Assembly: GCA_001793945.1 (NCBI GenBank)
Contig: MGIW01000003.1
Coordinates: 1-56,857, forward strand
Direction: 5' to 3'
DNA length: 56,857 nt
DNA from: Candidatus Wolfebacteria bacterium RIFOXYD12_FULL_48_21
GTDB taxonomy: Bacteria; Patescibacteriota; Minisyncoccia; UBA6257; UBA9933
In this document: positions 1 to 56,857 of the stretch, piece by piece
How the letters are laid out: each line of letters begins with the position of its first letter
Position numbering within the stretch: position 1 is the first letter of the stretch
The notes under the pieces: generated by a model
Told to the model about the DNA's origin: nothing
Seen by the model: only the letters and a program-made list of their open reading frames with translations
Database searches by the model: none
Program-made: the position numbers and the translations under genes

Positions 1-88
1 AGGCGCTCTTCTTGTACCGTTTTTGCCATGCTAATAGCCATATTCCGAGCATATCGGAAAACCGCCATATGTCCTTGCACATTACCCA
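1..88 (-). CDS. 5' end of an unidentified gene running off the left edge
   Basis: ATG at 86-88 (minus) opens MGNVQGHMAVFRYARNMAISMAKTVQEER with no stop before position 1. Too short to name. Confidence 0.2.
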
Positions 89-264
89 TTTTTCTTGACT
101 AAATAATTGTTTTGTGCCATAGTATGAATTACTAATGGGATTTACTTCCCTCCTTGAGGGCTTGGACCGTCGCATTATTTATCCTAAAAATTAGGGGCGG
201 AAGAGAAACTGTCTATGTTGCAATTTTAACAAGCAGCATCATTTCATAATCTTTAAAAAGTACA

Positions 265-1269
265 ATGAAATACACGACTCGATGGAAATTAAAATATGCA
301 AAATCCTATAAATACAATCGCGTTACAAGGTGCGCGGCTGTTCTGCGATACATTATCATTGACGCTCTCAATGTATTATTGCTTTTTTTAGCAAAAAAGA
401 CTCCCAGCATAGATTTAAACACCCATAAAAAGATATTGTTTATAGAGCCACAGAAACAAGGCTATGGCGATTTATTATTTCAAACTCCGCTGTTTCAATA
501 CATAGGGTCACAATGTGTTTTGGATATATTTTGCCAACCAAAACATGCATGCATTCTTGAAAATAATCCGTTCGTTATGTCTATATTTTCAGAAGACAAG
601 GCGGTCAATTTCAACGAATATGATTGCGTTTTTTATCTGTCGCGAAGCACTATAAAAGAAAACATACTCGCGCTAAAATGTAGCTCCGCAGACAAAGTGC
701 CTTTAGATGGGGACTTAGCTATATGGACTGCTGCGTTTAGAAACTATTCGTGTACAAAAGCTTGGCAAATTATCTTTGATTCGATATTTAAAAAAAACCA
801 TACATATACGCAATCCGCTCTTTTTATCGATCGTATGCAAAAAAATGACAACTTAATAATCATGGTTGCCGGAACAGAGCGAAAAGATAAGGGAATACAA
901 AATATAGAAGAGGTGGCGCAATCCTTATGTAGAATTTTTAAAGGTACAGATTACACGATCGAGATAGTTGGAAAAACTGAAGAGCATACTACGATCCCCA
1001 CCAATCCGAGGATTACCAATCTCATAAATAAGATTAGCTACAAAGAATGTATGGAGCATATATCTTCAGCGCGGCTTGTTATCGGGCCCGAAGGAAGTTT
1101 AATACATGTGTCCACTTCACTTGGGACGCCAACGATTGTTGGTGAATACGGGCGGGCATTTAAAATGTGTAGCGAAATCACTAATGCAAATATATTTCTT
1201 ACCGATACAATATCGGCATCTTACATAGAAAGATCACTTCCCAAGATATTGGATGGCCTGCATGGCTAA
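265..1269 (+). CDS. glycosyltransferase family 9 (heptosyltransferase-like)
   Basis: 334-aa ORF. KILFIEPQKQGYGDLLFQTP near the N-terminus and LVIGPEGSLIHVSTSLGTPTIV near the C-terminus resemble GT9 signature regions. Converges on the next gene with a 36-nt overlap. Confidence 0.5.
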   Translation: MKYTTRWKLKYAKSYKYNRVTRCAAVLRYIIIDALNVLLLFLAKKTPSIDLNTHKKILFIEPQKQGYGDLLFQTPLFQYIGSQCVLDIFCQPKHACILENNPFVMSIFSEDKAVNFNEYDCVFYLSRSTIKENILALKCSSADKVPLDGDLAIWTAAFRNYSCTKAWQIIFDSIFKKNHTYTQSALFIDRMQKNDNLIIMVAGTERKDKGIQNIEEVAQSLCRIFKGTDYTIEIVGKTEEHTTIPTNPRITNLINKISYKECMEHISSARLVIGPEGSLIHVSTSLGTPTIVGEYGRAFKMCSEITNANIFLTDTISASYIERSLPKILDGLHG

Positions 1270-2745
1270 ATCTTGCTCTTGTGGGTAAGTAAGTGTTGAC
1301 ACTATATCCCCTATCGTTAACCATAATATTGAATCAATATCGAACCCGCCTTCTTCTGCCTGATTAACCTTGCTATAATCCTCCGCTGAAACGGCTTCAA
1401 CCAAATATGTTGAAACATTGTGCGTAACATATACTCGCTTTAAGAAATATGAATAAGAGTATGGTTCTAGCGCGCTTAATATTGTAGATTTTTGTACTCC
1501 CGTCTCTTCTGTGATTTCTCGAGTAAGCGCCCCCTCAGCATCCTCGGTTTTTTTAATGCCGCCCTTAACCAATCTAAACTCGTAAATTCCGCTGTTTTTA
1601 TTTAATCTTTTCAATACGAGAAATTCGGGGTCTTGCAAGTTTTTTACGATGACAGCTTGTACATCTTTCGGGGTTTTTTGTTTTTTCAATATCGCTTTTT
1701 CATATAAGGAAATGTACGCATGCACCATCTTTTCAAAAGAAAAATTTTCGCTCACCGTCTGCGATGCATTGTTTCTCATTTTTTCACGCGCAGATTCGTC
1801 GAGATCGATAATAAACTCTAAGGTTTCAGCGATGGCACACGGAGATTTCGGCTCAATGATGAAGCCATTAATGCCGTGGGAAATTATCTCTGGGCTGCCT
1901 CCCACATTCGTAGCGACAACAAGCTTCTCCTGAGACATAGCCTCCAGTAGTGCAAGTGATTGCCCCTCAATAAGCGACGGCAAAAGCACTATATCCGCCT
2001 TTTTTAAAAACGACATCCAGCGATCATTATCAAACTCGTGAAAATATACATTCGTTGTGCTGATTTTTGACAACAGATCATTCTTAAATCTTATTTCTTC
2101 TTCAACTTTCCTTCCAGCAGGCGAACACACATGGACCTGTATCCCTGCTTTCAACAAAGGGAGTGCTTCAATGAGATATTCCAAGCCTTTTAATTTTGTG
2201 AACCGTGCCGGCACGGCGACAATCGTTTCTTCCTCATTAAAACGGTCGATGCTCTCTTCGTTCTCCGTTTCAATGGCGATGCCATTCGGTACATATTCGA
2301 TGTCGGACTCATCTCCAACGAATTCTTGAAGCACCCTCCTGTACTGGTCTGATACTGTGGCAAAGATAGTACTGTTATCTGCAATTCTTTTAATTATCGA
2401 ATTGTATTTATCACCATAAAAATCAAAGAATACACCGTGCAATGTAAAAACCAACGGTACCTTAAAGTAGGCCGCTGCCTTAATCGCAAAATCGGCCAAA
2501 TAAAAGGTATGGCAGTGAATGACATTAAAGTCGTATTGCTCAAGCTGACCAATCATATCATCCCATAATGACTCGTCCTCTTTATACGCAACCACGGTAA
2601 CGCCGGTCTCAGGCTTAAGCTCATCCGGAGTTACTACGATTAGCCCATCCTTTTTAAAATAATTGATAAGGCTTTGCACGATGCGCTCTCTCCCCCCAAG
2701 ATGGGGCAATGTCCTTGATATAATAAGCGGTTTAGCATTGATCAT
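1234..2745 (-). CDS. GT4 glycosyltransferase fused to a C-terminal Nudix hydrolase domain
   Basis: 503 aa. The N-terminal ~350 aa are GT4-like (EGQSLALLEAMSQEKLVVATNVGGSPEII). The C-terminal ~140 aa carry a Nudix box, GGIKKTEDAEGALTREITEETGV. 4-nt overlap with the upstream gene. Confidence 0.7.
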   Translation of the reverse strand: MINAKPLIISRTLPHLGGRERIVQSLINYFKKDGLIVVTPDELKPETGVTVVAYKEDESLWDDMIGQLEQYDFNVIHCHTFYLADFAIKAAAYFKVPLVFTLHGVFFDFYGDKYNSIIKRIADNSTIFATVSDQYRRVLQEFVGDESDIEYVPNGIAIETENEESIDRFNEEETIVAVPARFTKLKGLEYLIEALPLLKAGIQVHVCSPAGRKVEEEIRFKNDLLSKISTTNVYFHEFDNDRWMSFLKKADIVLLPSLIEGQSLALLEAMSQEKLVVATNVGGSPEIISHGINGFIIEPKSPCAIAETLEFIIDLDESAREKMRNNASQTVSENFSFEKMVHAYISLYEKAILKKQKTPKDVQAVIVKNLQDPEFLVLKRLNKNSGIYEFRLVKGGIKKTEDAEGALTREITEETGVQKSTILSALEPYSYSYFLKRVYVTHNVSTYLVEAVSAEDYSKVNQAEEGGFDIDSILWLTIGDIVSTLTYPQEQDLAMQAIQYLGK

Positions 2746-3506
2746 GATTTGTGTTTTTTAATAATTAATTCTGATAATTGATTGAGAAGCTCTATGGCGT
2801 TTCGGTTAAAATTGTTCAGCTTTTGCATCTCCATGTCGCCGCCCAGCTCGGACCTCAGCGGAAGTATGCTATTAAGAGTCGATCGATCTATATCCTCATA
2901 TCTTAGTTTGAACTGATCGACTATTTCCTGCTTAGTTCCGAAATAATCGCCGTCATAGATGAGAATCCAATCGATTATTTCGATAACCTTATCAACCAGC
3001 AAAGCAGCTATGTCCTTCTCCGCTTTTTTTGAATTATATCTATTGATAGATACATATTTCCGCAAAATATTAAACCGCGCATGAATAACATTGTAATACA
3101 TCAATGCTTTTCTCGCACTTTCTGCGGTGTCTTTCCCCGCTAAAATAGTTATGAATAGTTTTTGATATTCCGACTCTTCGCCAATCAAGACATTGCCCCA
3201 TGAATAATGCTCCAGATATTCAATGTCGACATATTCACGCAAATCAAACTCCGTGTGCGTTAGAAAAGAAAAAACGATTGCGTATCTGGCGCTCAAACCC
3301 AAAGCTATTTCTTTCAATGACTCAAGAGTTTTATTTGAAATATTACCGTACTGATCCGCTTTTAACAAAAATAAAAAATCGCAATCGCTATACCCTGCTA
3401 TTGCTTCATTTTCACGATAGCTCCCCAGGAGTGCTAGAAATTCAATATCGTCCAGCGCTGCATCATTGATCGAAGACCGCAAGTCCTTAATTATTTGGTC
3501 AATCAT
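2742..3506 (-). CDS. nucleotidyltransferase-fold protein (KNTase/ANT-like size and layout)
   Basis: 254 aa. Minimal NTase motif LGSYRENEAIAGYSDCDFLFLL (GS...D.D) followed by a helical C-terminal half. Tightly packed in the operon. Confidence 0.5.
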   Translation of the reverse strand: MIDQIIKDLRSSINDAALDDIEFLALLGSYRENEAIAGYSDCDFLFLLKADQYGNISNKTLESLKEIALGLSARYAIVFSFLTHTEFDLREYVDIEYLEHYSWGNVLIGEESEYQKLFITILAGKDTAESARKALMYYNVIHARFNILRKYVSINRYNSKKAEKDIAALLVDKVIEIIDWILIYDGDYFGTKQEIVDQFKLRYEDIDRSTLNSILPLRSELGGDMEMQKLNNFNRNAIELLNQLSELIIKKHKS

Positions 3507-3510
3507 AGGA

Positions 3511-3798
3511 TTAATCTATATTTTGGTCGCGCAAAGCTTTCCCGATAATATTATTAATATCGATATCAAATAAAATGGATAATGCCAATATATCGTCAAA
3601 AATATCCGCCAACCCATTTTCGATATCATTTAAATCTTTGGGTGGCTTTTTCTTATTGGTATATTGCAAATATACTTCTGAAAGCTCACCCACTTCTTCC
3701 ATTAGATGAAATAGTCTCTGGTCTTTGCCCCAAACAAATTCCGCTTTCTCTAATTTACCGGCATACTTCTTGATTTCATTTTGAGATATGTATTCCAT
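3511..3798 (-). CDS. MazG-like nucleotide pyrophosphohydrolase
   Basis: Start taken at internal MEYISQNE. HLMEEVGELSEVY and GLADIFDDILALS match the paired EExxE/D helices of MazG-type all-alpha NTP pyrophosphatases. Confidence 0.55.
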   Translation of the reverse strand: MEYISQNEIKKYAGKLEKAEFVWGKDQRLFHLMEEVGELSEVYLQYTNKKKPPKDLNDIENGLADIFDDILALSILFDIDINNIIGKALRDQNID

Positions 3799-3830
3799 AC
3801 GAAAGTATTGTATCAAAAAAATGCGCGCTT

Positions 3831-4277
3831 TTATAGCGCGCACTTAGTTATACAATTATCCAGTTCTTCGCTGGAGAAGAAATGCCTTACGGATTTGACA
3901 ACTTCTTCAATATCCGCGGAAGAATGGGCGACATTCCTTCTAACATCCAACCCGAGCTCTCTCAATGTTCCCGTTCTGGCATTTTTTGGATCAGTAAATC
4001 CAGTCGTTCGATTGAGTAGCTTTACGACATCCTCCACCTCTCCTTTGACTACAAACACCAGGCTATCCGAGCTCTTTAGAAAGTAGCTCATGTCCTCGTA
4101 GAATTCGCGGCCCCTTAGATTGGAGTACAGCACATCGATGTCCTCTTGGGTAAGTCTTAGCCGTTTTTGTAATAGTATCTGCAATCCGCTAAGGGTAATC
4201 CTGCGGAACGCCTCGGCTTCGAGCTGTCGTATAAGGCAGTCGGGTTTTAACATTCCAAACGATAATCCATGAATCAT
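3831..4277 (-). CDS. ndk: nucleoside diphosphate kinase-like protein
   Basis: 148 aa. LSFGMLKPDCL, FTDPKNARTGTLRELG and NVAHSSADIEE parallel the NDK motifs (IKPD, TIRGDF, NxxHGSD catalytic His). Divergent sequence. Confidence 0.6.
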   Translation of the reverse strand: MIHGLSFGMLKPDCLIRQLEAEAFRRITLSGLQILLQKRLRLTQEDIDVLYSNLRGREFYEDMSYFLKSSDSLVFVVKGEVEDVVKLLNRTTGFTDPKNARTGTLRELGLDVRRNVAHSSADIEEVVKSVRHFFSSEELDNCITKCAL

Positions 4278-4362
4278 CGCGAGCCTCCCTTTTTATCTTT
4301 ATTATTTGATTTTGAAATACTTATGTTATATAACTATATTAATGTAAATATGTCAATATTTT

Positions 4363-5265
4363 ATGATTACAGCTGCCAGAATTAAATCTCTCAAAAGGAT
4401 CATTTCTAAAAAATTGCATGTCGATATAATTGAAATTTCTTTCCTCGGAAAGGGCGCTTGCAGTAATATTTTTTCATGCAAAACGCGCACCGGACAATTG
4501 TATTGCTTAAAAGAAGAACGAAGCGATAAATTCGACACGGAAAGCAACGATATAGTAAAGGAGGCAAGATTAATCCAATTTTTAAACACGCAATCCATTG
4601 CGCTTATTCCAGAAGTAACATTTATCCTAAATAAGCCCAGGCTGTATTGCTATAAATACATACAGGGCAAACCCTTGAACACAAGATGGAATTCTCTATC
4701 GGAAAAAAATAAAGTGTCCATTATGAAAAGTATTGGAAAGTATCATGCCGAGCTATATAATAAGATCTCGATTGACGAAGCAGGGTTGGCAGGAGTACGA
4801 AAGGATGAGTCTGACTTTATTCATTCTATTTCAAATATTCTTCCTAAACTCAAATCGATAGATAAGAGCAATAGTCAACTTTACAAAAAGGCGCTGTGGA
4901 TGCAAAAATCCTACAGAAGGGTAACAGATGAACATCCCGTTTATGGATTTTTACATGGCGATCTTCATCAGGGAAACCTGCTCGTTAACCATGGCAAGCT
5001 TGCCGGCATTGTTGATTTTGGCAAATCTGCCATTGGCGATATACATAAAGATTTTAGCCATCACGCAAGGCATTATCCGGAGTATATTGATGTTCTTATT
5101 GATAGTTATAAATCCCATACTGGATTAAAATTATCAAAAGATAAAATAATCTTTTACGCATTTTTAAAGGACCTTGAAAAACTTACCTATCATATTGATA
5201 AGTATGCGACGCATAAAAAAAATATCGAAGCCAAAACTTCCTTATATGATACGCTACTATCTTGA
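4363..5265 (+). CDS. APH/choline-kinase-family phosphotransferase
   Basis: 300 aa. Catalytic loop and DFG-like motif FLHGDLHQGNLLVNHGKLAGIVDFGKSAIGD. Divergent from the NDK operon. Confidence 0.75.
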   Translation: MITAARIKSLKRIISKKLHVDIIEISFLGKGACSNIFSCKTRTGQLYCLKEERSDKFDTESNDIVKEARLIQFLNTQSIALIPEVTFILNKPRLYCYKYIQGKPLNTRWNSLSEKNKVSIMKSIGKYHAELYNKISIDEAGLAGVRKDESDFIHSISNILPKLKSIDKSNSQLYKKALWMQKSYRRVTDEHPVYGFLHGDLHQGNLLVNHGKLAGIVDFGKSAIGDIHKDFSHHARHYPEYIDVLIDSYKSHTGLKLSKDKIIFYAFLKDLEKLTYHIDKYATHKKNIEAKTSLYDTLLS

Positions 5266-5385
5266 ATAAACTTTCTCCCAAGCGCGCATCTGATATTTAT
5301 TGCAATAAAGGCCCCTTCATGTGAGCGACCCCTTTTAAAGAACTATTTTAAATAAATCTCCCGAGGGTAGGTGTATAAGGGATTC

Positions 5386-5533
5386 TAAAGAAACTCAGTT
5401 TTAAACCCTATCGCCTTATGCGCTGCTTTGATATCAGCTTCCCGCTTTGCCTTTGCTTCCTCTGTGTGATAGTCGGGATCAAATATCGCATCCAAACTCA
5501 CATCGAATTTACCCGACAATGTTTTCCAACAAC
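5386..5533 (-). pseudogene. orphan copy of the 3' end of the ThiF/E1-like gene
   Basis: Minus strand reads SGKFDVSLDAIFDPDYHTEEAKAKREADIKAAHKAIGF. It is near-identical to the C-terminus of the 8658-9794 product but has no upstream body. Its frame is offset by a 2-nt difference at the junction with the nitroreductase ORF. Confidence 0.65.
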
Positions 5534-6069
5534 AGTCGCTCGTTTAAGCTAATAATACTCGCCAGCTTACTCACCTCTTCGCGCCCGTCTGCCAGCCGTA
5601 TTTCCTCGCCACCCACCCCTCTCATCTCGCCAATGTTTTGCTTTTCCTCTTCCGTTAACGTGTATGCCTTATATGTCTTACGATTAGTCGCCCGCTCACG
5701 AATCGCCTTGAATAATCCATTTTCTTTTTTATCCGCTGTTCTTTCCAATCGTACCGTTGCGGTATGATCGCTTCGCCCTTGTTCGGGAAACATCGTTACC
5801 GTTGCTTCGTATCCAAAATGCTCAGCTATTATACTTATATTTTCGATCAATGCACCGTGGGCCAAAAAATCGCCTCTGTTCTTGAAATTAAACAAAGTAG
5901 CATCTCTGCCGACAAGATTATAAATATCGATCTCGTTTCCACGCACCTCAAACCGCCACGGCTGGGAATTATCCCCCGATGGTGCATTGATCGCTTCTTG
6001 TATTATTTTTCCGATCAGTTCTCGAGGAATCATTGTGGATATTATACAGGATTTTTGGGGTTTTGGCAT
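5509..6069 (-). CDS. nitroreductase-family protein (Acg-type N-terminal half, apparently truncated)
   Basis: 186 aa. INAPSGDNSQPWRFEV and RERATNRKTY motifs. The ORF ends exactly where the duplicated ThiF tail begins. Confidence 0.6.
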   Translation of the reverse strand: MPKPQKSCIISTMIPRELIGKIIQEAINAPSGDNSQPWRFEVRGNEIDIYNLVGRDATLFNFKNRGDFLAHGALIENISIIAEHFGYEATVTMFPEQGRSDHTATVRLERTADKKENGLFKAIRERATNRKTYKAYTLTEEEKQNIGEMRGVGGEEIRLADGREEVSKLASIISLNERLLLENIVG

Positions 6070-6192
6070 GGCATAGTCTGAGCGGGATGTAAAAAATAGC
6101 GACTATTGGCGCTATTCCCAAAATCGCCGTATACCTTTTGCACTTTACTACATTTGCTTGATTAAGTATAAAAATTGTATCATATAGGTACT

Positions 6193-6414
6193 ATGGAAAA
6201 TACTATGGAACAACATGCCCCAAAAGGATGGGCGCCCGATGTTTGGCAAAAATTCAATAAGAAGATTGAGGAAATGTCCGAAGAAGAACTCATTAAGGCA
6301 TTCCACGATCTTGGCCTTGATTTTCAAGAGCCAGAAAAATTAACAAAAGACGATATCATTGCTGTGGCGGATGAATTATACGAAAAAGATGTAAAGGAAT
6401 ACTTTAAAATATAA
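6193..6414 (+). CDS. small hypothetical protein (73 aa), paralog of 7184-7429
   Basis: ATG chosen over the upstream TTG. Shares a W..W..F....E.LS.EEL.......G..F pattern with the 81-aa minus-strand protein. Followed by a hairpin. Confidence 0.45.
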   Translation: MENTMEQHAPKGWAPDVWQKFNKKIEEMSEEELIKAFHDLGLDFQEPEKLTKDDIIAVADELYEKDVKEYFKI

Positions 6415-6428
6415 CCTTGCTAATAAAA

Positions 6429-6452
6429 ATGCCCTCGGAAATCCGAGGGCAT
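6429..6452. terminator. hairpin terminator between convergent small genes
   Basis: GCCCTCGG-AAAT-CCGAGGGC. A T-run follows on the minus strand (ATTTTTATT); the T-run on the plus strand is weaker. Confidence 0.6.
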
Positions 6453-6483
6453 TTGCGTAGCACGACAAGAATGCTTGCACTCT

Positions 6484-6657
6484 CTATTTTGAAGCCGGGA
6501 TGTGAAGCTTGTCGCTTTGATCTCCTTTGTCATCGTAAACGCGCACATCCCGATGCGGTTCCGGATGACTCTTGCTCGTATGATTGCTGCTCGGCATACT
6601 TGATGTGTTTGGACTTCTTTTCTCCCCTTCCTTTGGGTACCTATTATCCTTACTCAC
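6484..6657 (-). CDS. 57-aa His/Asp/Lys-rich small protein (GTG start), not in the ORF track
   Basis: AGAGGTG precedes the GTG. Product: VSKDNRYPKEGEKRSPNTSSMPSSNHTSKSHPEPHRDVRVYDDKGDQSDKLHIPASK. Resembles the 63-aa product of 6965-7156. Sits behind leader L1 and ahead of the terminator. Confidence 0.4.
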   Translation of the reverse strand: MSKDNRYPKEGEKRSPNTSSMPSSNHTSKSHPEPHRDVRVYDDKGDQSDKLHIPASK

Positions 6658-6794
6658 GGCATCACCTCTTTTGTGTTAAGCATCTTACGGGCCGATCATT
6701 CTTTTTGAATGCTCAATTAAGCATTGTGCGCCGGCAAAATAATTGTCGTGTTCTGAGCTTATTATAGGATATATATATATATATATATTGTCAA
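6658..6794 (-). promoter_or_regulatory. L leader copy 1 with (TA)10-spacer promoter
   Basis: TTGACA (6789-6794), 22-nt spacer made mostly of TA repeats, TATAAT (6761-6766). The conserved core follows: TTGCCGGCGCACAATGCTTAATTGAGCATTCAAAAAGAATGATCGGC. Confidence 0.55.
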
Positions 6795-6820
6795 GGGCTT
6801 GCAGACATCCACTTTTACCC

Positions 6821-6940
6821 CTCCTTCTCCCACCATTTGCCGTCTTTTTCGGAAAAGAACCGTATTATTTGTTCTGCGGAATATTCTTTCATGGCTGGCA
6901 TATTGCCCTTAGTATAGGGGATTTTTGTGTTTGGTGCAAA
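6821..6940 (-). repeat. R module copy 1 (promoter plus leaderless 28-codon sORF)
   Basis: Minus strand: TTGCAC, 17 nt, TATACT, 9 nt, ATG. The sORF at 6815-6901 encodes MPAMKEYSAEQIIRFFSEKDGKWWEKEG and then stops. Confidence 0.85.
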
Positions 6941-6942
6941 AA

Positions 6943-6962
6943 AGAGGCGCCTGCGCGCCTCT
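6943..6962 (-). terminator. rho-independent terminator abutting R copy 1
   Basis: AGAGGCGC-GCAG-GCGCCTCT then TTTTTT on the minus strand. The T-run runs into the TTGCAC -35 of R. Confidence 0.7.
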
Positions 6963-6964
6963 TG

Positions 6965-7156
6965 CTAATCGTCATCTTTCCTTCCGAAAAACCCGGCAAG
7001 GAAATCCATGAAGCTTTCGCTTTCACGAACTCCATGAGTCTCGCCCTCCTTTTTCCCGTCATCACCATAGTGATAGTAATCAACATGGCGATAGGGATGC
7101 CCGGAACTTTCGTGCGGCTTACTCGGCTCAGTCGTGTTCGGAGTATGCTTGCTCAT
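6965..7156 (-). CDS. 63-aa His/Tyr/Asp-rich small protein
   Basis: MSKHTPNTTEPSKPHESSGHPYRHVDYYHYGDDGKKEGETHG...FMDFLAGFFGRKDDD. AAGGAGG lies ~7 nt upstream. Terminator follows immediately. Confidence 0.55.
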   Translation of the reverse strand: MSKHTPNTTEPSKPHESSGHPYRHVDYYHYGDDGKKEGETHGVRESESFMDFLAGFFGRKDDD

Positions 7157-7183
7157 CGCTACCTCCTTTTCGTTGTTCTGCGT

Positions 7184-7429
7184 TTAAGATAACTGTCTCT
7201 CCGCTTCTTCTACTTCGTATACAAGAGCCTCCTTTCTTGTCGCCTCAAGCAATGCGCCGGCGATATGCTCCTTGGGCGTGTATCCCGGCTCAAACTTTAT
7301 GCCATGCTTTTCGCACAGCGTTGAAAGCGATTCGTCAGACAACTTTTCCAATCGCCCCTCGAATTCCAGCCACTCTTCCCACTTCCATCCGTTCATCTCT
7401 TTACCCGGCCCAAAAGTTTGTTCGGTCAT
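7184..7429 (-). CDS. 81-aa hypothetical protein
   Basis: AGGAGG RBS. The start ATG overlaps the stop of a 24-codon upstream sORF (ATGA). Paralog of 6193-6414. Confidence 0.55.
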   Translation of the reverse strand: MTEQTFGPGKEMNGWKWEEWLEFEGRLEKLSDESLSTLCEKHGIKFEPGYTPKEHIAGALLEATRKEALVYEVEEAERQLS

Positions 7430-7508
7430 ATCTTCCTCCTATTATGATGTATATTTTCTGCTACCAATATGTGCTTATTACGACCTTTTGTCAATTGCAT
7501 ATAGAACC

Positions 7509-7628
7509 CTCCTTCTCCCACCATTTGCCGTCTTTTTCGGAAAAGAACCGTATTATTTGTTCTGCGGAATATTCTTTCATGGCTGGCATATTGCCCTTAG
7601 TATAGGGGATTTTTGCGTTTGGTGCAAA
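7509..7628 (-). repeat. R module copy 2
   Basis: Same promoter and start as copy 1. The sORF at 7491-7589 reads on to ...EKEGSICN (32 aa). Confidence 0.85.
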
Positions 7629-7643
7629 AAATGGGCAATCCGC

Positions 7644-8285
7644 TTATCGCCTCCAAAACTGCCATTTCTTATCTTTCTTTTCCTTGCGCTTTTTTTCTCC
7701 TATTATCCTTGCTTCGTCTTTTACCTTCTTCTTTAAATCCTCCGTGCGATATTCTTTTTCCAAATCATGCGCCTCCACTTGAAATCCTTTGTTTTCAAGC
7801 ATGCCTTTTACCCGTTCAAGATGGTTCACGCCCACAATAAATGCAATATTTCGTACACTATCTTTCTTTCTTAAATATTCCTCCAGTCCCTGCACGAACG
7901 CCTTTTCTCTTTTCTCGGTCGACGGTTTTATCCGTATAGTTAGAAATCTTTGCATTTTTGCATCGACAAAAATATGCTTATCGCCATATTTTTCTTCAAG
8001 TATTGTTTTCCCGGAATATATATTCTTTTTCCACCCGTCACCCGGAATCTTGTCGTATGGGCCGCCTTCTTCCACAATAAGATCGGGATTTTCTTCTTCA
8101 CATAATTGCAATAATTTATCCCGTAGCGTTTTTAAGGATGCGTCGAATATCCCTAATAGCTCTTCGGAAAATCCCGCGACCCTCATTTTTTTGATATGCC
8201 GCTTGATATGCCCCTTTGCCTGTATGTGATGCACTACTCCAATCAATTTAATATGTATTTTTTTATAATCTATTTCCTTTGTCAT
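7644..8285 (-). CDS. Tiki/TraB/GumN-like protein with K/R/E-rich tail (copy 1)
   Basis: Start at MTKEIDYKK. IKLIGVVH (GxxH), PDLIVEEGG and FIVGVNHLERVKGMLENKGFQVE resemble the two GxxH motifs plus an acidic motif of the TraB/GumN/ChaN fold. About 85% identical to 16042-16713. Confidence 0.45.
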   Translation of the reverse strand: MTKEIDYKKIHIKLIGVVHHIQAKGHIKRHIKKMRVAGFSEELLGIFDASLKTLRDKLLQLCEEENPDLIVEEGGPYDKIPGDGWKKNIYSGKTILEEKYGDKHIFVDAKMQRFLTIRIKPSTEKREKAFVQGLEEYLRKKDSVRNIAFIVGVNHLERVKGMLENKGFQVEAHDLEKEYRTEDLKKKVKDEARIIGEKKRKEKKDKKWQFWRR

Positions 8286-8305
8286 ATTATTATTTAGCAT
8301 AAGAA

Positions 8306-8331
8306 AAGGGCTCGCGAAACGCGAGCCCTTT
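8306..8331 (-). terminator. intercistronic hairpin (attenuator-like)
   Basis: GGGCTCGCG-TTTC-GCGAGCCC followed by TTTTCTTAT on the minus strand. Lies between the acidic peptide gene and the TraB-like gene. Confidence 0.5.
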
Positions 8332-8347
8332 AGTATAGCGATGACGA

Positions 8348-8503
8348 TCAATCGTCGTCGTCCGGCTCATTCCCCGAAGTATCCGAGTTGCTTCGTGGAT
8401 CATCGTTTCCACACTCCTTCCACGCCGTTTCTTCCGCCTGATCATCGGACACATCAGGATACCCCTCGTCGTCATCCCCAAAAATAAAGTCGAACAGTCC
8501 CAT
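8348..8503 (-). CDS. 51-aa highly acidic peptide (copy 1)
   Basis: AAGGAGG then 7 nt then ATG. Product: MGLFDFIFGDDDEGYPDVSDDQAEETAWKECGNDDPRSNSDTSGNEPDDDD. The longer start in the ORF track lies inside the leader. Confidence 0.6.
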   Translation of the reverse strand: MGLFDFIFGDDDEGYPDVSDDQAEETAWKECGNDDPRSNSDTSGNEPDDDD

Positions 8504-8635
8504 GGCTAAGCCTCCTTTGTGCCAAGTATTCTGCGTGCCGATCATTCTTTTTGAATGCTCAATTAAGCATTGTGCGCCGGCAAAATAATTGTCGTGTTCT
8601 GATTTACTTTATACCCTATATATAACTCTCGTCAA
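8504..8635 (-). promoter_or_regulatory. L leader copy 2 with well-spaced promoter
   Basis: TTGACG (8630-8635), 16-nt spacer with only (TA)4, TATAAA (8608-8613). Same conserved leader core as the other L copies. Confidence 0.6.
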
Positions 8636-8657
8636 TCCCCTGTAATGTCTACCTGCA

Positions 8658-9794
8658 TCACTCGAATCCAATTGCTTTATGCACTTCTTTAATATCAGCT
8701 TCGCGCTTTGCCTTTGATTCCTCTGTGTGATAATCCGGATCAAATATCGCATCCAAACTTACATCGAATTTACCCGACAAAACCTTCTCTCCCAATGCCA
8801 ATCTCCTTACTATATAAGCGATCACCGGACCGCACATCGTCGCGGCATCACCCAACTGTGGCCATGAATACAATGTCTTCCCCACTTCCAAAATAGATTG
8901 CTGCATGCGCGGAACCACCATATACGGGCCGGCTATTTGCGTTGCCAATTTAGGCATGTCGGTCGGCGCCATGGTCTTTAATGTTTCCATTGAAATATCC
9001 CCCGCCGCGCCGTTAAACAGCTGCAATTCCGGATCAAGGTCATGTCGCTCTATATCAACGATGACGCCATCGCCATTGTCGGTCGCCATGATAAGCGGCA
9101 AGCCCTTCTTTTTTGCCGCTTCACGCAACATGATCTTCATCGGCAAGAAATCCACTTCCTCTATTACCACATCTGCGCCATCCAAAAACTCATCCATATT
9201 CTCAGAAGATACACCCTTGTCGTACATATGCACCGTACCATAGGGGTTCAGCTGTACAATATGACTCGCGACCAAATGCGCTTTGTTCTTGTTCAGCGCG
9301 GAGCAATCATACCGTAATCGGTTCAGGTTTGGGCCGGAAACCACATCCGCATCGGCTATTTTGATCGTCTTCGCGCCACCCATCATGGCAATCGTCAAGG
9401 CCGGATGACTACCCACGCTTAATCCGGCAATGGCAACCGTATAGTTATAAAATTTTTCCTGCTCCTCTTTGGTGATTAGGTTTTTATTGCGCGCAGTCCG
9501 CAACTCTTGATGCACCGCATCCGGCAAATAATGGATCAGATTTTTCGTATACGGAAAATAGAACCACTCCCCATCTTCTTCCATCGACTTGCCCGCCAAA
9601 TATTCTTTTTTAAATGCGGCACAGTCTTCCTTGTGCTCGGGAATGAACTTATATTTTGGATTTCGTACCTGAAAAAGTTCGTCGAGCAATGCATCGTACG
9701 CATCTATGGTCTCGATGATCTCAAACTTTTTCTTGAAATCTTCCAGCGACTCCGTCGCCTTATTCCACTGCATCGGTTTTATTTGCGTATCCAT
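8658..9794 (-). CDS. ThiF/E1-like adenylyltransferase (Rv1355c-type ThiF domain, no nitroreductase domain)
   Basis: 378 aa. LRTARNKNLITKEEQEKF, VAIAGLSVGSH (Rossmann), ADADVVSGPNLNRLRY, IMATDNGDGVIVDIERHDLDP and LYSWPQLGDAA. 16-nt overlap with the upstream PaaK-like gene. Confidence 0.7.
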   Translation of the reverse strand: MDTQIKPMQWNKATESLEDFKKKFEIIETIDAYDALLDELFQVRNPKYKFIPEHKEDCAAFKKEYLAGKSMEEDGEWFYFPYTKNLIHYLPDAVHQELRTARNKNLITKEEQEKFYNYTVAIAGLSVGSHPALTIAMMGGAKTIKIADADVVSGPNLNRLRYDCSALNKNKAHLVASHIVQLNPYGTVHMYDKGVSSENMDEFLDGADVVIEEVDFLPMKIMLREAAKKKGLPLIMATDNGDGVIVDIERHDLDPELQLFNGAAGDISMETLKTMAPTDMPKLATQIAGPYMVVPRMQQSILEVGKTLYSWPQLGDAATMCGPVIAYIVRRLALGEKVLSGKFDVSLDAIFDPDYHTEESKAKREADIKEVHKAIGFE

Positions 9795-11284
9795 TTTTGT
9801 TTTGTTCCGGGCTTAAAATGAGTTGGATGTTCTGCGGGCCATAGGCTTATCTTCGGCCGCGCGCGCTCTTTCAAGTAATTCGAAAGTTCCCTGAATTCCG
9901 AATTGTTTTCGCGCAAGAATTTGAATACTTCCTCCGTCAGGATGTCTGCCAGTTTTTTGCTTTCCTTTTTTCCTTTTTTCATCTCGATGTGTATTTCGAG
10001 ATATTGGTTCTGCGCGTCATCAAATGCCGTCATCATGGAAAACTTTCCGGTTACATATGGATGCAACGCATCCTTCAGAAGCACCTCGCGAATCGTCTCC
10101 GGATAGATCTGTAAGCCGTAAAGCGTAGTCGAAAAGTCATTTCGCTCATACACATAAACGAATGGCAGTTGTTGCTCATTCTTCAACTTTGCCCTCTTCA
10201 TTTCCTTGCCCCAGTCGATCCCCTGAATTTTAATGCACTCCATCATTTCGCCATACCCTACCACTCCGCCATTATCTCCGATCGCGTAGCGGACCAACGG
10301 GATAGCACTATTCCCCGTAAGCACCACCTCGCCGTCCGAAGCCTCAAATATGATTTGCAACGGATTATATTGCGCCAGCGTCGGCGTTTTTTTAATTTCC
10401 GAAAAAATATCTTCAAACAACCCCATGTTTTTCATCGCCAATCTTCGTACAAGGATCGCCGTTGGCGTTTCAAATGCCATCGCGCCGATATCCGCAGAGC
10501 CATAAATGCTCATGATGTCTTGAAACAGATTCTTGATCCCTGTTTTTTCCACAAGGTAATCCCTGAAGTTCTCGGTGTATGCCTCTGCTGCGGTCACTAT
10601 GCGCATGTTCAGTTTTTTAAAATCCACCCCGCGCGAACTTCCTTCATCAATAATATCCTTTACCATTGGCGGATATCCCGCCAAAATAACCTGCCCGTAC
10701 AGCGGGGCTATATTTTTTAATGCTTTGAATATCTCTTCCTTATTTATTCCCGGCGTTATGATAGAAACAGGATATTTCCCCCGGTCCGCGGCAATCTCAA
10801 ACGCCTTATAGGTGATCAATCCACCGATCCAAATCCCCATCCCAAATGCCACTATGACCAATGTCGGCTTTTCAACACCAAAAGAACTGTTGCGCAAAAA
10901 AAATTCATGAATGAGTGCGGCATTTTTATCCGCCTCTTCTGTTCGGGGAAAATAAAACGGCTCCCCCGTAGAACCCGAAGTAGCCGTAAAAACAAGTGGT
11001 TTATTCAAATTTCCATCCCAGCACAATTTTTCCAATGGATACTGACGCAAATAATTCTTCTTGCTCGTCAATGGCACACGCTGAAAATCTTCCCAGGTCA
11101 CAATTTTATTATGATCCTTGATCCCGTTCTTTTTCAAAAAATCCTTGTAGGCCGGCACGCGCTGTGCGGCATCATGAAACAGCGCGAGTGCGCGCTTTCG
11201 TCCCTCCTTCTCCCACCATTTGCCGTCTTTTTCGGAAAAGAACCGTATTATTTGTTCTGCGGAATATTCTTTCATGGCTGGCAT
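9779..11284 (-). CDS. PaaK/coenzyme-F390-synthetase-like adenylate-forming enzyme
   Basis: 501 aa. FTATSGSTGEPFYFPRT matches the AMP-binding TSG(S/T)TG motif. The first 28 codons are supplied by R copy 3. Confidence 0.7.
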   Translation of the reverse strand: MPAMKEYSAEQIIRFFSEKDGKWWEKEGRKRALALFHDAAQRVPAYKDFLKKNGIKDHNKIVTWEDFQRVPLTSKKNYLRQYPLEKLCWDGNLNKPLVFTATSGSTGEPFYFPRTEEADKNAALIHEFFLRNSSFGVEKPTLVIVAFGMGIWIGGLITYKAFEIAADRGKYPVSIITPGINKEEIFKALKNIAPLYGQVILAGYPPMVKDIIDEGSSRGVDFKKLNMRIVTAAEAYTENFRDYLVEKTGIKNLFQDIMSIYGSADIGAMAFETPTAILVRRLAMKNMGLFEDIFSEIKKTPTLAQYNPLQIIFEASDGEVVLTGNSAIPLVRYAIGDNGGVVGYGEMMECIKIQGIDWGKEMKRAKLKNEQQLPFVYVYERNDFSTTLYGLQIYPETIREVLLKDALHPYVTGKFSMMTAFDDAQNQYLEIHIEMKKGKKESKKLADILTEEVFKFLRENNSEFRELSNYLKERARPKISLWPAEHPTHFKPGTKQKWIRK

Positions 11285-11323
11285 ATTGCCCTTAGTATAG
11301 GGGATTTTTGCGTTTGGTGCAAA
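11204..11323 (-). repeat. R module copy 3 (the only copy fused in frame to a long gene)
   Basis: Identical promoter and start. The reading frame continues as ...WWEKEGRKRALALFHDAAQRVPAYKDFL. Confidence 0.85.
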
Positions 11324-11341
11324 TATGTGGTTTTCAATTAT

Positions 11342-11370
11342 TTGACATTATTTTTATTTCGTATGATAAT
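11342..11370 (+). promoter_or_regulatory. sigma70-type promoter for radical SAM gene A
   Basis: TTGACA, 17 nt, GATAAT. About 50 nt upstream of the AAGGAG RBS and ATG at 11423. Divergent from R copy 3. Confidence 0.5.
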
Positions 11371-11422
11371 CTTTTCAGTATAGGAGTCTTTAACAATCAC
11401 ATATTCCATAAGGAGCTTTGTC

Positions 11423-12541
11423 ATGCAAAATTCTACACTCCCTGTTCTGCCCCAAGCCGTCATGCCTACTATTAAGGTCGTGTCGAGCACATGCAATCTT
11501 CGCTGCCACTATTGCTATTACAATGCATTAGACCAATCCCGCCCGAATCCAATGAGCACTAAGACTGTCACGAATTTGATCAAAAAAACGATTGAGTTTG
11601 TGCAAGACGACTATGTTCACTTCACATGGCACGGCGGAGAGCCTCTCTTGGCCGGAATGAATTTTTATGAACATATCCTCCGTATCCAAGAGCTGTACGG
11701 CAAGAAGAAAACAATCATCAACGGCATCCAAACCAATGCGACTCTTGTCAGTGACCGGTGGGCGAGCTTCTTCAAGAAACACGATTTCCGTGTTGGGGTA
11801 AGTATTGACGGCCCACCTATGATCCAAAATGCGCATCGAGTACTACCGTCACAAGGAGGAAGTTCTCGATTAGTACAACAAGGATTGCGTGCGCTCCAGC
11901 GCCATGACATCTACCCGCCAGCGATAGCGGTCGTTACCCGAGAATCCCTCGGCAATGCTCGGAAGATCTTCCAGTATTTCCTAAGGAACCATGTCCGTAG
12001 CATACACATCAAAGAATGCTACGAGATAGATCCTTCAACAGGGAGGCCCACTGCGCTTTCTGTTATGCCGGATGAATTCACTGCTTTCCTGATCGAAATA
12101 TTTGACATGTGGTTCGATCTGGATGACCCAAGTATTTCCATCAGAAATCTCGAGCAATTAGTTCGTGGCCTCGTCGGCGGTGAGCCATCCCTCTGCGAAG
12201 CCACGGGTAAATGCTGGCTCTTCCCCGTTGTTGAAGCAGATGGAACAGTTGGCGCATGCGATAGCTTCCCTATCCGTGACTATCACTTCGGCAACATAAA
12301 TGAAATGAGTTGGGGCGATCTCTTTGCAAGTGCCGGCAATATTCGATTCTCTGAGAATATCCGGCAAAATGAAGATAGGTGTCGCTCGTGCGAATGGTTT
12401 TCCATATGCCACGGGTGCTGCTTGCGTCATGCGCATTCCCCCGTTACTCACGAGTGGCACCATAATCTTTTCTGTACATCAAAAAAGCGCCTATTCGGCC
12501 ACATCAAGGCACGCATAGACGCAATTCATGCAGGGGGCTAG
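11423..12541 (+). CDS. radical SAM/SPASM maturase, anSME-like (A)
   Basis: CNLRCHYC (CX3CX2C), FTWHGGEPLL, GIQTNATLV, VGVSIDGP. C-terminal SPASM cysteines: CEATGKC...GACDSF...CRSCEWFSICHGCC. Confidence 0.8.
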   Translation: MQNSTLPVLPQAVMPTIKVVSSTCNLRCHYCYYNALDQSRPNPMSTKTVTNLIKKTIEFVQDDYVHFTWHGGEPLLAGMNFYEHILRIQELYGKKKTIINGIQTNATLVSDRWASFFKKHDFRVGVSIDGPPMIQNAHRVLPSQGGSSRLVQQGLRALQRHDIYPPAIAVVTRESLGNARKIFQYFLRNHVRSIHIKECYEIDPSTGRPTALSVMPDEFTAFLIEIFDMWFDLDDPSISIRNLEQLVRGLVGGEPSLCEATGKCWLFPVVEADGTVGACDSFPIRDYHFGNINEMSWGDLFASAGNIRFSENIRQNEDRCRSCEWFSICHGCCLRHAHSPVTHEWHHNLFCTSKKRLFGHIKARIDAIHAGG

Positions 12542-13563
12542 TAAGCCCCCTTTTTTATTACACTGATAACTCGTGTCATCTCGTCAATAAATTTCTTGTC
12601 GATTGCACGCTTCTTTTCAAAATAATATTGTGATAATGGATACATTTGCCATATCACATAATAGTACAGCCCATCATAAGAGATGATTTTCTTTTCTTTT
12701 ATCGCTTCCATATCATACAACAGCACATCGATCCACCCTAAATTTCTCAATAGCGGCGAGAAATGCTTTGCATGCGCTTGGTAGATGTACCCACTCGGAG
12801 CAATCCCCCCTACGACAATCTCGGTAAGAATATTTTTCTTGGACATTTTTGGCTGAACCAGATCTAATAAATCCATGCCGTCCCGTGATGCTGCCGCGCC
12901 AATGATCTTACTCAATTTTCTGTTGTTATCGAGAAGCACATGCACCATCTCATGCGCCATAACACCCAATGCGGTTTCCATATATTCATCAGAGTTATCT
13001 TCTATCGCTGCTTCCAATGTAATATGACCGCATCCCAAATTCGCACCGCCAGAGGCGCTTTTGTTGTTTATCGGACTCGGTATGATGTGCACGACAAAAT
13101 CCTCCAGCTTTTTATCGGGCTTGATCGCTCGCTCCATCGCCGCCATAAGCTTTATTCCATTTTCCGACTCCGCAATTTTCTTCAACGATCGACCCCATGC
13201 CTTGATCCCCTTCTCATCCCATATTTTTTTAAATCGTGGCTCGAACATGCGAAACACGCTCCGAATCTTTTTATACTCACCTTCCATTACATTTTTTTCT
13301 ACCTCCTCCCATGCTTCTTTCTCGGAGTTAAGAAAAAAATATTGTCCAAGATACACGAGTTTGTTCTTTTTATATTCAAACCCATATTTCCGCATAACAT
13401 CCCCAAAAACATTGATTGCTTCGCTTTCCTTTTCCGTCAGTACCCCCGTTTGCTTTATCCATTCTTTGTTATATTCAGTTCTGCATGAAAAATGCCACTC
13501 GGCAAGGTTCGAGATAAAGAAAAATAAATTTGAAATCCTTGAATGGACTATTTTATACTTCAT
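12538..13563 (-). CDS. HExxH putative zinc metallopeptidase (paralog of 22529-23383)
   Basis: Start at MKYKIVHSR. The longer ORF would overlap the precursor gene. Motif VMAHEMVHVLL. Shares SRxSNxxFF and ExxVxGxxPxGY blocks with the other HExxH protein. Stop overlaps the rSAM stop by 4 nt (convergent). Confidence 0.5.
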   Translation of the reverse strand: MKYKIVHSRISNLFFFISNLAEWHFSCRTEYNKEWIKQTGVLTEKESEAINVFGDVMRKYGFEYKKNKLVYLGQYFFLNSEKEAWEEVEKNVMEGEYKKIRSVFRMFEPRFKKIWDEKGIKAWGRSLKKIAESENGIKLMAAMERAIKPDKKLEDFVVHIIPSPINNKSASGGANLGCGHITLEAAIEDNSDEYMETALGVMAHEMVHVLLDNNRKLSKIIGAAASRDGMDLLDLVQPKMSKKNILTEIVVGGIAPSGYIYQAHAKHFSPLLRNLGWIDVLLYDMEAIKEKKIISYDGLYYYVIWQMYPLSQYYFEKKRAIDKKFIDEMTRVISVIKKGAY

Positions 13564-13600
13564 GATATTCAGTATACCAAAATGATTCGCACTATAAAAT

Positions 13601-13624
13601 AAAGGCTCACATCCGTGAGCCTTT
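13601..13624 (-). terminator. hairpin after the precursor-like sORF (partial terminator)
   Basis: AAAGGCTCAC-GGAT-GTGAGCCTTT then ATTTTAT on the minus strand. Lies between the 62-aa ORF and the HExxH gene. Confidence 0.5.
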
Positions 13625-13654
13625 ATACTATTCTCGACAACAGAACACCTTCCC

Positions 13655-13843
13655 TTAGCCAACAGACTTACTGTGGCCATTGCTGCTGTGGTTGTTGTAG
13701 CTCGGCCCATCATGATGGCAATACAGCCACTGATCACGCGCAACCCTCTCGATTGCACCGAGTACTAAGGCGCCTCGAGGCACCTGCGCACACCCATGAT
13801 TTCCACTTCCCAAACTCTTTTTGGGTACTACCGTTGTCTGCAT
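13655..13843 (-). CDS. 62-aa candidate RiPP precursor (A)
   Basis: AGGAGG then 7 nt then ATG. Product: MQTTVVPKKSLGSGNHGCAQVPRGALVLGAIERVARDQWLYCHHDGPSYNNHSSNGHSKSVG. Own promoter: TTGACA (13980-13985), 17 nt, CACAAT. Confidence 0.5.
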   Translation of the reverse strand: MQTTVVPKKSLGSGNHGCAQVPRGALVLGAIERVARDQWLYCHHDGPSYNNHSSNGHSKSVG

Positions 13844-13998
13844 AATACATCCTCCTTAGGCCAGTTGAATGAATCTTGCTTCTGTTGTTGATACTACTAC
13901 GCAATCAAATTCGATCAATGCGAATCGAATTGCATTTGATTAAATTACTAAATTAAATTGTGTGCTACTTCTACCGAATTGTCAAATGCCCACAAATA

Positions 13999-14117
13999 TC
14001 CTTCTCCCACCATTTGCCGTCTTTTTCGGAAAAGAACCGTATTATTTGCTCTGCGGAATAGTCTTTCATGGCTGGCATAGTGCCATTAGTATAGGGTATT
14101 TTTGGGGTTGGTGCAAA
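13999..14117 (-). repeat. R module copy 4 (most diverged)
   Basis: TTGCAC, 17 nt, ATACTA-type -10. The sORF at 13971-14078 encodes MPAMKDYSAEQIIRFFSEKDGKWWEKDICGHLTIR. The terminal AAGGAGG is mutated to AAGGAT. Confidence 0.8.
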
Positions 14118-14134
14118 AAAAAATAAAGGGATCC

Positions 14135-14623
14135 TTATCCTTTATTGATACCTGCTTTATTCATACGCTCTACCTGCGCTTTTAATTCAGCCAATGGCGG
14201 CACATTGAACCGAGCCCTTTCTTCGTCGGTCATCCCCTTCTTAATAGGGGCGAGCGCCCACTTGCTCTTGGCGCTTTTTTTAAAGAATTGCGTGCCAAAT
14301 TTTTGTTTCTTTCCTTGTTTTATCAATAGTCGATCGGTTCCTGCAGCATGGAGCCATTTCGCTTTTTGATACCCTTTTTTTATGCTTTGTTCGGAAAGCT
14401 TTATTGCCGTTTTATAATCAGCCAACAATTGCCCATGATGGAATATCATTGCTGCAATATAGAAATCTTTACCGGTAATTACCGTTCCCTCCTTTAGCAT
14501 TCTTTTTATAGTATTCTTGCGCTCGACATCTTTTTTTTCGACTACCGAAAAATCGCCGCTTGATCCGATTGCCATACGATCAGCTTGATCTTCTTTAAAC
14601 AATTTTTCCAGATCCTTGTTCAT
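14135..14623 (-). CDS. hypothetical protein (162 aa)
   Basis: Clean ORF with a T-run hairpin at its 3' end (14113-14145). I recognise no diagnostic motif. Confidence 0.5.
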   Translation of the reverse strand: MNKDLEKLFKEDQADRMAIGSSGDFSVVEKKDVERKNTIKRMLKEGTVITGKDFYIAAMIFHHGQLLADYKTAIKLSEQSIKKGYQKAKWLHAAGTDRLLIKQGKKQKFGTQFFKKSAKSKWALAPIKKGMTDEERARFNVPPLAELKAQVERMNKAGINKG

Positions 14624-14701
14624 AAAAAAATATCTACACCCTGCGCTGTGTAGCTATTATAAACTCAGACATCATTACGCACAAGCAAGTTCCCCGTGTA
14701 T

Positions 14702-15451
14702 TTAATCTTTATACTTAATAAACTTAAGCGTTTTTTCAAAAAGCTCCTTTTGGGCTTTTTTGCCGGAAAATAAATGATTGGTCTTTTTTAGTACATAATA
14801 TTTTGACTTGGCCTTGTCTGGTGTTGCACGATAATATTTTTTTGCATCTGTGTCCGTACTTCCTTCCGCAGTAACAATACATGCGTTTTTATGCAAGGAA
14901 TGGAATATGCCCACGGAATCGACGCTGCCAAGTTCTTTATAAAATTTTCCATTGATAGCTATTTTATTACCCTGATTTTTTAATGTTTTCTCCGAATCAA
15001 TAGCAAAGATCTTGTCCATTGCCTTTTTAGACCAGGGCAAGCGACTCTGATCCCATAAAACAAGCTTGGTATTTTTTAAATATTTTTTATTATTAAATAA
15101 AAATAATATTGACATAATTGCGCCAAAACTATGACCGACAAAAATAAACTCGAGATACTTTTTTGGCAATTTTTCTATAACATTTTTTAACTCACTGCTA
15201 TAAAAAGATAGATCGAGATCTTTTATATCAAGTGCATTTCTTTTTTGAATATCTTCATTGCAGAGATTTATACGAAGGGTATCAAAGCCGCTCTTACGAA
15301 AAATCTCCGTCGCATTAATAAAAAGCGGCAAGTCCCGTCCACCAGACAGTCCGCTTAAAAAAATAACGAGTCTTGAGTTGCTCTTTTTCGCAAAAAGTTT
15401 CCCATAAAGGAACCTGCCGGGGATTTTTTTTGATTCAATTTTTATCTCCAT
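14702..15451 (-). CDS. alpha/beta hydrolase
   Basis: Start at MEIKIESKK. Nucleophile elbow FVGHSFGA (GxSxG). Typical length of ~250 aa. Confidence 0.65.
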   Translation of the reverse strand: MEIKIESKKIPGRFLYGKLFAKKSNSRLVIFLSGLSGGRDLPLFINATEIFRKSGFDTLRINLCNEDIQKRNALDIKDLDLSFYSSELKNVIEKLPKKYLEFIFVGHSFGAIMSILFLFNNKKYLKNTKLVLWDQSRLPWSKKAMDKIFAIDSEKTLKNQGNKIAINGKFYKELGSVDSVGIFHSLHKNACIVTAEGSTDTDAKKYYRATPDKAKSKYYVLKKTNHLFSGKKAQKELFEKTLKFIKYKD

Positions 15452-15467
15452 GCTTTTAATTAAAAGG

Positions 15468-15502
15468 CCCCACCACAAAATATATTATCGTATGTGGTGG
15501 GG
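15468..15502 (-). terminator. 10-bp perfect hairpin between the DUF397-like gene and the hydrolase gene
   Basis: CCCCACCACA with a 15-nt loop and TGTGGTGGGG. The minus-strand 3' side is only moderately T-rich, so this could be an attenuator or a processing site. Confidence 0.35.
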
Positions 15503-15529
15503 CATTACACTGGAGCCCATGCTCAGCTT

Positions 15530-15742
15530 CTAAGGCAGATCGAACTCGCCCTTTTTTACGCCCTGGATAAAAGCATCCCACTCCGCATGGGTGAATGACA
15601 GAGTCGGGCTCTGCGGGTCTTTGGTATCTCTTACATCGACCGTTTCGCCGATTTTGACAGCGACACATGTTTTGATGTAAAGATATCTGGTAATTGAAGA
15701 AGTGAGAAATCCTTCCTCTTCGTGCGGATTCCGCTTAGACAT
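15530..15742 (-). CDS. DUF397-like small protein
   Basis: 70 aa. CVAVKIGETVDVRDTKDPQSPTLSFTHAEWDAFIQGVKKGEFDL closely follows the DUF397 pattern (CVEVA...VRDSKDP..P.L.F...EW.AF..GVK.GEFD). AAAGGAG RBS. Confidence 0.6.
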   Translation of the reverse strand: MSKRNPHEEEGFLTSSITRYLYIKTCVAVKIGETVDVRDTKDPQSPTLSFTHAEWDAFIQGVKKGEFDLP

Positions 15743-15879
15743 AATCAGCATCTCCTTTTCAATTTTTACTAACTATCTTGCGTGCCGATCATTCTTTTTG
15801 AATGCTCAATTAAGCATTGTGCGCCGGCAAAATAACTATCTTGTTCTGAGCTGATTATATGATATATATATATTGTCAA
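15743..15879 (-). promoter_or_regulatory. L leader copy 3 with (TA)6-spacer promoter
   Basis: TTGACA (15874-15879), 14-nt spacer, TATAAT (15854-15859). Conserved leader core identical to the other copies. Confidence 0.55.
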
Positions 15880-15905
15880 GGGCTTGCAGACATCCACTTT
15901 TACCC

Positions 15906-16025
15906 CTCCTTCTCCCACCATTTGCCGTCTTTTTCGGAAAAGAACCGTATTATTTGTTCTGCGGAATATTCTTTCATGGCTGGCATATTGCCCTTAGTAT
16001 AGGGGATTTTTGCGTTTGGTGCAAA
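15906..16025 (-). repeat. R module copy 5
   Basis: The sORF at 15900-15986 gives the same 28-aa product as copy 1. The flank through the L promoter is also shared with copy 1. Confidence 0.85.
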
Positions 16026-16041
16026 AATACGGGCAATTCGC

Positions 16042-16713
16042 TTATCGCCTCCAAAGCTGCCATTTTGGCCTTTTCTTTTCCTTCTTTTCTTTGCGCTTTT
16101 TTTCTCTCATTTTTAGCGCATTTTCTCTCATTCTCTGCGCATCTTCCCTTATTTTCCTTCTTAGATCGTCTGTATAATATTTATCACTCAAATTATGCGT
16201 CTCCACTTGAAATCCTTTATTTTCGAGCATAATTTTTACCCGCTCGAGATGGTTCACGCCCACAATAAATGCAACATTCCGCACATCACTTTTCTTCCTT
16301 AAATACTCCTCCAGCCCCCGTACGAACGCCTTTTCCCTTTTCTCGGTCGACGGTTTTATCCGTATAGTTAGGAATCTTTGCATTTTTGCATCGACAAAAA
16401 TATGCTTATCGCCATATTTTTCTTCAAGTATTGTTTTCCCGGAATATATATTCTTTTTCCACCGATCGGCTGGGGTTTTATCGTATGCCCCACCCTCCTC
16501 TACCACAAGGTCGGGATTTTCTTCTTCGCATAATTGCAACAATTCATTACGCAACGCTTTCAAAGTTATATCTAATACGCCCAGTAGGTCTTCGGAAAAT
16601 CCCTTGGCGCGCAACTTTTGAATATGCCACTTGATATGCCCGTTTGCTTGCACATAATGAACCAACCCGATCAATCTAATGTGTATTTTTTTGTATTCTA
16701 TTTCCTTTGTCAT
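16042..16713 (-). CDS. Tiki/TraB/GumN-like protein with K/R/E-rich tail (copy 2)
   Basis: 223 aa. IRLIGLVH, PDLVVEEGG and FIVGVNHLERVKIMLENKGFQVE. Paralog of 7644-8285. Confidence 0.45.
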   Translation of the reverse strand: MTKEIEYKKIHIRLIGLVHYVQANGHIKWHIQKLRAKGFSEDLLGVLDITLKALRNELLQLCEEENPDLVVEEGGAYDKTPADRWKKNIYSGKTILEEKYGDKHIFVDAKMQRFLTIRIKPSTEKREKAFVRGLEEYLRKKSDVRNVAFIVGVNHLERVKIMLENKGFQVETHNLSDKYYTDDLRRKIREDAQRMRENALKMREKKRKEKKEKKRPKWQLWRR

Positions 16714-16735
16714 ATTATTTATTCAGTATAAGAAT

Positions 16736-16759
16736 AGGGCTCGCGAAACGCGAGCCCTA
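16736..16759 (-). terminator. intercistronic hairpin (copy of 8306-8331)
   Basis: AGGGCTCGCG-TTTC-GCGAGCCCT. The downstream T-run is weaker than in copy 1. Confidence 0.4.
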
Positions 16760-16777
16760 TTGGAATCAATGCGGCGA

Positions 16778-16930
16778 TCAATCGTCTTCGCCCGGCACAT
16801 TTCCTGAGGTATCCGAGTTATCCTCAGGAGAACCCCCGGCCTCCTTCCACGCCGCTTCTTCCGCCTGATCGTCAGTCGCATCAGGATACCCCTCGTCGTC
16901 ATCCCCAAAAATGAAGTCGAACAATCCCAT
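16778..16930 (-). CDS. 50-aa highly acidic peptide (copy 2), not in the ORF track in this frame
   Basis: AGAGGTG then ATG. Product: MGLFDFIFGDDDEGYPDATDDQAEEAAWKEAGGSPEDNSDTSGNVPGEDD. The listed 16723-16956 ORF is a different frame. Confidence 0.6.
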   Translation of the reverse strand: MGLFDFIFGDDDEGYPDATDDQAEEAAWKEAGGSPEDNSDTSGNVPGEDD

Positions 16931-17065
16931 AGTAGCACCTCTTTTGTGTTAAGCATCTTACGGGCCGATCATTCTTTTTGAATGCTCAATTAAGCATTGT
17001 GCGCCGGCAAAATAACTATCTTGTTCTGAGCTGATTATATGATATATATATATAGCTCTTGTCAA
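16931..17065 (-). promoter_or_regulatory. L leader copy 4 with 20-nt TA-rich spacer promoter
   Basis: TTGACA (17060-17065), 20-nt spacer, TATAAT (17034-17039). The 5' part matches L3 and the 3' part matches L1. Confidence 0.55.
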
Positions 17066-17090
17066 TACCCTTACCAGCGCGCTTTTACCC

Positions 17091-17210
17091 CTCCTTCTCC
17101 CACCATTTGCCGTCTTTTTCGGAAAAGAACCGTATTATTTGTTCTGCGGAATATTCTTTCATGGCTGGCATAGTGCCCTTAGTATAGGGGATTTTTGCGT
17201 TTGGTGCAAA
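17091..17210 (-). repeat. R module copy 6
   Basis: The sORF at 17085-17171 gives the 28-aa product. Directly preceded by a terminator, as in copy 1. Confidence 0.85.
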
Positions 17211-17212
17211 AA

Positions 17213-17230
17213 AGAGGCGCTTGCGCCTCT
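17213..17230 (-). terminator. terminator (copy of 20414-20433)
   Basis: AGAGGCG-CAAG-CGCCTCT followed by TTTTTT on the minus strand. Follows the truncated response regulator. Confidence 0.6.
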
Positions 17231-17237
17231 TTTGTTT

Positions 17238-17489
17238 TTACCCTTTCATTAACGCTTGCCGGATCTTTTTTACCACTTCTTCGAGGTCGGTGCCTTTTTC
17301 CATAAAATCTACTGCGCCGAGCTCTTTTGCGAGTGCGTCCCTGTCTTTGAACACGGGCCATGGATTGCTCATGCTCGTGAAAAATATTACCTTTACATTT
17401 TTCATCTCCGGTATATCGCGTAACTCGATAAGATACTCCGTGCCATTCATGCCGGGCATGTTTATGTCGAGCAAAAGCAGGTACGCCAT
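17238..17489 (-). pseudogene. 5'-truncated duplicate of response regulator 20441-20833
   Basis: 17205-17482 is essentially identical to 20406-20685. It encodes only from LLLLDINMPG onward and lacks the N-terminal acidic pocket. A new ATG lies at the junction. Confidence 0.7.
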
Positions 17490-17563
17490 CGTATTGAGCT
17501 TTTAAACTGCATTGTGCTATTCTGAGCCTAACAGATGTCAATTCCCTATATAGATACTCGTAA

Positions 17564-17707
17564 ATATTTAAAGAACGCGCGAAGCTGCCCAATAAGAACG
17601 GCGAAGCCTATGAGTTCATGCTGGTCAAAGGTGACTTCGACATAGACTCGATACTATGGACACCAATGGAAGAGGCGGCAATAGCCCTCGCATACCCGCA
17701 AGAGTAG
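17564..17707 (+). pseudogene. Nudix-domain C-terminal remnant
   Basis: The open frame without a start codon reads ...NKNGEAYEFMLVKGDFDIDSILWTPMEEAAIALAYPQE. It parallels GGFDIDSILWLTIGDIVSTLTYPQE at the end of the GT4::Nudix protein. Confidence 0.55.
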
Positions 17708-17747
17708 AATCCAGTTAGGCAAATCATATTTAAGCACTTACTATAAA

Positions 17748-18665
17748 ATGAAGCGGTACCTCCAACAAATCGAAACACTGAAGAACATATTTACTCCCCT
17801 TCAAGGAGAGCATTTCGAGCCGGCAACGGATGGCACCCATTATAAGGTTTTTCTTTCGCATAACTATGTCATCCGGTTCAGAGACGACAACCCAGACCTT
17901 TTGCTACGAGAGGTCGACTTATTAAAACACCTCGAACATCCTTTGATACCAAATGTGCTTTGGGTTGGCAATGTCAATGAATCAATCACTATGGTTGAAA
18001 ATCGCCTCCTTGGGCAAACCGTAAACAAGGTTTGGAAAACTCTTCCGGAAATAAGCAAGGCGACGATCATCGAGGATGTTGTCGGGTTTTTACATTATCT
18101 CAGGACACAACCAGAGCACTCCTACTACTCGATCAATACCGGTAAAACATACACCTCTTATTTGGATTATCTCACTGCCGATGTCGAACAGAAGGTTGCA
18201 ACGATACAAAAATTCGAGCAAGCTAAAGGCCTGTTGCAGGATCTATTGTCGATTATCAAAGAGCCAAAAAACAGTAATTTATTTTCTAACGGAAAGACCG
18301 CACTCATTCACGGAGATCTTATTATTCATAATCTCCTCACTGACGGTGATAAACTAACTGGAGTCCTCGACTGGGAACTGGCGTTGTTCGGCGATCCAGA
18401 TCATGACCTCTTCCGCCTTTTTTATTATCTGGAATGCGCAAAGGCCTACCAAGAGCAAGACACTGACGAATCATTTGAGGCCGATTATATGGACGCATTG
18501 ATCGCGGCAATCAAACGATCTGACATTATAGAAAATGAGCCACTTTTTCAGAAGAAATATAAATTCGTGCGGGCCATCTTTTACCTCAACGCGCTCAACT
18601 GGGCGTCAAATTCAAATAATCCGGAAAAAAATATTGCCGAACTTGTAAATCAGTGGGGTAAATGA
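17748..18665 (+). CDS. APH/choline-kinase-family phosphotransferase (second copy of the family)
   Basis: 305 aa. LIHGDLIIHNLLTDGDKLTGVLDWELALFGDPDHD catalytic region. Confidence 0.75.
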   Translation: MKRYLQQIETLKNIFTPLQGEHFEPATDGTHYKVFLSHNYVIRFRDDNPDLLLREVDLLKHLEHPLIPNVLWVGNVNESITMVENRLLGQTVNKVWKTLPEISKATIIEDVVGFLHYLRTQPEHSYYSINTGKTYTSYLDYLTADVEQKVATIQKFEQAKGLLQDLLSIIKEPKNSNLFSNGKTALIHGDLIIHNLLTDGDKLTGVLDWELALFGDPDHDLFRLFYYLECAKAYQEQDTDESFEADYMDALIAAIKRSDIIENEPLFQKKYKFVRAIFYLNALNWASNSNNPEKNIAELVNQWGK

Positions 18666-18722
18666 TATTTCGCTCCGAACCTTTCTTGATTACATAGCAA
18701 TTCGAACTTGCGCAATAAAAAT

Positions 18723-18750
18723 GGGGTTAGGCGCCGAAACGCCTAACCCC
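18723..18750 (-). terminator. rho-independent terminator after precursor B
   Basis: GGGGTTAGGCG-TTTCGG-CGCCTAACCCC followed by ATTTTTATT on the minus strand. Confidence 0.75.
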
Positions 18751-18763
18751 AACCGGGCTGCTG

Positions 18764-18859
18764 TCATTTGCAGCCCGTTCTCTTGCCGCCAGACAGATTT
18801 CCCGAAGCCATCGGGGAAACCTCGGTAATTTCAATCTTTTTGATCTCGATCTTTTTCAT
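18764..18859 (-). CDS. 31-aa candidate RiPP precursor (B), not in the ORF track
   Basis: AGGAGGTG followed by three ATGs. The third has ~8-nt spacing. Product: MKKIEIKKIEITEVSPMASGNLSGGKRTGCK. Lies 38 nt after the rSAM stop, with a terminator directly after. Confidence 0.55.
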   Translation of the reverse strand: MKKIEIKKIEITEVSPMASGNLSGGKRTGCK

Positions 18860-18897
18860 CATCATCACCTCCTTCATAGTATGTGATCGATTGTTAC

Positions 18898-20310
18898 CTA
18901 CCTTCCGCTTGAATGGATGTACTCAACAGCAAGCGCTTCCGTAACCGCGCGATAAAAATCGCATAGGTCAGCGAAGAGTCTTTGCCGCCTTTCTCCATCC
19001 GAACGCGCAACGATCTCCCTTGTCACATGACATTGGCCTCCACATGACCCTTCTATTGCGCATCCGGAACAGTAATCGTCAGTCCCAGGAAAGCGACTCT
19101 TGACCAACCCAAGCAGACCGCCTACTACCTCGAATGTTCGTTCAAAGGTATCAATGTGTCCGATCTGTGTAGTCGTATGACCACAGACTTTAATACTGCC
19201 GTCGACATTGAACTCAAGAGTCTTCCCTTCGACGGCAGCACAGAATGCGTGGTTTTCCGTCAACAGACTCCTACTGGTCAAGTTGCGAAAGGCGCTATCC
19301 CATGTACCAAAAAAATCGATGCCTTTATTATTGGCATATTTTTTCAGATGCATAAGCTTCGCTACCCTCTTGGTTACGGGAATATCAACCAAGCCTACAA
19401 GGTCGTAGTCAAACGCTATGGATGTCATACCTCGCTGAGCTGCCAGATCAATCACATCGGTATCGATGAGCTCGAAATTGCCGCCTGTTACCGTGATACT
19501 GAATCCGTCCAGCGGATACCCGATATCAGCCAAGAGATCAAATTTTTCCACGATCCTATTGAATGTACCCGCACCCCCTTTGGAAATACGGATTGCGTCA
19601 TTGGCCTGCGCAGTTCCATCAAGCGAGGTTGCTATGCGCACATGGTACTTCTTAAGCACCTCCGCAATCTCCCTCGTCATAAGCGTAAGATTGGTATTGA
19701 TGGCAAACTCAAAGGTCAAATCGCTCATGCCCTCGCAATACCGAAGGACCTTTTCGATTACCGGCCAGTTAATCAGCGGTTCGGCGTTGCCGAAATGCAT
19801 CTTACCGTGCCTGTTCCCGTATTTTTTCATCAGGCCTGCATACTGGTCGATACACTTCTTGGCCGTCTCCCAGCTCATATTGAGCTGCTTTCGATCCGGA
19901 AGTATACCGACATTACTATCAATAGACGACTGAAAGTGGATACAGTGCGTGCACGCAAAGTTACATGAATCGCTGATCGCAAGCCCCATACGATCAACAG
20001 TCCGCCCACTACTCACTTCCACCAAATGGCTTGCCATCTGGTGGCGCAAAAATTCTTTCTCGTCGAACCCGGGTTCGACGAGAAAGAAGACTTCTGCGAA
20101 CGCGCGAATTGTTTCTCTTGGATCTCCATCGCAAATTTGAGCGATTTCTTCTTTAGAGATAGGCCGCCTAAAGAGATTCAGAAATCGCAAACCCTCATCG
20201 TTAATAATGCGGGGGTTGCCATATAAGGCATGATATGCCATTGCAGACCCCGGCTCCGATCCCGTTACGATGCGGATATTCGGTGACAATTGATATTGTC
20301 GCTTTTCCAT
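18898..20310 (-). CDS. radical SAM/SPASM peptide maturase with N-terminal PqqD/RRE-like domain (B)
   Basis: Start at MEKRQYQ (GAGGAGAGG RBS). The N-terminal ~100 aa look RRE-like (EGLRFLNLFRRPISKEEIAQI). CNFACTHC (CX3CX2C). SPASM cysteines: CAAVEG...VCGH...CSGCAIEGSCGGQC. Confidence 0.75.
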   Translation of the reverse strand: MEKRQYQLSPNIRIVTGSEPGSAMAYHALYGNPRIINDEGLRFLNLFRRPISKEEIAQICDGDPRETIRAFAEVFFLVEPGFDEKEFLRHQMASHLVEVSSGRTVDRMGLAISDSCNFACTHCIHFQSSIDSNVGILPDRKQLNMSWETAKKCIDQYAGLMKKYGNRHGKMHFGNAEPLINWPVIEKVLRYCEGMSDLTFEFAINTNLTLMTREIAEVLKKYHVRIATSLDGTAQANDAIRISKGGAGTFNRIVEKFDLLADIGYPLDGFSITVTGGNFELIDTDVIDLAAQRGMTSIAFDYDLVGLVDIPVTKRVAKLMHLKKYANNKGIDFFGTWDSAFRNLTSRSLLTENHAFCAAVEGKTLEFNVDGSIKVCGHTTTQIGHIDTFERTFEVVGGLLGLVKSRFPGTDDYCSGCAIEGSCGGQCHVTREIVARSDGERRQRLFADLCDFYRAVTEALAVEYIHSSGR

Positions 20311-20359
20311 TGCAACCTCTCCTCTTATTCGGTTAGTAAAGGGCTTCAAAACTGCCAAT

Positions 20360-20388
20360 AGAATACCACTGGTGCATATATGTGTCAA
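20360..20388 (-). promoter_or_regulatory. sigma70-type promoter for rSAM B
   Basis: TTGACA (20383-20388), 17 nt, TATTCT (20360-20365) on the minus strand. Confidence 0.5.
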
Positions 20389-20413
20389 ATTGGTATTAAT
20401 CTTATTGCAAAAA

Positions 20414-20433
20414 AGAGGCGCCTGCGCGCCTCT
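20414..20433 (-). terminator. rho-independent terminator after the response regulators
   Basis: AGAGGCGC-GCAG-GCGCCTCT then TTTTTTGC on the minus strand. Confidence 0.7.
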
Positions 20434-20440
20434 TTTGTTT

Positions 20441-20833
20441 TTACCCTTTCATTAACGCTTGCCGGATCTTTTTTACCACTTCTTCGAGGTCGGTGCCTTT
20501 TTCCATAAAATCTACTGCGCCGAGCTCTTTTGCGAGTGCGTCCCTGTCTTTGAACACGGGCCATGGATTGCTCATGCTCGTGAAAAATATTACCTTTACA
20601 TTTTTCATCTCCGGTATATCGCGTAACTCGATAAGATACTCCGTGCCATTCATGCCGGGCATGTTTATGTCGAGCAAAAGCAGGTCCGGTTTATATGTTT
20701 TTACCGTCTCCAATGCAACCTCCGGGTCGTTGACGGTTTTAATGTCAAAGCCCTCGGCTTGCAATTTCATCGATATGATCGACGATAGATCGAGGTCGTC
20801 GTCTACCATCATGATCCTCGGGGTGGTACTCAT
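20441..20833 (-). CDS. single-domain response regulator (CheY-like receiver)
   Basis: 130 aa. IMMVDDD, LLLLDINMPGMNG (phospho-acceptor Asp), conserved T/K region. No output domain. Confidence 0.85.
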   Translation of the reverse strand: MSTTPRIMMVDDDLDLSSIISMKLQAEGFDIKTVNDPEVALETVKTYKPDLLLLDINMPGMNGTEYLIELRDIPEMKNVKVIFFTSMSNPWPVFKDRDALAKELGAVDFMEKGTDLEEVVKKIRQALMKG

Positions 20834-20845
20834 ATAATGATTATA

Positions 20846-21247
20846 TCACATTCCTGCTTCGGGAGCCGCAATAAGCTCCCTCACCTGTTTTATTAGCTGG
20901 TCAAGATCGACCGCCTTATCGATAAATGCTACTGCTCCCAACTCACTTGCAACACTCTGAAGGTCGCCGCCGCCTTTCCATGGATTGATCATCGACGAGA
21001 AAAATGCGACCTTGATCGCCTTTGCATCGGGATTTTCTTTCAGCTCATTGATGAATTCTATTCCGCTCATGCCCGGCATGTTGATATCGAGCAATACCAG
21101 ATCCGGGTGGATCTCTTCGATCATCCGCAGGCCCATCTGCGGCATATCCGCCACATGCACCGCGAACCCTTCGCTTTCCAGTTTTGTCTTGATGATCGAA
21201 TCGAATTCCCGATCTTCATCCACCAATACCACTAAGTTATGTTCCAT
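20846..21247 (-). CDS. single-domain response regulator (CheY-like receiver)
   Basis: 133 aa. VVLVDED, LVLLDINMPGMSG. No output domain. Confidence 0.85.
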   Translation of the reverse strand: MEHNLVVLVDEDREFDSIIKTKLESEGFAVHVADMPQMGLRMIEEIHPDLVLLDINMPGMSGIEFINELKENPDAKAIKVAFFSSMINPWKGGGDLQSVASELGAVAFIDKAVDLDQLIKQVRELIAAPEAGM

Positions 21248-21253
21248 TGTTTA

Positions 21254-22120
21254 TCAGATTCCGTTAAATAATTTCAATCTCTCCGCAACCTTCTTTTTTA
21301 CCGCTTCGATCGGGTCAAGCAACAGCTTGTACGGCGTTACTTCGTCCGGCTTTTCGCTGAGCGCCCGCTCCATACCCTGCCGCCATGCCAACCGTATTTC
21401 CGTATTGATGTGCACGATCGCAATGCCGTTTTGTATCGCGGCAATAAAGTCTTCGTCGCGAATGCCCGAACCGCCATGCAATACCATCGGCACGCCCGCC
21501 GCAACGCGCAGTTCCGCAATGCGCTCGATGAACAGATTCGGGTTTGGCGCGTCTTTGAACATGCCGTGGATGTTGCCGACCGCGGGCGCCAACAGGTCTA
21601 TGCCCGTTTCCTGCACGAACCGCTTCGCTTCTTCGGGCTTGGTCAGGTCTTCGAGTTTGATCGCCGCTCCTTCTGGCACTTCCTTTAGTATGGTCGAGCT
21701 TGTTCCCAAATATCCCAGCTCCGCTTCCACCAGCACTTCAGGGCGGGTCTTCTTTACCCACTCGACCACTTCCTTTGTTTTTGCGATGTTTTCTTCGAAC
21801 GGCAATTTGCCCGCGTCGAACAGCACCGCGTCAAAGCCCGCATTGACCGCTTCTTGTATCTTTTCCAACGAATGCGTATGGTCGGCATTTATGAATATCG
21901 GGTAGCCATATTGCTCGCGGAGATTACGGACCATGTCGGCGGCGTTTTTTGTGCCGACAAAATCACGCTCCCCTTCGGAAAGGCCGATGATTATCGGCAG
22001 GTTAAGCTCCTTTGCCGCTTCAAAAATACCTTTCAGACCTGCGAGATCGGAAATGTTGAAATGCCCGATGGCAACCTTGCGAAGTTTCGCATCTTCTATG
22101 TATTCACGCAGTGTTTTCAT
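21254..22120 (-). CDS. fba: class II fructose-bisphosphate aldolase
   Basis: 288 aa. AIGHFNISD, FINADHTHS, VLHGGSG and HINTE motifs. Confidence 0.85.
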   Translation of the reverse strand: MKTLREYIEDAKLRKVAIGHFNISDLAGLKGIFEAAKELNLPIIIGLSEGERDFVGTKNAADMVRNLREQYGYPIFINADHTHSLEKIQEAVNAGFDAVLFDAGKLPFEENIAKTKEVVEWVKKTRPEVLVEAELGYLGTSSTILKEVPEGAAIKLEDLTKPEEAKRFVQETGIDLLAPAVGNIHGMFKDAPNPNLFIERIAELRVAAGVPMVLHGGSGIRDEDFIAAIQNGIAIVHINTEIRLAWRQGMERALSEKPDEVTPYKLLLDPIEAVKKKVAERLKLFNGI

Positions 22121-22152
22121 TTGCTATAGTATAGCAAAAAAATCGGCATCCG

Positions 22153-22478
22153 TGGAATGGCATGCGGGGGGGTGCGAGATTGGAGGTAAGAGATGAGAGG
22201 TAAGGAAAAAGAGGGGGTGCTGGATTCCCGTTTTCACGGGAATAACAAAGAGAGAGGCTGGTATGACAATGCGTAAATGCTGGATTCCTCCGCCAGTGGG
22301 CGGACGGGAATGACAAAGAGGGAGTATAGTATGACCCCGTAGAGAAAGTTGCTACTTTCCACGGGGCATGCAATGCGGGGGAAGGAGTGGAGGCGAGAGA
22401 TGCGAGATGAGAAAAAGAGAGCGGGCGGGGCTGGGATACTGCAACACCCCTTGGCGTATCCGGAATCCCGCGTTTTTT
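22153..22478. repeat. mosaic of GGAATGACA-type palindromic units and purine-rich words
   Basis: Units include CTGGATTCCCG-TTTTCAC-GGGAATAACA and CTGGATTCCTCCGCC-AGTG-GGCGGACGGGAATGACA, plus GAGGTAAGAGATGAGAGG words. Confidence 0.7.
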
Positions 22479-22528
22479 GCAAATAAACAAAATTTACAGT
22501 TTTCCTACAATATGCCATTATAATTTAT

Positions 22529-23383
22529 ATGAACCTATCAATCATCATTTCCCGTTTTTCTAATTTCTTATTTTTCGTTCAAAAAAATGGGAATTTTTTG
22601 GCAGCCTATCCTTCTAATAATCCTCTTGATTTATCTTTTTACGAGAAAAATGAACGCGCAATATGGAGACAAATAGAACTATCCACCGACAAGCATACTG
22701 CAAAAAAAATTAAAGAAGCTATTACCCCATTAAAGGGTGAGTTTTTTTCTCACTGGAATGCAATATCCGGGCATCTACTTCTCTGGAAACGCTACTTTCA
22801 AAATAACCGGCACTTGCTTCAGCAAGCACTATCCGAAACAAGCGCGTTATGCGGAGTAAAACATTTCGCAATTTCCAACATTCCTATTTATCTCATTTCT
22901 GACCCAGCGAGCGATGACAACGAGATCAATGCGTGGTTTTCGTGGACCCCAAAACAGTCCTTTCTTGTCGTTGAAATTCCGCACAATCTCACCCCTCCTA
23001 ATCATTTATTCCCTGTAAGCGTATTAATTCATGAATTTTTCCATTTATTAATTCGAAGAAATAAAATTCTATTCTCGACAATCGCTACGCTTGCGCAAAA
23101 AGACAGCTCGCTTATTACAAAAATAGCAGGCGGTATACCAAATAGAATATTTTTAGAAGAATTATTAGTTAGCTCATTTATTCCCGAGGGCTATTTGAGT
23201 AAACAATATTTTGACACGAAAATCCCATCTATCAAGCCAAGACCAAAGACGTTATTACAGTGGAGAAAATTCATAGCGTCAAACATGTATCAAATGGCAC
23301 GAACATATATCAACAGCCACCTCGCCATCGATAAACGATATCTTAATACTATAATAAAAATTATTAAGCAAAGTGCAGTATAA
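22529..23383 (+). CDS. HExxH putative zinc metallopeptidase (paralog of 12538-13563)
   Basis: 284 aa. VLIHEFFHLLI. Shares blocks (SRFSNFLFF, EELLVSSFIPEGYL) with the other HExxH protein. Convergent with rSAM C. Confidence 0.5.
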   Translation: MNLSIIISRFSNFLFFVQKNGNFLAAYPSNNPLDLSFYEKNERAIWRQIELSTDKHTAKKIKEAITPLKGEFFSHWNAISGHLLLWKRYFQNNRHLLQQALSETSALCGVKHFAISNIPIYLISDPASDDNEINAWFSWTPKQSFLVVEIPHNLTPPNHLFPVSVLIHEFFHLLIRRNKILFSTIATLAQKDSSLITKIAGGIPNRIFLEELLVSSFIPEGYLSKQYFDTKIPSIKPRPKTLLQWRKFIASNMYQMARTYINSHLAIDKRYLNTIIKIIKQSAV

Positions 23384-23387
23384 AAAA

Positions 23388-23415
23388 CCCTTATCGACTC
23401 ACGAGCCGATAAGGG
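23388..23415. terminator. bidirectional terminator
   Basis: CCCTTATCG with a 10-nt loop and CGATAAGGG. T-runs on both strands. Serves the HExxH gene (+) and precursor C (-). Confidence 0.75.
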
Positions 23416-23441
23416 TTTTTGATTTTATTCGCAAAGATCCA

Positions 23442-23579
23442 TTATTTCCTATTTGCCCAGTGGCCCCTGTCCCATGGACTCCCCTTCCCCGACGCTCTTA
23501 TTACAGCTTTTTCCTTTGCCTGCAACAAAACCTTCGGGATAAGCCGCGGGTGCGCCTTCGTAGTAACAACTTGCTTCAT
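23442..23579 (-). CDS. 45-aa candidate RiPP precursor (C), not in the ORF track
   Basis: AAGGAGGTG then 6 nt then ATG. Product: MKQVVTTKAHPRLIPKVLLQAKEKAVIRASGKGSPWDRGHWANRK. Lies 39 nt after the rSAM C stop. Terminator follows. Confidence 0.6.
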   Translation of the reverse strand: MKQVVTTKAHPRLIPKVLLQAKEKAVIRASGKGSPWDRGHWANRK

Positions 23580-23618
23580 AGCCTTCACCTCCTTTTTTGC
23601 AAATATGCCTTGCTCGGA

Positions 23619-24722
23619 TTACATAAGACCGTACGATCTTATTTTTGTTGAAATATGTTCAAAATATCTTTTTCTATTTTTACAAGCGTCATCCAATGGC
23701 TCGATAGAATCAAGCCGCTCATACCCATCACTTGCGCATCCTCCTTTGCATATAAAATGCCAATTACAATTATGGCAATAGCTCCTCCTTTTCCTTATCG
23801 TTTCCTGAAATATCCGCAAATTCGAATTTGATCTAACGATAGCCGGTTCGTCCAGTATACTGCCAAAATATACCGCGTCTGTTTTGGAAAAAGAATCACA
23901 TCCATAAATCGATCCGTCTGAATAGATAGTGGCAAATCGACCACATTGCCCCGTGTAAATACATTCGCGTTTATTCCCACCAAGCATCAGATCAACAACG
24001 CTTTGAATATCGCGAATCTCGACTTCCTGATCATCCGCCTCCAGCCAAAGATCAAATATGGCAATCATAAAATCCGTGTATTGCGTAGGCGAAATTGCCA
24101 GCGACGACACATCCCCACAATCACCAGTATCTTTCACTCTGGCAAATTTCAACTTCTTCATGCCTTTCTCAAGAAAAAAGTTAAAAATTTCTCTTGGGAA
24201 TTCATGGTTTATAGCGCTGATGCCACAAATAACCCCATTGAATATCCCTTCGTTACGCAACAAATTGATTCCCTCCATAACATCATCGTATGATCCTTTT
24301 TTATCGGAATATCGCCGAACTTGATCATGAAATTCCTTTGGCCCGTCAAGACTCACTCCGACAAGAAAGTTATTTCCCGCGAATAATCTGATCCATTCCG
24401 TAGTAAGTAGTGTGGCATTGGTCTGGATAAAATTCTCTATTCTTTTCCCTTTCTGCCTCCATACATACTGCAATTCTACCGCTTTTTGATAAAAGCATAA
24501 TCCTGCAAGCAACGGCTCTCCTCCATGCCAAATAAATTCAACATCATCTTGATCGTGGCAGAAAAAATCTATTACAGCTTTTAATATCTCGGGCTGCATA
24601 CGATTTTTTACATTACAATCCCTCAGTCCAGAAACATAGCAGTATGAACAGGACAAATTACATAATGCATCAACCGGCTTTATAATCGGTACTGAAATCA
24701 ACTGATGGGACATGTTAACCAC
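23619..24722 (-). CDS. radical SAM/SPASM maturase, anSME-like (C)
   Basis: CNLSCSYC (CX3CX2C), FIWHGGEPLLAG, FIQTNATLL, VGVSLDGP. SPASM cysteines: CIYTGQC...GCDSF...CHNCNWHFICKGGC. Confidence 0.8.
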   Translation of the reverse strand: MVNMSHQLISVPIIKPVDALCNLSCSYCYVSGLRDCNVKNRMQPEILKAVIDFFCHDQDDVEFIWHGGEPLLAGLCFYQKAVELQYVWRQKGKRIENFIQTNATLLTTEWIRLFAGNNFLVGVSLDGPKEFHDQVRRYSDKKGSYDDVMEGINLLRNEGIFNGVICGISAINHEFPREIFNFFLEKGMKKLKFARVKDTGDCGDVSSLAISPTQYTDFMIAIFDLWLEADDQEVEIRDIQSVVDLMLGGNKRECIYTGQCGRFATIYSDGSIYGCDSFSKTDAVYFGSILDEPAIVRSNSNLRIFQETIRKRRSYCHNCNWHFICKGGCASDGYERLDSIEPLDDACKNRKRYFEHISTKIRSYGLM

Positions 24723-24772
24723 CTCTTTTTGTAAAGGTTCTTTCCGATACTTAATCGAAATTTCTGCCTGAA

Positions 24773-24802
24773 TTATAAACTGTACTTATTAATTTTTTCA
24801 AC
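24773..24802 (-). promoter_or_regulatory. sigma70-type promoter for rSAM C
   Basis: TTGAAA (24797-24802), 18 nt, TATAAT (24773-24778). AGAGGTGG RBS before the ATG at 24722. Confidence 0.5.
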
Positions 24803-24849
24803 CGGATTCGCTATAATATATTCCCTAATACAGTATAACATAGGAAAAA

Positions 24850-24868
24850 TACCGCTTGAAGCGGTATT
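24850..24868. terminator. hairpin terminator downstream of ychF
   Basis: ATACCGC-TTGAA-GCGGTAT flanked by A-runs and T-runs on both sides. Confidence 0.6.
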
Positions 24869-24877
24869 TTTGTATGA

Positions 24878-24984
24878 TGTCATCCCGAGTGCAACGCAGC
24901 GAAGCGGAGTGGCATCGAGAGATCTGCCGTACATCAGAGGCAGATTCCTCGGCTACGCGGATTACCGCTGCGCTCGGAATGACA
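24878..24984. repeat. GGAATGACA-type palindromic element (long form)
   Basis: TGTCATCCCGAGTGCAACGCAGCGAAGCGGAG...GAGATCTGCC...GGCAGATTCCTCGGCTACGCGG...CTCGGAATGACA. The termini are inverted repeats. Confidence 0.75.
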
Positions 24985-25020
24985 CTTTGACGCTTATTTT
25001 AAATAAGTATGCGCTTTACT

Positions 25021-26025
25021 TCAGGAGTGCAAAATTACCATGACATCCCCATCGACAACGACATACTCCTTTCCTTCGGTGCGGATCCAGCCTTTTTGCT
25101 TTGCCTCTTTCCATCCGCCTGCTTCAAGCAACTTTTCCGTAGCTATTACCTCGGCGCGAATGAACTTCTTTTCAAAATCGCTGTGTATCTCCCCTGCCGC
25201 TTCCGGCGCCTTTGCGCCTTTGCGAATGGTCCACGCACGGGTTTCTTCCTCCCCTGTCGTGAAGTAGCTGATCAATCCGAGTATTTCGTATGCTTTCGTT
25301 ATTAGGTCGTTCACATCCAATGTGTCGTGCAGGTCGTAAATGACATAATCGGCACCCGCCTCTTTGATCTTCGCCTTCAGCTCATCGCTTACATGTTCCG
25401 GCGCGCCGTTAAGCAAATAGATCATCTTCTTTGCCGTGAGCAGGGTCATTTCCTTAATCGCCGGCTCGGCGAGCATATCGTCCGAAAGTGTGTTCGCCAT
25501 CTTACCTTCGTCCAATACCACGCGGAGTTTTTTGACAAGCTCCGCATCTGCCGCCTTGTTCTTGTCTGCGCGCGCTTCGCTTTCCAACCTACCGATGCGC
25601 TTGTCTACCGTATCAAGATCTTTCAACACGAGTTCCGTATTGATGATATCCATGTCGCGAACCGGGTCCACTCCCTGCTCCACATGGATGATCTCGTCCG
25701 ACGGAAAACAACGCAATACTTCTACGATGGCATCCGTTTCACGAATGTGGGTCAAAAACTGGTTGCCCAGCCCTTCGCCTGCCGATGCACCTTTTACCAA
25801 ACCTGCAATGTCGTAAAATTCGACCACCGCAGGAATGATCCTTTTCGTGCCCGACATGGTCGCAAGTTTTTGCAAACGCTCATCCGGAACCGGCACTACG
25901 CCCACATTCGGGTCGATGGTCGCAAACGGATAGTTTGCGATCGTGATGTTCAGATCGGTCAATAATTTAAAGAGGGTCGATTTGCCAACATTCGGCATAC
26001 CCACAATGCCCATGGATAGTTTCAT
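25021..26025 (-). CDS. ychF: ribosome-binding ATPase YchF
   Basis: [20 protein letters not shown]-loop, [14 protein letters not shown]-terminal TGS-like [29 protein letters not shown]. Confidence 0.85.
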
Positions 26026-26095
26026 AATCCCTACTGTAGCAGATTTTGTTCAAAAGAAAAGGGGGTCGCCATGCGGCGAACCCCTTTTTTACTGA

Positions 26096-26656
26096 TCACG
26101 GGATATGCTCAATGATCTCATCGAGAAATCCCCGTTCGAGCGCTTCGGTTGCGCTCATATTCATTTCCAGTTTGGAGAACTTGGCCGCTTCCTTGAGTGA
26201 CCGGCCCGACCGCTTCGCGATGATGAGATGCGCGGCATGTTGCCGCGCACGCGCTGCCGCAAGCTTCTTATCGATTTCGCTGTGCGAATCCGTCACGCAA
26301 ATCACACCCTCATTGACGATCAGATCGTGAAACAATACCTCCGCGCTCGAAAACGCCGAACGCACATGGCATGCCTGCAAAATGATCGCCGCCGACGAAT
26401 AGGCGCGGCGGTACACGACCCCCCGGATGGGAGTCTTTGAGTATTTGACCATGTCGTATATCTGCAGTGCCGCGATGTTTGAACCGCCGCCACTGTCGAT
26501 GAACAGCGTGATCTCCTCGAACTTCTTCGCAGCGTTCAGCCACACCACAGCTCGGCCGAATTGCTCGGCCATTTTTGCCGTGATCTCTCCGGAGAGATAC
26601 AATATCCCCCGGTCAAACAAATCCTTCAAAAAATCCTCTTCACATAAGCGAGCCAT
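26096..26656 (-). CDS. clpP: ClpP-family serine peptidase
   Basis: 186 aa. ILYLSGEI, LFIDSGGGSNIAALQIYDM, and a Ser region YSSAAIILQA parallel to ClpP LYINSPGG/G.AASM. Divergent, so the assignment is moderate. Confidence 0.55.
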   Translation of the reverse strand: MARLCEEDFLKDLFDRGILYLSGEITAKMAEQFGRAVVWLNAAKKFEEITLFIDSGGGSNIAALQIYDMVKYSKTPIRGVVYRRAYSSAAIILQACHVRSAFSSAEVLFHDLIVNEGVICVTDSHSEIDKKLAAARARQHAAHLIIAKRSGRSLKEAAKFSKLEMNMSATEALERGFLDEIIEHIP

Positions 26657-26786
26657 GTGTTGTCCTCCTTTGTCCGATATTCTTTTATCAAAGGGCCGTT
26701 GTATCTATGCCCGTTTTACTGTATAATACTATAATATAAAACTAATCTAATGTCAATGTCGTGACATTTACTCATTTTTACCCACT

Positions 26787-27029
26787 ATGTTTGAAGGATT
26801 CTTTTCAAAAGAGCGCGCAAAGCAGGAGTCAGAAAAAATGCAGGAAAAGGTAGTAACCGGACAGGCAAAGGACTACCATGAGGCCGAAGAGCAGGTAGAA
26901 CAGGACATGAAGGACCGTGAAGCGGCTGCGCAGAAAGAGAAAACCTATGCCGTCGACGAAAAAGGCGTAGTACTTACCGAAGAAGAGCGCAAGCAGCGCA
27001 TGGAGCAAGGACCGGAGCACAATCAATGA
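26787..27029 (+). CDS. 80-aa charged hypothetical protein
   Basis: Clean ORF followed directly by a strong bidirectional terminator. No recognisable motif. Confidence 0.45.
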   Translation: MFEGFFSKERAKQESEKMQEKVVTGQAKDYHEAEEQVEQDMKDREAAAQKEKTYAVDEKGVVLTEEERKQRMEQGPEHNQ

Positions 27030-27035
27030 CCCACA

Positions 27036-27063
27036 AAAAAGACCCCGATCGGGGTCTTTTTTT
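27036..27063. terminator. bidirectional terminator
   Basis: AAAAAAGACCCCGATCGGGGTCTTTTTTT. Confidence 0.8.
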
Positions 27064-27075
27064 GTGGGAACAGAA

Positions 27076-27534
27076 TTACAATCCCAGTTTATTTTTGATT
27101 AGGTCGCTGACCGTTTTTGAATCTGCGCGGCCCTTGATCTGCGGATTGATCTCGGCCATGACTTTGCCCATGTCCTTGATTTCCTTTGCCTCCGTTTTTG
27201 CGATCGCCGCAGTTACTACCTTGTCGAGTTCTTCCGCCGAAATCGCTTCGGGCAAAAACTCCTTTATGATGGCCACTTCCGCGATTTCAACATCTGCCAG
27301 TTCCTGCCTGCCTGCCTGCGTGTATACATCGGCGGATTCATTGCGGCGCTTTACCTCTTTCATCAATACATCGATCACATCGTCGTCGGTCAATTCCACT
27401 TCGATCCCCTTTCCGCGGTTTTCCACTTCACGGTTCTTGATTGCGTTCATCGCCAAGCGCAAAATGTTCGTACGATCGGATGTTCCGGCTTTCATGGATT
27501 CCTTTATTTTTTCCGTCAATTGTTCTTTGATCAT
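27076..27534 (-). CDS. yqeY: GatB/YqeY domain protein
   Basis: 152 aa. LTEKIKESMKAG, LRLAMNAIKN, VLMKEVKRRNESADVY...IIKEFLP pattern typical of YqeY. Confidence 0.8.
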   Translation of the reverse strand: MIKEQLTEKIKESMKAGTSDRTNILRLAMNAIKNREVENRGKGIEVELTDDDVIDVLMKEVKRRNESADVYTQAGRQELADVEIAEVAIIKEFLPEAISAEELDKVVTAAIAKTEAKEIKDMGKVMAEINPQIKGRADSKTVSDLIKNKLGL

Positions 27535-27572
27535 ATTTGGATAATTTTTAATTTATAATTTTTAATTTGAAA

Positions 27573-27730
27573 TGGATTCCTCCGTCCATGGCGGACGGGA
27601 ATGACAACCTGAGATTTATTACCGTTATATTATCAATAAAATCGCTGTTTGTCATTCCGAGCGGAGTGGCACTCTGTGGAATCAATCCGTCAGCTGACAG
27701 ATGCAGATCCCTCGGCAAGCTCGGGATGAC
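27573..27730. repeat. GGAATGACA-type palindromic units (short plus long form)
   Basis: TGGATTCCTCCGTCC-ATGG-CGGACGGGAATGACA, then TGTCATTCCGAGCGGAGTGG...CTCGGGATGACA. Confidence 0.75.
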
Positions 27731-27765
27731 AAATACACTAAAAATAGCACCGAAGTGCTATTTTT

Positions 27766-27975
27766 TTAGAATGTGCCCAACTTCTTTGCTGTCTCTATCT
27801 CCGTGCGCTTTTCTTCGCGGTAGATCGCCGCAACTCTTCGCTTGTTCTTGTTGACGGCGCGGGGGCGGGTGCGTCGCTTTTTTGCTTCCTTCAAGACACC
27901 GCTGTGCTGCATCTTTTTGGAAAAGCGGTACAGGAACGCGCTTACCGATTCACCTTCTCGACGTTTTAATTCCAT
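27766..27975 (-). CDS. rpsU: 30S ribosomal protein S21
   Basis: 69 aa, basic. ESVSAFLYRFSKKMQHSGVLKEAKKRR parallels S21 (ALRRFKR...G.L.E.R.R). Confidence 0.65.
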   Translation of the reverse strand: MELKRREGESVSAFLYRFSKKMQHSGVLKEAKKRRTRPRAVNKNKRRVAAIYREEKRTEIETAKKLGTF

Positions 27976-28001
27976 GCTTCTTAAAATAAGGATTAATTAA
28001 T

Positions 28002-28047
28002 ACTATTGAACTGGATTCCGGCCTCCGCCGGAATGACAGAGGAAAGC
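28002..28047. repeat. GGAATGACA-type short unit
   Basis: CTGGATTCCGGC-CTCC-GCCGGAATGACA. Confidence 0.7.
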
Positions 28048-28057
28048 GGAATGGCAT

Positions 28058-28480
28058 TCAGGAACTCACATTGCCTGCGGCAATAATGCGATCCTTGATG
28101 TCTTTCAGCGATTCCTTCGGAGGATTTCCGACAACGCTATGGAGCGATCCACCACCGTCATTATGCCACCGGGGCATAATATGAATATGCAGGTGGTCTA
28201 TCGCTTGCCCAGCCACTTTACCATGGTTGATACCGATTGTAAAGCCATTGGGACCCAGCGCCTTCTGCAAAATGGCCGTCATTTTCCTGACCGCCATAAA
28301 TAGCGGTTCCACCTCCCCTTCCGGCAAATCGAGGATGGTTTCGGCATGCACCTTGGGGATAACCATGGTGTGCCCCGGGGTGCGCGGGAATGGATCAAGT
28401 ATTCCGACCGCATGATCATCTTCGTAGACGATATAAGCTTCGCGTTGCTTATTTGTTATTTGGCAGAAGAGACAATCCAT
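28058..28480 (-). CDS. HIT-family (histidine triad) protein
   Basis: 140 aa. CLFCQI, PRTPGHTMVIPK and the HLHIHIMPR triad. Confidence 0.9.
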   Translation of the reverse strand: MDCLFCQITNKQREAYIVYEDDHAVGILDPFPRTPGHTMVIPKVHAETILDLPEGEVEPLFMAVRKMTAILQKALGPNGFTIGINHGKVAGQAIDHLHIHIMPRWHNDGGGSLHSVVGNPPKESLKDIKDRIIAAGNVSS

Positions 28481-28585
28481 AATGAGTGTTCGCGAATAAT
28501 GCGAATTAAAGGCGAATAATGCAAATCAATCGCTCTATTTGAATTTACATTAGCATTATTTGCCCTATATTAGCATTATTAGCGA
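28481..28585. repeat. word-hairpin spacer (AATAATGC words)
   Basis: 5' arm is GCGAATAATGCGAAT...GCGAATAATGCAAAT. 3' arm is ATTAGCATTATTTGCC...ATTAGCATTATTAGCG. The arms are built from reverse-complement words. Confidence 0.55.
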
Positions 28586-29890
28586 TTACTTTAACCGTTT
28601 CTTCACTTCTTCCACTGCCCGCTCCAGCGGCACGCTTTCCTGTGTGCCCGTTTGCATGTTGCGGATGATGATACTCCCCTCAAACACTTCCCGCTGACCA
28701 AGGATCATAGCCAAATGAGCGCGGTCCTTGTCTGCGACGCGCAATTGGGATTTCAGCGAATCCTTACCGAACGATTCATTGATGCGTATGCCCGCCTTGC
28801 GGAACTCTTCGATCAATGCCAGGCCACGCTTTTTTGCCTCATCCCCCATGTGCACCAAAAATACCTTTGCGCTTGCCTTTGCCGCGATTCCCTTACCGCT
28901 TGCCTTGAGCACCTCCACCACCCTATCCATGCCAATGGTACTGCCTACCGCAGACAACTTTCCAAGCTTAAGCGTTTCGGACAAATAATCATACCGTCCA
29001 CCGGCGGCTATGGCATAAGTGAACCCTTCCGTAAACAGTTCGAAAACCGTGCGGTTATAGTAATCGAGTCCGCGCACCAAATGCGAATCGATATGGTATG
29101 GGATTTTTACCTCGTCCAAATATTCGAGCACCTTCGTAAAATGCGCCTTGCACTCCGTGTCGAGAAAATCCAGGATGATCGGCGCATCCGCCTTTACCAA
29201 TTGGCACTTTTCCTCTTTGCAATCAAGCACGCGAAGCGGATTACGCGTTATGCGCACTTTGCAATCTTTGCATGTTTTTTGCGCGTTCTTTTTGTAATAC
29301 GCTTCGAGCTTTTTAATATATGCGGTGCGGCACTTGTGGCAACCGATGCTATTTATATGCACGGCCACATTTTTGATCTTCAGTTCCTCGAGTATCCGAT
29401 ACACGCCCAAAATCGCCTGTGCGTCGTAGATCGGGTCGCTTTCTGCGCCCACTATTTCAAACCCTGCTTGATAAAACTGGCGGAACCGGCCCGCTTGCGG
29501 TTGCTCGTGTCGGAACACCGGTCCTTCATAATATAGCTTTACCGGCTGACCGTACTGACCCAGTCCATGCTGGAAATACGCACGCATGACCGCAGCCGTA
29601 AACTCGGGCCGCATGACCATTTTGTCGCCCTTGGTCTTTACGACGAACATTTCCTTTTCTACGATGTCCGTCCCCGCTCCCAAACCGCGCTCGAACAGAT
29701 CGGCGCTTTCAAGAATAGGAGTATCGATGCGTAAAAAATTATAAAAGTCGCCCACATGCCGCGCGGCCGATCGAACCCTATCCCATACCGGTTGGTCGTC
29801 CGGCAGGATGTCATGCATTCCCTTTACGGACTGATAGGCCATTTTTTTCGCCTTCACTTTCTTTTTTGGAGCGGCTTCTTTTGCTGCCAT
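28586..29890 (-). CDS. hisS: histidine--tRNA ligase
   Basis: 434 aa. GMHDILP, MRPEFT, YYEGPVFRHEQPQAGRFRQFYQ, GGRYD. Confidence 0.9.
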   Translation of the reverse strand: MAAKEAAPKKKVKAKKMAYQSVKGMHDILPDDQPVWDRVRSAARHVGDFYNFLRIDTPILESADLFERGLGAGTDIVEKEMFVVKTKGDKMVMRPEFTAAVMRAYFQHGLGQYGQPVKLYYEGPVFRHEQPQAGRFRQFYQAGFEIVGAESDPIYDAQAILGVYRILEELKIKNVAVHINSIGCHKCRTAYIKKLEAYYKKNAQKTCKDCKVRITRNPLRVLDCKEEKCQLVKADAPIILDFLDTECKAHFTKVLEYLDEVKIPYHIDSHLVRGLDYYNRTVFELFTEGFTYAIAAGGRYDYLSETLKLGKLSAVGSTIGMDRVVEVLKASGKGIAAKASAKVFLVHMGDEAKKRGLALIEEFRKAGIRINESFGKDSLKSQLRVADKDRAHLAMILGQREVFEGSIIIRNMQTGTQESVPLERAVEEVKKRLK

Positions 29891-29995
29891 AAATTCGAAA
29901 TATGAAAAATGAAATATGAAAAATGAGGAAATACAGTCTTCAGATTCTTGCCGTGCGACTTCTTTTTTCGTTTTTCGTTTTTCTTTACTCGTGTA
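29891..29995. repeat. word-hairpin spacer (GAAAAATGA / TTTTTCG words)
   Basis: 5' arm is ATATGAAAAATGAAATATGAAAAATGA. 3' arm is TTTTTTCGTTTTTCGTTTTTC. Complementary if U-G pairs are allowed on the plus-strand RNA. Confidence 0.5.
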
Positions 29996-30544
29996 TTAGT
30001 ACGAAGGCTTTTCGAACGCCATGACCTTGTTGAGCGGCCATAGCCTAACCCATACTGATCCGATCATTTCGGACCGTTCAAGCGCACCCCATTGCCGCGA
30101 ATCAAAACTTGCATCGCGATTATCGCCCATGACGAAATATTCCTCGCTGCCCAATACCATATCCTTTTCGCCCATGGTCTGCAGATCTTTTGGAAGATAT
30201 TCTTCGTTGATCAGCGTTCCTGCGCTGCCGTCGTTTTCATATACATACAATTCACCCCCGGTAACCACAACGCGTTCTCCCGGCAAGCCGACGATGCGCT
30301 TAACAAAAAAGGTTCGCTCGTCTCCCGGATAGCGGAACACGATGACCTCCCCTCGCTCAGGCTCGCGGAACCGGTACGAAAGTTCGTTGATCAAAATATA
30401 ATCCCCGCCGTGAAAGTTGGGTTCCATGCTTGCCCCGCTTACCAAAAACGGTTGCACCAAAAAACTGCGGACGCCAAAGACGACCAGCACCGCAACCAAC
30501 ACTATCTCTATGATCTCGCGAAGCGCGTACAGGAATGATTTCAT
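29996..30544 (-). CDS. lepB: signal peptidase I
   Basis: 182 aa. N-terminal TM helix, SGASMEPNF (catalytic Ser box), GDNRDASFDSR box. Confidence 0.9.
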   Translation of the reverse strand: MKSFLYALREIIEIVLVAVLVVFGVRSFLVQPFLVSGASMEPNFHGGDYILINELSYRFREPERGEVIVFRYPGDERTFFVKRIVGLPGERVVVTGGELYVYENDGSAGTLINEEYLPKDLQTMGEKDMVLGSEEYFVMGDNRDASFDSRQWGALERSEMIGSVWVRLWPLNKVMAFEKPSY

Positions 30545-30649
30545 CTCGTTTGCTAATTTGTTAACTTCATTTTAGTATAAATGTAGGCAATGTCAAACAA
30601 GTTAACTTTTAACTGATGACTAATAACTAATAACGAGCTGAATAGTTTT

Positions 30650-30731
30650 TGTCATTCCTACGGCCTGCCTGCCAGTGGGCAGGAAAGCAGGAAGCTGTCC
30701 AGCATAGATTCCGGATCAAGTCCAGAATGAC
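30650..30731. repeat. GGAATGACA-type units
   Basis: TGTCATTCC...CCTGCCTGCCAGTGGGCAGG...GATTCCGGATCAAGTCCAGAATGACA. Confidence 0.7.
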
Positions 30732-30757
30732 ATCCTTACGCTCCGATCCGTTAGACC

Positions 30758-31267
30758 ATGAAAAAATCCCCAACACTCTCCGCCATCGATATCATCATCG
30801 CCCTTGGCAACCCGGGCTCCGAATACGCGCATACCTACCACAATGCAGGGGCTCTTTTCGTGCGCTTTCTTCGGGACTCGGCCCTTGCCACCCCGCCCGC
30901 CGTCGAGTCCTTGGGGGTTTTCATGAATGTTTCCGGCCCTGCCGTAAAAAAAATCCTTAAAAAGGACGGGGTTAAGCCGGAACGCATGCTTTTAGTGCAC
31001 GATGATGTCGACATTCCCGTGGGCGAATACAAACTTTCGTTCGGCAGCGGAGCGGCCGGACACCATGGCGTAGAATCGACCATAGAAACACTCGGCACAA
31101 AAGACTTTTGGCGTTTACGCATCGGCATTGCAAAGACCATCGAAACGCACGAGGGAACCTTTATTAAATTGAAGGCCGATACATATGTACTGAAACATAT
31201 CTCACAGGCAGACAACACGCTTCTGCAAACCGCATTTGAAAAAGCGGCCGAACAATTAAATGCGTAA
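30758..31267 (+). CDS. pth: peptidyl-tRNA hydrolase
   Basis: 169 aa. IIALGNPGSEYAHTYHNAGALFV and VHDDVDIPVGEYKL motifs. Confidence 0.85.
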   Translation: MKKSPTLSAIDIIIALGNPGSEYAHTYHNAGALFVRFLRDSALATPPAVESLGVFMNVSGPAVKKILKKDGVKPERMLLVHDDVDIPVGEYKLSFGSGAAGHHGVESTIETLGTKDFWRLRIGIAKTIETHEGTFIKLKADTYVLKHISQADNTLLQTAFEKAAEQLNA

Positions 31268-31293
31268 CGACTTACGATGTCGTTATGCACACG

Positions 31294-31515
31294 GTCATCC
31301 CCACGAAGGCGGAAATCTACGGCATACTGGATTCCCGCCTTCGCGGGAATGACAATGCGTGGGGGGGGAGAAGGGTATAAAGTATAAGGTATAGGGTATA
31401 CGGTATGGGAGGGTAATTTCTAATTACTAATTTTTAATTTCTACTGGATTCCCGCCTCCGCAGGAATGACAGATAGGGGGCTGGGATGACAGCATGCGGG
31501 CCGGGATGACGGTAC
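31294..31515. repeat. repeat mosaic (palindromic units, GGTAT words, AATTTCTAATTACTAATTTTTAATTTCT block)
   Basis: CTGGATTCCCGC-CTTC-GCGGGAATGACA and CTGGATTCCCGCCTCCGCAGGAATGACA. The AT-rich block recurs at 39246-39280. Confidence 0.75.
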
Positions 31516-31516
31516 A

Positions 31517-31553
31517 AAAAAGGGCCCGCTACATACCGTAGCGGGCCCTTTGT
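31517..31553. terminator. bidirectional terminator (pth / dipeptidase)
   Basis: GGGCCCGCTAC-ATACC-GTAGCGGGCCC with A-runs and T-runs on both sides. Confidence 0.75.
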
Positions 31554-31564
31554 ATAAGCCCTCC

Positions 31565-32536
31565 TTAATCCACTGGAAGGCTCCGGCGGAAGAAGTTAAG
31601 GAGATTCTTCCCGAAGATATCCTCGACCGGCATCTCGCCAAGCATCGCAAACTTGTATAAATTACCTTGTGATATGAGCGCATGGCTCGGGCTTCTGGTG
31701 CTCAGTGTGCCATGCGGGTCAAGCAGCGCATTCATTTTCACGAACGCCGTCTGTTCTTCTTTCATCATGTATTTGCCGTATGGCGCAGCAGAACCAATGA
31801 CGACATTGTTCTTACCGCATACCTCAACGGCATGCTCGAGATGATCGAAGAATGGGCCTATGCCATTGTTTTCCTGATGCAGAATGAATGTGAGACCGGC
31901 AATGCCAACCACGCCTCTTCGCTTCGCAATGGCATGCAATACATCGTCGGGCAGATTGAAGATATGCGGATAGAGCGCATAGCAACCGCAATGCGACGCC
32001 ATGACCTCCATATCCAGATTCTTCCGGTCGATCCATTCAAGCGCTTCACGCGCCATACGATGACCTGCATGCGACAGATCAAGAATGAACCCAAGCTCGG
32101 CCATACACCGCAACACCCCCCTTCCCGCTTCCGTCAATCCGACATCGAGGTTCAAGCACCCCGATCCATACCGGTTTGCCTTATCGTAGGCAAGTGCCAA
32201 TACGCGCACACCCATGGCACGCAACTGCCGAAGCGCAGTGTGATTTATATCGTCCGGCATATTCTGCAATCCGAGAACCACCTTCATCCGGTCATCTTCA
32301 TCCAGATCGGTCACTTTTGACGCGATCACTACTTGGTCCCCTCCCGATCGCGCCAGCTCGACCTTGAATCGCTCGATTGCCCTCAACAGCAAGCCCGTGT
32401 GCTTCACGCACAACCCAACCGGCGGCGCGCATGTTACATGCGCGAGATTCGGCATCATGCCCATTTCGACTTTCGGCAACTCGCCGGGTAACCCAAGGAA
32501 CGCCATTGCATCCCCGATAAACAGTTTCTTATCCAT
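31565..32536 (-). CDS. membrane dipeptidase (peptidase M19 family)
   Basis: Start at MDKKLFIGD (AGGAGG then 6 nt). FILDLSHAGHRMAREAL and the overall TIM-barrel dipeptidase pattern. Confidence 0.6.
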   Translation of the reverse strand: MDKKLFIGDAMAFLGLPGELPKVEMGMMPNLAHVTCAPPVGLCVKHTGLLLRAIERFKVELARSGGDQVVIASKVTDLDEDDRMKVVLGLQNMPDDINHTALRQLRAMGVRVLALAYDKANRYGSGCLNLDVGLTEAGRGVLRCMAELGFILDLSHAGHRMAREALEWIDRKNLDMEVMASHCGCYALYPHIFNLPDDVLHAIAKRRGVVGIAGLTFILHQENNGIGPFFDHLEHAVEVCGKNNVVIGSAAPYGKYMMKEEQTAFVKMNALLDPHGTLSTRSPSHALISQGNLYKFAMLGEMPVEDIFGKNLLNFFRRSLPVD

Positions 32537-32649
32537 TTCCTGCCTCCTGTGGTTTTGTTCTTTATTCAAAAATAAACAGTTCTGAATATGTTATATACTG
32601 CTTATGGTTGGGTTGTCAATTTTTACAAAACCACCCGAGCGAGTGGGTT

Positions 32650-33552
32650 TTACTTTTCTATCTTCGATTCAATATATGTGCGCATTTCATCGTAATTACC
32701 CTGCCCGAGGCGTGGCAGAAGTACATAGGCAATGTCCGCGCCGTATGGCACCTGCGAACTTTGCAATATGCCTGTTTTAAAGTCTATGACAATATTGTTG
32801 AGTCGCACTCCCCCGAATTTACGCATGGTCGGCAACAGTTCCTTGAAGTCTATGTTCGTATCCAGTTTGCCAAGTTCCGGCGTCATTTTGAACAAAAACG
32901 CCGTCTTTTCCATGGCGCTCAACCCTTTGAACTTTTTCAAAATTGCGCGCATCATTTCCTGCTGGTTCTTTTCCCGAAAGAAATCGCCCTCTGGTGAATA
33001 TCTGTTCCTCGACAGCCAAATAGCCTGATCACCGTTGATATGATTATCCCCGGCCGGGATCGTATACCCACTTACGGCATCCACCGCTTTTTCGGGCAAG
33101 GTCAGGTCGATACCGCCGAGCTCATCGACCACCGTTTTCAAGGTGTCGATGTTTACCACCACATATTTATCGGTTTTGATGCCCGTCATTTGCGGCAGCA
33201 CTTCCATGAGTTCGGGCAGTTTCCCACGCCGCAAGACTTCGTTCAGTTTGAACGACTCGCTTCCGAGCGTAACAAACAGGTCGCGCGGGAGCGACACCAA
33301 ATTAACCACCCCTATCTGCGGGCGGTAATCCACCACGATCATACTATCGGCGAGGTCAGGCGCGTTGCTCCAGCCTATGGCGCGGCCCGTTTGCCCGAGC
33401 AATAAAAAACTGATCCGCTCTTCGCTTATCGGGTTATCATCGCTATTGGCAAATACTGATATTTCCCTTTGATAGCTCATCAAAAACCCAAAGCCGACCA
33501 AAACGGCTATTACAATAAAAACTTTTGCGATTGTCTTTATCTTTGAGGGCAT
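32650..33552 (-). CDS. LytR/CpsA/Psr (LCP) family protein
   Basis: 300 aa. N-terminal TM helix, FLLLGQTG, DSMIVVDY, VSLPRDL, KLNEV. Confidence 0.8.
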   Translation of the reverse strand: MPSKIKTIAKVFIVIAVLVGFGFLMSYQREISVFANSDDNPISEERISFLLLGQTGRAIGWSNAPDLADSMIVVDYRPQIGVVNLVSLPRDLFVTLGSESFKLNEVLRRGKLPELMEVLPQMTGIKTDKYVVVNIDTLKTVVDELGGIDLTLPEKAVDAVSGYTIPAGDNHINGDQAIWLSRNRYSPEGDFFREKNQQEMMRAILKKFKGLSAMEKTAFLFKMTPELGKLDTNIDFKELLPTMRKFGGVRLNNIVIDFKTGILQSSQVPYGADIAYVLLPRLGQGNYDEMRTYIESKIEK

Positions 33553-33565
33553 GGTTGATATTTTT

Positions 33566-33691
33566 TGTCATTCCGAGTGAAGAAGTACTCTGTCGTAGCC
33601 GAGGAATCCGTTTTTATGAGCTGCAGATCCCTCGACTTCTCCGCCAGCCCTGCCTGCCGGCAGGCAGGTGGCGGATGCGCTCGGGATGACA
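33566..33691. repeat. GGAATGACA-type long element with CCTGCCTGCCGGCAGGCAGG palindrome
   Basis: TGTCATTCCGAGTGAAG...CCGAGGAATCC...CAGATCCCTCGAC...CCTGCCTGCCGGCAGGCAGG...CTCGGGATGACA. Confidence 0.75.
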
Positions 33692-33870
33692 ATGCTTATA
33701 GATTCATGTTTTCCTATTTGTTAGCAGATAAGCTCGTTGATATTACCTCTTTTTTTATTCATTCCTATTGACTGCTTCCTTTACTGTATTGTATCAGATT
33801 TTACCTTTCTTCTTATAACGATCTAAAATGCCCCGCGTTTCCGCAAGGCATTTTACCATAATTCATTGCA

Positions 33871-35556
33871 TTACATCTGCTCCACCGTTTTGATGCCCAA
33901 TAAGCGCAATCCTGTTTTGAGGGTTTGCGCTGCGGCGCCTATGAGCGCAAGCCGTGCATTGCGCTCGGCGTCTTCGGCCTTGAGCACCTGCACCGTGGCA
34001 TACATCGTATTTACATCCTTTGCGAGCGCATACAAGTAATCCGTAAGATGATGCGGAAAATAATTTTTGGTTATACCTTCGATGACATCGGGGAACTGTT
34101 GCAACCGCAATATCACCTGCAGTTCTGTTTCATCCTTCAAATTATCGACATCGCAAGTCGATATATTTTCACCTTTGCGCAAGATGCTCTTCAAGCGCGC
34201 ATATGCGTATTGCAGGTACGGGCCCGAGTTGCCTTCGAAGTTCAACATGCGATCCCAATTGAATGCGATGTCGGACTGCCTGTTCTGCGATAGATCGTTA
34301 TATTTGACCGCGCCGATGCCCACAACCTTTGCAATTTCCACACGCTCCGCTTCCGACATGTCCGGCTGTTTTTCATCGACGACCTTCTTTGCGCGAATGA
34401 TCGCTTCTTGCAACAGATCAAACAACGAAACCGTTTTGCCGGCGCGTGTCGAAAACTTTTTCATATCTTCGCCGAGCATCATGCCGAATTTTATGTGGAC
34501 CATTTGTTGGTCGTCTATAATGCCGAGCTTCTTTACCGCCTTAAATAGTTGATTAAAGTGAAACGATTGCTCGTTGCCCACAACATACAACATAAGGTCG
34601 GCATTAAAATCCTTAACACGGTGCTTAACGGCGGCGATGTCGGTGGTCGGATACAAATACGCTCCGTCGGACTTGCGGATGATCATGGGCGTTTCTGACC
34701 CTTCAATCGGAATGACAATGGCGCCTTCGCTTTCCACGGCGACCTTCTTTTCCAACGCTTCGCTTACGACGGCCGCAAGTTGGTCGTTATAAAAACTTTC
34801 ACCCAAATAATGGTCAAATGAAACATCCAACAGTTTGTACATGCGATCAAACTCGGCAAGACTTACCTTATAAAACTTTTTCCAAATGGCGGTGTTTTCT
34901 TCGTCGCCATCCTGCAACTTCTTCACCTCCCGCTTTGCGACTTCGCCCAACTCGGTATTTTCCTTCATCCGGGACGAGTAATCCACATACAATTTCATCA
35001 GGTAGTCTATCGAAACTTCTTCGGGTTTGTTGTCTTCCTTATATGCCGCGATCAATACGCCGAATTGCTTTCCCCAGTCCCCTACATGGTTGTCGCCGAT
35101 GGCGTTCCACCCGCTGAATTTGAATATATTGTAGAGCGTCTGCCCAATAATGGTCGAGCGCAAATGCCCTACGCCCATCGGCTTGGCGATGTTCGGCGCG
35201 GAGTAGTCCACCACAACGGTCTTTTGCTCCTCGACTGGCGGTTTCCCCCAGTTTTCTTTTGCCGTTACGATCTCGGCAAAACCTTTTTGGATCGCTTCGT
35301 GGGTCAGCCACATATTCACAAATCCCGGCTTCGCCGTTTCTACCTTTGCAAAAAATCCTTTTGGTGCTGCAGTTTGCAGTCCTCCTACTATTTCATCTGC
35401 CACTTCCATTGGGCTCTTGCCGCGTATTTTCGCCAGCCGCAATGCAACATTGGTCGAAAAATGACCGAATTGTTCGTGTTCGGGGATAGTTAGTTCTATA
35501 TTATCTGCACCTGGAACCGCTTTCTGCAGATATTGTTCTACTTCTTTGCGTAGCAT
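33871..35556 (-). CDS. argS: arginine--tRNA ligase
   Basis: 561 aa. SAPNIAKPMGVGHLRSTIIG (HIGH-like), class I fold, C-terminal DALR-type anticodon-binding region. Confidence 0.9.
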   Translation of the reverse strand: MLRKEVEQYLQKAVPGADNIELTIPEHEQFGHFSTNVALRLAKIRGKSPMEVADEIVGGLQTAAPKGFFAKVETAKPGFVNMWLTHEAIQKGFAEIVTAKENWGKPPVEEQKTVVVDYSAPNIAKPMGVGHLRSTIIGQTLYNIFKFSGWNAIGDNHVGDWGKQFGVLIAAYKEDNKPEEVSIDYLMKLYVDYSSRMKENTELGEVAKREVKKLQDGDEENTAIWKKFYKVSLAEFDRMYKLLDVSFDHYLGESFYNDQLAAVVSEALEKKVAVESEGAIVIPIEGSETPMIIRKSDGAYLYPTTDIAAVKHRVKDFNADLMLYVVGNEQSFHFNQLFKAVKKLGIIDDQQMVHIKFGMMLGEDMKKFSTRAGKTVSLFDLLQEAIIRAKKVVDEKQPDMSEAERVEIAKVVGIGAVKYNDLSQNRQSDIAFNWDRMLNFEGNSGPYLQYAYARLKSILRKGENISTCDVDNLKDETELQVILRLQQFPDVIEGITKNYFPHHLTDYLYALAKDVNTMYATVQVLKAEDAERNARLALIGAAAQTLKTGLRLLGIKTVEQM

Positions 35557-35633
35557 TTGTTGGTAGTGTAGCGCAAATAGAGCATGAATTAAAGACCCTT
35601 GCGTATGTTCACAGTCAACAGTTCACGGGTAAA

Positions 35634-35900
35634 TTGATTCCCGTCCCCGATCGAGTCGAGGACAGGCCCTCACCCGAGGGAATGACAATGCGAGGGAAAA
35701 GAGTGCCATCCCGTGCCACGACACGGAATCCAGAGTTTTCTGCAGTAATGACTATTATGCCTTTAGGCTCTGGATTCCGGATCAAGTCCGGAATGACAAT
35801 GCAATAAAAATGCCGATATTAAAAAGGCGTTATCCTGATTCGTCACCTGCCTGCCGGCAGGCAGGGCCGACAGATCAGTGCAAGGCAAGTCCGGGATGAC
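35634..35900. repeat. repeat mosaic
   Basis: GATTCCCGTCCCCGATCGAGTCGAGGACAGG...GGGAATGACA. CCATCCCGTGCCACGACACGGAATCCAGAGTTTTCTGCAGTAATGAC...CTCTGGATTCCGGATCAAGTCCGGAATGACA. CCTGCCTGCCGGCAGGCAGG. Confidence 0.75.
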
Positions 35901-35955
35901 AGGAGTTGGGTTGAGTAATGACAAAACTCCTCTTTATTCCTATACTTACCCATAT

Positions 35956-36393
35956 ATGGAGGCCATTTCAAATAAAAGAGCACATTTTGATTACGAGATC
36001 CTCGAAACCTACGAGGCGGGCTTGGAATTGCTTGGAACGGAGGTGCAGGCCATCAAACATGGCAGAATGAACCTTTCGAGCACCTATGTCCTGCTCCGCA
36101 ACGGCATTCCGCTGCTCTTTAATGCCGATGTACCACCCTATCAGCCCAAAAATGCCCCCAAGGATTACGACCCCACGCGCACCCGCCGGCTCCTTTTGAC
36201 AGCCAAGGAAATCAAGTATTTAACAGGGAAAATAGAAGAAAAAGGGTTGACATTAGTGCCTCTTAAAGTATATACTAAGCATCAGCGAATTAAGGTTCTT
36301 ATCGGTCTCGCAAAGAGCCGCAAGGAACACGACAAGCGCGAAGCCATTAAAAAACGTGAGGATTGGAAGCAGATCCGCAAGGATGTCTTCTAA
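35956..36393 (+). CDS. smpB: SsrA-binding protein SmpB
   Basis: Start at MEAISNKRAHFDYEI. GTEVQAIKHGRMNL and the C-terminal basic tail. Confidence 0.9.
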   Translation: MEAISNKRAHFDYEILETYEAGLELLGTEVQAIKHGRMNLSSTYVLLRNGIPLLFNADVPPYQPKNAPKDYDPTRTRRLLLTAKEIKYLTGKIEEKGLTLVPLKVYTKHQRIKVLIGLAKSRKEHDKREAIKKREDWKQIRKDVF

Positions 36394-36417
36394 ACTACTA
36401 CAAAATGCGACACTCAT

Positions 36418-36485
36418 TGTCATCCTGAGCCTGTCGAAGGATCTGTATTAAAAAAATCAGATTCCTCGGCAAGCTCGGAATGACA
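36418..36485. repeat. GGAATGACA-type element
   Basis: TGTCATCCTGAGCCTGTCGAAGGATCTG...CAGATTCCTCGGCAAGCTCGGAATGACA. Confidence 0.75.
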
Positions 36486-36508
36486 ATCCTGACCAATTTT
36501 GTAATTAT

Positions 36509-36847
36509 GGGGATGGCAGGCTTAGACATCAGAAGTTCATTGATAAACTGCAGACCGGGCGCTATCCCGCAACATGGCAAAAAACAAGAACTGCCAACAA
36601 AACAGCAGTCCCTGCATTCGCTTTCGCGTAATGCGGTGTCGCCTCACCTGAAGCTTGTACGGTGAACGCGGCATAAACCCTCAAGCTGGTTCAGAATCCG
36701 TGCCGTAGGCTTCTGAACGAGAACCAAATCGGCAAACTCACGGGTGATTCGTCGGATTTTCTGCCTGTGTTTTACACCAACCCGACTATGTCTGTAGATG
36801 TTTTTCAATACCTCTTTTGGACGGGAGTTCAATTCTCCTCATCTCCA
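36509..36847 (+). ncRNA. ssrA: tmRNA
   Basis: 5' GGGGATG pairs with 3' CATCTCC, followed by discriminator A. T-arm GGACGGGAGTTCAATTCTCC. Internal tag frame GCC AAC AAA ACA GCA GTC CCT GCA TTC GCT TTC GCG TAA = ANKTAVPAFAFA. Adjacent to smpB. CCA is not encoded. Confidence 0.9.
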
Positions 36848-36879
36848 CAACCACATTCACACGCTAACCAAAAACTGAT

Positions 36880-37386
36880 TTGGAACAACCACTTCGTCTT
36901 AACCATCAAATTAAATCCCCTGAATTGCGCGTCGTTGACGAACAAGGAGAATTCCTCGGTATATTCTCCCTTTCCGAAGCGTTGCGCATCGCAGGCGAGC
37001 GCGAACTCGATCTGATCGAGATCGCCCCGAATGCGAAACCACCCGTCGGAAAGATCATCGATTACGATAAGTTTCGGTACCAGCGGGAAAAGGAGATGAA
37101 GAAACAGCGCGCTCTGCAAAAGACGAGCGATCTGAAACAAGTCAGGTTTGGCGCCCGCGCGGCGAAAAACGATATGGAGATCAAGATCAAACAGATCGAC
37201 AAATTCGTAGCCGACGGACACAAAGTGGAAATCATGCTCGTCCTCAAAGGGCGGGAGAAATACAACAGGGAATGGGCGCAGCAACGATTGCGCGAGTTCC
37301 TTGGCATGATCCCTTTTGAATACAAGACCATCGTCGAGCCTAAGTTCGGCGGCAGAGGGCTCTTGACCCAAATAACCAAGAAATAA
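36880..37386 (+). CDS. infC: translation initiation factor IF-3
   Basis: IKSPELRVVDEQGEFLGI, ELDLIEIAPNAKPPVGKIIDYDKFRYQ. The start is non-ATG (TTG at 36880, or in-frame ATT at ~36910), as is usual for infC. Confidence 0.9.
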   Translation: MEQPLRLNHQIKSPELRVVDEQGEFLGIFSLSEALRIAGERELDLIEIAPNAKPPVGKIIDYDKFRYQREKEMKKQRALQKTSDLKQVRFGARAAKNDMEIKIKQIDKFVADGHKVEIMLVLKGREKYNREWAQQRLREFLGMIPFEYKTIVEPKFGGRGLLTQITKK

Positions 37387-37394
37387 TCACTACC

Positions 37395-37565
37395 ATGAAA
37401 AAAACCATCTCAAAGCGCTTGCGCATTACCCCAACCGGAAAGGTCCTGCATCGGGCAATGGGCCTCGGACACAACCGCTCCCGCAAGAGCTCAACCCAGC
37501 TTCGCCGAAAAGCAAACATGCGCATCCTCGGCGGCGCCGCGGCATTGATCAAGCAAAATATGTAA
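37395..37565 (+). CDS. rpmI: 50S ribosomal protein L35, not in the ORF track
   Basis: 56 aa. MKKTISKRLRITPTGKVLHRAMGLGHNRSRKSSTQLRRKANMRILGGAAALIKQNM. Lies in the canonical infC-rpmI-rplT position. Confidence 0.85.
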   Translation: MKKTISKRLRITPTGKVLHRAMGLGHNRSRKSSTQLRRKANMRILGGAAALIKQNM

Positions 37566-37672
37566 AGGCACGGATACCGCAATAAGCAAAAGGAAATAAG
37601 GGAATGACTACGGATTCTCCGTAAAACAAATCTTCCTTATTCCTTACTTCTTATTCCTTATTCCTTATTATT
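37566..37672. repeat. word-hairpin spacer (GGAAATAAGG / CCTTATT words)
   Basis: 5' arm is AAGGAAATAAGGGAATGA. 3' arm is CTTCCTTATTCCTTACTTCTTATTCCTTATTCCTTATT. Confidence 0.5.
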
Positions 37673-38017
37673 ATGACACGAGTAAAACGAGGCGTCTCAG
37701 CCCACAAAAAACGAGAAAAGCTGCTGACCTATGTGAAGGGATTCAAATGGGGACGCAAAACAAAGGAGCGCGCAGCCAAGGAAGCTTTGCTCCATGCATG
37801 GAGCCACGCCTTCCAAGGGCGCAAGCAGAAGAAGCGCGATTACCGAGCCCTTTGGGTTGTGCAGATAAACGCAGCACTCCGCAACTTGGGAACGACCTAC
37901 AGCAAGTTCATCGACGGCACAAAGAAAGCAAACATCCAGATCGACCGCAAGGTTCTTTCGGATATTGCCAGGACCGCGCCGAACACCTTTGCACAGATCG
38001 TAAGCAAGGTAAAATAA
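37673..38017 (+). CDS. rplT: 50S ribosomal protein L20
   Basis: MTRVKRGVSAHKKREKLL...RDYRALWVVQINAA. Confidence 0.95.
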   Translation: MTRVKRGVSAHKKREKLLTYVKGFKWGRKTKERAAKEALLHAWSHAFQGRKQKKRDYRALWVVQINAALRNLGTTYSKFIDGTKKANIQIDRKVLSDIARTAPNTFAQIVSKVK

Positions 38018-38030
38018 ATACGAACTAAAA

Positions 38031-38054
38031 ACGACCCTCAAGTGGGTCGTTTTT
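38031..38054 (+). terminator. rho-independent terminator after rplT
   Basis: ACGACCC-TCAAGT-GGGTCGT followed by TTTTATG. Confidence 0.75.
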
Positions 38055-38060
38055 ATGTAT

Positions 38061-38390
38061 GAGTAAGACAATGCGGGAGGGGGAAAGGGTATAAAGTATA
38101 TGGTATAAGGTATGAGGTATGAGATGGGAGGTTAGAGGTGAGAGGTATGAGGTTGGAGGCGTGAGATGGGAGGGGGATGACAATGCAGGAGGAATGTCAT
38201 CCCGAGTGCAATGCAGCGAAGCGAAATGAAATCGAGGGATCTGTAGTAAAAACACTACAGATTCCTCGACTACAGTTTACCCTGATCCGCCACCTGCCTG
38301 CCGGCAGGCAGGGCCGGCGGACGAATGGGCCGGTATGACAATACGGGAAAGGCAAGCCTCTGGATTCCGAATCAATGCCGAAATGACAAT
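38061..38390. repeat. repeat mosaic (GGTAT/GAGGT words plus palindromic units)
   Basis: GGGTATAAAGTATATGGTATAAGGTATGAGGTATGAGATGGGAGGTTAGAGG. TGTCATCCCGAGTGCAATGCAGCGAAGCGAAATGAAATCGAGGGATCTG. CCTGCCTGCCGGCAGGCAGG. Confidence 0.75.
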
Positions 38391-38417
38391 ACAAAAAATG
38401 ACAAAAAGACGGGCGCG

Positions 38418-39101
38418 TCAGTTTCCGGGGCGTTGCGGTGCCGGACGATTTCCTTGCGGCCTTCCCCGATCGAACGGCGGACGCTTTTCCTGCCCGGGTT
38501 GTGCGGGGCGTTGCTGAGGACGGCCATAGAACCGCCTCTGGCGTGGCATAGCGCTTCGCGATGGCGGTTGCACACCGGAACGCACTTGACTCCCCTGCGG
38601 GGCTACAGGCCCCGCTTCTTGCCTTCTCTGCGGCCTCCGCACTATCTTTTGCTTTCGCACATCCAGATTCCTGAGAAAATTATGCGCCTGCTTAAGCACT
38701 CCCTGACTATCTTCCTTGACCAATACCTTTAGCGCTTCCTTGTAGGTGAACCAGCCGTAGCCCTCGTGCTTTTCACCCTCCGCATCGGTCTGTTCGGGTA
38801 ATTTAATGCGCTGCTGCGTCGTTTCGGCAAGATAAAAAACGATCGTTTTATAGATCTTTTCTTTGTTCCTCCAAAATGTGAAATTCTCCGATGTCTTGAA
38901 ACTTTCGTCGAACCGGAGGTCATTTCGCGTAAGGCCCGTCTCTTCCCTTACTTCGCGAACCGCTGTTTGGAAACTCTTTTCTTCGCTTTCAATTTTCCCT
39001 TTCGGGAAATTCCAATAGTTGTGTCCGTGATATAAAATTAGAAAACGAGGGCCCTCCGCAGTTTTTCGGTATGCTATGATACCAGCGGAAATTTCTCGCA
39101 T
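38418..39101 (-). CDS. Nudix hydrolase with R/P/Q-rich C-terminal extension
   Basis: Nudix box FPKGKIESEEKSFQTAVREVREETGL. The last ~75 aa (RRPQRRQEAGP...RPAPQRPGN) are low complexity and GC-rich. Confidence 0.75.
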   Translation of the reverse strand: MREISAGIIAYRKTAEGPRFLILYHGHNYWNFPKGKIESEEKSFQTAVREVREETGLTRNDLRFDESFKTSENFTFWRNKEKIYKTIVFYLAETTQQRIKLPEQTDAEGEKHEGYGWFTYKEALKVLVKEDSQGVLKQAHNFLRNLDVRKQKIVRRPQRRQEAGPVAPQGSQVRSGVQPPSRSAMPRQRRFYGRPQQRPAQPGQEKRPPFDRGRPQGNRPAPQRPGN

Positions 39102-39147
39102 ATTGCATATACTATAGCACAGTCGTTCCTTTTTTACAAACCACGGG

Positions 39148-39462
39148 GTGTGGGGGTATAAAATATAGGGTATAGAGTATAGAGTATAGGGTATAGGGTA
39201 TGAGGTATGAGGTTGGAGGTTGGAGGTGAGAGGTAGGGGGGGGAAATTTCTAATTACTAATTTTTAATTTCTAATGAAGAATACTGGATTCCGGCTTCCT
39301 CCAGTTGGCGGACAGGCTTAGGCCGGAATGACAATGCGGAAGGAATGTCATCCCGAGTGCAATGCAGCGAAGCGAAATGAAATCGAGGGATCTGTAGTAA
39401 AAACACTGCAGGTTCCTCGGCTACAGTTTACCCTGAGCGAAGTCGAATGGGCTCGGAATGCC
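39148..39462. repeat. repeat mosaic
   Basis: GGTATAGAGTATAGAGTATAGGGTATAGGGTATGAGGTATGAGGTTGGAGGTTGGAGG words. AATTTCTAATTACTAATTTTTAATTTCT block. A long palindromic element near-identical to 38196-38290. Confidence 0.75.
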
Positions 39463-39474
39463 AAAGGGAGGCGT

Positions 39475-39501
39475 AAAAAAACCCACAGCGTGTGCTGCGG
39501 G
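39475..39501 (-). terminator. rho-independent terminator of the GC-rich two-gene unit
   Basis: CCCGCAGC-ACAC-GCTGTGGG then TTTTTTT on the minus strand. Confidence 0.7.
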
Positions 39502-39526
39502 TAGGTGCCTCCTTGGCGGTTCGCTC

Positions 39527-39778
39527 TTACGCGTAAAACGCGATGATCGAAACGACCATAGCCGTGTAAAATATGGCTACTCCCGGTCGATACATCTTTG
39601 AGCTCTCGGCGGCGACAAAGGCGGCGAAGGCGCAGGCGATGGCGGCGGCGAAGGAGAGGCCAAAGGAGAGGCAGGTGGCGGCGCCAACAACGGTGACGAA
39701 GGCGGTGGCGAAGGCGCAGGCGGCGCTTTTACATCTTCCACGCGACCTCAACCAATTCGACAATGCCATCAAGAGCAT
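39527..39778 (-). CDS. 83-aa hydrophobic (membrane) protein
   Basis: Ala/Phe/Val-rich with 2-3 predicted TM stretches. A minus-strand terminator follows. The overlapping plus-strand ORF 39573-39812 has no such support. Confidence 0.4.
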   Translation of the reverse strand: MLLMALSNWLRSRGRCKSAACAFATAFVTVVGAATCLSFGLSFAAAIACAFAAFVAAESSKMYRPGVAIFYTAMVVSIIAFYA

Positions 39779-39806
39779 CGCCGCGGCCCAGAAGAAAATA
39801 TACGGG

Positions 39807-40172
39807 TTATAGGTCAGTTCCGAGCTTATAACCTTTCCTTTTCTGGGGACAATGTCTATGACATTGTCCCCCCGTCAGTACGACACCAAGCTCAAGGACC
39901 GCGTCCTTTTGCTGGTGCACCATGTCGATCATGGCGCCGGGCGTAACGCTTGTCTTTACCGGCACTATGGTGCCGGGATTCTTGAATGCCTGCTTCCACT
40001 GCGCCGGGTACTTCTGCGCCTCCGGCGTTACGACGACATCAGTTTGCTGCCACTGCTCGGCAGGTTGCGCTACGCGCAACGAACCATTAAACACCTCCAC
40101 TCTGTCTGCCGCGCCAACATTGGCGGCGGCGAACAGGACTGCCAACAACATCCACATAGCGACCTTCTTCAT
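39807..40172 (-). CDS. secreted hypothetical protein
   Basis: GGAGG then 8 nt then ATG. Signal peptide MKKVAMWMLLAVLFAAANVGAAD. Local GC is clearly above the surroundings. Confidence 0.5.
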   Translation of the reverse strand: MKKVAMWMLLAVLFAAANVGAADRVEVFNGSLRVAQPAEQWQQTDVVVTPEAQKYPAQWKQAFKNPGTIVPVKTSVTPGAMIDMVHQQKDAVLELGVVLTGGQCHRHCPQKRKGYKLGTDL

Positions 40173-40275
40173 GGTCTTAGCCTCCAAAAAATTTTAAAAT
40201 CTGCGTGGGGACAAACTGCCCCCCAATCTGATTGCTTTTGTTATATAAGCATATTTTTATAGATATGTCAAGCGC

Positions 40276-40718
40276 ATGGGGGGAAATAGGGGGGGTATGA
40301 GGTTAGAGGTGGGAGATGAGAGGGGGTGTCACCCCGGCCCGTTCGACAGGCTCAGGGTAAAACTCCGGCCGGGGTCCAGGTTTTTATGCACTGCTTGGAT
40401 GTTCAGACTCTGGATACCGGCTTCCGCCGGTATGACAAAAGGCGCGGGGAGGACAATGCGGGCAGGTTGTCATCCCGACCTGCTCCGCCACCTGCCTGCC
40501 GGCAGGCAGGCAGGGCCGGCGGAGCAGCGGAGGGATCTGAAGCCCGCAGACAGAAAACAGATTCCTCGACTCCGCGGAGTACCGCTCCACTCGGAATGAC
40601 AACGCGGACAACTATAGAATCCTGCTTTCTTGTCTACCGGCAGGCAGGCGCAAGAATGCCAAAACAAAATACTGGATTCCCGTTTTCACGGGAATGACAG
40701 AGGGGGTAGAATGGCAAA
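40276..40718. repeat. large repeat mosaic
   Basis: GGTATGAGGTTAGAGGTGGGAGATGAGAGG words. Several TGTCA(T/C)CCC...GGAATGACA units. CCTGCCTGCCGGCAGGCAGG occurs twice. Confidence 0.75.
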
Positions 40719-40731
40719 GAGAAGCGCAAAC

Positions 40732-40760
40732 AAAAACACCCGCCTTGGGCGGGTGTTTTT
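40732..40760 (-). terminator. terminator directly after rpsJ
   Basis: AACACCCGCC-CAAG-GGCGGGTGTT then TTTGTTT on the minus strand. The same stem sequence is used at 49912-49940. Confidence 0.7.
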
Positions 40761-40778
40761 GAGCGATTATCATTCCAT

Positions 40779-41105
40779 TTACTTCATTTTGATCTCGATA
40801 TCCACCCCGGAAGGCAGGTTGAGCGTGCTCAACGACTCGATGATCTTTTGACTCGGATTGACGATGTCGATGATCCGGTTGTGTACACGCAACTCGAATT
40901 GCTCACGCGCGGTCTTGTGGACGAATGTGGAGCGGTTGACCGTATACTTTTTGTGTTCGGTCGGCAACGGAATCGGACCTACTATTTCCGCTCCGTTTCG
41001 AACGGCCGTATCAACAATTTGCTTGATCGAGTTATCGATCAGCTTATGGTCGTACGATCGTACGCGTAGTCTCAATTTGGATTGTGCTTCTTCTTTCTTG
41101 GCCAT
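40779..41105 (-). CDS. rpsJ: 30S ribosomal protein S10
   Basis: LRLRVRSYDHKLIDNSIKQIVDTA...GPIPLPT...FELRVHNRIIDI. Confidence 0.95.
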   Translation of the reverse strand: MAKKEEAQSKLRLRVRSYDHKLIDNSIKQIVDTAVRNGAEIVGPIPLPTEHKKYTVNRSTFVHKTAREQFELRVHNRIIDIVNPSQKIIESLSTLNLPSGVDIEIKMK

Positions 41106-41152
41106 TGTCAAAATGCTTTATATGAATAATCGCTTTGTTTATACAAGTTTAA

Positions 41153-41210
41153 CTGCAGATCCTTCGACTCCTCCGCCCGCTTGAGGCAGGCGGAGTCGCT
41201 CAGGATGACA
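41153..41210. repeat. palindromic unit between tuf and rpsJ
   Basis: CTGCAGATCCTTCGACTCCTCCGCCCGC-TTGA-GGCAGGCGGAGTCGCTCAGGATGACA. Confidence 0.7.
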
Positions 41211-41219
41211 CAGTTACGC

Positions 41220-42413
41220 TTACTTTATTATCTTTGTTACAACACCTGCGCCTACAGTTCGTCCACCCTCGCGGATAGCAAAACGCTGTTTTTCTTCCAA
41301 AGCTACCGGAGCGATAAGCTTTACGCCAAAGGTGACAGTGTCGCCCGGCATAACCATTTCCATTCCGGCCGGGAGCTCTACTTCTCCGGTCACATCAGTG
41401 GTGCGGATGTAGAACTGCGGCTTATAGCCCTTGAAGAACGGCGTGTGTCGTCCTCCTTCTTCTTTGCTCAAGATAAGCACTTCGGCTTCGAACTCGGTGT
41501 GCGGGGTGAGCGATCCCGGCTTTGCCAGAACCTGTCCTCGTTCCACATCTTCCTTCTTCAAACCGCGCAAGAGCAAACCAACATTATCTCCTGCCATGCC
41601 GGAATCGAGCAATTTGTTGAACATTTCAATACCGGTAACGACTGACTTTGCAGTCGGTCGGATGCCGATGATTTCTATTTCGTCGTTCACCTTAAGCGTA
41701 CCGCGCTCGATACGTCCGGTTACCACAGTTCCGCGACCTTCGATCGAGAAAATGTCTTCTACCGGCATAAGGAACGGCTTATCGGTATCACGAACCGGCT
41801 GCGGGATGTAATCATCACATGCCTTTACCAATTCAAGAATCGGCTTCAATGCTTCGTCATCGACATTGGTCGCCTCAACTGCCTTCAATGCGGAACCACG
41901 AATGATCGGGGTTTCATCGCCAGGGAAGCCATACTTCTTCAACAACTCGCGAACTTCAGCTTCGACGAGGTCGATCAATTCGATATCGTCAACCATGTCG
42001 CACTTGTTCAAGAATACTACAATAGACGGAACGCCAACCTGACGAGCCAACAAAATGTGCTCGCGGGTCTGCGGCATCGGGCCGTCGGTCGCGGAAACTA
42101 CGAGGATCGCACCGTCCATCTGGGCGGCACCGGTGATCATGTTCTTGATGTAGTCTGCGTGTCCCGGAGCATCGATGTGCGCATAGTGGCGCTTCTCGGA
42201 CTCGTATTCGGAGTGGTGCAAAGCGATCGTGATACCACGAGCTTTTTCTTCCGGAGCGTTGTCGATCTGATCGACATTCTCCTTCTTTTTCGTCAACCCT
42301 TTAAGAAACAAGGCGTTGGTGATGGCTGCAGTCAATGTGGTCTTGCCATGGTCAACGTGACCGATGGTGCCGATATTGACATGCGGCTTTGTTCGTTCAA
42401 ATTTTTCTGCCAT
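41220..42413 (-). CDS. tuf: elongation factor Tu
   Basis: 397 aa. [22 protein letters not shown] and the full EF-Tu pattern. Confidence 0.98.
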
Positions 42414-42586
42414 AATTTTTTAATTGATGTAGGATTTAAGATTTATGATTTAAGAACATATGCATTGAGGATATTTGCCTCAATTCACATCATTCCTAAA
42501 TCTTAAATCTTACCTCTTAAATCTAACAATTTGTTAGTCGACTTGTTTGTTTAATATATCGTATTTTATCTCTTTTCGTCAATATG
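42414..42586. repeat. word-hairpin spacer (GATTTAAGA words)
   Basis: 5' arm is AGGATTTAAGATTTATGATTTAAGA. The centre holds a nested hairpin, TTGAGGATATTTGCCTCAA. 3' arm is CCTAAATCTTAAATCTTACCTCTTAAATCT. Confidence 0.55.
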
Positions 42587-42704
42587 CTGGATTCCCGCCG
42601 GAGTTTATCCCGTACTTGATACGGGACCCGCGTTGGGAATAACAATGCGTGACATTGTTCGTCAACCCAGAATGCACTGGATTCCGGCCTGCGCCGGAAT
42701 GACA
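42587..42704. repeat. GGAATGACA-type units
   Basis: CTGGATTCCCGCCGGAGTTTATCCCGTACTTGATACGGGACCCGCGTTGGGAATAACA (also at 48003-48060 and 49760-49817), then CTGGATTCCGGC-CTGC-GCCGGAATGACA. Confidence 0.75.
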
Positions 42705-42712
42705 GAAAGGGG

Positions 42713-43066
42713 TCAAGAAACGAATTCGATGGTTGCCATCGCCGATCCGTCGCGCATGCGCGCTTCGGCCGACTTTACAACGCGAAGATATCCGCCGTGG
42801 CGCGCCTTATATTTCGGAGCGACCTCGTAAAATATCTTTTCCGCCGCCTTCTTCGGGAGCCGAGCGATGAGCAAGCGCAAGCTTGCCGTATCCTGGTTCT
42901 TTGCGAGGGTTACCATTTTTTCCACTTCCGGCTTCAGCTCTTTTGCTTTTGCCTCGGTAGTCGTGATGCGCTCCTCCAAGATCAGGTTGTTCGCCAAGGT
43001 CTTCATGAGCGCCGTGCGCTGGCCGGTCTTCCTATGAAATTTTCTTCCTTTGCTGAGATGTTTCAT
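42713..43066 (-). CDS. rplQ: 50S ribosomal protein L17
   Basis: MKHLSKGRKFHRKTGQRTALMKTLANNLI..ERITTT.AKAKEL. Confidence 0.9.
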   Translation of the reverse strand: MKHLSKGRKFHRKTGQRTALMKTLANNLILEERITTTEAKAKELKPEVEKMVTLAKNQDTASLRLLIARLPKKAAEKIFYEVAPKYKARHGGYLRVVKSAEARMRDGSAMATIEFVS

Positions 43067-43839
43067 GCTTTTGGTTCTTTCTTTGCTTTCTTTTTCGGTT
43101 CCGGTGCTTCTTCTTCGGAAGATTCTTCGTCCTTTCCTGCTATGCTCGCTCCAATCTCTGCCGCTTTGGCAAAGTGATCCTTAAGGATATTCGCCGCCTT
43201 GTGCACCGCCATGGAAGGCTTAATGCTTCCGTCGGTTTCTACCGTAAGCTTGATGCGGTTAAAGTCGGTCCGCTCGCCGATGCGCATGTTCTCGATGACG
43301 AAGTTTACATTCGTTACCGGGGTAAATATCGCATCAATGGCTATTACGCCAACCGGAAGCTTCTCTATCTTGCGTGCTTCGACCGGTACATAGCCCAATC
43401 CCTTTTCAACGGTTATTTCCATTGAAAGCTCGGTCTTTTTGTCCGTAATGGTCGCAATGTGCGCTTCCGGATTTACAACCTCTACCTGCGCATTCGCCTT
43501 GATGTCTCCTGCGGTCACTTCCTTCTCGCCTTTTACATCGAGTGTCAGGACCTGCGGCTCATCCGCGTGGAACGCGAAGCGGATCTTTTTCATGTTGAGC
43601 GCGAGCTCTACGACATCTTCCATAATACCATCGATCGTCGTGAACTCATGCTTTACATTTTTGATCTTGATCTGTGTTACACATGCACCCGGAAGCGATG
43701 ACAGCAACGCGCGGCGCAATGAGTTTCCTACCGTCAGGCCGTAGCCCGCGTACAGACCTTCGATCTCAAAAACTCCCACCTTATCGGTCTCCGATATCGT
43801 ATTGATTTTTACTGACTCGCTTAATCGTGCGTATTCCAT
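43063..43839 (-). CDS. rpoA: RNA polymerase alpha subunit, N-terminal domain only
   Basis: 258 aa. GNSLRRALLSSLPGA and the full alpha-NTD. It ends in an acidic/Lys-rich tail (KDEESSEEEAPEPKKKAKKEPKA) where the alpha-CTD would normally be. Confidence 0.9.
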   Translation of the reverse strand: MEYARLSESVKINTISETDKVGVFEIEGLYAGYGLTVGNSLRRALLSSLPGACVTQIKIKNVKHEFTTIDGIMEDVVELALNMKKIRFAFHADEPQVLTLDVKGEKEVTAGDIKANAQVEVVNPEAHIATITDKKTELSMEITVEKGLGYVPVEARKIEKLPVGVIAIDAIFTPVTNVNFVIENMRIGERTDFNRIKLTVETDGSIKPSMAVHKAANILKDHFAKAAEIGASIAGKDEESSEEEAPEPKKKAKKEPKA

Positions 43840-43856
43840 AAAAAGAAGAAGTTAGA

Positions 43857-44471
43857 TTATTTTGAGTAGAAGTCAACGACCAAGTTAATATCGAATGGGA
43901 TCTCGACATCGAACGGGAGAGATTTTACCTTTCCTTCGAGCTTTTCCCTGTCGAGCTGCAGCCATGTCGGTGTTTCGTATTTCTTCAGATTCTCCGCCAA
44001 GTCTTTGAACAACGGGGAGGTTTTTGATTTCTCGCGGACCGCCAGTATGTCGCCAACGCGTACCTTAAAGGACGAAATGGTTACCCTGCGTCCGTTGACC
44101 AATATGTGGCCGTGGCTGATGTACTGCTTTGCCGTGATGCGCGACGGGGCAAGACCCATGCGGAATACCGCGTTATCGAGTCGTCGTTCAAGCAGGTTTA
44201 CGATCGTTGTCGTAATGGCCTCCTTTTTATGCAACGCTTCGGTAAATATCCTTTCCATCGCCTTTTCCCTTAGGCCGTAGCTGAACATGATCTTCTGTTT
44301 TTCTGCGAGCTGCAACCCGTATTCAGACAGCTGTTTGCGTCGGGATTTCCCGTGCACACCCGGACGATACGGTCGTCGGATCAATGCGCACTTCCCGGAA
44401 CTGCATCGCTCTGCCTTGAGGAAGAGGTGCACACCGAGTGCCCGTTCTTTTTTTTCTTTTGGACCCATCAT
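43857..44471 (-). CDS. rpsD: 30S ribosomal protein S4
   Basis: 204 aa. RRPYRPGVHGKSRRKQLSEYGLQL and the S4 domain RLDNAVFRMGLAPSR..A.Q.I.HGHI.VNG. Confidence 0.9.
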   Translation of the reverse strand: MMGPKEKKERALGVHLFLKAERCSSGKCALIRRPYRPGVHGKSRRKQLSEYGLQLAEKQKIMFSYGLREKAMERIFTEALHKKEAITTTIVNLLERRLDNAVFRMGLAPSRITAKQYISHGHILVNGRRVTISSFKVRVGDILAVREKSKTSPLFKDLAENLKKYETPTWLQLDREKLEGKVKSLPFDVEIPFDINLVVDFYSK

Positions 44472-44579
44472 ATAAATGACTCAGAACTTATAACTCATAA
44501 CTTATAACGAAATTCTTTAGAGATACCTCCTCCGATCCGCCTTCTGTCATCAGTCAATAGTTATTGGTTAATAGTTTTT
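44472..44579. repeat. word-hairpin spacer (TTATAAC / GTTATTGG words)
   Basis: 5' arm is AACTTATAACTCATAACTTATAAC. 3' arm is CAATAGTTATTGGTTAATAGTT. The arms pair imperfectly. Confidence 0.5.
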
Positions 44580-45035
44580 TTAAATTCTCCGTGGTTTCTT
44601 TGCCCGAGGACCGTTGTGCGGGATAGGAGTTACATCCTTTACCGAAACGATATTGAACCCCTGGTTTGCGAATGAACGAATTGCCGAATCACGGCCCGAG
44701 CCTACGCCCTTTACCACTACTTCGATCTCGTTCAAACCAACCTTCCGCAATTTCTCGACCAATGCCGCAACCGCTTTTGAAGCGGCAAACGGGGTCGCCT
44801 TTTTCGGACCGGCAAAACCAAGGCTTCCTGCGGATACCCATGCGATAACATCGCCGCCCTTATTGGTGACGGTTATCAGCGTGTTGTTATAGGTAGCGTT
44901 GATGAACACCTTTCCCTGCTCGATTTTGCGTGATCCTCCCCCCTTCCCCGAGACCTTGGTCATGGTCTTTTCAAGGGTGTCGCTTTCTTTCAGCACCTGC
45001 GCTTCAGTTTGTTTTATGACTTTTTTCTTACCCAT
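44580..45035 (-). CDS. rpsK: 30S ribosomal protein S11
   Basis: 151 aa. INATYNNTLITVTNKGGDVIAWVSAGSLGFAGPKKATPFAA. Confidence 0.9.
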   Translation of the reverse strand: MGKKKVIKQTEAQVLKESDTLEKTMTKVSGKGGGSRKIEQGKVFINATYNNTLITVTNKGGDVIAWVSAGSLGFAGPKKATPFAASKAVAALVEKLRKVGLNEIEVVVKGVGSGRDSAIRSFANQGFNIVSVKDVTPIPHNGPRAKKPRRI

Positions 45036-45139
45036 AGTATTGACTTATAACTTATAACCTATGACCTATGACAAATGCTTACTTGCTTCATTGCAGGCCA
45101 TTAACCCCATGTTATTTGTTATTAGTTATCAGTTATTTG
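45036..45139. repeat. word-hairpin spacer (TTATAAC/CTATGAC and GTTATTTG words)
   Basis: 5' arm is ACTTATAACTTATAACCTATGACCTATGAC. 3' arm is GTTATTTGTTATTAGTTATCAGTTATTTGTTATTTG. Confidence 0.5.
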
Positions 45140-45523
45140 TTATTTGAGTGAGGACTTGCGCTTTCCGCTTGCAGCGGTCTTGCGTACATTTCCTCGTACG
45201 GTTCGCGAGTTGGTTTTCGTTCGCTGTCCGCGGGTCGGGAGCTTCTTTATGTGCCGGGTGCCCCGGTAACAATTGATATCCTTCAAGCGGGCGATGTTCG
45301 TTTTGATCACCTGTCTCAATTCGCCTTCGACCTTGCAGTTCTTTTCCACATATTCCTGGATCTTTTTCATTTCCTCCTGCGTGAGGTCCTTTGCCATCTT
45401 ATCGGCAGGGATCTTGGTAGCAGCCAAAATAGCATCCGAAGTGGTTTTTCCGATGCCGTGAATGTATGTCAACGCATACTCGACTCTCTTATTGTCTGGA
45501 ATGTTTACACCGACTAATCGCAT
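45140..45523 (-). CDS. rpsM: 30S ribosomal protein S13
   Basis: MRLVGVNIPDNKRVEYALTYIHGIG...YRGTRHIKKLPTRGQRTKTN. Confidence 0.9.
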   Translation of the reverse strand: MRLVGVNIPDNKRVEYALTYIHGIGKTTSDAILAATKIPADKMAKDLTQEEMKKIQEYVEKNCKVEGELRQVIKTNIARLKDINCYRGTRHIKKLPTRGQRTKTNSRTVRGNVRKTAASGKRKSSLK

Positions 45524-45538
45524 GGTAGTGAATGATTA

Positions 45539-45655
45539 TTACCCTTGGCGCTGTTTATGCTTAGGGTTTTTCTTGCAGATGATAAATACGCGACCCTGTC
45601 GGCGCACGGATTTACAATCCTTACAAATTTTTTTGACTGAAGCTCGAACCTTCAT
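45539..45655 (-). CDS. rpmJ: 50S ribosomal protein L36, not in the ORF track
   Basis: 38 aa. [38 protein letters not shown]. Canonical position between infA and rpsM. Confidence 0.9.
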
Positions 45656-45763
45656 AATAAATGACTTAGAACTTTTAACTTTTAACTTTTAACGGGATGC
45701 GGAGAATCCTCTCCTTAGCCCGTCTTCCGTCATTAGTTATTGGTCAATGGTTAATAGTTTATT
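45656..45763. repeat. word-hairpin spacer (ACTTTTAAC x3 / GTTATTGG words)
   Basis: 5' arm is GAACTTTTAACTTTTAACTTTTAAC. 3' arm is CATTAGTTATTGGTCAATGGTTAATAGTT. Confidence 0.5.
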
Positions 45764-46003
45764 TTACATTCTCCTCGTGATCCTCCCCCGCGCTCCGTCT
45801 TCGCTCAATTCGAGCGTCACCGTGTCGCCGGGCAGTATCTTGATGTAGTGTATCCGCATCTTGCCGGAGAGATACGCAAGTATCTCTTCGCCTTTTTCCA
45901 GTCGCACCCGGAAGGTCGTGGCCGGCAATGATTCAACAACAATGCCTCGCACGATCGTCTTACCTTGATCTTTTGGTTGTCTCGGTTGCCTCCTGGGTCT
46001 CAT
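45764..46003 (-). CDS. infA: translation initiation factor IF-1
   Basis: 79 aa. [27 protein letters not shown]...IKILPGD.V..ELS, an S1-like fold. Confidence 0.9.
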
Positions 46004-46165
46004 GTAAATGTAGATATTAGACTAAAACAAGTGAACAGTCAAGTGTAAATCACCGCTTTTACGGTGTTTCTCATGACTTGTTCACTTCGTGCGCAGCAAT
46101 ACTTACGGTATGTTTATTATAGTACACTGTTTTTTGAAAAAAACAAGGCTTCTGGCCTTGTTTTT

Positions 46166-47752
46166 TTACTGCAATTCCACTTTTACCCGCTCAACATCGT
46201 TTGGCACGGTGCGGACCCAGAATGGCCACAGTGAAACATCCGCCTTATCCAAGCCATCCGAGCTAAATATGATCGCCTTTAGCTCGTCTTGTGTCTTTCC
46301 CATAACCTTCGATTTGAAATCATCAAGATCGATCGGCTTCCAAAACACCCCCTTGAAATCAACCGGGAGCGTTATTGAACCCGTTTTTGCATCTACAGCC
46401 ATAGTGCCATAGGAAATCGTGTGGCTTTTAATGTGCAATGCATTATCGCCTTTCGCCTGCCGGGCAAGTTCCGTCATCAGTTCAAGTACCTGCGCTTCTT
46501 TGAGCGCGTCTACTCCCCCTTCGGCTTCTATATATACCGAGAAATTGCCGCGATCGTCCACGCCTTCATTTACCACCGTTCTGACGACGGTAAACTTTCT
46601 ACTGCTCTCCATGACCCTGAATCCCTCGGGGACTACCTGCGTGGCAAGAAACGCCTCTATAATATCCTTCATTTGCTGTTCGGCGCTTTCTTTTGCCATT
46701 CGGATATCATCCGCGGTCGGGTATTTGCTTTCGCCGATAAACCCTCCCGTCATCGGGTCTTTCGAGCTCGCATAAAATCCTTCAAACTTTGGCGTTCCCA
46801 CGAACCCGGGGATCGTAAACTTGCTTATTGAGCCCACATTATATGCTTCCCCTGCCTTGTCTGCCGTTACATCTGCTTCAATACTTGCCGCAACCAACTC
46901 GCCGCCTGCCTTTGCCGCCCCCGGAATAACCACGCGGGCATTCAGCCGAAATATCTTCCCATCGGGTGTTTCCAAGCGCGTTCCCGCAACCAACGGCTGG
47001 GAACTCTCGCTAAACTCGTTATATATAGTAACTCTTCCGATTGCCTTTCGTTCTATGCTCTTTGCCGCTCCCGTTGCCGGAAATTGAAATACATTTGTCT
47101 TTTTTTCCAAAAATACCGCTACCGGGATCCTTCGCCCGGCCGGATCCACTTCCGCTATGTTCGTACCGGCACTGATCGTATTTGCGTATTCCCAGTTCGC
47201 CTTTTTGGACACCAATGTTATTTCCGCGCGCGGCAATACGGCCGCAACAACATATGCCGCCATGCCAAGCGCCACGCATACACCGGTCCACGCGACAATG
47301 CCCCCCCATTTGACCCGCTTGTGCTTTTTTCCACCCGAACGCTCTCGGCGTTCTATGCGCTCCAGCACCCTTTTTTCTTCCCGTGATGTCTTTTCTTTGG
47401 GGATATAGGCTATCGGATGATCCATATCCAGCGAAGACATGCTCGGCGCCATGCTCTCGTGCCTATCTTCTCCACTATGCGCGTTTATAATGCGCGGAGC
47501 AGGATGCTCGGAAATATTTTGCACTTCACTTTTTTCATCGATCACTGTTTCCGTCACCGTGCGCCCTTCATTTGCGCTGCCGTTTCTGCCAACGGCTTCC
47601 TTTTGCACTTCCATGTGCAACGATTCCCTTTTTCGTTCATTGGCAAATTGTTCCCGCTGACCCTTTCCGAGTAGCGGATTTATATCATCCTGTACGGATT
47701 TTTTCCGCACGATGTCCATCATCTTCACTTTTTTCAACGGTGCATTGGCCAT
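46166..47752 (-). CDS. membrane-anchored hypothetical protein (528 aa)
   Basis: Charged N-terminal region, a single TM helix (WGGIVAWTGVCVALGMAAYVVAAVL), and a large extracytoplasmic domain. I cannot assign a family with confidence. Confidence 0.55.
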   Translation of the reverse strand: MANAPLKKVKMMDIVRKKSVQDDINPLLGKGQREQFANERKRESLHMEVQKEAVGRNGSANEGRTVTETVIDEKSEVQNISEHPAPRIINAHSGEDRHESMAPSMSSLDMDHPIAYIPKEKTSREEKRVLERIERRERSGGKKHKRVKWGGIVAWTGVCVALGMAAYVVAAVLPRAEITLVSKKANWEYANTISAGTNIAEVDPAGRRIPVAVFLEKKTNVFQFPATGAAKSIERKAIGRVTIYNEFSESSQPLVAGTRLETPDGKIFRLNARVVIPGAAKAGGELVAASIEADVTADKAGEAYNVGSISKFTIPGFVGTPKFEGFYASSKDPMTGGFIGESKYPTADDIRMAKESAEQQMKDIIEAFLATQVVPEGFRVMESSRKFTVVRTVVNEGVDDRGNFSVYIEAEGGVDALKEAQVLELMTELARQAKGDNALHIKSHTISYGTMAVDAKTGSITLPVDFKGVFWKPIDLDDFKSKVMGKTQDELKAIIFSSDGLDKADVSLWPFWVRTVPNDVERVKVELQ

Positions 47753-47818
47753 AAGATAATCTCTGTTGCTTGTATGTTGGTATCATAGCAAATTTTGTGT
47801 GAAATAAAAACGGTTGCA

Positions 47819-48060
47819 TTGTCATCCTGAACTCGTTTCAGGATCTCGCGCGAAGAAAACGAGATTCCGAAATAAATTCGGAATGACCCCGTAAAGTCCG
47901 CCATGGGCGGGCCACGGGGCAAGCAATGCGGGGAGGGTGTCATCCCGTGCCACGACACGGGATCCAGTGTTTTCTGCAGTAGTGACGCAAGGGCATTTAG
48001 ACTCTGGATTCCCGCCGGAGTTTATCCCGTACTTGATACGGGACCCGCGTTCGGAATGAC
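47819..48060. repeat. repeat mosaic upstream of gpmI
   Basis: TGTCATCCTGAACTCGTTTCAGGATCTCG...GATTCCGAAATAAATTCGGAATGAC, then a ~140-bp composite that recurs at 49675-49817. Confidence 0.8.
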
Positions 48061-48112
48061 GCCCTACTTTATTATTTGTCGGCTACGGGCTATTTGCAGT
48101 ACAATACTCTAT

Positions 48113-49666
48113 ATGCAAACACGCAGAACCGTCATTCTTGTTGTTATCGACGGATGGGGCGTCGGGCGACCCGATTTTTCCAATCCTATCCACACCGTCA
48201 ATCCGCAAACGATCGATTTTTTGAAACACAATTTCCCCAGCGGCACCTTGCAGGCTTCGGGCATTTCCGTCGGACTTCCGTGGGGCGAAGAAGGCAATAG
48301 CGAAGTGGGCCACATGAACATGGGCGTCGGCCGGGTCGTGTACCAAAACTATCCAAAGATCACGCTCAGTATTCGCAACAAAACATTTTTTGACAATCCG
48401 GCATTGCAGGATGCGTTCAAGCACGCGACCGCGAACAATTCGTCGGTAAACATCGTCGGGCTTTTGGGCGAAGCAAATGTGCATGCTTCTTTTGAGCATC
48501 TTGAGGCCCTTTTGCAATATGCCGATCAAATACACTTTCCCGCGGATCGGGTCAACTTGCACTTGATTACCGATGGCCGGGACAGCGACCCGCATTCGGC
48601 AATGAAACTTATCGCCAAACTCCCCCACCCCGAACAGCTCGCGAGCATCGGCGGGCGTTATTACGGCATGGATCGCGACAAGCATTGGGACCGCATTCAA
48701 CCCACCTATGCCGTCATGACCGGCTCAGGCGCGGTAGTTACCGATCTCAAGCAGCACATAGAACAGTTCTACGCCAAAGACCTGAATGATGAATACATAG
48801 AGCCCACCCTTGTCGGTCAAACCGCCCGACCGATCAAAAACGACGATGTGGTCATCTTTTTCAATTTCCGCGAAGATCGCATGAAACAGCTGGTCAAAGC
48901 ATTCACCGACCCCACATTCGCCGAGTTTCCTACCGCACCGCTTTCCAATGTGCATTTCTGTTCGTTCATCGAATACGATCGATCGTTCGGGATTCCCGCA
49001 TTTTTCCCGCCCGACCCGCTTGGCAATCCACTTGGCAAAGTACTTGCCGATCATAATAGAACACAGTGGCGCATTGCGGAAACGGAAAAATATGCACATA
49101 TTACCTATTTCTTCAACGGCCTGCGCGAAAAGCCTTTCGACGGAGAATATCGCGTACTCATCCCATCGCGAAAGGAGTTCAGCCATGCCGAGCGCCCGGA
49201 AATGCGCGCAGAAGAAATCACTACGCGCCTCGTGGAAGCCATAGAGGAGCGCGCGTACGACTTTATTTTGGTCAATTACGCAAACGCGGACATCGTCGCG
49301 CATACCGGCAATATGCAGGCAACCGAGCAAGCCGTCAAAATCATCGACACATCCATTAAAAAAGTGGTCGACGCGACGCTTGCAACCGACTCTATTATGG
49401 TCGTCACATCGGACCATGGCAATGCCGAACGCCTTGCCGATCCGTTAACCGGAAAGGCGGAGACGAAGCATGATGCCAGTCCCGTACCTATTTATCTTGT
49501 GGCAAACGAATACAAGCGCCTGCGCAGCGATGCGGAAGTCCACTCGGCGGAACAAGCCTCTATCGGCGTACTCGCCGACATTGCGCCGACCATTCTTGAA
49601 TTGATGCACATCCCGAGACCAGAAGAAATGACCGCGCAAAGTTTAGTGGATCTAATGATTGACTAA
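48113..49666 (+). CDS. gpmI: 2,3-bisphosphoglycerate-independent phosphoglycerate mutase
   Basis: Start at MQTRRTVILVVIDGWG. NSEVGHMNMGVGRVVYQ, ITDGRDSDP, TSDHGNAE. Confidence 0.9.
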   Translation: MQTRRTVILVVIDGWGVGRPDFSNPIHTVNPQTIDFLKHNFPSGTLQASGISVGLPWGEEGNSEVGHMNMGVGRVVYQNYPKITLSIRNKTFFDNPALQDAFKHATANNSSVNIVGLLGEANVHASFEHLEALLQYADQIHFPADRVNLHLITDGRDSDPHSAMKLIAKLPHPEQLASIGGRYYGMDRDKHWDRIQPTYAVMTGSGAVVTDLKQHIEQFYAKDLNDEYIEPTLVGQTARPIKNDDVVIFFNFREDRMKQLVKAFTDPTFAEFPTAPLSNVHFCSFIEYDRSFGIPAFFPPDPLGNPLGKVLADHNRTQWRIAETEKYAHITYFFNGLREKPFDGEYRVLIPSRKEFSHAERPEMRAEEITTRLVEAIEERAYDFILVNYANADIVAHTGNMQATEQAVKIIDTSIKKVVDATLATDSIMVVTSDHGNAERLADPLTGKAETKHDASPVPIYLVANEYKRLRSDAEVHSAEQASIGVLADIAPTILELMHIPRPEEMTAQSLVDLMID

Positions 49667-49674
49667 ACCACGCG

Positions 49675-49887
49675 GGCAAGCAATGCGGGAGAGGGTGTCA
49701 TCCCGGACTTGATCCGGGATCCAGAGTTTTCTGCAGTAGTGACGCAAGGGCATTTAGACTCTGGATTCCCGCCGGAGTTTATCCCGTACTTGATACGGGA
49801 CCCGCGTTCGGAATGACAATGCGGGGATGGAGGGTGGAGGTAAGAGATAAGAGATGCGAGGTGCGAAAAGAGGGTTGGGAATGACAA
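49675..49887. repeat. repeat mosaic downstream of gpmI
   Basis: Direct copy of the 47918-48060 composite, followed by GGAGGTAAGAGATAAGAGATGCGAGGTGCGAAAAGAGGG words. Confidence 0.8.
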
Positions 49888-49911
49888 TACAGATTAAGGA
49901 AATAACACATA

Positions 49912-49940
49912 AAAACACCCGCCAATGGCGGGTGTTTTTA
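49912..49940 (-). terminator. terminator after eno
   Basis: AACACCCGCC-ATTG-GCGGGTGTT then TTTTATG on the minus strand. Confidence 0.7.
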
Positions 49941-49944
49941 TGTG

Positions 49945-51174
49945 TTATTTTCCTTGCTTGATCAGCGCTTCCACGGCGACCACGCGGTCGTATTTTACCG
50001 TGCGTTCCGGCTTGCCGGGTGCGCCCGATTTCAACCCCCATGCGCCAACGGCGACGGCAAGATCAGCAATAAAATCGTCCATGGTCTCGCCGCTGCGATG
50101 CGACACGACAACCTTCCAATTGTTGCTATATGCCATGCGCACTACGCGCAATGTTTCCGTTAATGAGCCTATTTGGTTCAGCTTTACCAAAATGGCGTTT
50201 CCCACCTGCTCGGCTATGGCCTTTTCGAACCGCTTCGGGTTCGTGGTCGTCAAATCGTCTGTAATGATCAACGCATCGAGGCCTCCTTGGTTCAAACGCA
50301 TATACAACATTTTGAAATCACCAAACGCTTCCTGCTCGAACGGATCTTCGAACGAAAGAATATCGTAGCGAAAAATGAGGTCGTAATAAATGCCCAACAA
50401 TTCCTGCGCGGAAAGCCGGCGGCCATCCACCATATACCCCCCGTCGGTAAAGAACGAAGTCGCCGCAACATCCATGCCGATGCGCAACGGATAATTATTT
50501 GCCGCAATGACCGATTTCATGAGCGCCACCGCTTCTTCGTTGCTTTCAAACGGTGCGGAGTAACCCGCTTCGTCGCCCAGCGTTACATTTTCCGCTCCGA
50601 ACTTTTGGCGAATGGCTTCGCCCAGCTTTCCGTAATATTCCTTTCCTATGCGATATGCTTCTTCGAAGCTATCCACCATCGGTATAACTTGAAACTCCTG
50701 AAAGTCGAGCTTGTTGTTCGCATGCGCGCCGCCATTGATGACATTAAAGATCGGGTACTTTACCATGCGGCTTCCCACGATCTCGAGTCCGCTGATGTCG
50801 CGAATGTAACGGAACAATTCCTTGCCCTCTTCTTGCGCTTTGAGCCGCGCGAATGCAAGCGACAATGTAAGAATCAAATTACCTCCAAGCCGTTCCTTGT
50901 TTTCCGTTCCGTCGAGGGCAATCAGAAATTCGTCAAACTCCTTTTGGCTCGCGAAGTCCTTTGCCAATATATCCGCCTTTATGGATTCAAGTATTACCTG
51001 CGCCTTCGCCGGTTCCAACACGAATGCCTCGTGCACGCCAGTGCTTTTTCCGCTCGGCGCGCTTGCCTTTGCGGATACTGTTTGCCCGTTATTATCCCAA
51101 GACAAGGTAGCTTCGAGCGTATCCTGCCCACGGGAATCCTGAATGATGATTACTGCAATGTCGTGTATTTTCAT
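49945..51174 (-). CDS. eno: enolase
   Basis: Start at MKIHDIAV. SAPSGKSTGVHEA, DDLTTTNP, VSHRSGET. Confidence 0.9.
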   Translation of the reverse strand: MKIHDIAVIIIQDSRGQDTLEATLSWDNNGQTVSAKASAPSGKSTGVHEAFVLEPAKAQVILESIKADILAKDFASQKEFDEFLIALDGTENKERLGGNLILTLSLAFARLKAQEEGKELFRYIRDISGLEIVGSRMVKYPIFNVINGGAHANNKLDFQEFQVIPMVDSFEEAYRIGKEYYGKLGEAIRQKFGAENVTLGDEAGYSAPFESNEEAVALMKSVIAANNYPLRIGMDVAATSFFTDGGYMVDGRRLSAQELLGIYYDLIFRYDILSFEDPFEQEAFGDFKMLYMRLNQGGLDALIITDDLTTTNPKRFEKAIAEQVGNAILVKLNQIGSLTETLRVVRMAYSNNWKVVVSHRSGETMDDFIADLAVAVGAWGLKSGAPGKPERTVKYDRVVAVEALIKQGK

Positions 51175-51200
51175 GGTTTCTGTATTGCGCAATACATAGT

Positions 51201-51320
51201 ATTGTCATCCCGAGCCCGTTCGACAAGCTCAGGGTAAACTCCGCGGAACGAAGTCGAGGGATCTGCATACATACTACAGATTCCTCGGCTCCGCAGAGTA
51301 CTGCCCCACTCGGAATAACA
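51201..51320. repeat. GGAATGACA-type long element
   Basis: TGTCATCCCGAGCCCGTTCGACAAGCTCAGGGTAAACTCCGCGGAACGAAGTCGAGGGATCTGC...CAGATTCCTCGGCTCCGC...CTCGGAATAACA. Confidence 0.75.
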
Positions 51321-51338
51321 AGGCGCATATCTTTCCCT

Positions 51339-52415
51339 TTAGTATACCAAAACCACATGCAAATTGCATGCGGTTGTACTGGTCCAGCACATATGAGACT
51401 CCTCGGGAGTTAATTTGTTACAAATATATCGCATCGGCGGAATAAGGCCAATAGACCAGTGTGGACGCCTGGTATTGTACCAGAGAAGCCACCGCATGAG
51501 CCTTTGGTTGAACTCCTCGATATCGTAAGCGAGAAGATATCGGTTGGGCATGATGAAGGCCTCGGAGAGCGTGCGGTTGAACCGCTCGATTTCGCTCTGC
51601 ATCTTTGGGGTGCGGGGATAGGCATGGAAATGGATGATGCCCTCCTTGTCCAGGAACGCATGGAAGTGGTCCGCAAACTCGCTCCCGTTGTCGGTCTGCA
51701 CATGGGTCAAAGAAATGGGGGCAACATCTTTGAATGTTGCCATGAAATCGGCGGCAGTTTTCGAGGAATGCGAGGCGTACGCATAGGCGAAAGCGAACTC
51801 GCTTTCGCAGTCGATGCCGGTCAGGATATATCGCTTGATGCCGTTGGTGAATCGGACGACGGTGTCCGCTTTCGCCAGCTGCCCAGCATGCCCCTTGCTG
51901 CGCAGTTTCTGCACTGTTTTGCGGGGTTTTCGCTCCATGAGGCGGCCTGTTTTGCCATTGAGAACATACCTGACCGCATTAGGGAGCTTGCCTTGCTTCT
52001 TGAGGTCGGTAAGCATTCTGCCGACCGTGGATGGGGAATGGTCGGCAATGCCGTCCTCTTTCAGGAGGACGGCTATCTTGTCTTTGCCGATCTTCTCGAA
52101 AGCACGCTCCTTGATGATGAGGTTTTTCACCGCATCGGGGATGACGCGTTCGCGCCGGCTGATCGGGGCTGTGCTTTTTGGATTCAGAGCCTCAAGCTTT
52201 CCGCCTCCTTCTTTGAGATCCTTTTGCCAGCGGAAGAGCGTGGCACGGGAAGCCTTGAAGGCTTCCCGTGTTGCCACATCCCCATGCTTCTTCCAAAATG
52301 CCAGAATGCGCATACGCTCCTGTGCCTGTTGGGTGATCATATCCCGATAGCGTAACGCCTCATTATATGTGGATACAATACCCCTAATTCCCTTGGTTTT
52401 ATTGTATTGTTGCAT
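51339..52415 (-). CDS. DDE (rve) transposase, IS481/IS3-like
   Basis: 358 aa. N-terminal HTH region, HVQTDNGSEF, YNTRRPHWSIG integrase-core motifs. The start may be the internal MITQQAQ. Confidence 0.8.
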   Translation of the reverse strand: MQQYNKTKGIRGIVSTYNEALRYRDMITQQAQERMRILAFWKKHGDVATREAFKASRATLFRWQKDLKEGGGKLEALNPKSTAPISRRERVIPDAVKNLIIKERAFEKIGKDKIAVLLKEDGIADHSPSTVGRMLTDLKKQGKLPNAVRYVLNGKTGRLMERKPRKTVQKLRSKGHAGQLAKADTVVRFTNGIKRYILTGIDCESEFAFAYAYASHSSKTAADFMATFKDVAPISLTHVQTDNGSEFADHFHAFLDKEGIIHFHAYPRTPKMQSEIERFNRTLSEAFIMPNRYLLAYDIEEFNQRLMRWLLWYNTRRPHWSIGLIPPMRYICNKLTPEESHMCWTSTTACNLHVVLVY

Positions 52416-52470
52416 GACTTTTCGGATTGCCGAAAAGTCTCATATGTATCTGAACTTATGCACGGTTTTG
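51340..52470 (-). mobile_element. IS481-family-like insertion sequence (ends approximate)
   Basis: A single DDE transposase ORF. Candidate imperfect terminal inverted repeats are CAAAACCACATGCAAATTG (51348-51366) and the reverse complement of AACTTATGCACGGTTTTG (52453-52470). I saw no clear target duplication. Confidence 0.45.
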
Positions 52471-52484
52471 ACGCGCCCCATTGA

Positions 52485-53960
52485 TTACCAATTTGGCGTT
52501 GATATCCTGTCGTTTCCCGTTTTCCATGCCGAACATGTTCCGCCAACACATACGCGCCATTCACATACCTTATAATAGTTTACGTATGATTGCGGATATA
52601 CATAGCATGGACCGTATTCTATCGTTGGCGTTCCGCCTGCCATTGCCGTTATCGTTTTGCAGTTTGCACCATTTATATCACAATAATTCCCCGAATTGAT
52701 CTGCGTTGCCTTTGCGGTCCCGTTGACGTCCAATTTTTGTGTCGGAGCCGATGCATCAATACCCACATTCCCGCCGCCTGAATTAAGGATCAGTGGAGCA
52801 TTTCCACCGGAGCCGGAATCGATTCTCCCGTTATTGCTTCCGTCTACCCATACGTACAACCCCCGCACTCCTCCGACATTCTCGATCGCAAGGCCACCGG
52901 TAAAGGCATTCGTAGATTGCCGAACGACCAGCTTTGTAGCGGGCGCCGTCGTCCCAATTCCAATATTTCCATCCCCGCGTATATATAAATAATAGTTCGT
53001 CGAGGATCTATCCATTACACTTAACGCAGCATTCGTAGACGAATCTCCTGCCCTGACTGTTAATCCCCAGCTATCATTAGGCACGGTGTTTTCTATTAAT
53101 GTCGCCCATGCGCCTGCTTGTGTGTGGCTTACTCTTAGTCTACTTGATCCAGGATTGGTATTCCCTATCCCCACATTACCTGTGATATTGGAATACATAC
53201 TGTTAGTAGATGTGGCCATCCACAACGAAGAGCCAATATCGCCCCAAGTTCCGTTGGCCTTCCCGCGAAAAGACTTGCTGGTGGAATTGTAATAAATGGA
53301 ACCGTCTATGCCGAAGGGGTCTGCGGAAATGATACCTAAGTTAAGGAGGTTAGAGAGGGATATGTTCTTCCAGCGTTTGGTGCCGGAAAAGCCGACCTCG
53401 TAACTGTCGTCCGCGTTAGGGAGCAGGTCGGAGTCGAAGGTGGCGGCGGAAACGCGGGAAATGCCTGAACGCAATGCACGGGATATCTTACTGGGGCCGG
53501 TGGCGGTATTGGAAAACTGCAGGTCGACCGAGACTTGGTCGTGGCCGCCCGAAAACTCCACGCGCTTGAAGAATGCGGTGTCGACGATGACTTTACTGGT
53601 GGTGAGGTCGGTGGATGCGGATGCGCAGTTCTGCTTTTGGAATTCATCGGGGCCTTGGGAAAGTTTCAGGACGCCGTTTTGCACAAACACGCAAGTCGGG
53701 TCAAGCGCGGGATCGTTCATGCGCAGCTTGAGCGTGCCGGTTGTAGTGGTAGCCGTTTCTATGGCCGAAGATTCACGGACCAAACGGGAAACCGTTTCCA
53801 TGGCGAACTGCAGTTGACTGGAAACTTCATCGCCCGATATTTCCTGCGTGGAAATGCGGACCACATTGGTAAGAATGCCAAACAACGATCCACCGATGAT
53901 GGCGAAGATGCCGAGGTACAACAATGTTTCCAACAAAGAGAAGCCGCGGGTGTGTTTCAT
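52485..53960 (-). CDS. type IV pilin-like (prepilin N-terminus) protein with large repeat-bearing C-terminal domain
   Basis: Start at MKHTRGFSLLETLLYLGIFAIIGG (class III signal: G/F then E at +5). Repeated GN(V/I)GIG(N/T)T.P..(K/R)L.V motifs. Cys-rich C-terminus. The start coordinate is inferred from the ORF frame, so it may be off by 1 nt. Confidence 0.7.
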   Translation of the reverse strand: MKHTRGFSLLETLLYLGIFAIIGGSLFGILTNVVRISTQEISGDEVSSQLQFAMETVSRLVRESSAIETATTTTGTLKLRMNDPALDPTCVFVQNGVLKLSQGPDEFQKQNCASASTDLTTSKVIVDTAFFKRVEFSGGHDQVSVDLQFSNTATGPSKISRALRSGISRVSAATFDSDLLPNADDSYEVGFSGTKRWKNISLSNLLNLGIISADPFGIDGSIYYNSTSKSFRGKANGTWGDIGSSLWMATSTNSMYSNITGNVGIGNTNPGSSRLRVSHTQAGAWATLIENTVPNDSWGLTVRAGDSSTNAALSVMDRSSTNYYLYIRGDGNIGIGTTAPATKLVVRQSTNAFTGGLAIENVGGVRGLYVWVDGSNNGRIDSGSGGNAPLILNSGGGNVGIDASAPTQKLDVNGTAKATQINSGNYCDINGANCKTITAMAGGTPTIEYGPCYVYPQSYVNYYKVCEWRVCVGGTCSAWKTGNDRISTPNW

Positions 53961-53967
53961 GGGATTA

Positions 53968-53976
53968 TTATAGCAT
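53968..53976 (-). promoter_or_regulatory. extended -10 (TGCTATAAT) 6 nt upstream of the pilin-like ATG
   Basis: The minus strand reads AATATGCTATAATAATCCCATG. This implies a leaderless or near-leaderless mRNA. No SD is present. Confidence 0.4.
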
Positions 53977-53989
53977 ATTGGGGAGGGGG

Positions 53990-54210
53990 GTGGGTATAGG
54001 GTAGTAGGTATAGGGTATACGGTATACGGTATGGGATGGAGTGTCATCCCGAGTGCAATGCAGCGAAGCGGAGTGAAACCGAGGGATCTGCAGTCATGAA
54101 GCAGATTCCTCGGCTGCTCCGTCCGCCAGCTGGCGGACGGATTCGCTCGGAATGACAATGCCGGGGAACAGAAATAAGAGGTAAGAAGTACGAGGTGCGA
54201 AAAGAGGGCC
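53990..54210. repeat. repeat mosaic
   Basis: GGGTATAGGGTAGTAGGTATAGGGTATACGGTATACGGTATGGG words. A long TGTCATCCCGAGTGCAATGCAGCGAAGCGGAG...CTCGGAATGACA element. AAGAGGTAAGAAGTACGAGGTGCGAAAAGAGGG words. Confidence 0.75.
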
Positions 54211-54244
54211 ACCGGTATGGGAATGCTTATGCTATACTAAACAC

Positions 54245-56419
54245 ATGAAGAAGTTGTTGCTTATTGATGCGAATGCGCTCATTCATCGTGCGTTCCATGC
54301 CATTCCAAATCTGACCACACCCGACGGGCGGCCAAGCGGTGCGCTGTATGGCCTTGCCAATGTGTTGATAAAGATATTCAGGGAAGAGCACCCCGAATAT
54401 GCGGTCGCCTTTTTTGACCGTCCGGAACCCACCTTTCGCAAGAAGATGTACGCCGAATACAAGGCACACCGCCCGAAGGCTCCCGACGAATTGGTATCGC
54501 AGATCATTGAAGCTCACAACCTGTTTGATATATTCGGCGTAAAAACATACGAAGTCCCCGGGTTTGAAGGAGACGACCTTATCGGCACCGCAGCGGAACA
54601 ATTCAAGGGAGAAAAAGATGTACAGGTCGTCATTTTGACGGGCGATCTTGATGCGTTGCAGCTGGTCGAAGGGAACAAGGTCGTCGTGGAAACACTTAAG
54701 CAGGGCATCAGCGAAACCATCACCTATGACACAACCGCGGTCGAGGCGCGCTACGGCATAACGCCTTCGCAACTTGCCGATTACAAAGGTCTTGTAGGCG
54801 ATACATCGGACAACATTGCCGGTGTGCGCGGCGTAGGGCCAAAGACCGCTGCTGCAATCATTCAAGAATTTAGTTCGCTGGAAAACTTTTTTGCAACCGT
54901 TAAAGCGTCTGATTCTACGGATAAAAAAATGCTTTCCTACAAAAAGATCGCGGAGCATGAGGAAATTGCCATGCTTTCAAAACAACTCGCGACCATTCGG
55001 CGCGATGCGCCAATTGGCATCACTTCGATTAATGAGATTAAGTATGAACAGTTCCCTATCGAGGCCATTGTTCCGTATCTGCAAGATTTGGGATTTACGA
55101 GTATTATCAAGCGGTTGGCTCCGGAAGCGCGCGAGACAAGAGGTACGAGACAAGAGGTACGAGAAACCCAAGGACAACTTTCTTTTTTGGATGCGCAACC
55201 GACACTTTCAAAAACGCTTCTTGATGATGTCGAGCGACCGCTCGTGCCCATTCTTGAAGAAATGAAGCAATGGGGCATTATGATCGACCGCGTACGCTTG
55301 GCGGAAAAGGAGGTTATACTTGATCGCGATATTGATGCGTTGACCAAGGAGCTTTATCGCGAAGCCGGACAGGTCTTTAACCCGAACTCGCCCAAGCAAC
55401 TCCTTGAACTACTCAAAACGAAATATCAGCTCAAGATCAAATCGACCAATATCGACAAGATCGAGCAGTTTCGCGCCACCGTGCCGCTTGTCGATCTTAT
55501 CCTCAAGTATCGGGAACTTTTCAAAGTAAAGTCCACCTATCTTGAGCCACTAAAACGCATGAGCGACCCTTCGACGAGCTCAGGGCAAATGGGCGACAGT
55601 CGCATCCACCCGACATTCGTACAACTCAAGGCGGCAACCGGGCGCATCACCTGCGAACAACCAAACCTGCAGAATATTCCGCCGTCGGTGCGCGACATAT
55701 TTGTCGCGCCCGCCGGCTCCAAGCTCGTTTCGCTCGATTATTCGCAGATCGAACTGCGCATCCTTGCTTCATTGACCGAAGACCCCGAAATGCTGCGCGC
55801 GTTCAAAAGCAATTCCGACATTCATCAGATCACGGCAAGCAAAATATATAATGTGCCGCTTGCGGATGTTACGCCGACCATGCGCAAGGTCGCCAAGACG
55901 CTGAACTTCGGCGTGATCTACGGCATGGGCGCACGGGCACTCGCCCAACAGAGCGGTCTTTCGCCAAAAGAGGCGAAAGCATTCATAGAAGAATACTTTA
56001 AGGATTTTGCGACCATCAAGCACTGGCAGGAGGGCATATTGGCGAAGGTCCGCGAGCAAGGATTTGTTGAGAACATCAATGGACGCATTCGGCCGCTTCC
56101 CGAAATCGTTTCGTTCAATAAGATGCTGCAATCGGAGGCTGAGCGCATGGCAATTAACTTCCCCATTCAAAGCGTCGGGGCCGACATCATCAAGTCGGCC
56201 ATGGTCAAGGTAAAGGAACATCTTTCCGCCGAAGGCCTGTGGGGTGCCGATGTAAAAATGCTTTTGACCGTACACGACGAACTCGTGTTTGAAATAAAAG
56301 ACACCGAACGCTTACCGCAGACCGTCAACGAGATCAAAGACATTTTGGAATCCGTCTATACGCTCAAGGTTCCGCTGACCGTGAATGTTGAAATCGGAGA
56401 TAATTGGGGGGAACTATAA
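54245..56419 (+). CDS. polA: DNA polymerase I (5'-3' exonuclease plus polymerase domains, no 3'-5' exonuclease domain)
   Basis: 724 aa. N-terminal FEN-like LLLIDANALIHRAFHA...GDTSDNIAGVRGVGPKTA. Polymerase motifs DYSQIELRILA, RKVAKTLNFGVIYG, VHDELVFE. Only a ~40-aa linker lies between the two domains. Confidence 0.95.
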   Translation: MKKLLLIDANALIHRAFHAIPNLTTPDGRPSGALYGLANVLIKIFREEHPEYAVAFFDRPEPTFRKKMYAEYKAHRPKAPDELVSQIIEAHNLFDIFGVKTYEVPGFEGDDLIGTAAEQFKGEKDVQVVILTGDLDALQLVEGNKVVVETLKQGISETITYDTTAVEARYGITPSQLADYKGLVGDTSDNIAGVRGVGPKTAAAIIQEFSSLENFFATVKASDSTDKKMLSYKKIAEHEEIAMLSKQLATIRRDAPIGITSINEIKYEQFPIEAIVPYLQDLGFTSIIKRLAPEARETRGTRQEVRETQGQLSFLDAQPTLSKTLLDDVERPLVPILEEMKQWGIMIDRVRLAEKEVILDRDIDALTKELYREAGQVFNPNSPKQLLELLKTKYQLKIKSTNIDKIEQFRATVPLVDLILKYRELFKVKSTYLEPLKRMSDPSTSSGQMGDSRIHPTFVQLKAATGRITCEQPNLQNIPPSVRDIFVAPAGSKLVSLDYSQIELRILASLTEDPEMLRAFKSNSDIHQITASKIYNVPLADVTPTMRKVAKTLNFGVIYGMGARALAQQSGLSPKEAKAFIEEYFKDFATIKHWQEGILAKVREQGFVENINGRIRPLPEIVSFNKMLQSEAERMAINFPIQSVGADIIKSAMVKVKEHLSAEGLWGADVKMLLTVHDELVFEIKDTERLPQTVNEIKDILESVYTLKVPLTVNVEIGDNWGEL

Positions 56420-56456
56420 TTATAACAAGTCATAAGCGACATGTTGCAATGCGACA

Positions 56457-56492
56457 TAAAAATCCCGTCCGCGAAAGCGTACGGGATTTTTA
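56457..56492. terminator. bidirectional terminator after polA
   Basis: AAAAATCCCGTCCGCG-AAA-GCGTACGGGATTTTT. Confidence 0.7.
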
Positions 56493-56577
56493 TGTGCCAT
56501 ACTTCATAGATTCACCTTAGACTTACCCTTGGCGAAGCTATTTCTATAAAAGATGATGGCCGTTGTTTACCCAATTG

Positions 56578-56857
56578 TTAAACCTTACAGCACCTCCAAC
56601 TGAAGCCGGCATCCCCCGATCCAGTTGTGCCACAATGCATATTATAAAATTCATCATGATGACCTCTTCCAAAATCGCCATAGCTCACACAAGCGGCTCC
56701 CCGGGCAGAGCATGTGGTATTCCCTGTTTGACCTGCAACCTTTCTAACATCCGAGCAAGTGAGTACCCCTCCCCCTCCCGTTGCCGCCCTGCAATTATTT
56801 CCATTCTGATCGCAATATTCCGTGGCGCCCACTTTTCCCTCAACATCCAATTTCAAG
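56578..56857 (-). CDS. 3' end of a gene paralogous to the pilin-like C-terminal domain (5' part beyond the window)
   Basis: KLDVEGKVGATEYCDQNGNNC parallels KLDVNGTAKATQINSGNYCDINGANC in 52485-53960. Cys-rich tail. Open to the right window edge. Confidence 0.55.
   Translation of the reverse strand, partial: LKLDVEGKVGATEYCDQNGNNCRAATGGGGVLTCSDVRKVAGQTGNTTCSARGAACVSYGDFGRGHHDEFYNMHCGTTGSGDAGFSWRCCKV

What the first reader, a model, noticed from the sequence alone, without database searches (positions are those of the whole stretch)
11423..24722. Recurring convergent pair: anSME-like radical SAM/SPASM enzyme with a paralogous HExxH protein and a short peptide gene (two loci)
Locus A:
- rSAM at 11423-12541 (+)
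- HExxH protein at 12538-13563 (-)
- 62-aa ORF at 13655-13843 (-)

Locus C:
- HExxH protein at 22529-23383 (+)
- 45-aa ORF at 23442-23579 (-)
- rSAM at 23619-24722 (-)

The two rSAMs are clear paralogs, sharing xxWHGGEPLL, IQTNATL, VGVSxDGP and SPASM cysteines. The two HExxH proteins share several blocks. In both loci the rSAM and the HExxH gene face each other.

No sulfatase gene is nearby that would explain an anSME-type enzyme. A maturase, a putative leader peptidase and a small peptide together form the classic RiPP architecture. I do not recognise this particular enzyme pairing, or these peptides, as a described RiPP class.
Basis: partly seen in the sequence, partly recalled or inferred. 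Interest (0 to 1): 0.8.

Follow-up and report, generated by a model that had tools for sequence, protein, structure and literature searches.

The report
Radical-SAM peptide gene trios in Patescibacteria
The window carries two copies of a three-gene unit (a short precursor peptide, a radical-SAM enzyme related to sulfatase and cyclophane maturases, and an unclassified HExxH metalloprotein) that recurs in about 75 loci of ultrasmall Patescibacteria and most likely makes cross-linked ribosomal peptides that nobody has characterised.

Summary
All six ORFs exist at the stated coordinates. Both short ORFs have strong Shine-Dalgarno sites and hairpin terminators.

The rSAM, HExxH and peptide linkage is conserved well beyond chance.
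- All 5 close relatives of rSAM-A have a convergent HExxH partner.
- 36 of 56 informative loci of the HExxH-C subfamily have a convergent rSAM-C orthologue.
- The 230-290 nt gap in those loci holds a conserved peptide, with leader PKVLLQAKKEA and core (PWDKA)n...GPWDKGHWANRK.

The predicted cores are built from aromatic-x-(D/N/K) triplets. This is the substrate grammar of three-residue cyclophane ("triceptide") rSAM maturases.

The rSAMs are full-length anSME-like SPASM enzymes. They fall below every curated family cut-off. No sulfatase is present, and the locus-C peptide core has no Cys or Ser.

The HExxH proteins form a family seen here only in Patescibacteria (about 690 clusters at 50% identity). 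HExxH plus a Glu about 40 residues downstream are invariant, which is gluzincin-like. The family has no Pfam or NCBIfam model and no structural neighbour. It is not detectably related to the known rSAM-associated aKG-HExxH hydroxylases.

Best reading: new triceptide-like RiPP families with a new dedicated zincin, probably a peptidase. The chemistry is inferred, not shown.

The parts
11423..12541 (+). rSAM-A: radical SAM/SPASM enzyme, anSME-like, no N-terminal RRE extension
   Evidence: Pfam Radical_SAM, Fer4_12 and SPASM. TIGR03942 297.6 bits against a cut-off of 349; DynA 236 against 450. anSMEcpe 4k37 E 7e-55, full length. All 5 close relatives (46-51% identity) have the same convergent HExxH partner.
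12532..12551 (.). Hairpin at the convergent junction of rSAM-A and HExxH-A. The two stop codons overlap by 4 nt. Terminator-like.
12538..13563 (-). HExxH-A: 341-aa member of an unclassified zincin-like family found only in Patescibacteria. HEMVH at residues 204-208, invariant Glu248.
   Evidence: AF2 pLDDT 88.6. No Pfam, NCBIfam or PDB neighbour.
13599..13626 (-). 12-bp hairpin plus T-run between pepA and HExxH-A. Possible attenuator that sets the precursor-to-enzyme ratio.
   Evidence: The attenuator function is inferred.
13655..13843 (-). pepA: 62-aa class-I precursor. Core is ...CHHDGPSYNNHSSNGHSKSVG, with triplets H-H-D, Y-N-N and H-S-K.
   Evidence: SD AAGGAGG. Homologues are found in L005, L008, L012, L130-L132 and L134, with consensus C-H-x-D-G-P-S-Y-N-D...D-H-x-K.
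13954..14119 (-). Copy of the 166-nt D1 repeat (promoter-like TTTGCA-18-TATACT plus leader) just upstream of pepA. Probable promoter of the pepA/HExxH-A unit.
   Evidence: Promoter function is inferred.
22529..23383 (+). HExxH-C: 284-aa member of a well conserved subfamily (HEFFH at residues 168-172; invariant E210 and E211).
   Evidence: (129 homologues, all named 'hypothetical'). AF2 pLDDT 90.7. No PDB neighbour.
23385..23418 (-). Hairpin plus T-run after pepC, abutting the stop of HExxH-C. Terminator-like at the convergent junction.
   Evidence: Read directly from the sequence. The scan tool did not list it.
23442..23579 (-). pepC: 45-aa precursor. Leader is ..IPKVLLQAKEKA.. and core is GSPWDRGHWANRK, with triplets W-D-R and W-A-N.
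   Evidence: SD AAGGAGGTG. 38 distinct homologues occupy the same gap between the rSAM and HExxH genes. The leader and the C-terminal GPWDKGHWANRK are invariant, and the number of W-x-K units ranges from none to five.
23619..24722 (-). rSAM-C: radical SAM/SPASM enzyme, paralogue of rSAM-A
   Evidence: anSMEcpe E 2e-49, with all eight auxiliary-cluster Cys and the Cys-Asp pair aligned. Orthologues (46-92% identity) are convergent to HExxH-C in 36 of 56 informative loci.
18764..20388 (-). Neighbouring but separate third pair. rSAM/SPASM of 496 aa (18898-20388; PapB/RumMC/CcpM-like, with an N-terminal extension), followed by a 35-37-aa ORF (18764-18877; ...SGGKRTGCK) with an SD and a terminator.
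   Evidence: Not part of the HExxH trios in this window. A homologue sits beside a HExxH-family gene in L040.

Best explanation
Loci A and C are two diverged copies of a three-gene RiPP unit found here only in Patescibacteria (CPR).

1. **Precursor.** A short precursor is made with an amphipathic leader (..I/V-L/I-x-A-x-x-K/R..) and a C-terminal core built from aromatic-x-(D/N/K/R) triplets.
2. **rSAM step (inferred).** The anSME-like radical SAM/SPASM enzyme binds the leader directly, since it has no RRE domain. It abstracts a hydrogen from the side-chain carbon of the third residue of each triplet. It then closes a carbon-carbon (cyclophane-type) bond to the aromatic ring two residues upstream, costing 2 Da per triplet. 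Triceptide and daropeptide maturases work this way.
3. **HExxH step (inferred, weaker).** The HExxH...E protein is a zinc-dependent peptidase that removes the leader and/or trims the cross-linked core.

**What is shown:**
- the genes are real;
- the linkage is conserved;
- the peptides and their triplet grammar are conserved;
- the rSAM has all cluster ligands;
- the HExxH+E residues are invariant.

**What is inferred:** the type of cross-link, the peptidase activity, and the biological role of the product.
For: **Linkage, HExxH-anchored searches**
- Genome scan: 20 of 36 Patescibacteria loci have a full-length anSME-like rSAM next to the HExxH gene, mostly convergent. Three more have rSAM fragments.
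- Metagenome scan of the HExxH-C subfamily: 36 of 56 loci with at least 1.3 kb downstream have a convergent rSAM-C orthologue at a fixed gap of 230-290 nt.

**Linkage, rSAM-anchored searches**
- 5 of 5 close relatives of rSAM-A have the convergent HExxH partner.
- The flanking genes differ between loci, so the trio moves as a unit.
- In L008 and L012 the order is pep-HExxH-rSAM on one strand.

**Peptides**
- 38 distinct pepC homologues keep the frame, the leader and the C-terminus, with none to five W-x-K units.
- 12 class-I peptides share C-H-x-D-G-P-S-Y-N-D...D-H-x-K.
- In 26 cores, aromatic-x-[D/N] occurs 72 times against 27.8 expected. D/N makes up 57% of residues at +2 from an aromatic residue, against a 22% background.
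- HExxH subfamily, rSAM subfamily and peptide class co-vary.

**rSAM enzymes**
- CX3CX2C motif plus all eight SPASM Cys, aligned to anSMEcpe.
- The best curated models are anSME, DynA, DarW/DarE, AmcB, YhhB, GrrM/OscB, FxsB and XyeB. Apart from anSME, these are the cyclophane-forming clade.
- The pepC core has no Cys or Ser, so anSME-type chemistry is excluded there.

**HExxH proteins**
- H, E, H and a Glu about 40 residues downstream are the only invariant columns in 64 diverse members. The same pattern holds in subfamily C.
- The AF2 models place a three-stranded sheet before the HExxH helix.
- All sub-threshold hits are zincin peptidases: M91, SprT-like, M12, DUF5700, BSP, Wss1, and M61/M1.
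Against: - There is no experimental or expression evidence.
- The rSAMs score best against the anSME model and fall below every curated cut-off, so the chemistry cannot be read from family membership.
- The HExxH family has no significant sequence or fold neighbour (Foldseek best E 0.16-0.19), so 'peptidase' rests on a motif.
- The geometry of the fourth invariant residue could not be measured.
- The HExxH gene is usually on the opposite strand from the rSAM.
- 20 of 56 HExxH-C loci lack the rSAM, so the protein can persist alone.
- The window has no exporter. ABC exporters and M16 peptidases are only occasional neighbours.
- The class-II peptides used for the triplet statistics were picked by eye from SD-positive ORFs in the gaps.
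Confidence: 0.55

Rival explanations
1. The HExxH protein is not a peptidase. It is an oxidative tailoring enzyme, working like the aKG/Fe(II)-dependent HExxH beta-hydroxylases (ChlH, BpmH, PflC). Those enzymes act on Asp, His, Asn or Gln of peptides that already carry a cyclophane.
For: - Known precedent for pairing a cyclophane rSAM with a HExxH domain, where the fold 'resembles zincins' but the chemistry is hydroxylation (PMC12636437, read).
- The cores here are rich in Asp, Asn and His at the triplet positions.
- The HExxH subfamily co-varies with the peptide class.
Against: - None of 64 family members hits TIGR04267 (aKG-HExxH) at E up to 0.1. The positive control PflC scores 98.5 bits.
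- hhalign of the family profile against PflC gives 1% probability, with only the 15 columns around HExxH aligned.
- The fourth invariant residue here is a Glu on a later helix, as in gluzincins.
- From my own knowledge: most Patescibacteria are anaerobic fermenters without a TCA cycle, a poor setting for O2- and aKG-dependent chemistry.
Confidence: 0.2
2. The rSAMs install a different cross-link or modification from the triceptide C-C bond. Candidates are a Cys-to-Asp thioether (ranthipeptide-like) in class-I peptides, or ether or C-N links as in daropeptides.
For: - Class-I cores have a conserved Cys three residues before the conserved Asp (C-H-x-D).
- PapB-type models hit at 113-149 bits, and DynA is the second-best model.
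- The enzymes sit closer to anSME than to characterised triceptide synthases: anSMEcpe E 1e-49 to 1e-55, against ChlB E 1e-20 to 1e-27.
Against: - The Cys is replaced by Tyr in the L001, L007 and L013 branch, and by Ser in L035.
- pepC-type and class-II cores have no Cys in the repeated units.
- The one feature shared by all classes is the aromatic-x-X triplet.
Confidence: 0.2
3. The rSAMs are ordinary anaerobic sulfatase-maturating enzymes, and the short ORFs and HExxH genes are unrelated neighbours.
For: - The best NCBIfam model is TIGR03942.
- The alignment to anSMEcpe is full length and includes the Cys-Asp pair.
- More distant homologues (31-34% identity) are annotated as anSME in Paenibacillus, Prevotella and Bacteroidales.
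Against: - Scores of 298 and 275 bits are below the curated cut-off of 349.
- The window has no sulfatase signature and no [CS]xPxR motif in any ORF of 150 aa or more.
- Adjacency to conserved peptide and HExxH genes holds across about 75 loci.
- The pepC core lacks Cys and Ser.
Confidence: 0.04
4. The HExxH protein has its own function, such as immunity against the peptide or a general Patescibacteria protease. It is linked to the rSAM and peptide genes only loosely.
For: - It is on the opposite strand from the rSAM in most loci.
- 20 of 56 HExxH-C loci lack the rSAM, some of them among housekeeping genes.
- The HExxH gene survives where the rSAM and peptide have decayed (L046, L064, L121).
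Against: - 5 of 5 rSAM-anchored loci have it.
- The gap length is fixed and the flanks vary.
- Single-strand pep-HExxH-rSAM operons exist in L008 and L012.
- In locus A the peptide is co-oriented with the HExxH gene, not with the rSAM.
- The subfamily co-varies with the peptide class.
Confidence: 0.12

Closest known systems
Triceptides and their three-residue cyclophane-forming rSAM/SPASM enzymes (3-CyFEs: XyeB, GrrM/OscB, YhhB, HaaB, HtkB, MicB, ChlB)
   Same: - The rSAM/SPASM enzyme has no RRE domain.
- The precursor cores are built from repeated aromatic-x-X triplets. Compare HTK, YSK, HAS and FTK in known systems (PMC11499958, PMC12912966).
- The number of triplets per peptide varies.
- Curated 3-CyFE models are among the top hits.
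   Different: - All curated 3-CyFE models score far below their cut-offs, for example GrrM/OscB 149-166 bits against 310.
- The enzymes are nearer to anSME.
- The hosts are Patescibacteria.
- The triplets are dominated by X3 = Asp/Asn (classes I and II) or Lys (pepC).
- A dedicated HExxH...E protein is part of the unit.
- The product chemistry is untested.
Anaerobic sulfatase-maturating enzyme (anSMEcpe, PDB 4K36-4K39; TIGR03942)
   Same: - Best-scoring family and best solved structure.
- Same length, with all three cluster-binding Cys sets and the Cys-Asp pair aligned.
   Different: - Below the equivalog cut-off.
- No sulfatase in the window.
- Conserved partners are short peptides, and one class has no Cys or Ser.
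Daropeptide maturases DynA and DarE (dynobactin, darobactin)
   Same: - DynA is the second-best model, at 236-260 bits.
- Trp-rich short cores with cross-links between an aromatic ring and a side-chain beta-carbon two residues away. That cross-link description is from my own knowledge. [quoted passage not shown]
   Different: - Below the cut-off of 450.
- Different precursors.
- No BamA-targeting context.
- The HExxH partner is absent from dar and dyn clusters.
ChlBH/FxsB-type fused rSAM and aKG-HExxH proteins; stand-alone aKG-HExxH enzymes BpmH, PflC and PosC (TIGR04267 / IPR026337)
   Same: A cyclophane-type rSAM is associated with a HExxH-motif protein of zincin-like appearance in a RiPP cluster.
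   Different: - There is no detectable sequence or profile similarity beyond the HExxH helix.
- The genes are separate and mostly convergent, not fused.
- The fourth invariant residue is Glu.
CPR graspetide 'branch 2' loci (Makarova et al. 2022, PMC8939145)
   Same: That paper notes CPR RiPP loci encoding a SPASM maturase, two zincin-superfamily peptidases, Tiki/TraB-like proteins and alpha/beta hydrolases. The window also has an alpha/beta hydrolase gene at 14702-15478.
   Different: - Those loci are defined by an ATP-grasp ligase. None is present in the trios here.
- The paper does not describe the rSAM, HExxH and peptide trio or these peptides.
- I could not test whether its zincins are this family.
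Gluzincin metallopeptidases used as RiPP leader peptidases (for example the M1-family lanthipeptide peptidase EryP, PDB 7V9O)
   Same: - HExxH plus a downstream Glu.
- A beta-sheet followed by an active-site helix.
- EryP and other M1/M61 enzymes are among the weak Foldseek hits.
   Different: - Foldseek E is above 0.1 and TM-scores are 0.2-0.3.
- The protein is much smaller.
- It belongs to no MEROPS or Pfam family.

Membership tests
anSME (TIGR03942 equivalog) | Score at or above the curated cut-off (349.45 bits) | tested here: not met
   297.6 bits (rSAM-A) and 275.3 bits (rSAM-C)
anSME (TIGR03942 equivalog) | CX3CX2C motif plus the eight Cys of two auxiliary 4Fe-4S clusters (SPASM) | tested here: met
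   Translations. Column-by-column alignment to 4k37.
anSME (TIGR03942 equivalog) | A sulfatase substrate with the C/S-x-P-x-R motif | tested here: not met
   No sulfatase signature or minimal motif in any ORF of 150 aa or more in the window. The conserved neighbour pepC has no Cys or Ser in its core. The rest of the genome was not available.
Triceptide synthases (3-CyFE) | rSAM/SPASM enzyme without an RRE domain, encoded next to a short precursor | tested here: met
   The rSAM core starts at about residue 20. Adjacent conserved peptides are shown.
Triceptide synthases (3-CyFE) | Precursor core made of aromatic(1)-X(2)-X(3) motifs | tested here: met
   72 observed against 27.8 expected aromatic-x-[D/N] triplets. 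W-x-K and W-A-N in 38 pepC homologues. H-x-D, Y-N-D and H-x-K in class I.
Triceptide synthases (3-CyFE) | Match to a curated 3-CyFE model above its cut-off (YhhB, GrrM/OscB, XyeB, FxsB, AmcB) | tested here: not met
   YhhB 152-156 bits against 445; GrrM/OscB 149-166 against 310; XyeB 82-87 against 450; FxsB 128-131 against 370; AmcB 131-154 against 425.
Triceptide synthases (3-CyFE) | Product with an aromatic-C to C-beta bond, costing 2 Da per motif | not testable with these tools
   Needs co-expression with MS/MS and NMR.
Daropeptide maturases (DynA, DarE) | Score at or above the cut-off (450 and 650 bits) | tested here: not met
   DynA 236 and 260 bits; DarE 156 and 141 bits.
aKG-HExxH peptide beta-hydroxylases (TIGR04267 / IPR026337) | Match to the family model (cut-off 40 bits) | tested here: not met
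   0 of 64 members match at E up to 0.1, and the two window proteins do not match at E up to 10. The positive control PflC scores 98.5 bits, E 4e-28.
aKG-HExxH peptide beta-hydroxylases (TIGR04267 / IPR026337) | Profile-level homology beyond the HExxH helix | tested here: not met
   hhalign of A2 against PflC: probability 1.1%, 15 aligned columns. The PflC sequence came from an OCR'd supplement.
aKG-HExxH peptide beta-hydroxylases (TIGR04267 / IPR026337) | Fe(II)- and aKG-dependent hydroxylation of the peptide | not testable with these tools
   A biochemical assay is needed.
Gluzincin zinc metallopeptidases | Invariant HExxH | tested here: met
   H204, E205 and H208 are invariant in 64 diverse members. 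H168, E169 and H172 are invariant in 42 members of subfamily C.
Gluzincin zinc metallopeptidases | Third ligand Glu on a helix downstream of HExxH | tested here: inconclusive
   E248 (E210/E211 in subfamily C) is the only other invariant residue, and it lies in a predicted helix.
Gluzincin zinc metallopeptidases | Zincin fold detectable by structure comparison | tested here: inconclusive
   Foldseek best E is 0.16-0.19 against the PDB and 0.022 against BFVD (an M61 domain). Weak hits are enriched in M1, M61, leishmanolysin, serralysin and SprT.
Gluzincin zinc metallopeptidases | Membership of a named peptidase family (Pfam or NCBIfam) | tested here: not met
   Only sub-threshold hits: M91 at 18.6 bits against 25, and SprT-like in 3 of 64 members.
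Known anti-phage defence systems (PADLOC) and phage protein families (PHROGs) | Match of the HExxH or rSAM proteins to a defence or phage model | tested here: not met
   The HExxH proteins match nothing. The rSAMs show only generic radical-SAM-core similarity to pVip, at 45-49 bits.

The most novel reading that the evidence does not exclude
The trio could be a RiPP class of its own, restricted to Patescibacteria, in two respects.

- The anSME-like enzymes would carry out chemistry not seen in triceptides. One example is attack on the beta-carbon of Asp, Asn or Lys in a D-x-P-x-Y context that mirrors the sulfatase C-x-P-x-R motif.
- The new HExxH...E family would be a novel kind of tailoring or processing enzyme, not a simple leader peptidase.

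The products would serve the episymbiotic lifestyle of these bacteria, for instance in host attachment, host killing or exclusion of competitors.
Probability: 0.2. Interest if true: 0.8.

Novelty: new variant of a known kind. Interest (0 to 1): 0.62.

Why it matters
**Genome economy.** Patescibacteria have genomes of about 1 Mb and very few biosynthetic pathways. Even so, this 57-kb window holds three rSAM-peptide pairs, and the HExxH partner family comprises about 690 clusters at 50% identity. This points to a widespread, conserved and uncharacterised peptide chemistry in a major uncultivated bacterial radiation.

**What the analysis provides.**
- Defined precursor families with clear motifs: C-H-x-D-G-P-S-Y-N-D...D-H-x-K; W-D-N-W-P-D...; (PWDKA)n-GPWDKGHWANRK.
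- Their cognate enzymes, ready for heterologous expression.
- A new HExxH family whose activity (peptidase or oxidase) can be tested directly against known substrates.

**Evolutionary context.** The rSAM enzymes lie between anSME and the cyclophane synthases. They may show how substrate and reaction specificity evolved in this clade.

Tried and rejected
1. **Structure search.** Foldseek of both AF2 models (pLDDT 88.6 and 90.7) against the PDB, and of model A against BFVD, gave nothing with E below 0.02. No fold assignment is possible beyond a weak enrichment in zincins.
2. **PDB sequence search** with the family profile found only Wss1p, at E 8e-4, over the sheet plus the HExxH helix.
3. **aKG-HExxH hypothesis.**
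   - The Nature Chemistry 2024 paper on ChlBH is not held.
   - I recovered PflC from an OCR'd supplement and used it as a positive control.
   - The family is not detectably related to it.
4. **Sulfatase explanation** rejected.
5. **Defence-system and phage-family explanations** rejected.
6. **Conserved accessory genes.** ABC exporter and M16 peptidase genes are only occasional neighbours and are absent from the window.
7. **Synteny of flanks.** Aldolase, response regulator and YchF are shared only with the closest relative, L044. The trio is therefore not simply embedded in a conserved chromosomal block.
8. **D1 repeat upstream of pepA as a structured RNA.** There is no Rfam hit and the fold z-score is -0.18. 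It looks like a shared promoter and leader.
9. **Literature.** Searches for a described Patescibacteria cyclophane or triceptide system found none in the held library.
10. **Thioether reading of class-I peptides.** I considered a Cys-Asp thioether and ranked it below the cyclophane reading. The Cys is not conserved across branches and is absent from the other classes.

Full report
**1.

The ORF list contains all six genes at the stated coordinates.
- The HExxH-A reading frame runs on mechanically to a GTG at 13758. The Met at 13563 is the real start, because the paralogue and all homologues begin there with M-K-F/Y-x-I/F...S-N-x-F-F-F.
- The rSAMs are 34% identical over 358 residues (E 6e-70).
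- The two HExxH proteins are only 21% identical over their C-terminal 143 residues (E 2e-8). They align in one family with the same invariant residues.
- Both short ORFs have strong ribosome-binding sites (AAGGAGG, AAGGAGGTG). Both are followed by hairpins with T-runs.
- The geometry differs between the loci. pepA precedes HExxH-A on the minus strand and converges on rSAM-A. pepC follows rSAM-C and converges on HExxH-C.
- No sulfatase signature exists in any ORF of 150 aa or more.

**2. What the enzymes are**

*The rSAM proteins*
- Both have Radical_SAM, and rSAM-A also matches the SPASM Pfam domain.
- Both align over their full length with anSMEcpe (PDB 4K36/4K37; E 7e-55 and 2e-49). The alignment includes the CX3CX2C motif, all eight auxiliary-cluster cysteines and the Cys-Asp pair.
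- In NCBIfam the top models are anSME (298 and 275 bits; cut-off 349), then DynA, DarW/DarE, AmcB, YhhB, GrrM/OscB, FxsB, PapB and XyeB. All are below their cut-offs. The enzymes therefore belong to the anSME/cyclophane-maturase clade but to no curated family.
- rSAM-A has about ten close relatives (46-51% identity). Identity then drops to about 33% against annotated anSMEs of Paenibacillus, Prevotella and Bacteroidales.

*The HExxH proteins*
- A word-indexed search found only 14 relatives of HExxH-A in 5.8 billion proteins. It found 129 relatives of HExxH-C, every one of them called 'hypothetical protein'.
- A full HMM scan of 1.84 billion representatives with the family profile found 690 proteins at E up to 1e-3, and 458 at E up to 1e-10.
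- A genome scan returned 36 loci. Every one that carries a taxon name is a Patescibacteria lineage: Paceibacterota, Wolfe-, Jorgensen-, Kerfeld-, Yanofsky-, Nomura-, Zambryski-, Azambacteria, WWE3 and 'Saccharibacteria' bins.
- No Pfam or NCBIfam model matches. Only sub-threshold zincin hits appear: M91, SprT-like, M12, DUF5700, BSP, FtsH, HtpX and Wss1.
- In an alignment of 64 diverse members the only invariant columns are H204, E205, H208 and E248. In 42 members of subfamily C the equivalents are H168, E169, H172 and E210/E211. HExxH with a Glu about 40 residues downstream on a later helix is the gluzincin signature.
- The AF2 models are confident (pLDDT 88.6 and 90.7). They show a three-stranded sheet immediately before the HExxH helix.
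- Foldseek finds no significant neighbour in the PDB or BFVD. The weak hits are enriched in M1 and M61 aminopeptidases, EryP, leishmanolysin, serralysin and SprT-like proteins.

**3. Is the linkage conserved?**

Yes, whichever gene anchors the search.

*Anchored on the HExxH gene*
- P0008 and P0006 contigs show HExxH(+) converging on an rSAM/SPASM(-) that is preceded by a 63-64-aa gene.
- In the genome scan, 20 of 36 loci have a full-length anSME-like rSAM within about 1.5 kb, mostly convergent. Three more have rSAM fragments. Several of the rest end too close to the HExxH gene to tell.
- In the metagenome scan of subfamily C, 36 of 56 loci with at least 1.3 kb downstream have a convergent rSAM-C orthologue at a nearly constant gap of 230-290 nt.

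*Anchored on the rSAM gene*
- All five close relatives of rSAM-A that I could look up have a convergent 324-338-aa protein with HE..H at residues 200-205. That protein matches HExxH-A at E 1e-45 to 2e-73. Four of the five have a class-I peptide upstream of it.

*Other points*
- The flanks differ from locus to locus, so the trio is the conserved unit.
- In L008 and L012 all three genes lie on one strand in the order pep-HExxH-rSAM.
- The linkage is not absolute. The closest relative of HExxH-A (L005, 69% identity) keeps pepA-HExxH but has another gene where the rSAM would be.
- 20 of 56 HExxH-C loci lack the rSAM. Some of these retain decayed 3' remnants of pepC. In L064 the remnant is fused to a stub of the rSAM.

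**4. The peptides are real and share one grammar**

*pepC family*
- There are 38 distinct sequences in the rSAM-HExxH gap.
- All have an SD site, the leader ..(I/V)PKVLLQAKKEA.., and the C-terminus GPWD(K)GHWANRK.
- Between leader and C-terminus there are none to five copies of a PWDKA or WEKG unit. The window's pepC is the minimal form (W-D-R, W-A-N).

*pepA family (class I)*
- These peptides align with a leader helix and a core C-H-x-D-G-P-(S/G)-(Y/H)-N-(D/N)-x-S-G-x-x-D-H-x-K.
- A sister branch has Y-Y-S-D-x-P-x-Y-D-H.

*Class II*
- More distant HExxH/rSAM pairs carry peptides such as ...GWDNWPDWDNGPDFPNWED....

*Shared pattern*
- Across 26 cores, aromatic-x-[D/N] occurs 72 times against 27.8 expected from shuffles.
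- D/N is 57% of residues at +2 from an aromatic residue. It is 29% at +1, 12% at +3, and 22% overall.
- With X3 = Lys in pepC, every class is built from aromatic(1)-X(2)-X(3) triplets. This is exactly the substrate rule described for triceptides, for example HTK, YSK, HAS and FTK (PMC11499958; PMC12912966).
- The class-II peptides were chosen by eye from SD-positive ORFs in the gaps, so the statistic carries some selection bias. The pepC and class-I sets were found by position and motif, and are unambiguous.

**5. Mechanism**

- *Shown:* gene reality, linkage, peptide conservation, intact cluster ligands, and the invariant HExxH+E.
- *Inferred, moderate confidence:* the rSAM recognises the amphipathic leader directly, since it has no RRE. 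It forms one aromatic-to-side-chain cross-link per triplet. The pepC core has no Cys or Ser, which excludes anSME chemistry there.
- *Inferred, weaker:* the HExxH...E protein is a zinc peptidase that removes the leader or trims the product.
- The hairpin between pepA and HExxH-A could act as an attenuator that gives excess precursor. This is also inference.
- The window encodes no exporter. ABC exporters occur next to only a minority of related loci.

**6. Rivals**

- The main rival for the HExxH protein is an oxidative role like that of the aKG-HExxH beta-hydroxylases. Those enzymes are fused or adjacent to cyclophane rSAMs (ChlBH, BpmH, PflC; PMC12636437).
- I tested this directly. PflC, recovered from the paper's supplement, scores 98.5 bits on TIGR04267. 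None of 64 members of the present family hits that model. hhalign aligns only the 15 columns around HExxH, at 1% probability.
- The family is therefore not a detectable member of that group. Convergent use of a HExxH site for oxidation cannot be excluded by sequence alone.
- Other rivals are given with their evidence in the rival list: a true anSME, other cross-link types such as a Cys-Asp thioether in class I, and a HExxH protein with an independent role.

**7. Comparison with what is known, and novelty**

- *Works like:* a triceptide or daropeptide pathway.
- *Membership:* the defining feature tested (curated model cut-offs) is not met for anSME, DynA/DarE or any 3-CyFE family. The triplet grammar and the RRE-less SPASM architecture are met. 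The product chemistry is untestable here.
- The HExxH family is unclassified.
- The only related published remark I found is that some CPR graspetide loci encode a SPASM enzyme and zincin peptidases (PMC8939145). No held paper links cyclophanes or triceptides to Patescibacteria.
- I therefore rate it a new variant of a known kind. It comprises new precursor families and a new rSAM subclade within the cyclophane-RiPP logic, plus a new, dedicated metalloprotein partner.

**8. Context in the window**

- The region from 4 to 24 kb is a repeat-rich island with paralogous modules.
- It holds a third rSAM/SPASM (496 aa, sactipeptide/ranthipeptide-like) followed by its own short Cys-containing ORF.
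- It also holds six copies of a 166-nt promoter-plus-leader repeat, one of them directly upstream of pepA.

Noticed in passing
window 18764-20388 (-), with 17748-18665 (+): A third rSAM/SPASM enzyme (496 aa; best models PapB, RumMC and CcpM; about 130-aa N-terminal extension). It is followed on the same strand by an SD (GAAGGAGGTG), a 35-37-aa ORF (MMMKKIEIKKIEITEVSPMASGNLSGGKRTGCK) and a hairpin/T-run terminator. It converges on an APH-type kinase gene. In L040 (Azambacteria) a 32%-identical homologue lies next to a HExxH-family gene and is followed by a 34-aa Cys-containing ORF.
   Followed up: partly
window 6777-6942, 7465-7630, 11160-11325, 13954-14119, 15862-16027, 17047-17212: Six copies of a 166-nt repeat whose central ~120 nt are almost invariant. 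It contains a promoter-like TTTGCA/TTGCAC-17/18-TATACT, plus a leader that includes the first 26 codons of the PaaK-like gene (MPAMKEYSAEQIIRFFSEKDGKWWEK) and ends in GGAGAAGGAGG. One copy is the true 5' end of the PaaK-like gene, and one sits just upstream of pepA. The others precede unrelated genes. It looks like a shared promoter and leader that couples several operons of the island. There is no Rfam hit and no significant fold (z = -0.18).
   Followed up: partly
window 8658-11284 (-) and 5404-6069: A ThiF/Rv1355c-like adenylyltransferase and a PaaK-like adenylate-forming enzyme form an operon that diverges from rSAM-A. A nitroreductase gene (5509-6069) carries a 116-nt, 90%-identical copy of the ThiF gene's 3' end (repeat D14). 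In Rv1355c-type proteins ThiF and nitroreductase are fused, so this may be a split or rearranged version. It is not conserved next to rSAM-A relatives (L130-L134).
   Followed up: partly
window 7644-8351 (-) and 16042-16713 (-); L005 3839-5202: Two paralogous ~225-aa proteins with no Pfam hit (motif ...IFVDAKMQRF...FIVGVNHLERV..., Lys-rich tail). Each sits inside a larger duplicated block (repeats D3, D4, D5, D17-D19). Homologues occur in tandem right after the HExxH-A orthologue in L005, where the rSAM would otherwise be.
   Followed up: no
window 17208-17485 vs 20411-20688: A 278-nt, 97%-identical duplicate of the 3' part of a response-regulator receiver gene (20441-20833). The copy at 17238-17489 is a truncated 83-aa ORF. 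Two full receiver-only regulators lie in tandem at 20441-21247.
   Followed up: no
window 22218-54157 (repeat families D2, D7, D8, D10-D13, D15, D16): Many short hairpin-type intergenic repeats (for example CTGGATTCCCGCCTTCGCGGGAATGACA and TGTCATCCCGAGTGCAATGCAGCGAAGCG...CGAGGGATCTG), plus arrays of a GGTATAG / GGTATGAGG heptamer at about 31.4, 38.1, 39.2 and 54.0 kb. These are REP- or MITE-like elements of unknown role.
   Followed up: no
window 36509-36850 (+): tmRNA gene (Rfam 114.7 bits; tag peptide ANKTAVPAFAFA).
   Followed up: yes
L046 ~4850-4950, L064 ~4350-4450, L121 ~640-730 (all minus strand): In HExxH-C loci that lack the rSAM, the 3' end of pepC (...GPWDxGHWANRK*) survives as a remnant immediately after the HExxH gene. 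In L064 it is fused in frame to a stub of the rSAM (..LAGLEFYRKAVEIQ..). This shows recent deletion of the rSAM and peptide with the HExxH gene retained.
   Followed up: partly
class-I peptides: window 13655-13843, L008, L012, L130-L134: The conserved core segment D-G-P-S-Y has the same spacing as the sulfatase motif C-T-P-S-R that anSME recognises, with Asp in place of Cys/Ser and Tyr/His in place of Arg. This may hint at how an anSME-like active site was re-targeted. It is a pure sequence observation.
   Followed up: no

What the first reader, a model, noticed from the sequence alone, without database searches (positions are those of the whole stretch)
13655..13843. Candidate precursor peptide A with its own promoter, structured 5' UTR and partial terminator
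A 62-aa ORF has an AGGAGG RBS at ideal spacing. Upstream lies TTGACA, 17 nt, CACAAT (13957-13985). The ~110-nt UTR contains the hairpin GCAATTCGAT...ATCGAATTTG. A hairpin followed by ATTTTAT (13601-13624) separates the ORF from the HExxH gene. That layout is typical of highly expressed RiPP precursor genes.

The N-terminus resembles peptide C: MQTTVVPKK versus MKQVVTTKA, and VPRGALVLGAIERVA versus IPKVLLQAKEKAV. The C-terminal part, DQWLYCHHDGPSYNNHSSNGH, is rich in aromatic residues, His and Cys.

The ORF track hides this gene inside the over-extended 12538-13758 ORF.
Basis: seen in the sequence. Interest (0 to 1): 0.6.

Follow-up and report, generated by a model that had tools for sequence, protein, structure and literature searches.

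The report
Conserved RiPP precursor peptide gene
The 62-codon reading frame is a real, conserved small gene that most likely encodes the precursor of a radical-SAM-modified peptide in an ultra-small groundwater bacterium, always kept together with one radical SAM enzyme and one unnamed HExxH metalloprotein.

Summary
The ORF at 13655-13843 (-) is real. AGGAGG lies 7 nt before its ATG. A very stable terminator-like hairpin follows it (z -4.93). The HExxH gene starts at 13563, not 13758.

Single-sequence searches found no relative. Searching 119 loci fetched through the HExxH protein found homologous small ORFs in 22. A profile then found 37 further proteins, none named beyond "hypothetical protein".

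The members share a leader helix and a C-terminal core of repeated aromatic-X-Asp/Asn/Lys/Arg triplets. The gene sits directly before the HExxH gene or directly before the anSME-like radical SAM/SPASM gene. All 14 loci with the closest radical SAM relatives carry it.

- A hairpin plus U-run follows the peptide gene in 16 of 16 spacers.
- Shine-Dalgarno sites precede 20 of 20 peptide genes and 0 of 20 HExxH genes.

Best reading: a precursor of a triceptide-like cyclophane RiPP in a compact three-gene cassette.

Not supported: the "structured 5' UTR" (z -0.21) and the resemblance to peptide C (hhalign probability 0.07%).

The chemistry, and whether the HExxH protein is a peptidase or an oxygenase, remain inferred.

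The parts
13655..13843 (-). Precursor-peptide gene (62 aa plus stop). It has a variable N-terminus, a leader helix (about residues 25-38) and a C-terminal core with aromatic-X-X triplets (HHD, YNN, HSS, HSK).
   Evidence: ORF. Family of 21 aligned members, A3. 37 further database proteins. Motif statistics.
13851..13856 (-). Shine-Dalgarno AGGAGG, 7 nt before the ATG.
   Evidence: Sequence. A Shine-Dalgarno site precedes 20 of 20 family members examined.
13957..13985 (-). Promoter-like TTGACA-17-CACAAT (consensus match only).
   Evidence: 10 of 12 positions match. The class of sites is not enriched over shuffles.
13999..14119 (-). One of six copies of a 121-nt repeat. It holds a promoter-like TTGCAC-17-TATACT and the first 27 codons of the PaaK-like gene, here a stub ORF of 35 codons. 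It is a possible alternative promoter for the peptide gene.
   Evidence: The promoter-like site 14117->14088 is. About 6-fold contig depth over the repeat.
13599..13626 (-). Terminator-like hairpin (12-pair stem, 4-nt loop) followed by a U-rich tail. It lies between the peptide gene and the HExxH gene.
   Evidence: z -4.93, 0 of 200 shuffles. The same architecture is in 16 of 16 related spacers.
13571..13598 (-). Promoter-like TTTATA-16-TATACT (TG-extended), ending 7 nt before the HExxH start. This suggests a leaderless HExxH mRNA (inference).
   Evidence: 0 of 20 HExxH genes have a Shine-Dalgarno site, and 18 of 20 have TAnnnT 2-16 nt before the ATG.
12538..13563 (-). HExxH protein, 341 aa, a zincin-like fold of an unnamed family. 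HExxH lies at residues 204-208 (nt 12940-12954) and the invariant Glu at residue 248.
   Evidence: Start and length. Invariant residues. No Pfam or NCBIfam family above cut-off. Model pLDDT 93.3. Fold matches.
11423..12541 (+). Radical SAM/SPASM enzyme, 372 aa, anSME-like, convergent with the HExxH gene. It is the proposed maturase.
   Evidence: Pfam Radical_SAM plus SPASM. NCBIfam scores all below cut-offs. PDB sequence matches to anSME at 7e-55 and to the ChlB radical SAM domain at 1e-27. Co-location in 72 of 119 loci. Tree.
12532..12551 (.). GC-rich hairpin with T-runs at the junction of the two convergent genes (terminator-like).

Best explanation
The ORF encodes a ribosomally made precursor peptide. 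Its N-terminal part acts as a leader. This includes a conserved amphipathic helix of the type G-x-[KR]-I-[IV]-x-x-[IL], followed by Q-Q-x-x-C.

Its conserved C-terminal core is the substrate of the neighbouring anSME-like radical SAM/SPASM enzyme (11423-12541). The core reads [HY]-x-D, G-P-x, [YH]-N-[DN], x-S-[GS], then [HFW]-x-[KRN]. The enzyme most likely joins each aromatic side chain to the beta-carbon of the residue two positions on, giving three-residue cyclophanes as in triceptides.

The HExxH protein (12538-13563) acts on the same peptide. It either removes the leader as a zinc peptidase or oxidises the cross-linked His/Asp residues.

The peptide gene is strongly translated, with a canonical Shine-Dalgarno site. 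It is insulated from the HExxH gene by a terminator hairpin, so peptide is made in excess over enzyme.

**Shown:** the gene is real, conserved and physically linked to the two enzymes, and the signals are conserved.

**Inferred:** that it is modified at all, the kind of cross-link, the role of the HExxH protein and the function of the product.
For: **1. Family.**
- phmmer with the peptide against 22,947 six-frame segments of 119 related loci plus the window gave 13 loci at E 1e-6 to 3e-3.
- An iterated profile gave 22 loci plus the window at E <= 0.01.
- The profile A3 found 38 proteins of 43-78 aa, own included, among 5.8 billion. E reached 2.6e-17.

**2. Linkage.**
- In 18 loci the ORF lies directly before the HExxH gene.
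- In 4 loci (L074, L079, L080, L083) it lies directly before the radical SAM gene on the other strand.
- Gene order and orientation vary, but the trio stays together.
- Flanks outside it are unrelated housekeeping genes.

**3. Co-variation with the enzyme.**
- All 14 loci whose radical SAM is at least 41% identical to the window's carry the peptide.
- On a 60-row radical SAM tree the window sits in a 15-row clade (SH-aLRT 98) made only of peptide-bearing loci.
- Peptide labels need 4 changes on that tree, against 20.1 in shuffles (0 of 200).

**4. Signals.**
- A Shine-Dalgarno site precedes 20 of 20 peptide genes and 0 of 20 HExxH genes.
- A hairpin plus U-run lies in 16 of 16 spacers, z -1.4 to -6.7.

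**5. Core motifs, in 50 distinct members.**
- 48 have at least two aromatic-x-Asp triplets in the last 26 residues.
- Aromatic-x-[DNKR] density is 10.1 per 100 aa in cores against 0.98 in leaders.
- The observed count is 131, against 50.3 +/- 5.3 in composition-shuffled cores.

**6. Enzyme.**
- It has Radical_SAM plus SPASM domains.
- Its best models are anSME, DynA, DarW/DarE, AmcB, YhhB, GrrM/OscB and FxsB.
- Solved relatives are anSME and the cyclophane synthase ChlB.
- The genome has no sulfatase above the family cut-off.

**7. Literature.**
- Triceptides are defined by aromatic-to-C-beta links on aromatic-X-X motifs, including His motifs HTK, HAA and HNR (PMC11499958, part 1 read).
- Characterised triceptides are cleaved just before the first motif (PMC12912966, passages).
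Against: - No mass, RNA or protein evidence exists.
- The radical SAM enzyme scores below the curated cut-off of every named family, and its best score is to anSME rather than to a cyclophane synthase.
- The aromatic-X-X pattern was recognised after seeing the sequences. The members are related, so the statistics overstate independence.
- A Ser in D-x-S-G is present in 42 of 50 members and a Cys before the first motif in 39 of 50. Ser or Cys chemistry is therefore not excluded.
- The family is rare. It was not found in the 400 other genomes of an even sample of the phylum, nor in the 3 same-genus genomes searched.
- No transporter or immunity gene is consistently nearby.
- One peptide-bearing piece (L060, 3,516 nt) shows no radical SAM gene in the DNA held.
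Confidence: 0.6

Rival explanations
1. It is a radical-SAM-modified precursor, but the chemistry is not three-residue C-C cyclophane formation. Alternatives are ether or other cross-links as in daropeptides, or anSME-like oxidation of the conserved Ser or Cys.
For: - The enzyme's best family scores are anSME (297.6 bits) and DynA (236.1 bits), ahead of the triceptide synthases YhhB, GrrM/OscB and FxsB (131-152 bits).
- D-x-S-G is present in 42 of 50 members and C-[HY]-x-D in 39 of 50.
Against: - No Ser or Cys is invariant, whereas aromatic-x-Asp is present in 50 of 50 members.
- The daropeptide motif is aromatic-X-aromatic (PMC12912966, passages). That motif is not the conserved pattern here.
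Confidence: 0.2
2. The cassette makes a small conserved metal-binding or redox molecule for the cell's own use, not an antimicrobial peptide. This would parallel PQQ or mycofactocin, which come from a peptide, a radical SAM/SPASM enzyme and a peptidase.
For: - The core, not the leader, is the most conserved part. This holds across loci whose HExxH proteins are only 28-37% identical to the window's.
- The core is rich in His, Asp, Asn and Tyr.
- No consistent transporter is nearby.
- The module is a minimal trio of peptide, radical SAM/SPASM and zincin-like protein.
Against: - The family is patchy and rare within the phylum and was not found in same-genus genomes, which is unlike a core cofactor.
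- No dependent enzyme is identified.
- The comparison with PQQ and mycofactocin is recalled and was not tested here.
Confidence: 0.12
3. The small protein is not modified. It is a partner, inhibitor or regulator of the HExxH metalloprotein.
For: In 18 of 22 loci it lies immediately before the HExxH gene.
Against: - In 4 loci it sits before the radical SAM gene instead.
- Its type follows the radical SAM phylogeny.
- The conserved part is a short, low-complexity C-terminal tail with no sign of a folded domain.
Confidence: 0.06
4. It is a chance ORF or a remnant, and the 406-aa extended ORF is the true product.
For: The extended frame is open, and a gene caller chose a 399-aa form (P0002).
Against: - 13 of 13 other relatives are 312-344 aa and align from residue 1.
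- 63 locus-encoded relatives are 302-351 aa.
- The extension would run through a hairpin of z -4.93.
- The small ORF is conserved with its Shine-Dalgarno site.
Confidence: 0.02

Closest known systems
Triceptides: cyclophane RiPPs made by three-residue cyclophane-forming radical SAM enzymes (XyeB, GrrM/OscB, FxsB, YhhB, HaaB, HtkB, ChlB, MicB)
   Same: - A short precursor has a leader and a C-terminal core holding several aromatic-X-X triplets, His- and Tyr-containing ones included.
- An adjacent SPASM radical SAM enzyme of the anSME-like lineage is present.
- A conserved site just before the first motif could be where the leader is cut.
   Different: - The precursor family matches no Pfam or NCBIfam model.
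- The enzyme is below the cut-off of every named maturase family.
- The third residue is mostly Asp or Asn.
- The fixed partner is a stand-alone zincin-like HExxH protein of an unnamed family.
- The hosts are ultra-small-genome bacteria.
- The cross-link itself is untested.
alpha-KG-dependent HExxH beta-hydroxylases of RiPP pathways (ChlB HExxH domain, BpmH, PflC/PosC; IPR026337)
   Same: - It is an HExxH protein tied to a cyclophane-type radical SAM enzyme.
- The known members hydroxylate Asp and His in a pre-formed cyclophane and have a zincin-like fold (PMC12636437, passages). The conserved residues of this core are His, Tyr and Asp.
- The ChlB HExxH domain 8s5f appears among the fold matches: Z 6.1, 174 residues aligned.
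   Different: - No NCBIfam model matches at E <= 0.1.
- M1, M30 and LTA4H peptidases score higher (Z 6.9-7.8).
- The invariant HExxH plus Glu 40 residues on is the gluzincin pattern.
- The protein is separate from the radical SAM enzyme, not fused to it.
Anaerobic sulfatase-maturating enzyme (anSME)
   Same: It is the closest solved structure by sequence (4k36/4k37, E 7e-55) and the best NCBIfam model.
   Different: - The score of 297.6 bits is under the cut-off of 349.45.
- The genome holds no sulfatase above the family cut-off.
- The gene is tied to a small peptide gene, not to a sulfatase.

Membership tests
Triceptide RiPP pathway | The precursor has aromatic-X-X motifs in a C-terminal core behind a leader. 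| tested here: met
   - Alignment A3.
- 48 of 50 members have at least two aromatic-x-Asp triplets in the last 26 residues, and density is 10-fold over leaders.
- The motif was defined after inspection.
Triceptide RiPP pathway | An adjacent radical SAM/SPASM enzyme belongs to a cyclophane synthase family. | tested here: inconclusive
   - Radical_SAM plus SPASM domains are present.
- YhhB scores 151.9 bits (cut-off 445), GrrM/OscB 148.8 (310), FxsB 130.9 (370), XyeB 86.8 (450) and AmcB 153.5 (425). All are under their cut-offs, and anSME scores higher.
- The ChlB radical SAM domain matches at E 1e-27.
Triceptide RiPP pathway | An aromatic carbon to C-beta bond spans three residues (-2 Da per motif). 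| not testable with these tools
   This needs co-expression, HR-MS/MS and NMR.
alpha-KG-HExxH beta-hydroxylase (IPR026337 / TIGR04267) | Sequence match to the family model. | tested here: not met
   There are 0 NCBIfam families at E <= 0.1 for the 341-aa protein. That TIGR04267 is part of that library is recalled, not checked.
alpha-KG-HExxH beta-hydroxylase (IPR026337 / TIGR04267) | Fold like the ChlB HExxH domain. | tested here: inconclusive
   8s5f_A scores Z 6.1, rmsd 4.5, 174 residues aligned, at rank 14. It is within about 1.7 Z of the best peptidase rows, and all Z values are under 8.
alpha-KG-HExxH beta-hydroxylase (IPR026337 / TIGR04267) | Fe(II)- and alpha-KG-dependent hydroxylation of a cyclophane peptide. 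| not testable with these tools
   An enzyme assay is needed.
Gluzincin metallopeptidase | HExxH plus a downstream Glu as third ligand. | tested here: met
   H204, E205, H208 and E248 are invariant in 68 sequences.
Gluzincin metallopeptidase | Membership of a described peptidase family. | tested here: not met
   - Only sub-threshold matches appear. Peptidase_M91 scores 18.6 bits (cut-off 25).
- SprT-like matches 10 of 68 members, best E 6.5e-4, and M48 matches 1 of 68.
- The PDB profile search gives Wss1p at 4.8e-4.
Gluzincin metallopeptidase | Zincin fold. | tested here: inconclusive
   - The top structural rows are all zincins: M1 8sw0_A at Z 7.8, 4fgm at 7.2, M30 7bb8 at 7.0 and thermolysin at 5.7.
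- Z under 8 may be a common arrangement.
- Foldseek's best E is 0.15.
Anaerobic sulfatase maturase | Score over the TIGR03942 cut-off and a sulfatase substrate in the genome. | tested here: not met
   The score is 297.6 against 349.45 bits. The best Sulfatase match in the genome is 19 bits against a cut-off of 25.

The most novel reading that the evidence does not exclude
The peptide, radical SAM and HExxH trio is a portable three-gene module. It builds one defined, conserved His/Tyr-Asp cross-linked small molecule, a metal-binding or redox-active factor. Ultra-small symbiotic bacteria would use it for themselves or at the interface with their host cell. The stand-alone HExxH protein would be a new branch of zincin-fold enzymes with a role not yet described, either oxidative or hydrolytic tailoring of a cyclophane.
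Probability: 0.15. Interest if true: 0.8.

Novelty: new variant of a known kind. Interest (0 to 1): 0.58.

Why it matters
Bacteria of the candidate phyla radiation have genomes under 1 Mb and are thought to carry little secondary metabolism. This 57-kb window nevertheless holds at least two compact peptide, radical SAM and HExxH cassettes.

The family defined here gives a ready test set for a possibly new His/Tyr-to-Asp cyclophane chemistry. It comprises 50 distinct peptides, about 115 HExxH loci and 72 linked radical SAM genes. It also gives a test set for the function of an unnamed zincin-like protein family that is tied to radical SAM peptide maturases.

The case further shows how such precursors are lost in annotation. 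Here the neighbouring enzyme gene was over-extended across it.

Two literature searches bear on novelty. Full-text search for 'cyclophane' with 'Patescibacteria' found 0 papers. 'Patescibacteria' with 'RiPP', 'radical SAM' and 'precursor peptide' found only 3 general surveys, seen as a listing only. The large triceptide networks in the supplements of the Morinaka group's papers could not be seen and may already contain these enzymes.

Tried and rejected
- **Single-sequence searches with the 62-aa peptide.** The 5.8-billion-protein search returned only the peptide itself, from 2 candidates. The 1.84-billion-representative search returned itself plus three long repeat proteins; the two inspected match through 'LYCSHDG'-type or similar repeats and are unrelated. 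A search of 41 related genomes found only the own copy, plus one E 0.063 match with an internal TGA. These blanks came from low sensitivity, not from absence.
- **Rfam.** The only match in the window is a tmRNA; nothing matches at the locus.
- **Sequencing runs.** No RNA holder is listed. 8 DNA runs from 2 studies of groundwater metagenomes hold the stretch.
- **Laying contigs of 4 runs.** 12500-14028 is identical in all, so there are no polymorphisms with which to test selection.
- **Complex prediction of the HExxH protein with the peptide.** No verdict was given (score 0.00, mark 0.32). This is not evidence either way.
- **Nat. Chem. 2024 paper on fused radical SAM/alpha-KG-HExxH proteins.** It is not held. 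What is said about it comes from passages in PMC12636437 and PMC12912966.
- **PMC12186529.** The passages do not bear on this locus.
- **ThiF-like (8658-9794) and PaaK-like (9779-11284) genes as part of the pathway.** Rejected. They recur in 1 and 0 of the 119 related loci.
- **ESM Atlas.** The nearest clusters are unnamed hypothetical proteins. A DUF4932 lead at 0.92 was not followed up.

Full report
**1. What is there**

On the minus strand, AGGAGG (13856-13851) lies 7 nt before an ATG at 13843. It opens a 62-codon frame that ends at 13655.

Downstream, 13626->13599 forms a 12-pair hairpin followed by a U-rich tail. Folded as RNA, the 76-nt stretch gives -26.1 kcal/mol, z -4.93, and 0 of 200 shuffles fold as well.

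Upstream, TTGACA-17-CACAAT (13985->13957) is a 10-of-12 consensus match. Such sites are not enriched in the region: 8 were found against 5.9 +/- 2.5 in shuffles.

But the 112-nt UTR is no more stable than shuffled sequence: z -0.21, and 79 of 200 shuffles fold at least as well.

Just upstream of that promoter-like site begins one of six copies of a 121-nt repeat (13999-14119). The repeat carries TTGCAC-17-TATACT and the first 27 codons of the PaaK-like gene at 9779-11284. Which promoter serves the ORF is therefore open.

**2. The enzyme gene was over-extended**

The mechanical ORF 12538-13758 (406 aa) overlaps the small ORF in another frame.
- The 13 relatives of the HExxH protein in the 5.8-billion-protein collection are 312-344 aa and align from its Met at 13563. 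Only the window's own entry was called longer, at 399 aa.
- 63 further distinct relatives read from fetched loci are 302-351 aa.

**3. The small ORF has relatives, but only context finds them**

The peptide alone found nothing:
- one search returned only itself, from 2 candidates;
- one search returned itself plus three long repeat proteins, and the two inspected are unrelated;
- one search found only the own copy among 41 related genomes.

I then fetched loci through the HExxH protein:
- 38 from the species-representative genomes;
- 76 from metagenomes;
- 5 from related genomes.

The record titles name Paceibacterota, Patescibacteria, Saccharibacteria, Jorgensenbacteria and similar groups. 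The window's own genome is 878.7 kb at 97% completeness. That it belongs to the candidate phyla radiation is my inference.

tblastn and phmmer with the peptide against these 119 loci hit small frames right beside the HExxH gene. An iterated profile settled on 22 loci plus the window at E <= 0.01. One further hit at E 0.013 was left out.

Three loci (L055, L056, L076) carry the same peptide, so 21 distinct sequences were aligned (A3).

With that profile the big protein collection returned 38 proteins of 43-78 aa, the window's own included. E values reach 2.6e-17. No Pfam domain is recorded, and no name beyond 'hypothetical protein'. Where they coincide with my loci, the gene callers chose the same starts.

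**4. Anatomy of the family**

The N-termini vary. Then comes a helix-like block G-x-[KR]-I-[IV]-x-x-[IL]-[KR], then Q-Q-x-x-C in most, then the core. There are two sub-types:
- [HY]-x-D-G-P-[SAG]-[YH]-N-D-x-S-G-...-[HFW]-x-[KRN], which is the window's type;
- C-[HY]-N-D-x-S-G-G-x-[HY]-[NT]-D-[NK].

Asp45 is invariant in the 21 aligned sequences. In 50 distinct members:
- all have at least one aromatic-x-Asp triplet in the last 26 residues, and 48 have at least two;
- aromatic-x-[DNKR] triplets occur at 10.1 per 100 residues in cores against 0.98 in leaders;
- the observed count is 131, against 50.3 +/- 5.3 in composition-shuffled cores.

The motif class was chosen after seeing the data and the sequences are kin. 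This is a description, not an independent test.

**5. Linkage to two enzymes**

A relative of the window's radical SAM/SPASM gene is present in 72 of the 119 loci, mostly convergent and directly after the HExxH gene, as in the window.

All 14 loci whose radical SAM is at least 41% identical to the window's carry the peptide. The other 8 peptide-bearing loci break down as follows:
- five have a 32-35% identical radical SAM;
- one has a fragment at the contig end;
- one contig ends inside the HExxH gene;
- one 3.5-kb piece (L060) shows none.

The peptide gene's position varies:
- it lies before the HExxH gene in 18 loci;
- it lies before the radical SAM gene on the opposite strand in 4 loci;
- the radical SAM gene may be convergent, co-directional downstream, or upstream.

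Genes outside the trio are unrelated, for example DNA ligase, tRNA synthetases and glycosyltransferases. A transporter or a C39 peptidase appears only occasionally.

On a quick maximum-likelihood tree of 60 radical SAM proteins:
- the window falls in a clade of 15 (SH-aLRT 98), all with the peptide;
- a second clade of 5 (SH-aLRT 96) holds the rest;
- the labels need 4 changes, against 20.1 in shuffles (0 of 200).

Kin share labels, so this shows clustering, not co-evolution in a strict sense.

**6. Conserved expression signals**

A Shine-Dalgarno site, mostly AAGGAGG, precedes 20 of 20 peptide genes and 0 of 20 HExxH genes. 18 of 20 HExxH starts have TAnnnT 2-16 nt upstream, which is weak evidence in AT-rich DNA. 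L027 was left out because I could assign no start codon. L056 and L076 were left out as duplicates.

In all 16 distinct spacers between a peptide gene and an HExxH gene (62-94 nt), the minimum-energy fold has a GC-rich stem followed by a U-run. z ranges from -1.43 to -6.69, and 15 of 16 are at or below -2.0 (100 mononucleotide shuffles each).

In the window, TTTATA-16-TATACT ends 7 nt before the HExxH ATG.

I read this as a strongly translated, terminator-bounded peptide gene next to a weakly translated, possibly leaderless enzyme gene. The reading is inferred.

**7. The enzymes**

*Radical SAM protein (372 aa).*
- It has Radical_SAM, Fer4_12 and SPASM domains.
- Its cluster motif starts near residue 24, so it has no long N-terminal extension.
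- NCBIfam scores, all under cut-off: anSME 297.6 bits (cut-off 349.45), DynA 236.1, DarW 161.1, DarE 156.4, AmcB 153.5, YhhB 151.9, GrrM/OscB 148.8, FxsB 130.9 and XyeB 86.8.
- Solved relatives by sequence: anSME 4k36/4k37 (E 7e-55) and the ChlB radical SAM domain 9gm3 (E 1e-27).
- The genome has no sulfatase above the Pfam cut-off, 19 bits against 25.

*HExxH protein.*
- It matches no Pfam or NCBIfam family above cut-off.
- Its profile touches Wss1p and two zinc hydrolases in the PDB at E 5e-4 to 1e-2.
- H204, E205, H208 and E248 are invariant in 68 sequences.
- The AlphaFold2 model is confident: pLDDT 93.3, pTM 0.91.
- Foldseek gives no match at E <= 1e-3. Nearly all the weak rows are zinc peptidases.
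- The wide VIA search puts M1 aminopeptidases (Z 7.8, 7.2), the M30 lugdulysin (7.0) and LTA4H (6.9) first.
- The alpha-KG-dependent HExxH domain of ChlB (8s5f) scores Z 6.1 and thermolysin 5.7.

All Z values are under 8. The fold is best called zincin-like, and a hydrolase cannot be told from an oxygenase.

**8. Comparison with what is known**

- Triceptides are RiPPs with aromatic-to-C-beta cross-links on aromatic-X-X motifs, made by SPASM radical SAM enzymes. About 3,900 putative pathways and ten characterised maturases are reported, with His motifs such as HTK, HAA and HNR (PMC11499958, part 1 of the text read).
- MicA carries YSK, HAS and FTK. Characterised triceptides are cleaved before the first motif. 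Cyclophane synthases share an origin with daropeptide maturases (PMC12912966, passages).
- alpha-KG-dependent HExxH enzymes hydroxylate Asp and His in a pre-formed cyclophane and have a zincin-like fold. One of them can also hydrolyse peptide bonds (PMC12636437, passages).

The present cassette works like a triceptide pathway in every feature that sequence can show. But neither enzyme meets the score threshold of a named family, and the cross-link is untested.

Literature searches (listings only):
- 'cyclophane' with 'Patescibacteria': 0 papers;
- 'triceptide' with 'HExxH': 3 papers, none on such organisms;
- 'Patescibacteria', 'RiPP', 'radical SAM' and 'precursor peptide': 3 general surveys.

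**9. Distribution**

In an even sample of 400 other genomes of the phylum, the profile found no true match. The one match, at E 0.006, lies inside a 728-aa frame. The three same-genus genomes searched lack both the peptide and the HExxH protein. The cassette is therefore rare and patchy, as expected of an accessory, probably transferable module.

**10. Verdict**

- I put about 0.9 on a genuine, translated small gene functionally tied to the two enzymes.
- I put about 0.8 on it being a radical SAM substrate.
- I put about 0.55 on three-residue cyclophane chemistry.
- The HExxH role is split roughly evenly between leader peptidase and oxidative tailoring.

Noticed in passing
window 22529-24722: A second, paralogous cassette. 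It holds an HExxH-like protein (22529-23383 +, keeping the invariant H, E, H and E columns of A2) and an anSME-like radical SAM/SPASM gene (23619-24722 -). Directly after that gene lies 'peptide C' (23442-23579 -, 45 aa). Peptide C has relatives in L087 and L014 that share P-W-D-x-G-H-W-A-N-R, again aromatic-X-X triplets.
   Followed up: partly
window 6822-6942, 7510-7630, 11205-11325, 13999-14119, 15907-16027, 17092-17212: Six direct copies (94-100% identical) of a 121-nt unit. Each holds a promoter-like TTGCAC-17-TATACT 9 nt before an ATG, plus the first 27 codons of the PaaK-like gene. Each copy is followed by different DNA. The unit occurs only in this window of the genome and shows about 6-fold contig depth. 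There are 1-2 copies in 2 of 3 same-genus genomes. It may be a duplicated promoter and 5'-end module marking a recombining island. This is unexplained.
   Followed up: partly
window 18898-20388: A third radical SAM/SPASM-type gene (496 aa) with a 130-residue N-terminal extension. Its best NCBIfam models are the PapB ranthipeptide and RumMC sactipeptide maturases, all under cut-off. It lies next to response-regulator genes (20441-21247). No precursor was looked for.
   Followed up: no
window 7644-8545 and 16042-16930: A duplicated pair, about 83% identical in DNA. Each copy holds a 223-235-aa protein without any Pfam family, preceded by a very acidic 50-65-aa ORF (M-G-L-F-D-F-I-F-G-D-D-D-E-G-Y-P-D...).
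   Followed up: no
window 17208-17485 vs 20411-20688: A 278-nt duplication (97% identical) leaves an 83-aa C-terminal fragment of a response-regulator receiver domain at 17238-17489.
   Followed up: no
L044/L114, L041/L109/L123, L047 (upstream of their HExxH genes): Other HExxH and radical SAM loci carry different small ORFs with aromatic-X-X-rich tails. Examples are a W-K-G-D-W-D-K-W-D-D-W-D-K-W-Q-D tail, H-E-N-H-P-P-F-D-N, and S-W-K-D-S-G-W-A-R-N. This suggests a wider set of precursor families served by this enzyme pair.
   Followed up: no
window 36509-36850: A tmRNA gene (Rfam RF00023, 114.7 bits).
   Followed up: no
P0052 (78 aa): One family member carries two core-like segments in one peptide: Y-A-D-S-P-E-H-N-D and H-T-D-G-P-A-Y-N-D-H-S-G. 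This is a possible two-core precursor.
   Followed up: no

What the first reader, a model, noticed from the sequence alone, without database searches (positions are those of the whole stretch)
18723..20388. Third, distinct RiPP-like unit: RRE-containing radical SAM/SPASM enzyme plus a 31-aa peptide ending in GCK
The rSAM at 18898-20310 has a ~100-aa N-terminal PqqD/RRE-like region, a CX3CX2C motif and a full SPASM cysteine set. It has its own TTGACA-17-TATTCT promoter.

The unannotated ORF MKKIEIKKIEITEVSPMASGNLSGGKRTGCK starts 38 nt after the rSAM stop. Its RBS is AGGAGGTG, and three consecutive ATGs follow. A perfect 11-bp-stem terminator comes immediately after the ORF.

The peptide has a repeated KKIEI leader-like segment, a Gly-rich hinge and a single Cys two residues from the end. 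This hints at a thioether (sacti- or ranthipeptide-type) or a C-terminal modification. It is unrelated in sequence to peptides A and C.
Basis: partly seen in the sequence, partly recalled or inferred. Interest (0 to 1): 0.7.

Follow-up and report, generated by a model that had tools for sequence, protein, structure and literature searches.

The report
Conserved radical-SAM peptide-maturation unit with kinase
This is a real, previously undescribed small-peptide modification system: a radical SAM enzyme, its 31-residue substrate peptide and a partner kinase. It is conserved across ultra-small groundwater bacteria (Patescibacteria), with relatives in cyanobacteria and in an ANME-1 archaeon, but its chemistry and product are still unknown.

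Summary
On the minus strand lie a promoter (20388-20360), a 470-aa radical SAM/SPASM gene (20310-18898), an RBS, a 31-aa ORF (18859-18764) ending GKRTGCK, and a terminator (18751-18722).

- **Enzyme.** It has an N-terminal RRE, a CX3CX2C motif and seven SPASM cysteines. Its closest solved relative over the full length is TigE (8VPO), a cyclopropylglycine synthase. TigE's diagnostic GYW is G[T/S]W here, so it is not a member of that family. No NCBIfam model reaches its cutoff.
- **Peptide.** It is a real gene. All 37 related loci with enough flank carry an adjacent peptide with one Cys near the C-terminus. Codon variability is 0.20/0.15/0.49, and the RBS and terminator are conserved. Patescibacteria have ...GKRTxCK. 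Cyanobacterial and ANME-1 loci have ...R[AV]TCQRR[SN], encoded upstream. Two Patescibacteria-group loci have ...GKDA[ST]C.
The convergent APH-family kinase (17748-18665) co-occurs with the pair. In other subfamilies an MFS exporter or GNAT acetyltransferases with an ABC exporter take its place.

Best reading: a RiPP precursor-maturase pair making a small cationic, Cys-crosslinked peptide, with the kinase acting in immunity or tailoring. The chemistry is inferred, not shown. It is a new member of a known kind.

The parts
20360..20388 (-). Sigma-70-like promoter TTGACA-17(TG)-TATTCT of the rSAM-peptide operon
   Evidence: 10 of 12 matches, TG extension. It lies directly downstream of the previous gene's terminator (20411-20436). 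A consensus match only; not shown experimentally.
18898..20310 (-). RRE-radical SAM-SPASM peptide maturase, 470 aa
   Evidence: Pfam PF04055. No NCBIfam model above cutoff. TigE 8VPO is the closest solved structure (E 4.5e-59; TM 0.82/0.86).
20056..20310 (-). N-terminal RiPP recognition element (residues about 1-85): four strands (5-8, 12-16, 22-27, 31-37) then three helices (38-45, 53-59, 65-73)
   Evidence: AF2 secondary structure. Aligned to the TigE RRE, residues 3-85 (PMC10878394).
19942..19965 (-). CX3CX2C radical SAM cluster motif CNFACTHC (C116, C120, C123)
   Evidence: invariant in all relatives.
19300..19308 (-). G335-T336-W337, the family's counterpart of the GYW motif of cyclopropyl synthases
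   Evidence: G and W are invariant. T occurs in 56 of 57 sequences. S occurs in the short-peptide CPR group.
18913..19257 (-). SPASM domain with seven invariant Cys (C357, C376, C414, C417, C423, C427, C450)
18874..18897 (-). Decayed remnant of the enzyme's C-terminal tail. In frame after the TAG stop it reads VTIDHIL-TGA, where most close homologues encode ...AVGNRQTCTL-TGA
18866..18873 (-). Ribosome-binding site AGGAGGTG of the peptide gene
   Evidence: GGAGGTG is conserved in most of the 16 loci shown, with variants such as GGAGGTA and GGGGGTG, and is degenerate in L015.
18764..18859 (-). Precursor peptide gene, 31 aa: MKKIEIKKIEITEVSPMASGNLSGGKRTGCK. Two further in-frame ATGs lie at 18862 and 18865.
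18767..18787 (-). Conserved C-terminal core motif G25-K26-R27-T28-G29-C30-K31
   Evidence: R27, C30 and K31 invariant; G25, K26 and T28 at 90% or more across 24 peptides.
18722..18751 (-). Intrinsic terminator (13-pair stem, 4-nt loop, T-run), in the gap between the convergent peptide and kinase genes
   Evidence: An equivalent hairpin follows the peptide gene in the 16 related loci shown.
17748..18665 (+). Convergent APH-family phosphotransferase (305 aa; HGDLIIHN catalytic loop and DWE motif), co-conserved with the pair

Best explanation
The locus is a self-contained RiPP (ribosomally synthesised, post-translationally modified peptide) unit.

**Transcription.** One transcript, from the promoter at 20388 to the terminator at 18722, encodes the maturase and then its 31-aa precursor.

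**Recognition (inferred).** The amphipathic N-terminal part of the peptide (K-I-x-I-K-K-I-x-I...) is bound as a beta-strand by the enzyme's N-terminal RRE.

**Chemistry (inferred).**
1. The radical SAM cluster cleaves SAM to a 5'-deoxyadenosyl radical.
2. The radical abstracts a hydrogen within the C-terminal core GKRTGCK.
3. The invariant Cys30 is crosslinked to a nearby residue. The proposed mechanism is binding of Cys30 to the fourth iron site of auxiliary cluster I, which no cysteine occupies, as in CteB.
4. My preferred acceptor is the residue three positions upstream of the Cys. That position is Arg in the Patescibacteria peptides with the GKRTxCK motif and in the cyanobacterial and ANME-1 peptides, and Asp in the third subfamily. 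Thr28 is the alternative.
5. The product would be a small, strongly cationic thioether ring.

**Kinase (inferred from gene-neighbourhood substitution).** The co-conserved APH-type kinase handles the product. It either gives self-protection or pro-drug formation by phosphorylating the Thr hydroxyl, or it tailors the peptide. In sister subfamilies an MFS exporter, or GNAT acetyltransferases with an ABC exporter, occupy the same genomic position.

**Shown here:** gene anatomy, domain architecture, conservation and co-occurrence.

**Inferred:** leader binding, the site and type of crosslink, and the kinase's role.
For: - **Anatomy.**
- **Enzyme class.** Pfam rSAM. Many RiPP-maturase NCBIfam models hit weakly. 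Full-length homology and fold match to TigE, then CteB. The RRE is defined crystallographically in TigE (PMC10878394).
- **Peptide is a real, co-evolving gene.** 37 of 37 evaluable loci carry one. Codon-position variability is 0.20/0.15/0.49, and the RBS and terminator are conserved.
- **Core motif.** R27, C30 and K31 are invariant, and the single Cys is retained in all three peptide subfamilies. The residue at -3 from Cys is R or D in all of them, while Thr/Ser shifts between -1 and -2.
- **Auxiliary cluster I.** Seven SPASM Cys, not eight. The Tyr that fills the fourth Aux I site in TigE is Thr/Ser here. This leaves room for a substrate thiolate, as described for CteB (own knowledge: Grove et al. 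2017, PDB 5WGG).
- **Kinase linkage.** It is syntenic in L001-L013, L015 and L017 at 46-64% identity, while upstream genes vary. The kinase family (199 hits) is about the size of the rSAM family (181 hits). All three kinase homologues sampled from their own side sit next to a 31-aa ORF plus rSAM.
- **Positional replacement.** MFS in L026, L028, L029, L031, L034, L087, L024 and L025. GNATs in L019 and L020, with an ABC exporter in L019.
- **Kinase relatives.** The closest solved structures are antibiotic-resistance kinases.
Against: - No biochemical or transcript evidence exists. Three metatranscriptome runs from the same study showed nothing.
- The nearest characterised enzyme makes C-C bonds (cyclopropylglycine), not thioethers. 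Scores to the ranthipeptide and sactipeptide models are far below cutoff (PapB 87 vs 340; SCIFF 71 vs 425).
- An Arg-Cys thioether has no precedent known to me.
- Thr is nearly as conserved as Arg, and either could be the reactive partner.
- No leader protease is encoded nearby.
- The kinase is convergent, not co-transcribed. Its link rests on synteny alone.
- Kinase, acetyltransferase and exporter could each be a tailoring or export function rather than immunity.
Confidence: 0.55

Rival explanations
1. The enzyme is a TigE/TvgB-type cyclopropyl synthase. It would convert Ile/Val residues of the repeated KKIEI-KKIEI segment into (methyl)cyclopropylglycine. The C-terminal motif would serve only for recognition or a later step.
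For: TigE is by far the closest characterised relative (E 4.5e-59, TM 0.82-0.86). Known substrates of that family have short repeats containing a conserved Val or Ile (PMC10878394, PMC9062424). The window peptide has a KKIEI duplication, and relatives have KKIKIKKIKI.
Against: The GYW motif is reported as strictly conserved and its Tyr as required for TigE activity (PMC10878394). It is G[T/S]W in every member examined. The repeat is absent from the 20-aa peptides and from the cyanobacterial and ANME-1 peptides. The C-terminal R..C motif is retained everywhere.
Confidence: 0.08
2. The kinase starts a lanthionine-like route. It phosphorylates Thr28, phosphate elimination gives dehydrobutyrine, and Cys30 adds to it. 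The radical SAM enzyme would perform a different modification, such as epimerisation or a C-C or C-N crosslink on Lys/Arg.
For: APH-family kinases phosphorylate Thr for dehydration in thioamitide and lanthidin pathways. Those precursors also carry conserved Thr and Cys near the C-terminus (bioRxiv 10.1101/2020.12.17.423248). Thr and Cys are both conserved here, and the kinase is co-conserved.
Against: None of the window genes tested on either side, including those beyond the kinase, gave a HopA1-like lyase or LanC-like cyclase hit, and they are not syntenic. The Thr/Ser and Cys are equally conserved in subfamilies that have no kinase within 4 kb. The Thr therefore matters independently of the kinase.
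Confidence: 0.15
3. The peptide is the precursor of an intracellular redox cofactor or other housekeeping molecule, in the manner of PQQ or mycofactocin, rather than an exported bioactive peptide.
For: The modified motif sits at the extreme C-terminus, as in MftA and PqqA (own knowledge). The pair is widely retained in the very small Patescibacteria genomes. No protease or transporter is adjacent in this window.
Against: The mycofactocin rSAM model scores 38.6 bits against a cutoff of 265. No partner dehydrogenases are conserved. In sister subfamilies the neighbouring gene is an MFS or ABC exporter, which points to an exported product.
Confidence: 0.07
4. The small ORF is a chance reading frame, or only a translated spacer, and the rSAM acts on something else.
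For: The ORF is not called in the public protein collection for this genome. There is no transcript evidence.
Against: 37 of 37 loci carry a homologous peptide. Third-codon-position variation is 2.4 to 3.2 times that of the first and second positions. The RBS, terminator and C-terminal motif are conserved down to 34% enzyme identity.
Confidence: 0.02

Closest known systems
TigE / TvgB radical SAM cyclopropylglycine synthases (PDB 8VPO)
   Same: Same three-domain architecture (RRE, rSAM barrel, seven-Cys SPASM). Alignable end to end (E 4.5e-59; TM 0.82/0.86). Each acts with a small adjacent precursor.
   Different: About 20% identity in the structural alignment. The diagnostic GYW (Tyr ligand of Aux I) is G[T/S]W. 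The conserved part of the precursor is a single C-terminal R-x-x-C motif, not a Val/Ile repeat. The partner genes differ (kinase, MFS or GNAT here; dioxygenase and transporters in the tvg cluster).
CteB/SCIFF and PapB ranthipeptide maturases, and sactipeptide synthases
   Same: RRE-rSAM-SPASM enzymes that crosslink a substrate Cys. CteB is the second-best structural match (TM 0.63). PapB is the best NCBIfam hit. The 3-Cys Aux I arrangement is compatible with binding of a substrate thiolate.
   Different: Scores lie far below the family cutoffs (87 vs 340; 71 vs 425). The precursor has one Cys rather than six or several. No CxxxD or SCIFF pattern is present.
NxxC-type beta-thioether RaS-RiPPs (NxxcB; recalled from memory, not tested here)
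   Same: A single Cys with the proposed partner residue three positions upstream, in a short core (N-x-x-C there; R-x-x-C or D-x-x-C here).
   Different: The partner residue, the taxa and the leader all differ.
APH-type kinases of thioamitide and lanthidin pathways (TsaC, LxmK), and antibiotic-resistance APHs
   Same: Pfam PF01636 fold with intact HGDxxxxN and D-x-E motifs. Encoded next to a RiPP precursor that has conserved Thr and Cys.
   Different: No HopA1-type lyase partner was found. The nearest solved relatives are hygromycin and gentamicin kinases at weak E-values (5e-8). The gene is convergent to the biosynthetic operon. In sister loci it is replaced by exporters or acetyltransferases.

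Membership tests
RRE-dependent radical SAM/SPASM RiPP maturase with cognate precursor (generic class) | CX3CX2C radical SAM cluster motif | tested here: met
   CNFACTHC at residues 116-123, invariant in relatives.
RRE-dependent radical SAM/SPASM RiPP maturase with cognate precursor (generic class) | C-terminal SPASM domain with the seven-Cys set including CX2CX5CX3C | tested here: met
   C357, C376, C414, C417, C423, C427 and C450 are invariant and align to TigE's ligands.
RRE-dependent radical SAM/SPASM RiPP maturase with cognate precursor (generic class) | N-terminal winged-helix RRE domain | tested here: met
   AF2 strands and helices at residues 5-73 with pLDDT around 90. Aligned to the TigE RRE, residues 3-85 (PMC10878394). 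The Pfam PqqD model itself did not hit.
RRE-dependent radical SAM/SPASM RiPP maturase with cognate precursor (generic class) | Adjacent, co-conserved short precursor gene | tested here: met
   37 of 37 loci; coding signature.
RRE-dependent radical SAM/SPASM RiPP maturase with cognate precursor (generic class) | Enzyme modifies the peptide | not testable with these tools
   Needs co-expression or in vitro reconstitution with mass spectrometry.
TigE/TvgB cyclopropyl synthases | Strictly conserved GYW motif whose Tyr ligates Aux I | tested here: not met
   The aligned position is G-T-W (56 of 57 sequences), or G-S-W in the short-peptide group.
TigE/TvgB cyclopropyl synthases | Precursor with a repeated core motif containing a conserved Val/Ile | tested here: inconclusive
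   KKI(E/K)I is duplicated in the 31-aa peptides. It is absent from the 20-aa, cyanobacterial and ANME-1 peptides. The conserved motif is C-terminal.
Ranthipeptide (PapB, SCIFF/CteB) maturases | Score above the NCBIfam equivalog cutoff | tested here: not met
   PapB 87.1 vs 340; SCIFF 71.4 vs 425.
Ranthipeptide (PapB, SCIFF/CteB) maturases | Cys-rich core (six Cys in about 45 residues, or repeated CxxxD) | tested here: not met
   One Cys per peptide, rarely two.
Ranthipeptide or sactipeptide (chemistry) | Cys sulfur-to-carbon thioether in the product | not testable with these tools
   Inferred only, from the invariant Cys and the 3-Cys Aux I site.
Thioamitide/lanthidin-type kinase-lyase dehydration | APH-family kinase encoded with the precursor | tested here: met
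   PF01636 at 5e-16. Syntenic in 15 loci and in 3 of 3 kinase-side samples.
Thioamitide/lanthidin-type kinase-lyase dehydration | HopA1-like lyase partner | tested here: not met
   The ten window ORFs tested around the unit, including those flanking the kinase, gave no HopA1 hit, and they are not syntenic with the pair. Only the immediate neighbourhood was examined.
Mycofactocin/PQQ-type peptide-derived cofactor | Match to the MftC or PqqE equivalog model | tested here: not met
   Mycofactocin rSAM scores 38.6 vs 265. PqqE is not among the best 25 hits shown.

The most novel reading that the evidence does not exclude
The G[T/S]W branch of TigE-like enzymes installs a crosslink not yet described, for example a Cys-Arg (R-x-x-C) thioether, in a 7-residue cationic core. 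Patescibacteria would then make a miniature cationic peptide toxin. A dedicated APH-type kinase would phosphorylate it for self-immunity or pro-drug export. This is the same logic as aminoglycoside and tuberactinomycin producers, with acetyltransferase or efflux variants in sister lineages. In most close homologues the enzyme's own C-terminal tail (...NRQTCTL) would act as a substrate-mimicking pseudosubstrate.
Probability: 0.2. Interest if true: 0.8.

Novelty: new member of a known kind. Interest (0 to 1): 0.6.

Why it matters
Patescibacteria (Candidate Phyla Radiation) have roughly 1-Mb genomes and are usually described as having little biosynthetic capacity. Here a peptide-modification unit is retained across several of their lineages: relatives are labelled Kuenen-, Falkow-, Buchanan- and Taylorbacteria, Saccharibacteria, Peribacteria and Absconditabacterales. 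Relatives also occur in cyanobacteria and in an ANME-1 archaeon. If the product is a cationic toxin or signal, it could bear on how these episymbionts deal with hosts and competitors.

For enzymology, the family is a close but distinct sister of the cyclopropylglycine synthases. A single residue at the auxiliary cluster differs (Tyr to Thr/Ser). That makes it a natural test of how this position steers radical SAM/SPASM chemistry.

The swap of kinase, acetyltransferase and exporter at one genomic position gives a testable hypothesis about self-protection.

Tried and rejected
- **NCBIfam and Pfam on the peptide:** no hit.
- **Rfam on the window and seven loci:** run to explain conserved DNA downstream of the peptide. 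Only a tmRNA and tRNAs were found. The conserved DNA is the convergent kinase gene.
- **Tail docking:** AF2 on a tail-bearing homologue (P0029) tested whether the ...NRQTCTL tail docks on the RRE, as TigE's tail does. The tail has pLDDT around 30, so there is no prediction either way.
- **RNA-level cause for tail conservation:** I considered an anti-SD CACCT pairing with the peptide's RBS. Synonymous changes (ACC, ACT, ACA) break the pairing while C-T-L is kept, so I rejected it.
- **Tail as the true substrate:** rejected. The tail has been lost repeatedly, including in this window, while the separate peptide is always present.
- **Transcript evidence:** three metatranscriptome runs from the same study hold nothing from this locus.
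- **Literature:** searches for the motif strings and for Patescibacteria/CPR radical SAM RiPPs found no description of this family.
- **PADLOC:** only weak viperin-type rSAM similarity, so this is not a known defence system.
- **Metagenome scan:** it added only seven true relatives.
Full report
**1. The observation**

All the features sit on the minus strand.
- A 470-aa ORF runs 20310..18898. It starts MEKRQYQL and contains CNFACTHC.
- After its TAG stop come 38 nt that include AGGAGGTG (18873..18866) and three consecutive ATGs (18865, 18862, 18859).
- From the third ATG a 31-codon ORF encodes MKKIEIKKIEITEVSPMASGNLSGGKRTGCK, with its stop at 18766..18764.
- A hairpin with a 13-pair stem and a T-run follows at 18751..18722.
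- A TTGACA-17-TATTCT site with a TG extension lies at 20388..20360. It sits just downstream of the previous gene's terminator.
- The promoter scan as a whole is not enriched over shuffled sequence. The promoter call therefore rests on its position only.
- Groundwater metagenome contigs reproduce the sequence without differences.

**2. The enzyme**

- Pfam finds only the Radical_SAM domain.
- NCBIfam lists 52 radical SAM families, mostly peptide maturases, but none near its cutoff. The best is PapB at 87 bits against a cutoff of 340.
- A profile of 57 homologues matches TigE (PDB 8VPO) from residue 3 to 464 with E 4.5e-59. CteB (5WGG) follows at 3.5e-22.
- An AlphaFold2 model has mean pLDDT 91.6 and pTM 0.90. 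It superposes on TigE with TM 0.82/0.86 over 470 columns and on CteB with TM 0.63/0.67.
- The TigE paper defines an N-terminal RRE (residues 3-85), the rSAM barrel and a SPASM domain with two auxiliary clusters (PMC10878394).
- The model here shows strands at 5-8, 12-16, 22-27 and 31-37, then helices at 38-45, 53-59 and 65-73.
- Seven SPASM cysteines are invariant and align with TigE's ligands.

**3. Not a cyclopropyl synthase by that family's own test**

- The TigE family is defined by a strictly conserved GYW motif. Its Tyr ligates auxiliary cluster I and is required for activity (PMC10878394).
- The aligned residues here are G335-T336-W337. Thr occurs in 56 of 57 sequences. Ser occurs in the more distant Patescibacteria members.
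- An exhaustive search of 1.84 billion representatives found 345 clusters at E of 1e-30 or better. They form a continuum down to TigE-level scores.
- Among the best 150, the middle residue is F (28), T (26), Y (24), S (10) and others.
- The window's enzyme therefore belongs to one branch of a largely uncharacterised TigE-like radiation.

**4. The peptide is a real, co-evolving gene**

- The enzyme has 181 homologues at E of 1e-10 or better. The best reaches 75% identity. Those that carry names are mostly from Patescibacteria.
- I fetched loci from species-representative genomes, from metagenomes and from the kinase side.
- Of the 39 rSAM-side loci from the genome and metagenome scans, 37 have enough flank, and all 37 carry an adjacent peptide with a matching C-terminal motif.
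- Three peptide types appear:

| Type | Found in | Position | C-terminal motif | Length |
|---|---|---|---|---|
| 1 | Patescibacteria | 3-75 nt (mostly 15-16) downstream of the rSAM stop | ...G[KR]R[TM]xCK | 31 aa, or 20 aa in the Saccharibacteria, Peribacteria and Absconditabacterales loci and some unclassified MAGs |
| 2 | Cyanobacteria, an ANME-1 archaeon, metagenome locus L085 | upstream | ...R[AV]TCQRR[SN] | variable |
| 3 | L019 and L020 (a Patescibacteria-group MAG and a MAG labelled uncultured Gammaproteobacteria) | downstream | ...KKGKDA[ST]C(T/AY) | variable |

- Among thirteen 96-nt type-1 genes, mean pairwise differences by codon position are 0.20/0.15/0.49. GGAGGTG and a terminator hairpin are conserved around them.
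- Across 24 peptides, R27, C30 and K31 are invariant. G25, K26 and T28 are conserved at 90% or more.
- Relative to the Cys, position -3 is Arg in types 1 and 2 and Asp in type 3. The hydroxyl residue shifts between -1 and -2.
- The N-terminal parts share an alternating basic/hydrophobic pattern that suits beta-strand pairing with an RRE. That is an inference.
- The window's KKIEI duplication and its 'SGNLSGG' stretch are not general features.
- The window's peptide is not in the public protein collection.

**5.

- The convergent gene at 17748..18665 is an APH-family phosphotransferase. Pfam PF01636 scores 5e-16, and the HGDLIIHN and DWE motifs are intact.
- It is syntenic with the pair in L001-L013, L015 and L017 at 46-64% identity. 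Genes upstream of the rSAM are not conserved.
- Its family (199 hits) is about as large as the rSAM family. Many hits share contig lengths with rSAM hits.
All three lie convergent to a short (31- or 36-aa) ORF plus the rSAM.
- The nearest solved structures are hygromycin B and gentamicin kinases, at weak E-values.

**6. What sits in the kinase's place elsewhere**

- In the 20-aa type-1 loci (L026, L028, L029, L031, L034, L087) a convergent MFS transporter occupies that position.
- In type-3 loci, one or two GNAT acetyltransferases follow the peptide, plus an ABC exporter in L019.
- In the cyanobacterial loci L024 and L025, an MFS/BT1 transporter starts 5-7 nt after the rSAM stop.
- Phosphorylation, acetylation and efflux are the classic self-protection routes against cationic antibiotics (general knowledge).
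- The simplest reading is that the product is exported and potentially harmful to the producer. The kinase would then serve immunity or pro-drug formation.
- A tailoring role cannot be excluded. APH-type kinases phosphorylate Thr in thioamitide and lanthidin precursors, there together with a HopA1-like lyase (bioRxiv 10.1101/2020.12.17.423248).
- No such lyase was found among the window's neighbouring genes.

**7. Mechanism**

The steps below are inferred, not shown.
1. The RRE binds the leader.
2. The 5'-deoxyadenosyl radical abstracts a hydrogen in the core.
3. The single invariant Cys forms a crosslink. With only three Cys ligands on Aux I, and Thr/Ser where TigE has Tyr, the Cys could bind the cluster as in CteB (own knowledge).
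4. The fixed -3 spacing of Arg or Asp makes that residue my preferred partner. This parallels N-x-x-C thioethers and Cys-Asp ranthipeptide links (own knowledge). Thr is the alternative.

Confidence by level:
- About 0.9 that this is a true precursor-maturase pair.
- About 0.6 that the modification centres on the C-terminal Cys motif.
- About 0.3 for the specific -3 thioether.

**8. Unexplained: the enzyme's tail**

- Sixty-three of the 120 closest homologues end in a 12-14-residue tail...SNGxxxVGNRQTCTL. It ends in [RHK]-x-x-C-x-hydrophobic.
- The tail mimics the R-x-T-C core of the cyanobacterial peptides.
- It occurs only in the kinase-type clade.
- In the window it has decayed. An in-frame TAG is followed by VTIDHIL-TGA directly before the RBS.
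- In the TigE crystal the enzyme's own tail lies in the RRE groove (PMC10878394).
- AF2 gives no confident placement of the tail here.
- It may be a pseudosubstrate or an autoregulatory element. That remains open.

**9. Verdict**

- It is an uncharacterised family within a well-known class, so I rate it a new member of a known kind.
- Three features raise its interest: wide retention in Patescibacteria, the Tyr-to-Thr/Ser switch relative to cyclopropyl synthases, and the kinase/acetyltransferase/exporter substitution.
- No literature describing it was found.

Noticed in passing
window 18874-18897; homologues P0001-P0120; L001-L013: Most close homologues of the enzyme carry a conserved C-terminal tail, ...SNGxxxVGNRQTCTL (63 of 120 end in [RHK]xxCx[LIVFSP]). 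The tail resembles the R-x-T-C core of the cyanobacterial precursors. The window holds only a decayed remnant after an in-frame TAG. Its function is unknown.
   Followed up: partly
window 20053-20088: A perfect 36-nt palindrome (TTCTTTCTCGTCGAACCCGGGTTCGACGAGAAAGAA) lies inside the rSAM coding sequence and encodes FFLVEPGFDEKE. Ten homologous loci checked keep the amino acids but match only 9-12 of 18 palindrome positions. Logan contigs break exactly here. That may explain a truncated 326-aa call of this gene in the protein collection (P0038).
   Followed up: partly
window 23619-24722 (-) and 11423-12541 (+): Two further CX3CX2C radical SAM genes. The first scores highest against the anaerobic sulfatase maturase and DynA models (275 and 260 bits, both below cutoff).
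   Followed up: no
L017 4001-5471; L165/L166 4077-5547: In some relatives the rSAM gene is split in the variable loop after the CX3CX2C motif. The pieces are about 149 aa (RRE plus cluster loop) and about 326 aa. One such form (P0109) is recorded on 11 contigs. It is unclear whether this is a pseudogene or a two-piece enzyme.
   Followed up: no
L161/L162 889-2361: In one groundwater Patescibacteria contig the kinase is flanked on its other side by a second radical SAM gene (432 aa) with its own 51-aa ORF.
   Followed up: no
L022-L024 about 2240-3612 (-): Several cyanobacterial loci (L022, L024, probably L023) have a divergently oriented STAND/NB-ARC NTPase gene upstream of the precursor. L024 and L025 have an MFS/BT1 transporter immediately after the rSAM.
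   Followed up: partly
window 20441-20833 and 20846-21247 (-): Two tandem stand-alone response-regulator receiver proteins lie directly upstream of the unit, preceded by a class II fructose-bisphosphate aldolase (21254-22120). They are not syntenic with the rSAM in other genomes.
   Followed up: no
window 36509-36850 (+): A tmRNA gene with tag peptide ANKTAVPAFAFA.
   Followed up: no
P0286, P0290, P0296, P0302, P0312, P0327 (representative search): Several relatives of 1118-1164 aa carry the RRE-rSAM-SPASM module at the C-terminus of a much larger protein. At the GxW position they have GM[VI], GL[AM] or GGM, without the Trp. The N-terminal parts were not examined.
   Followed up: no
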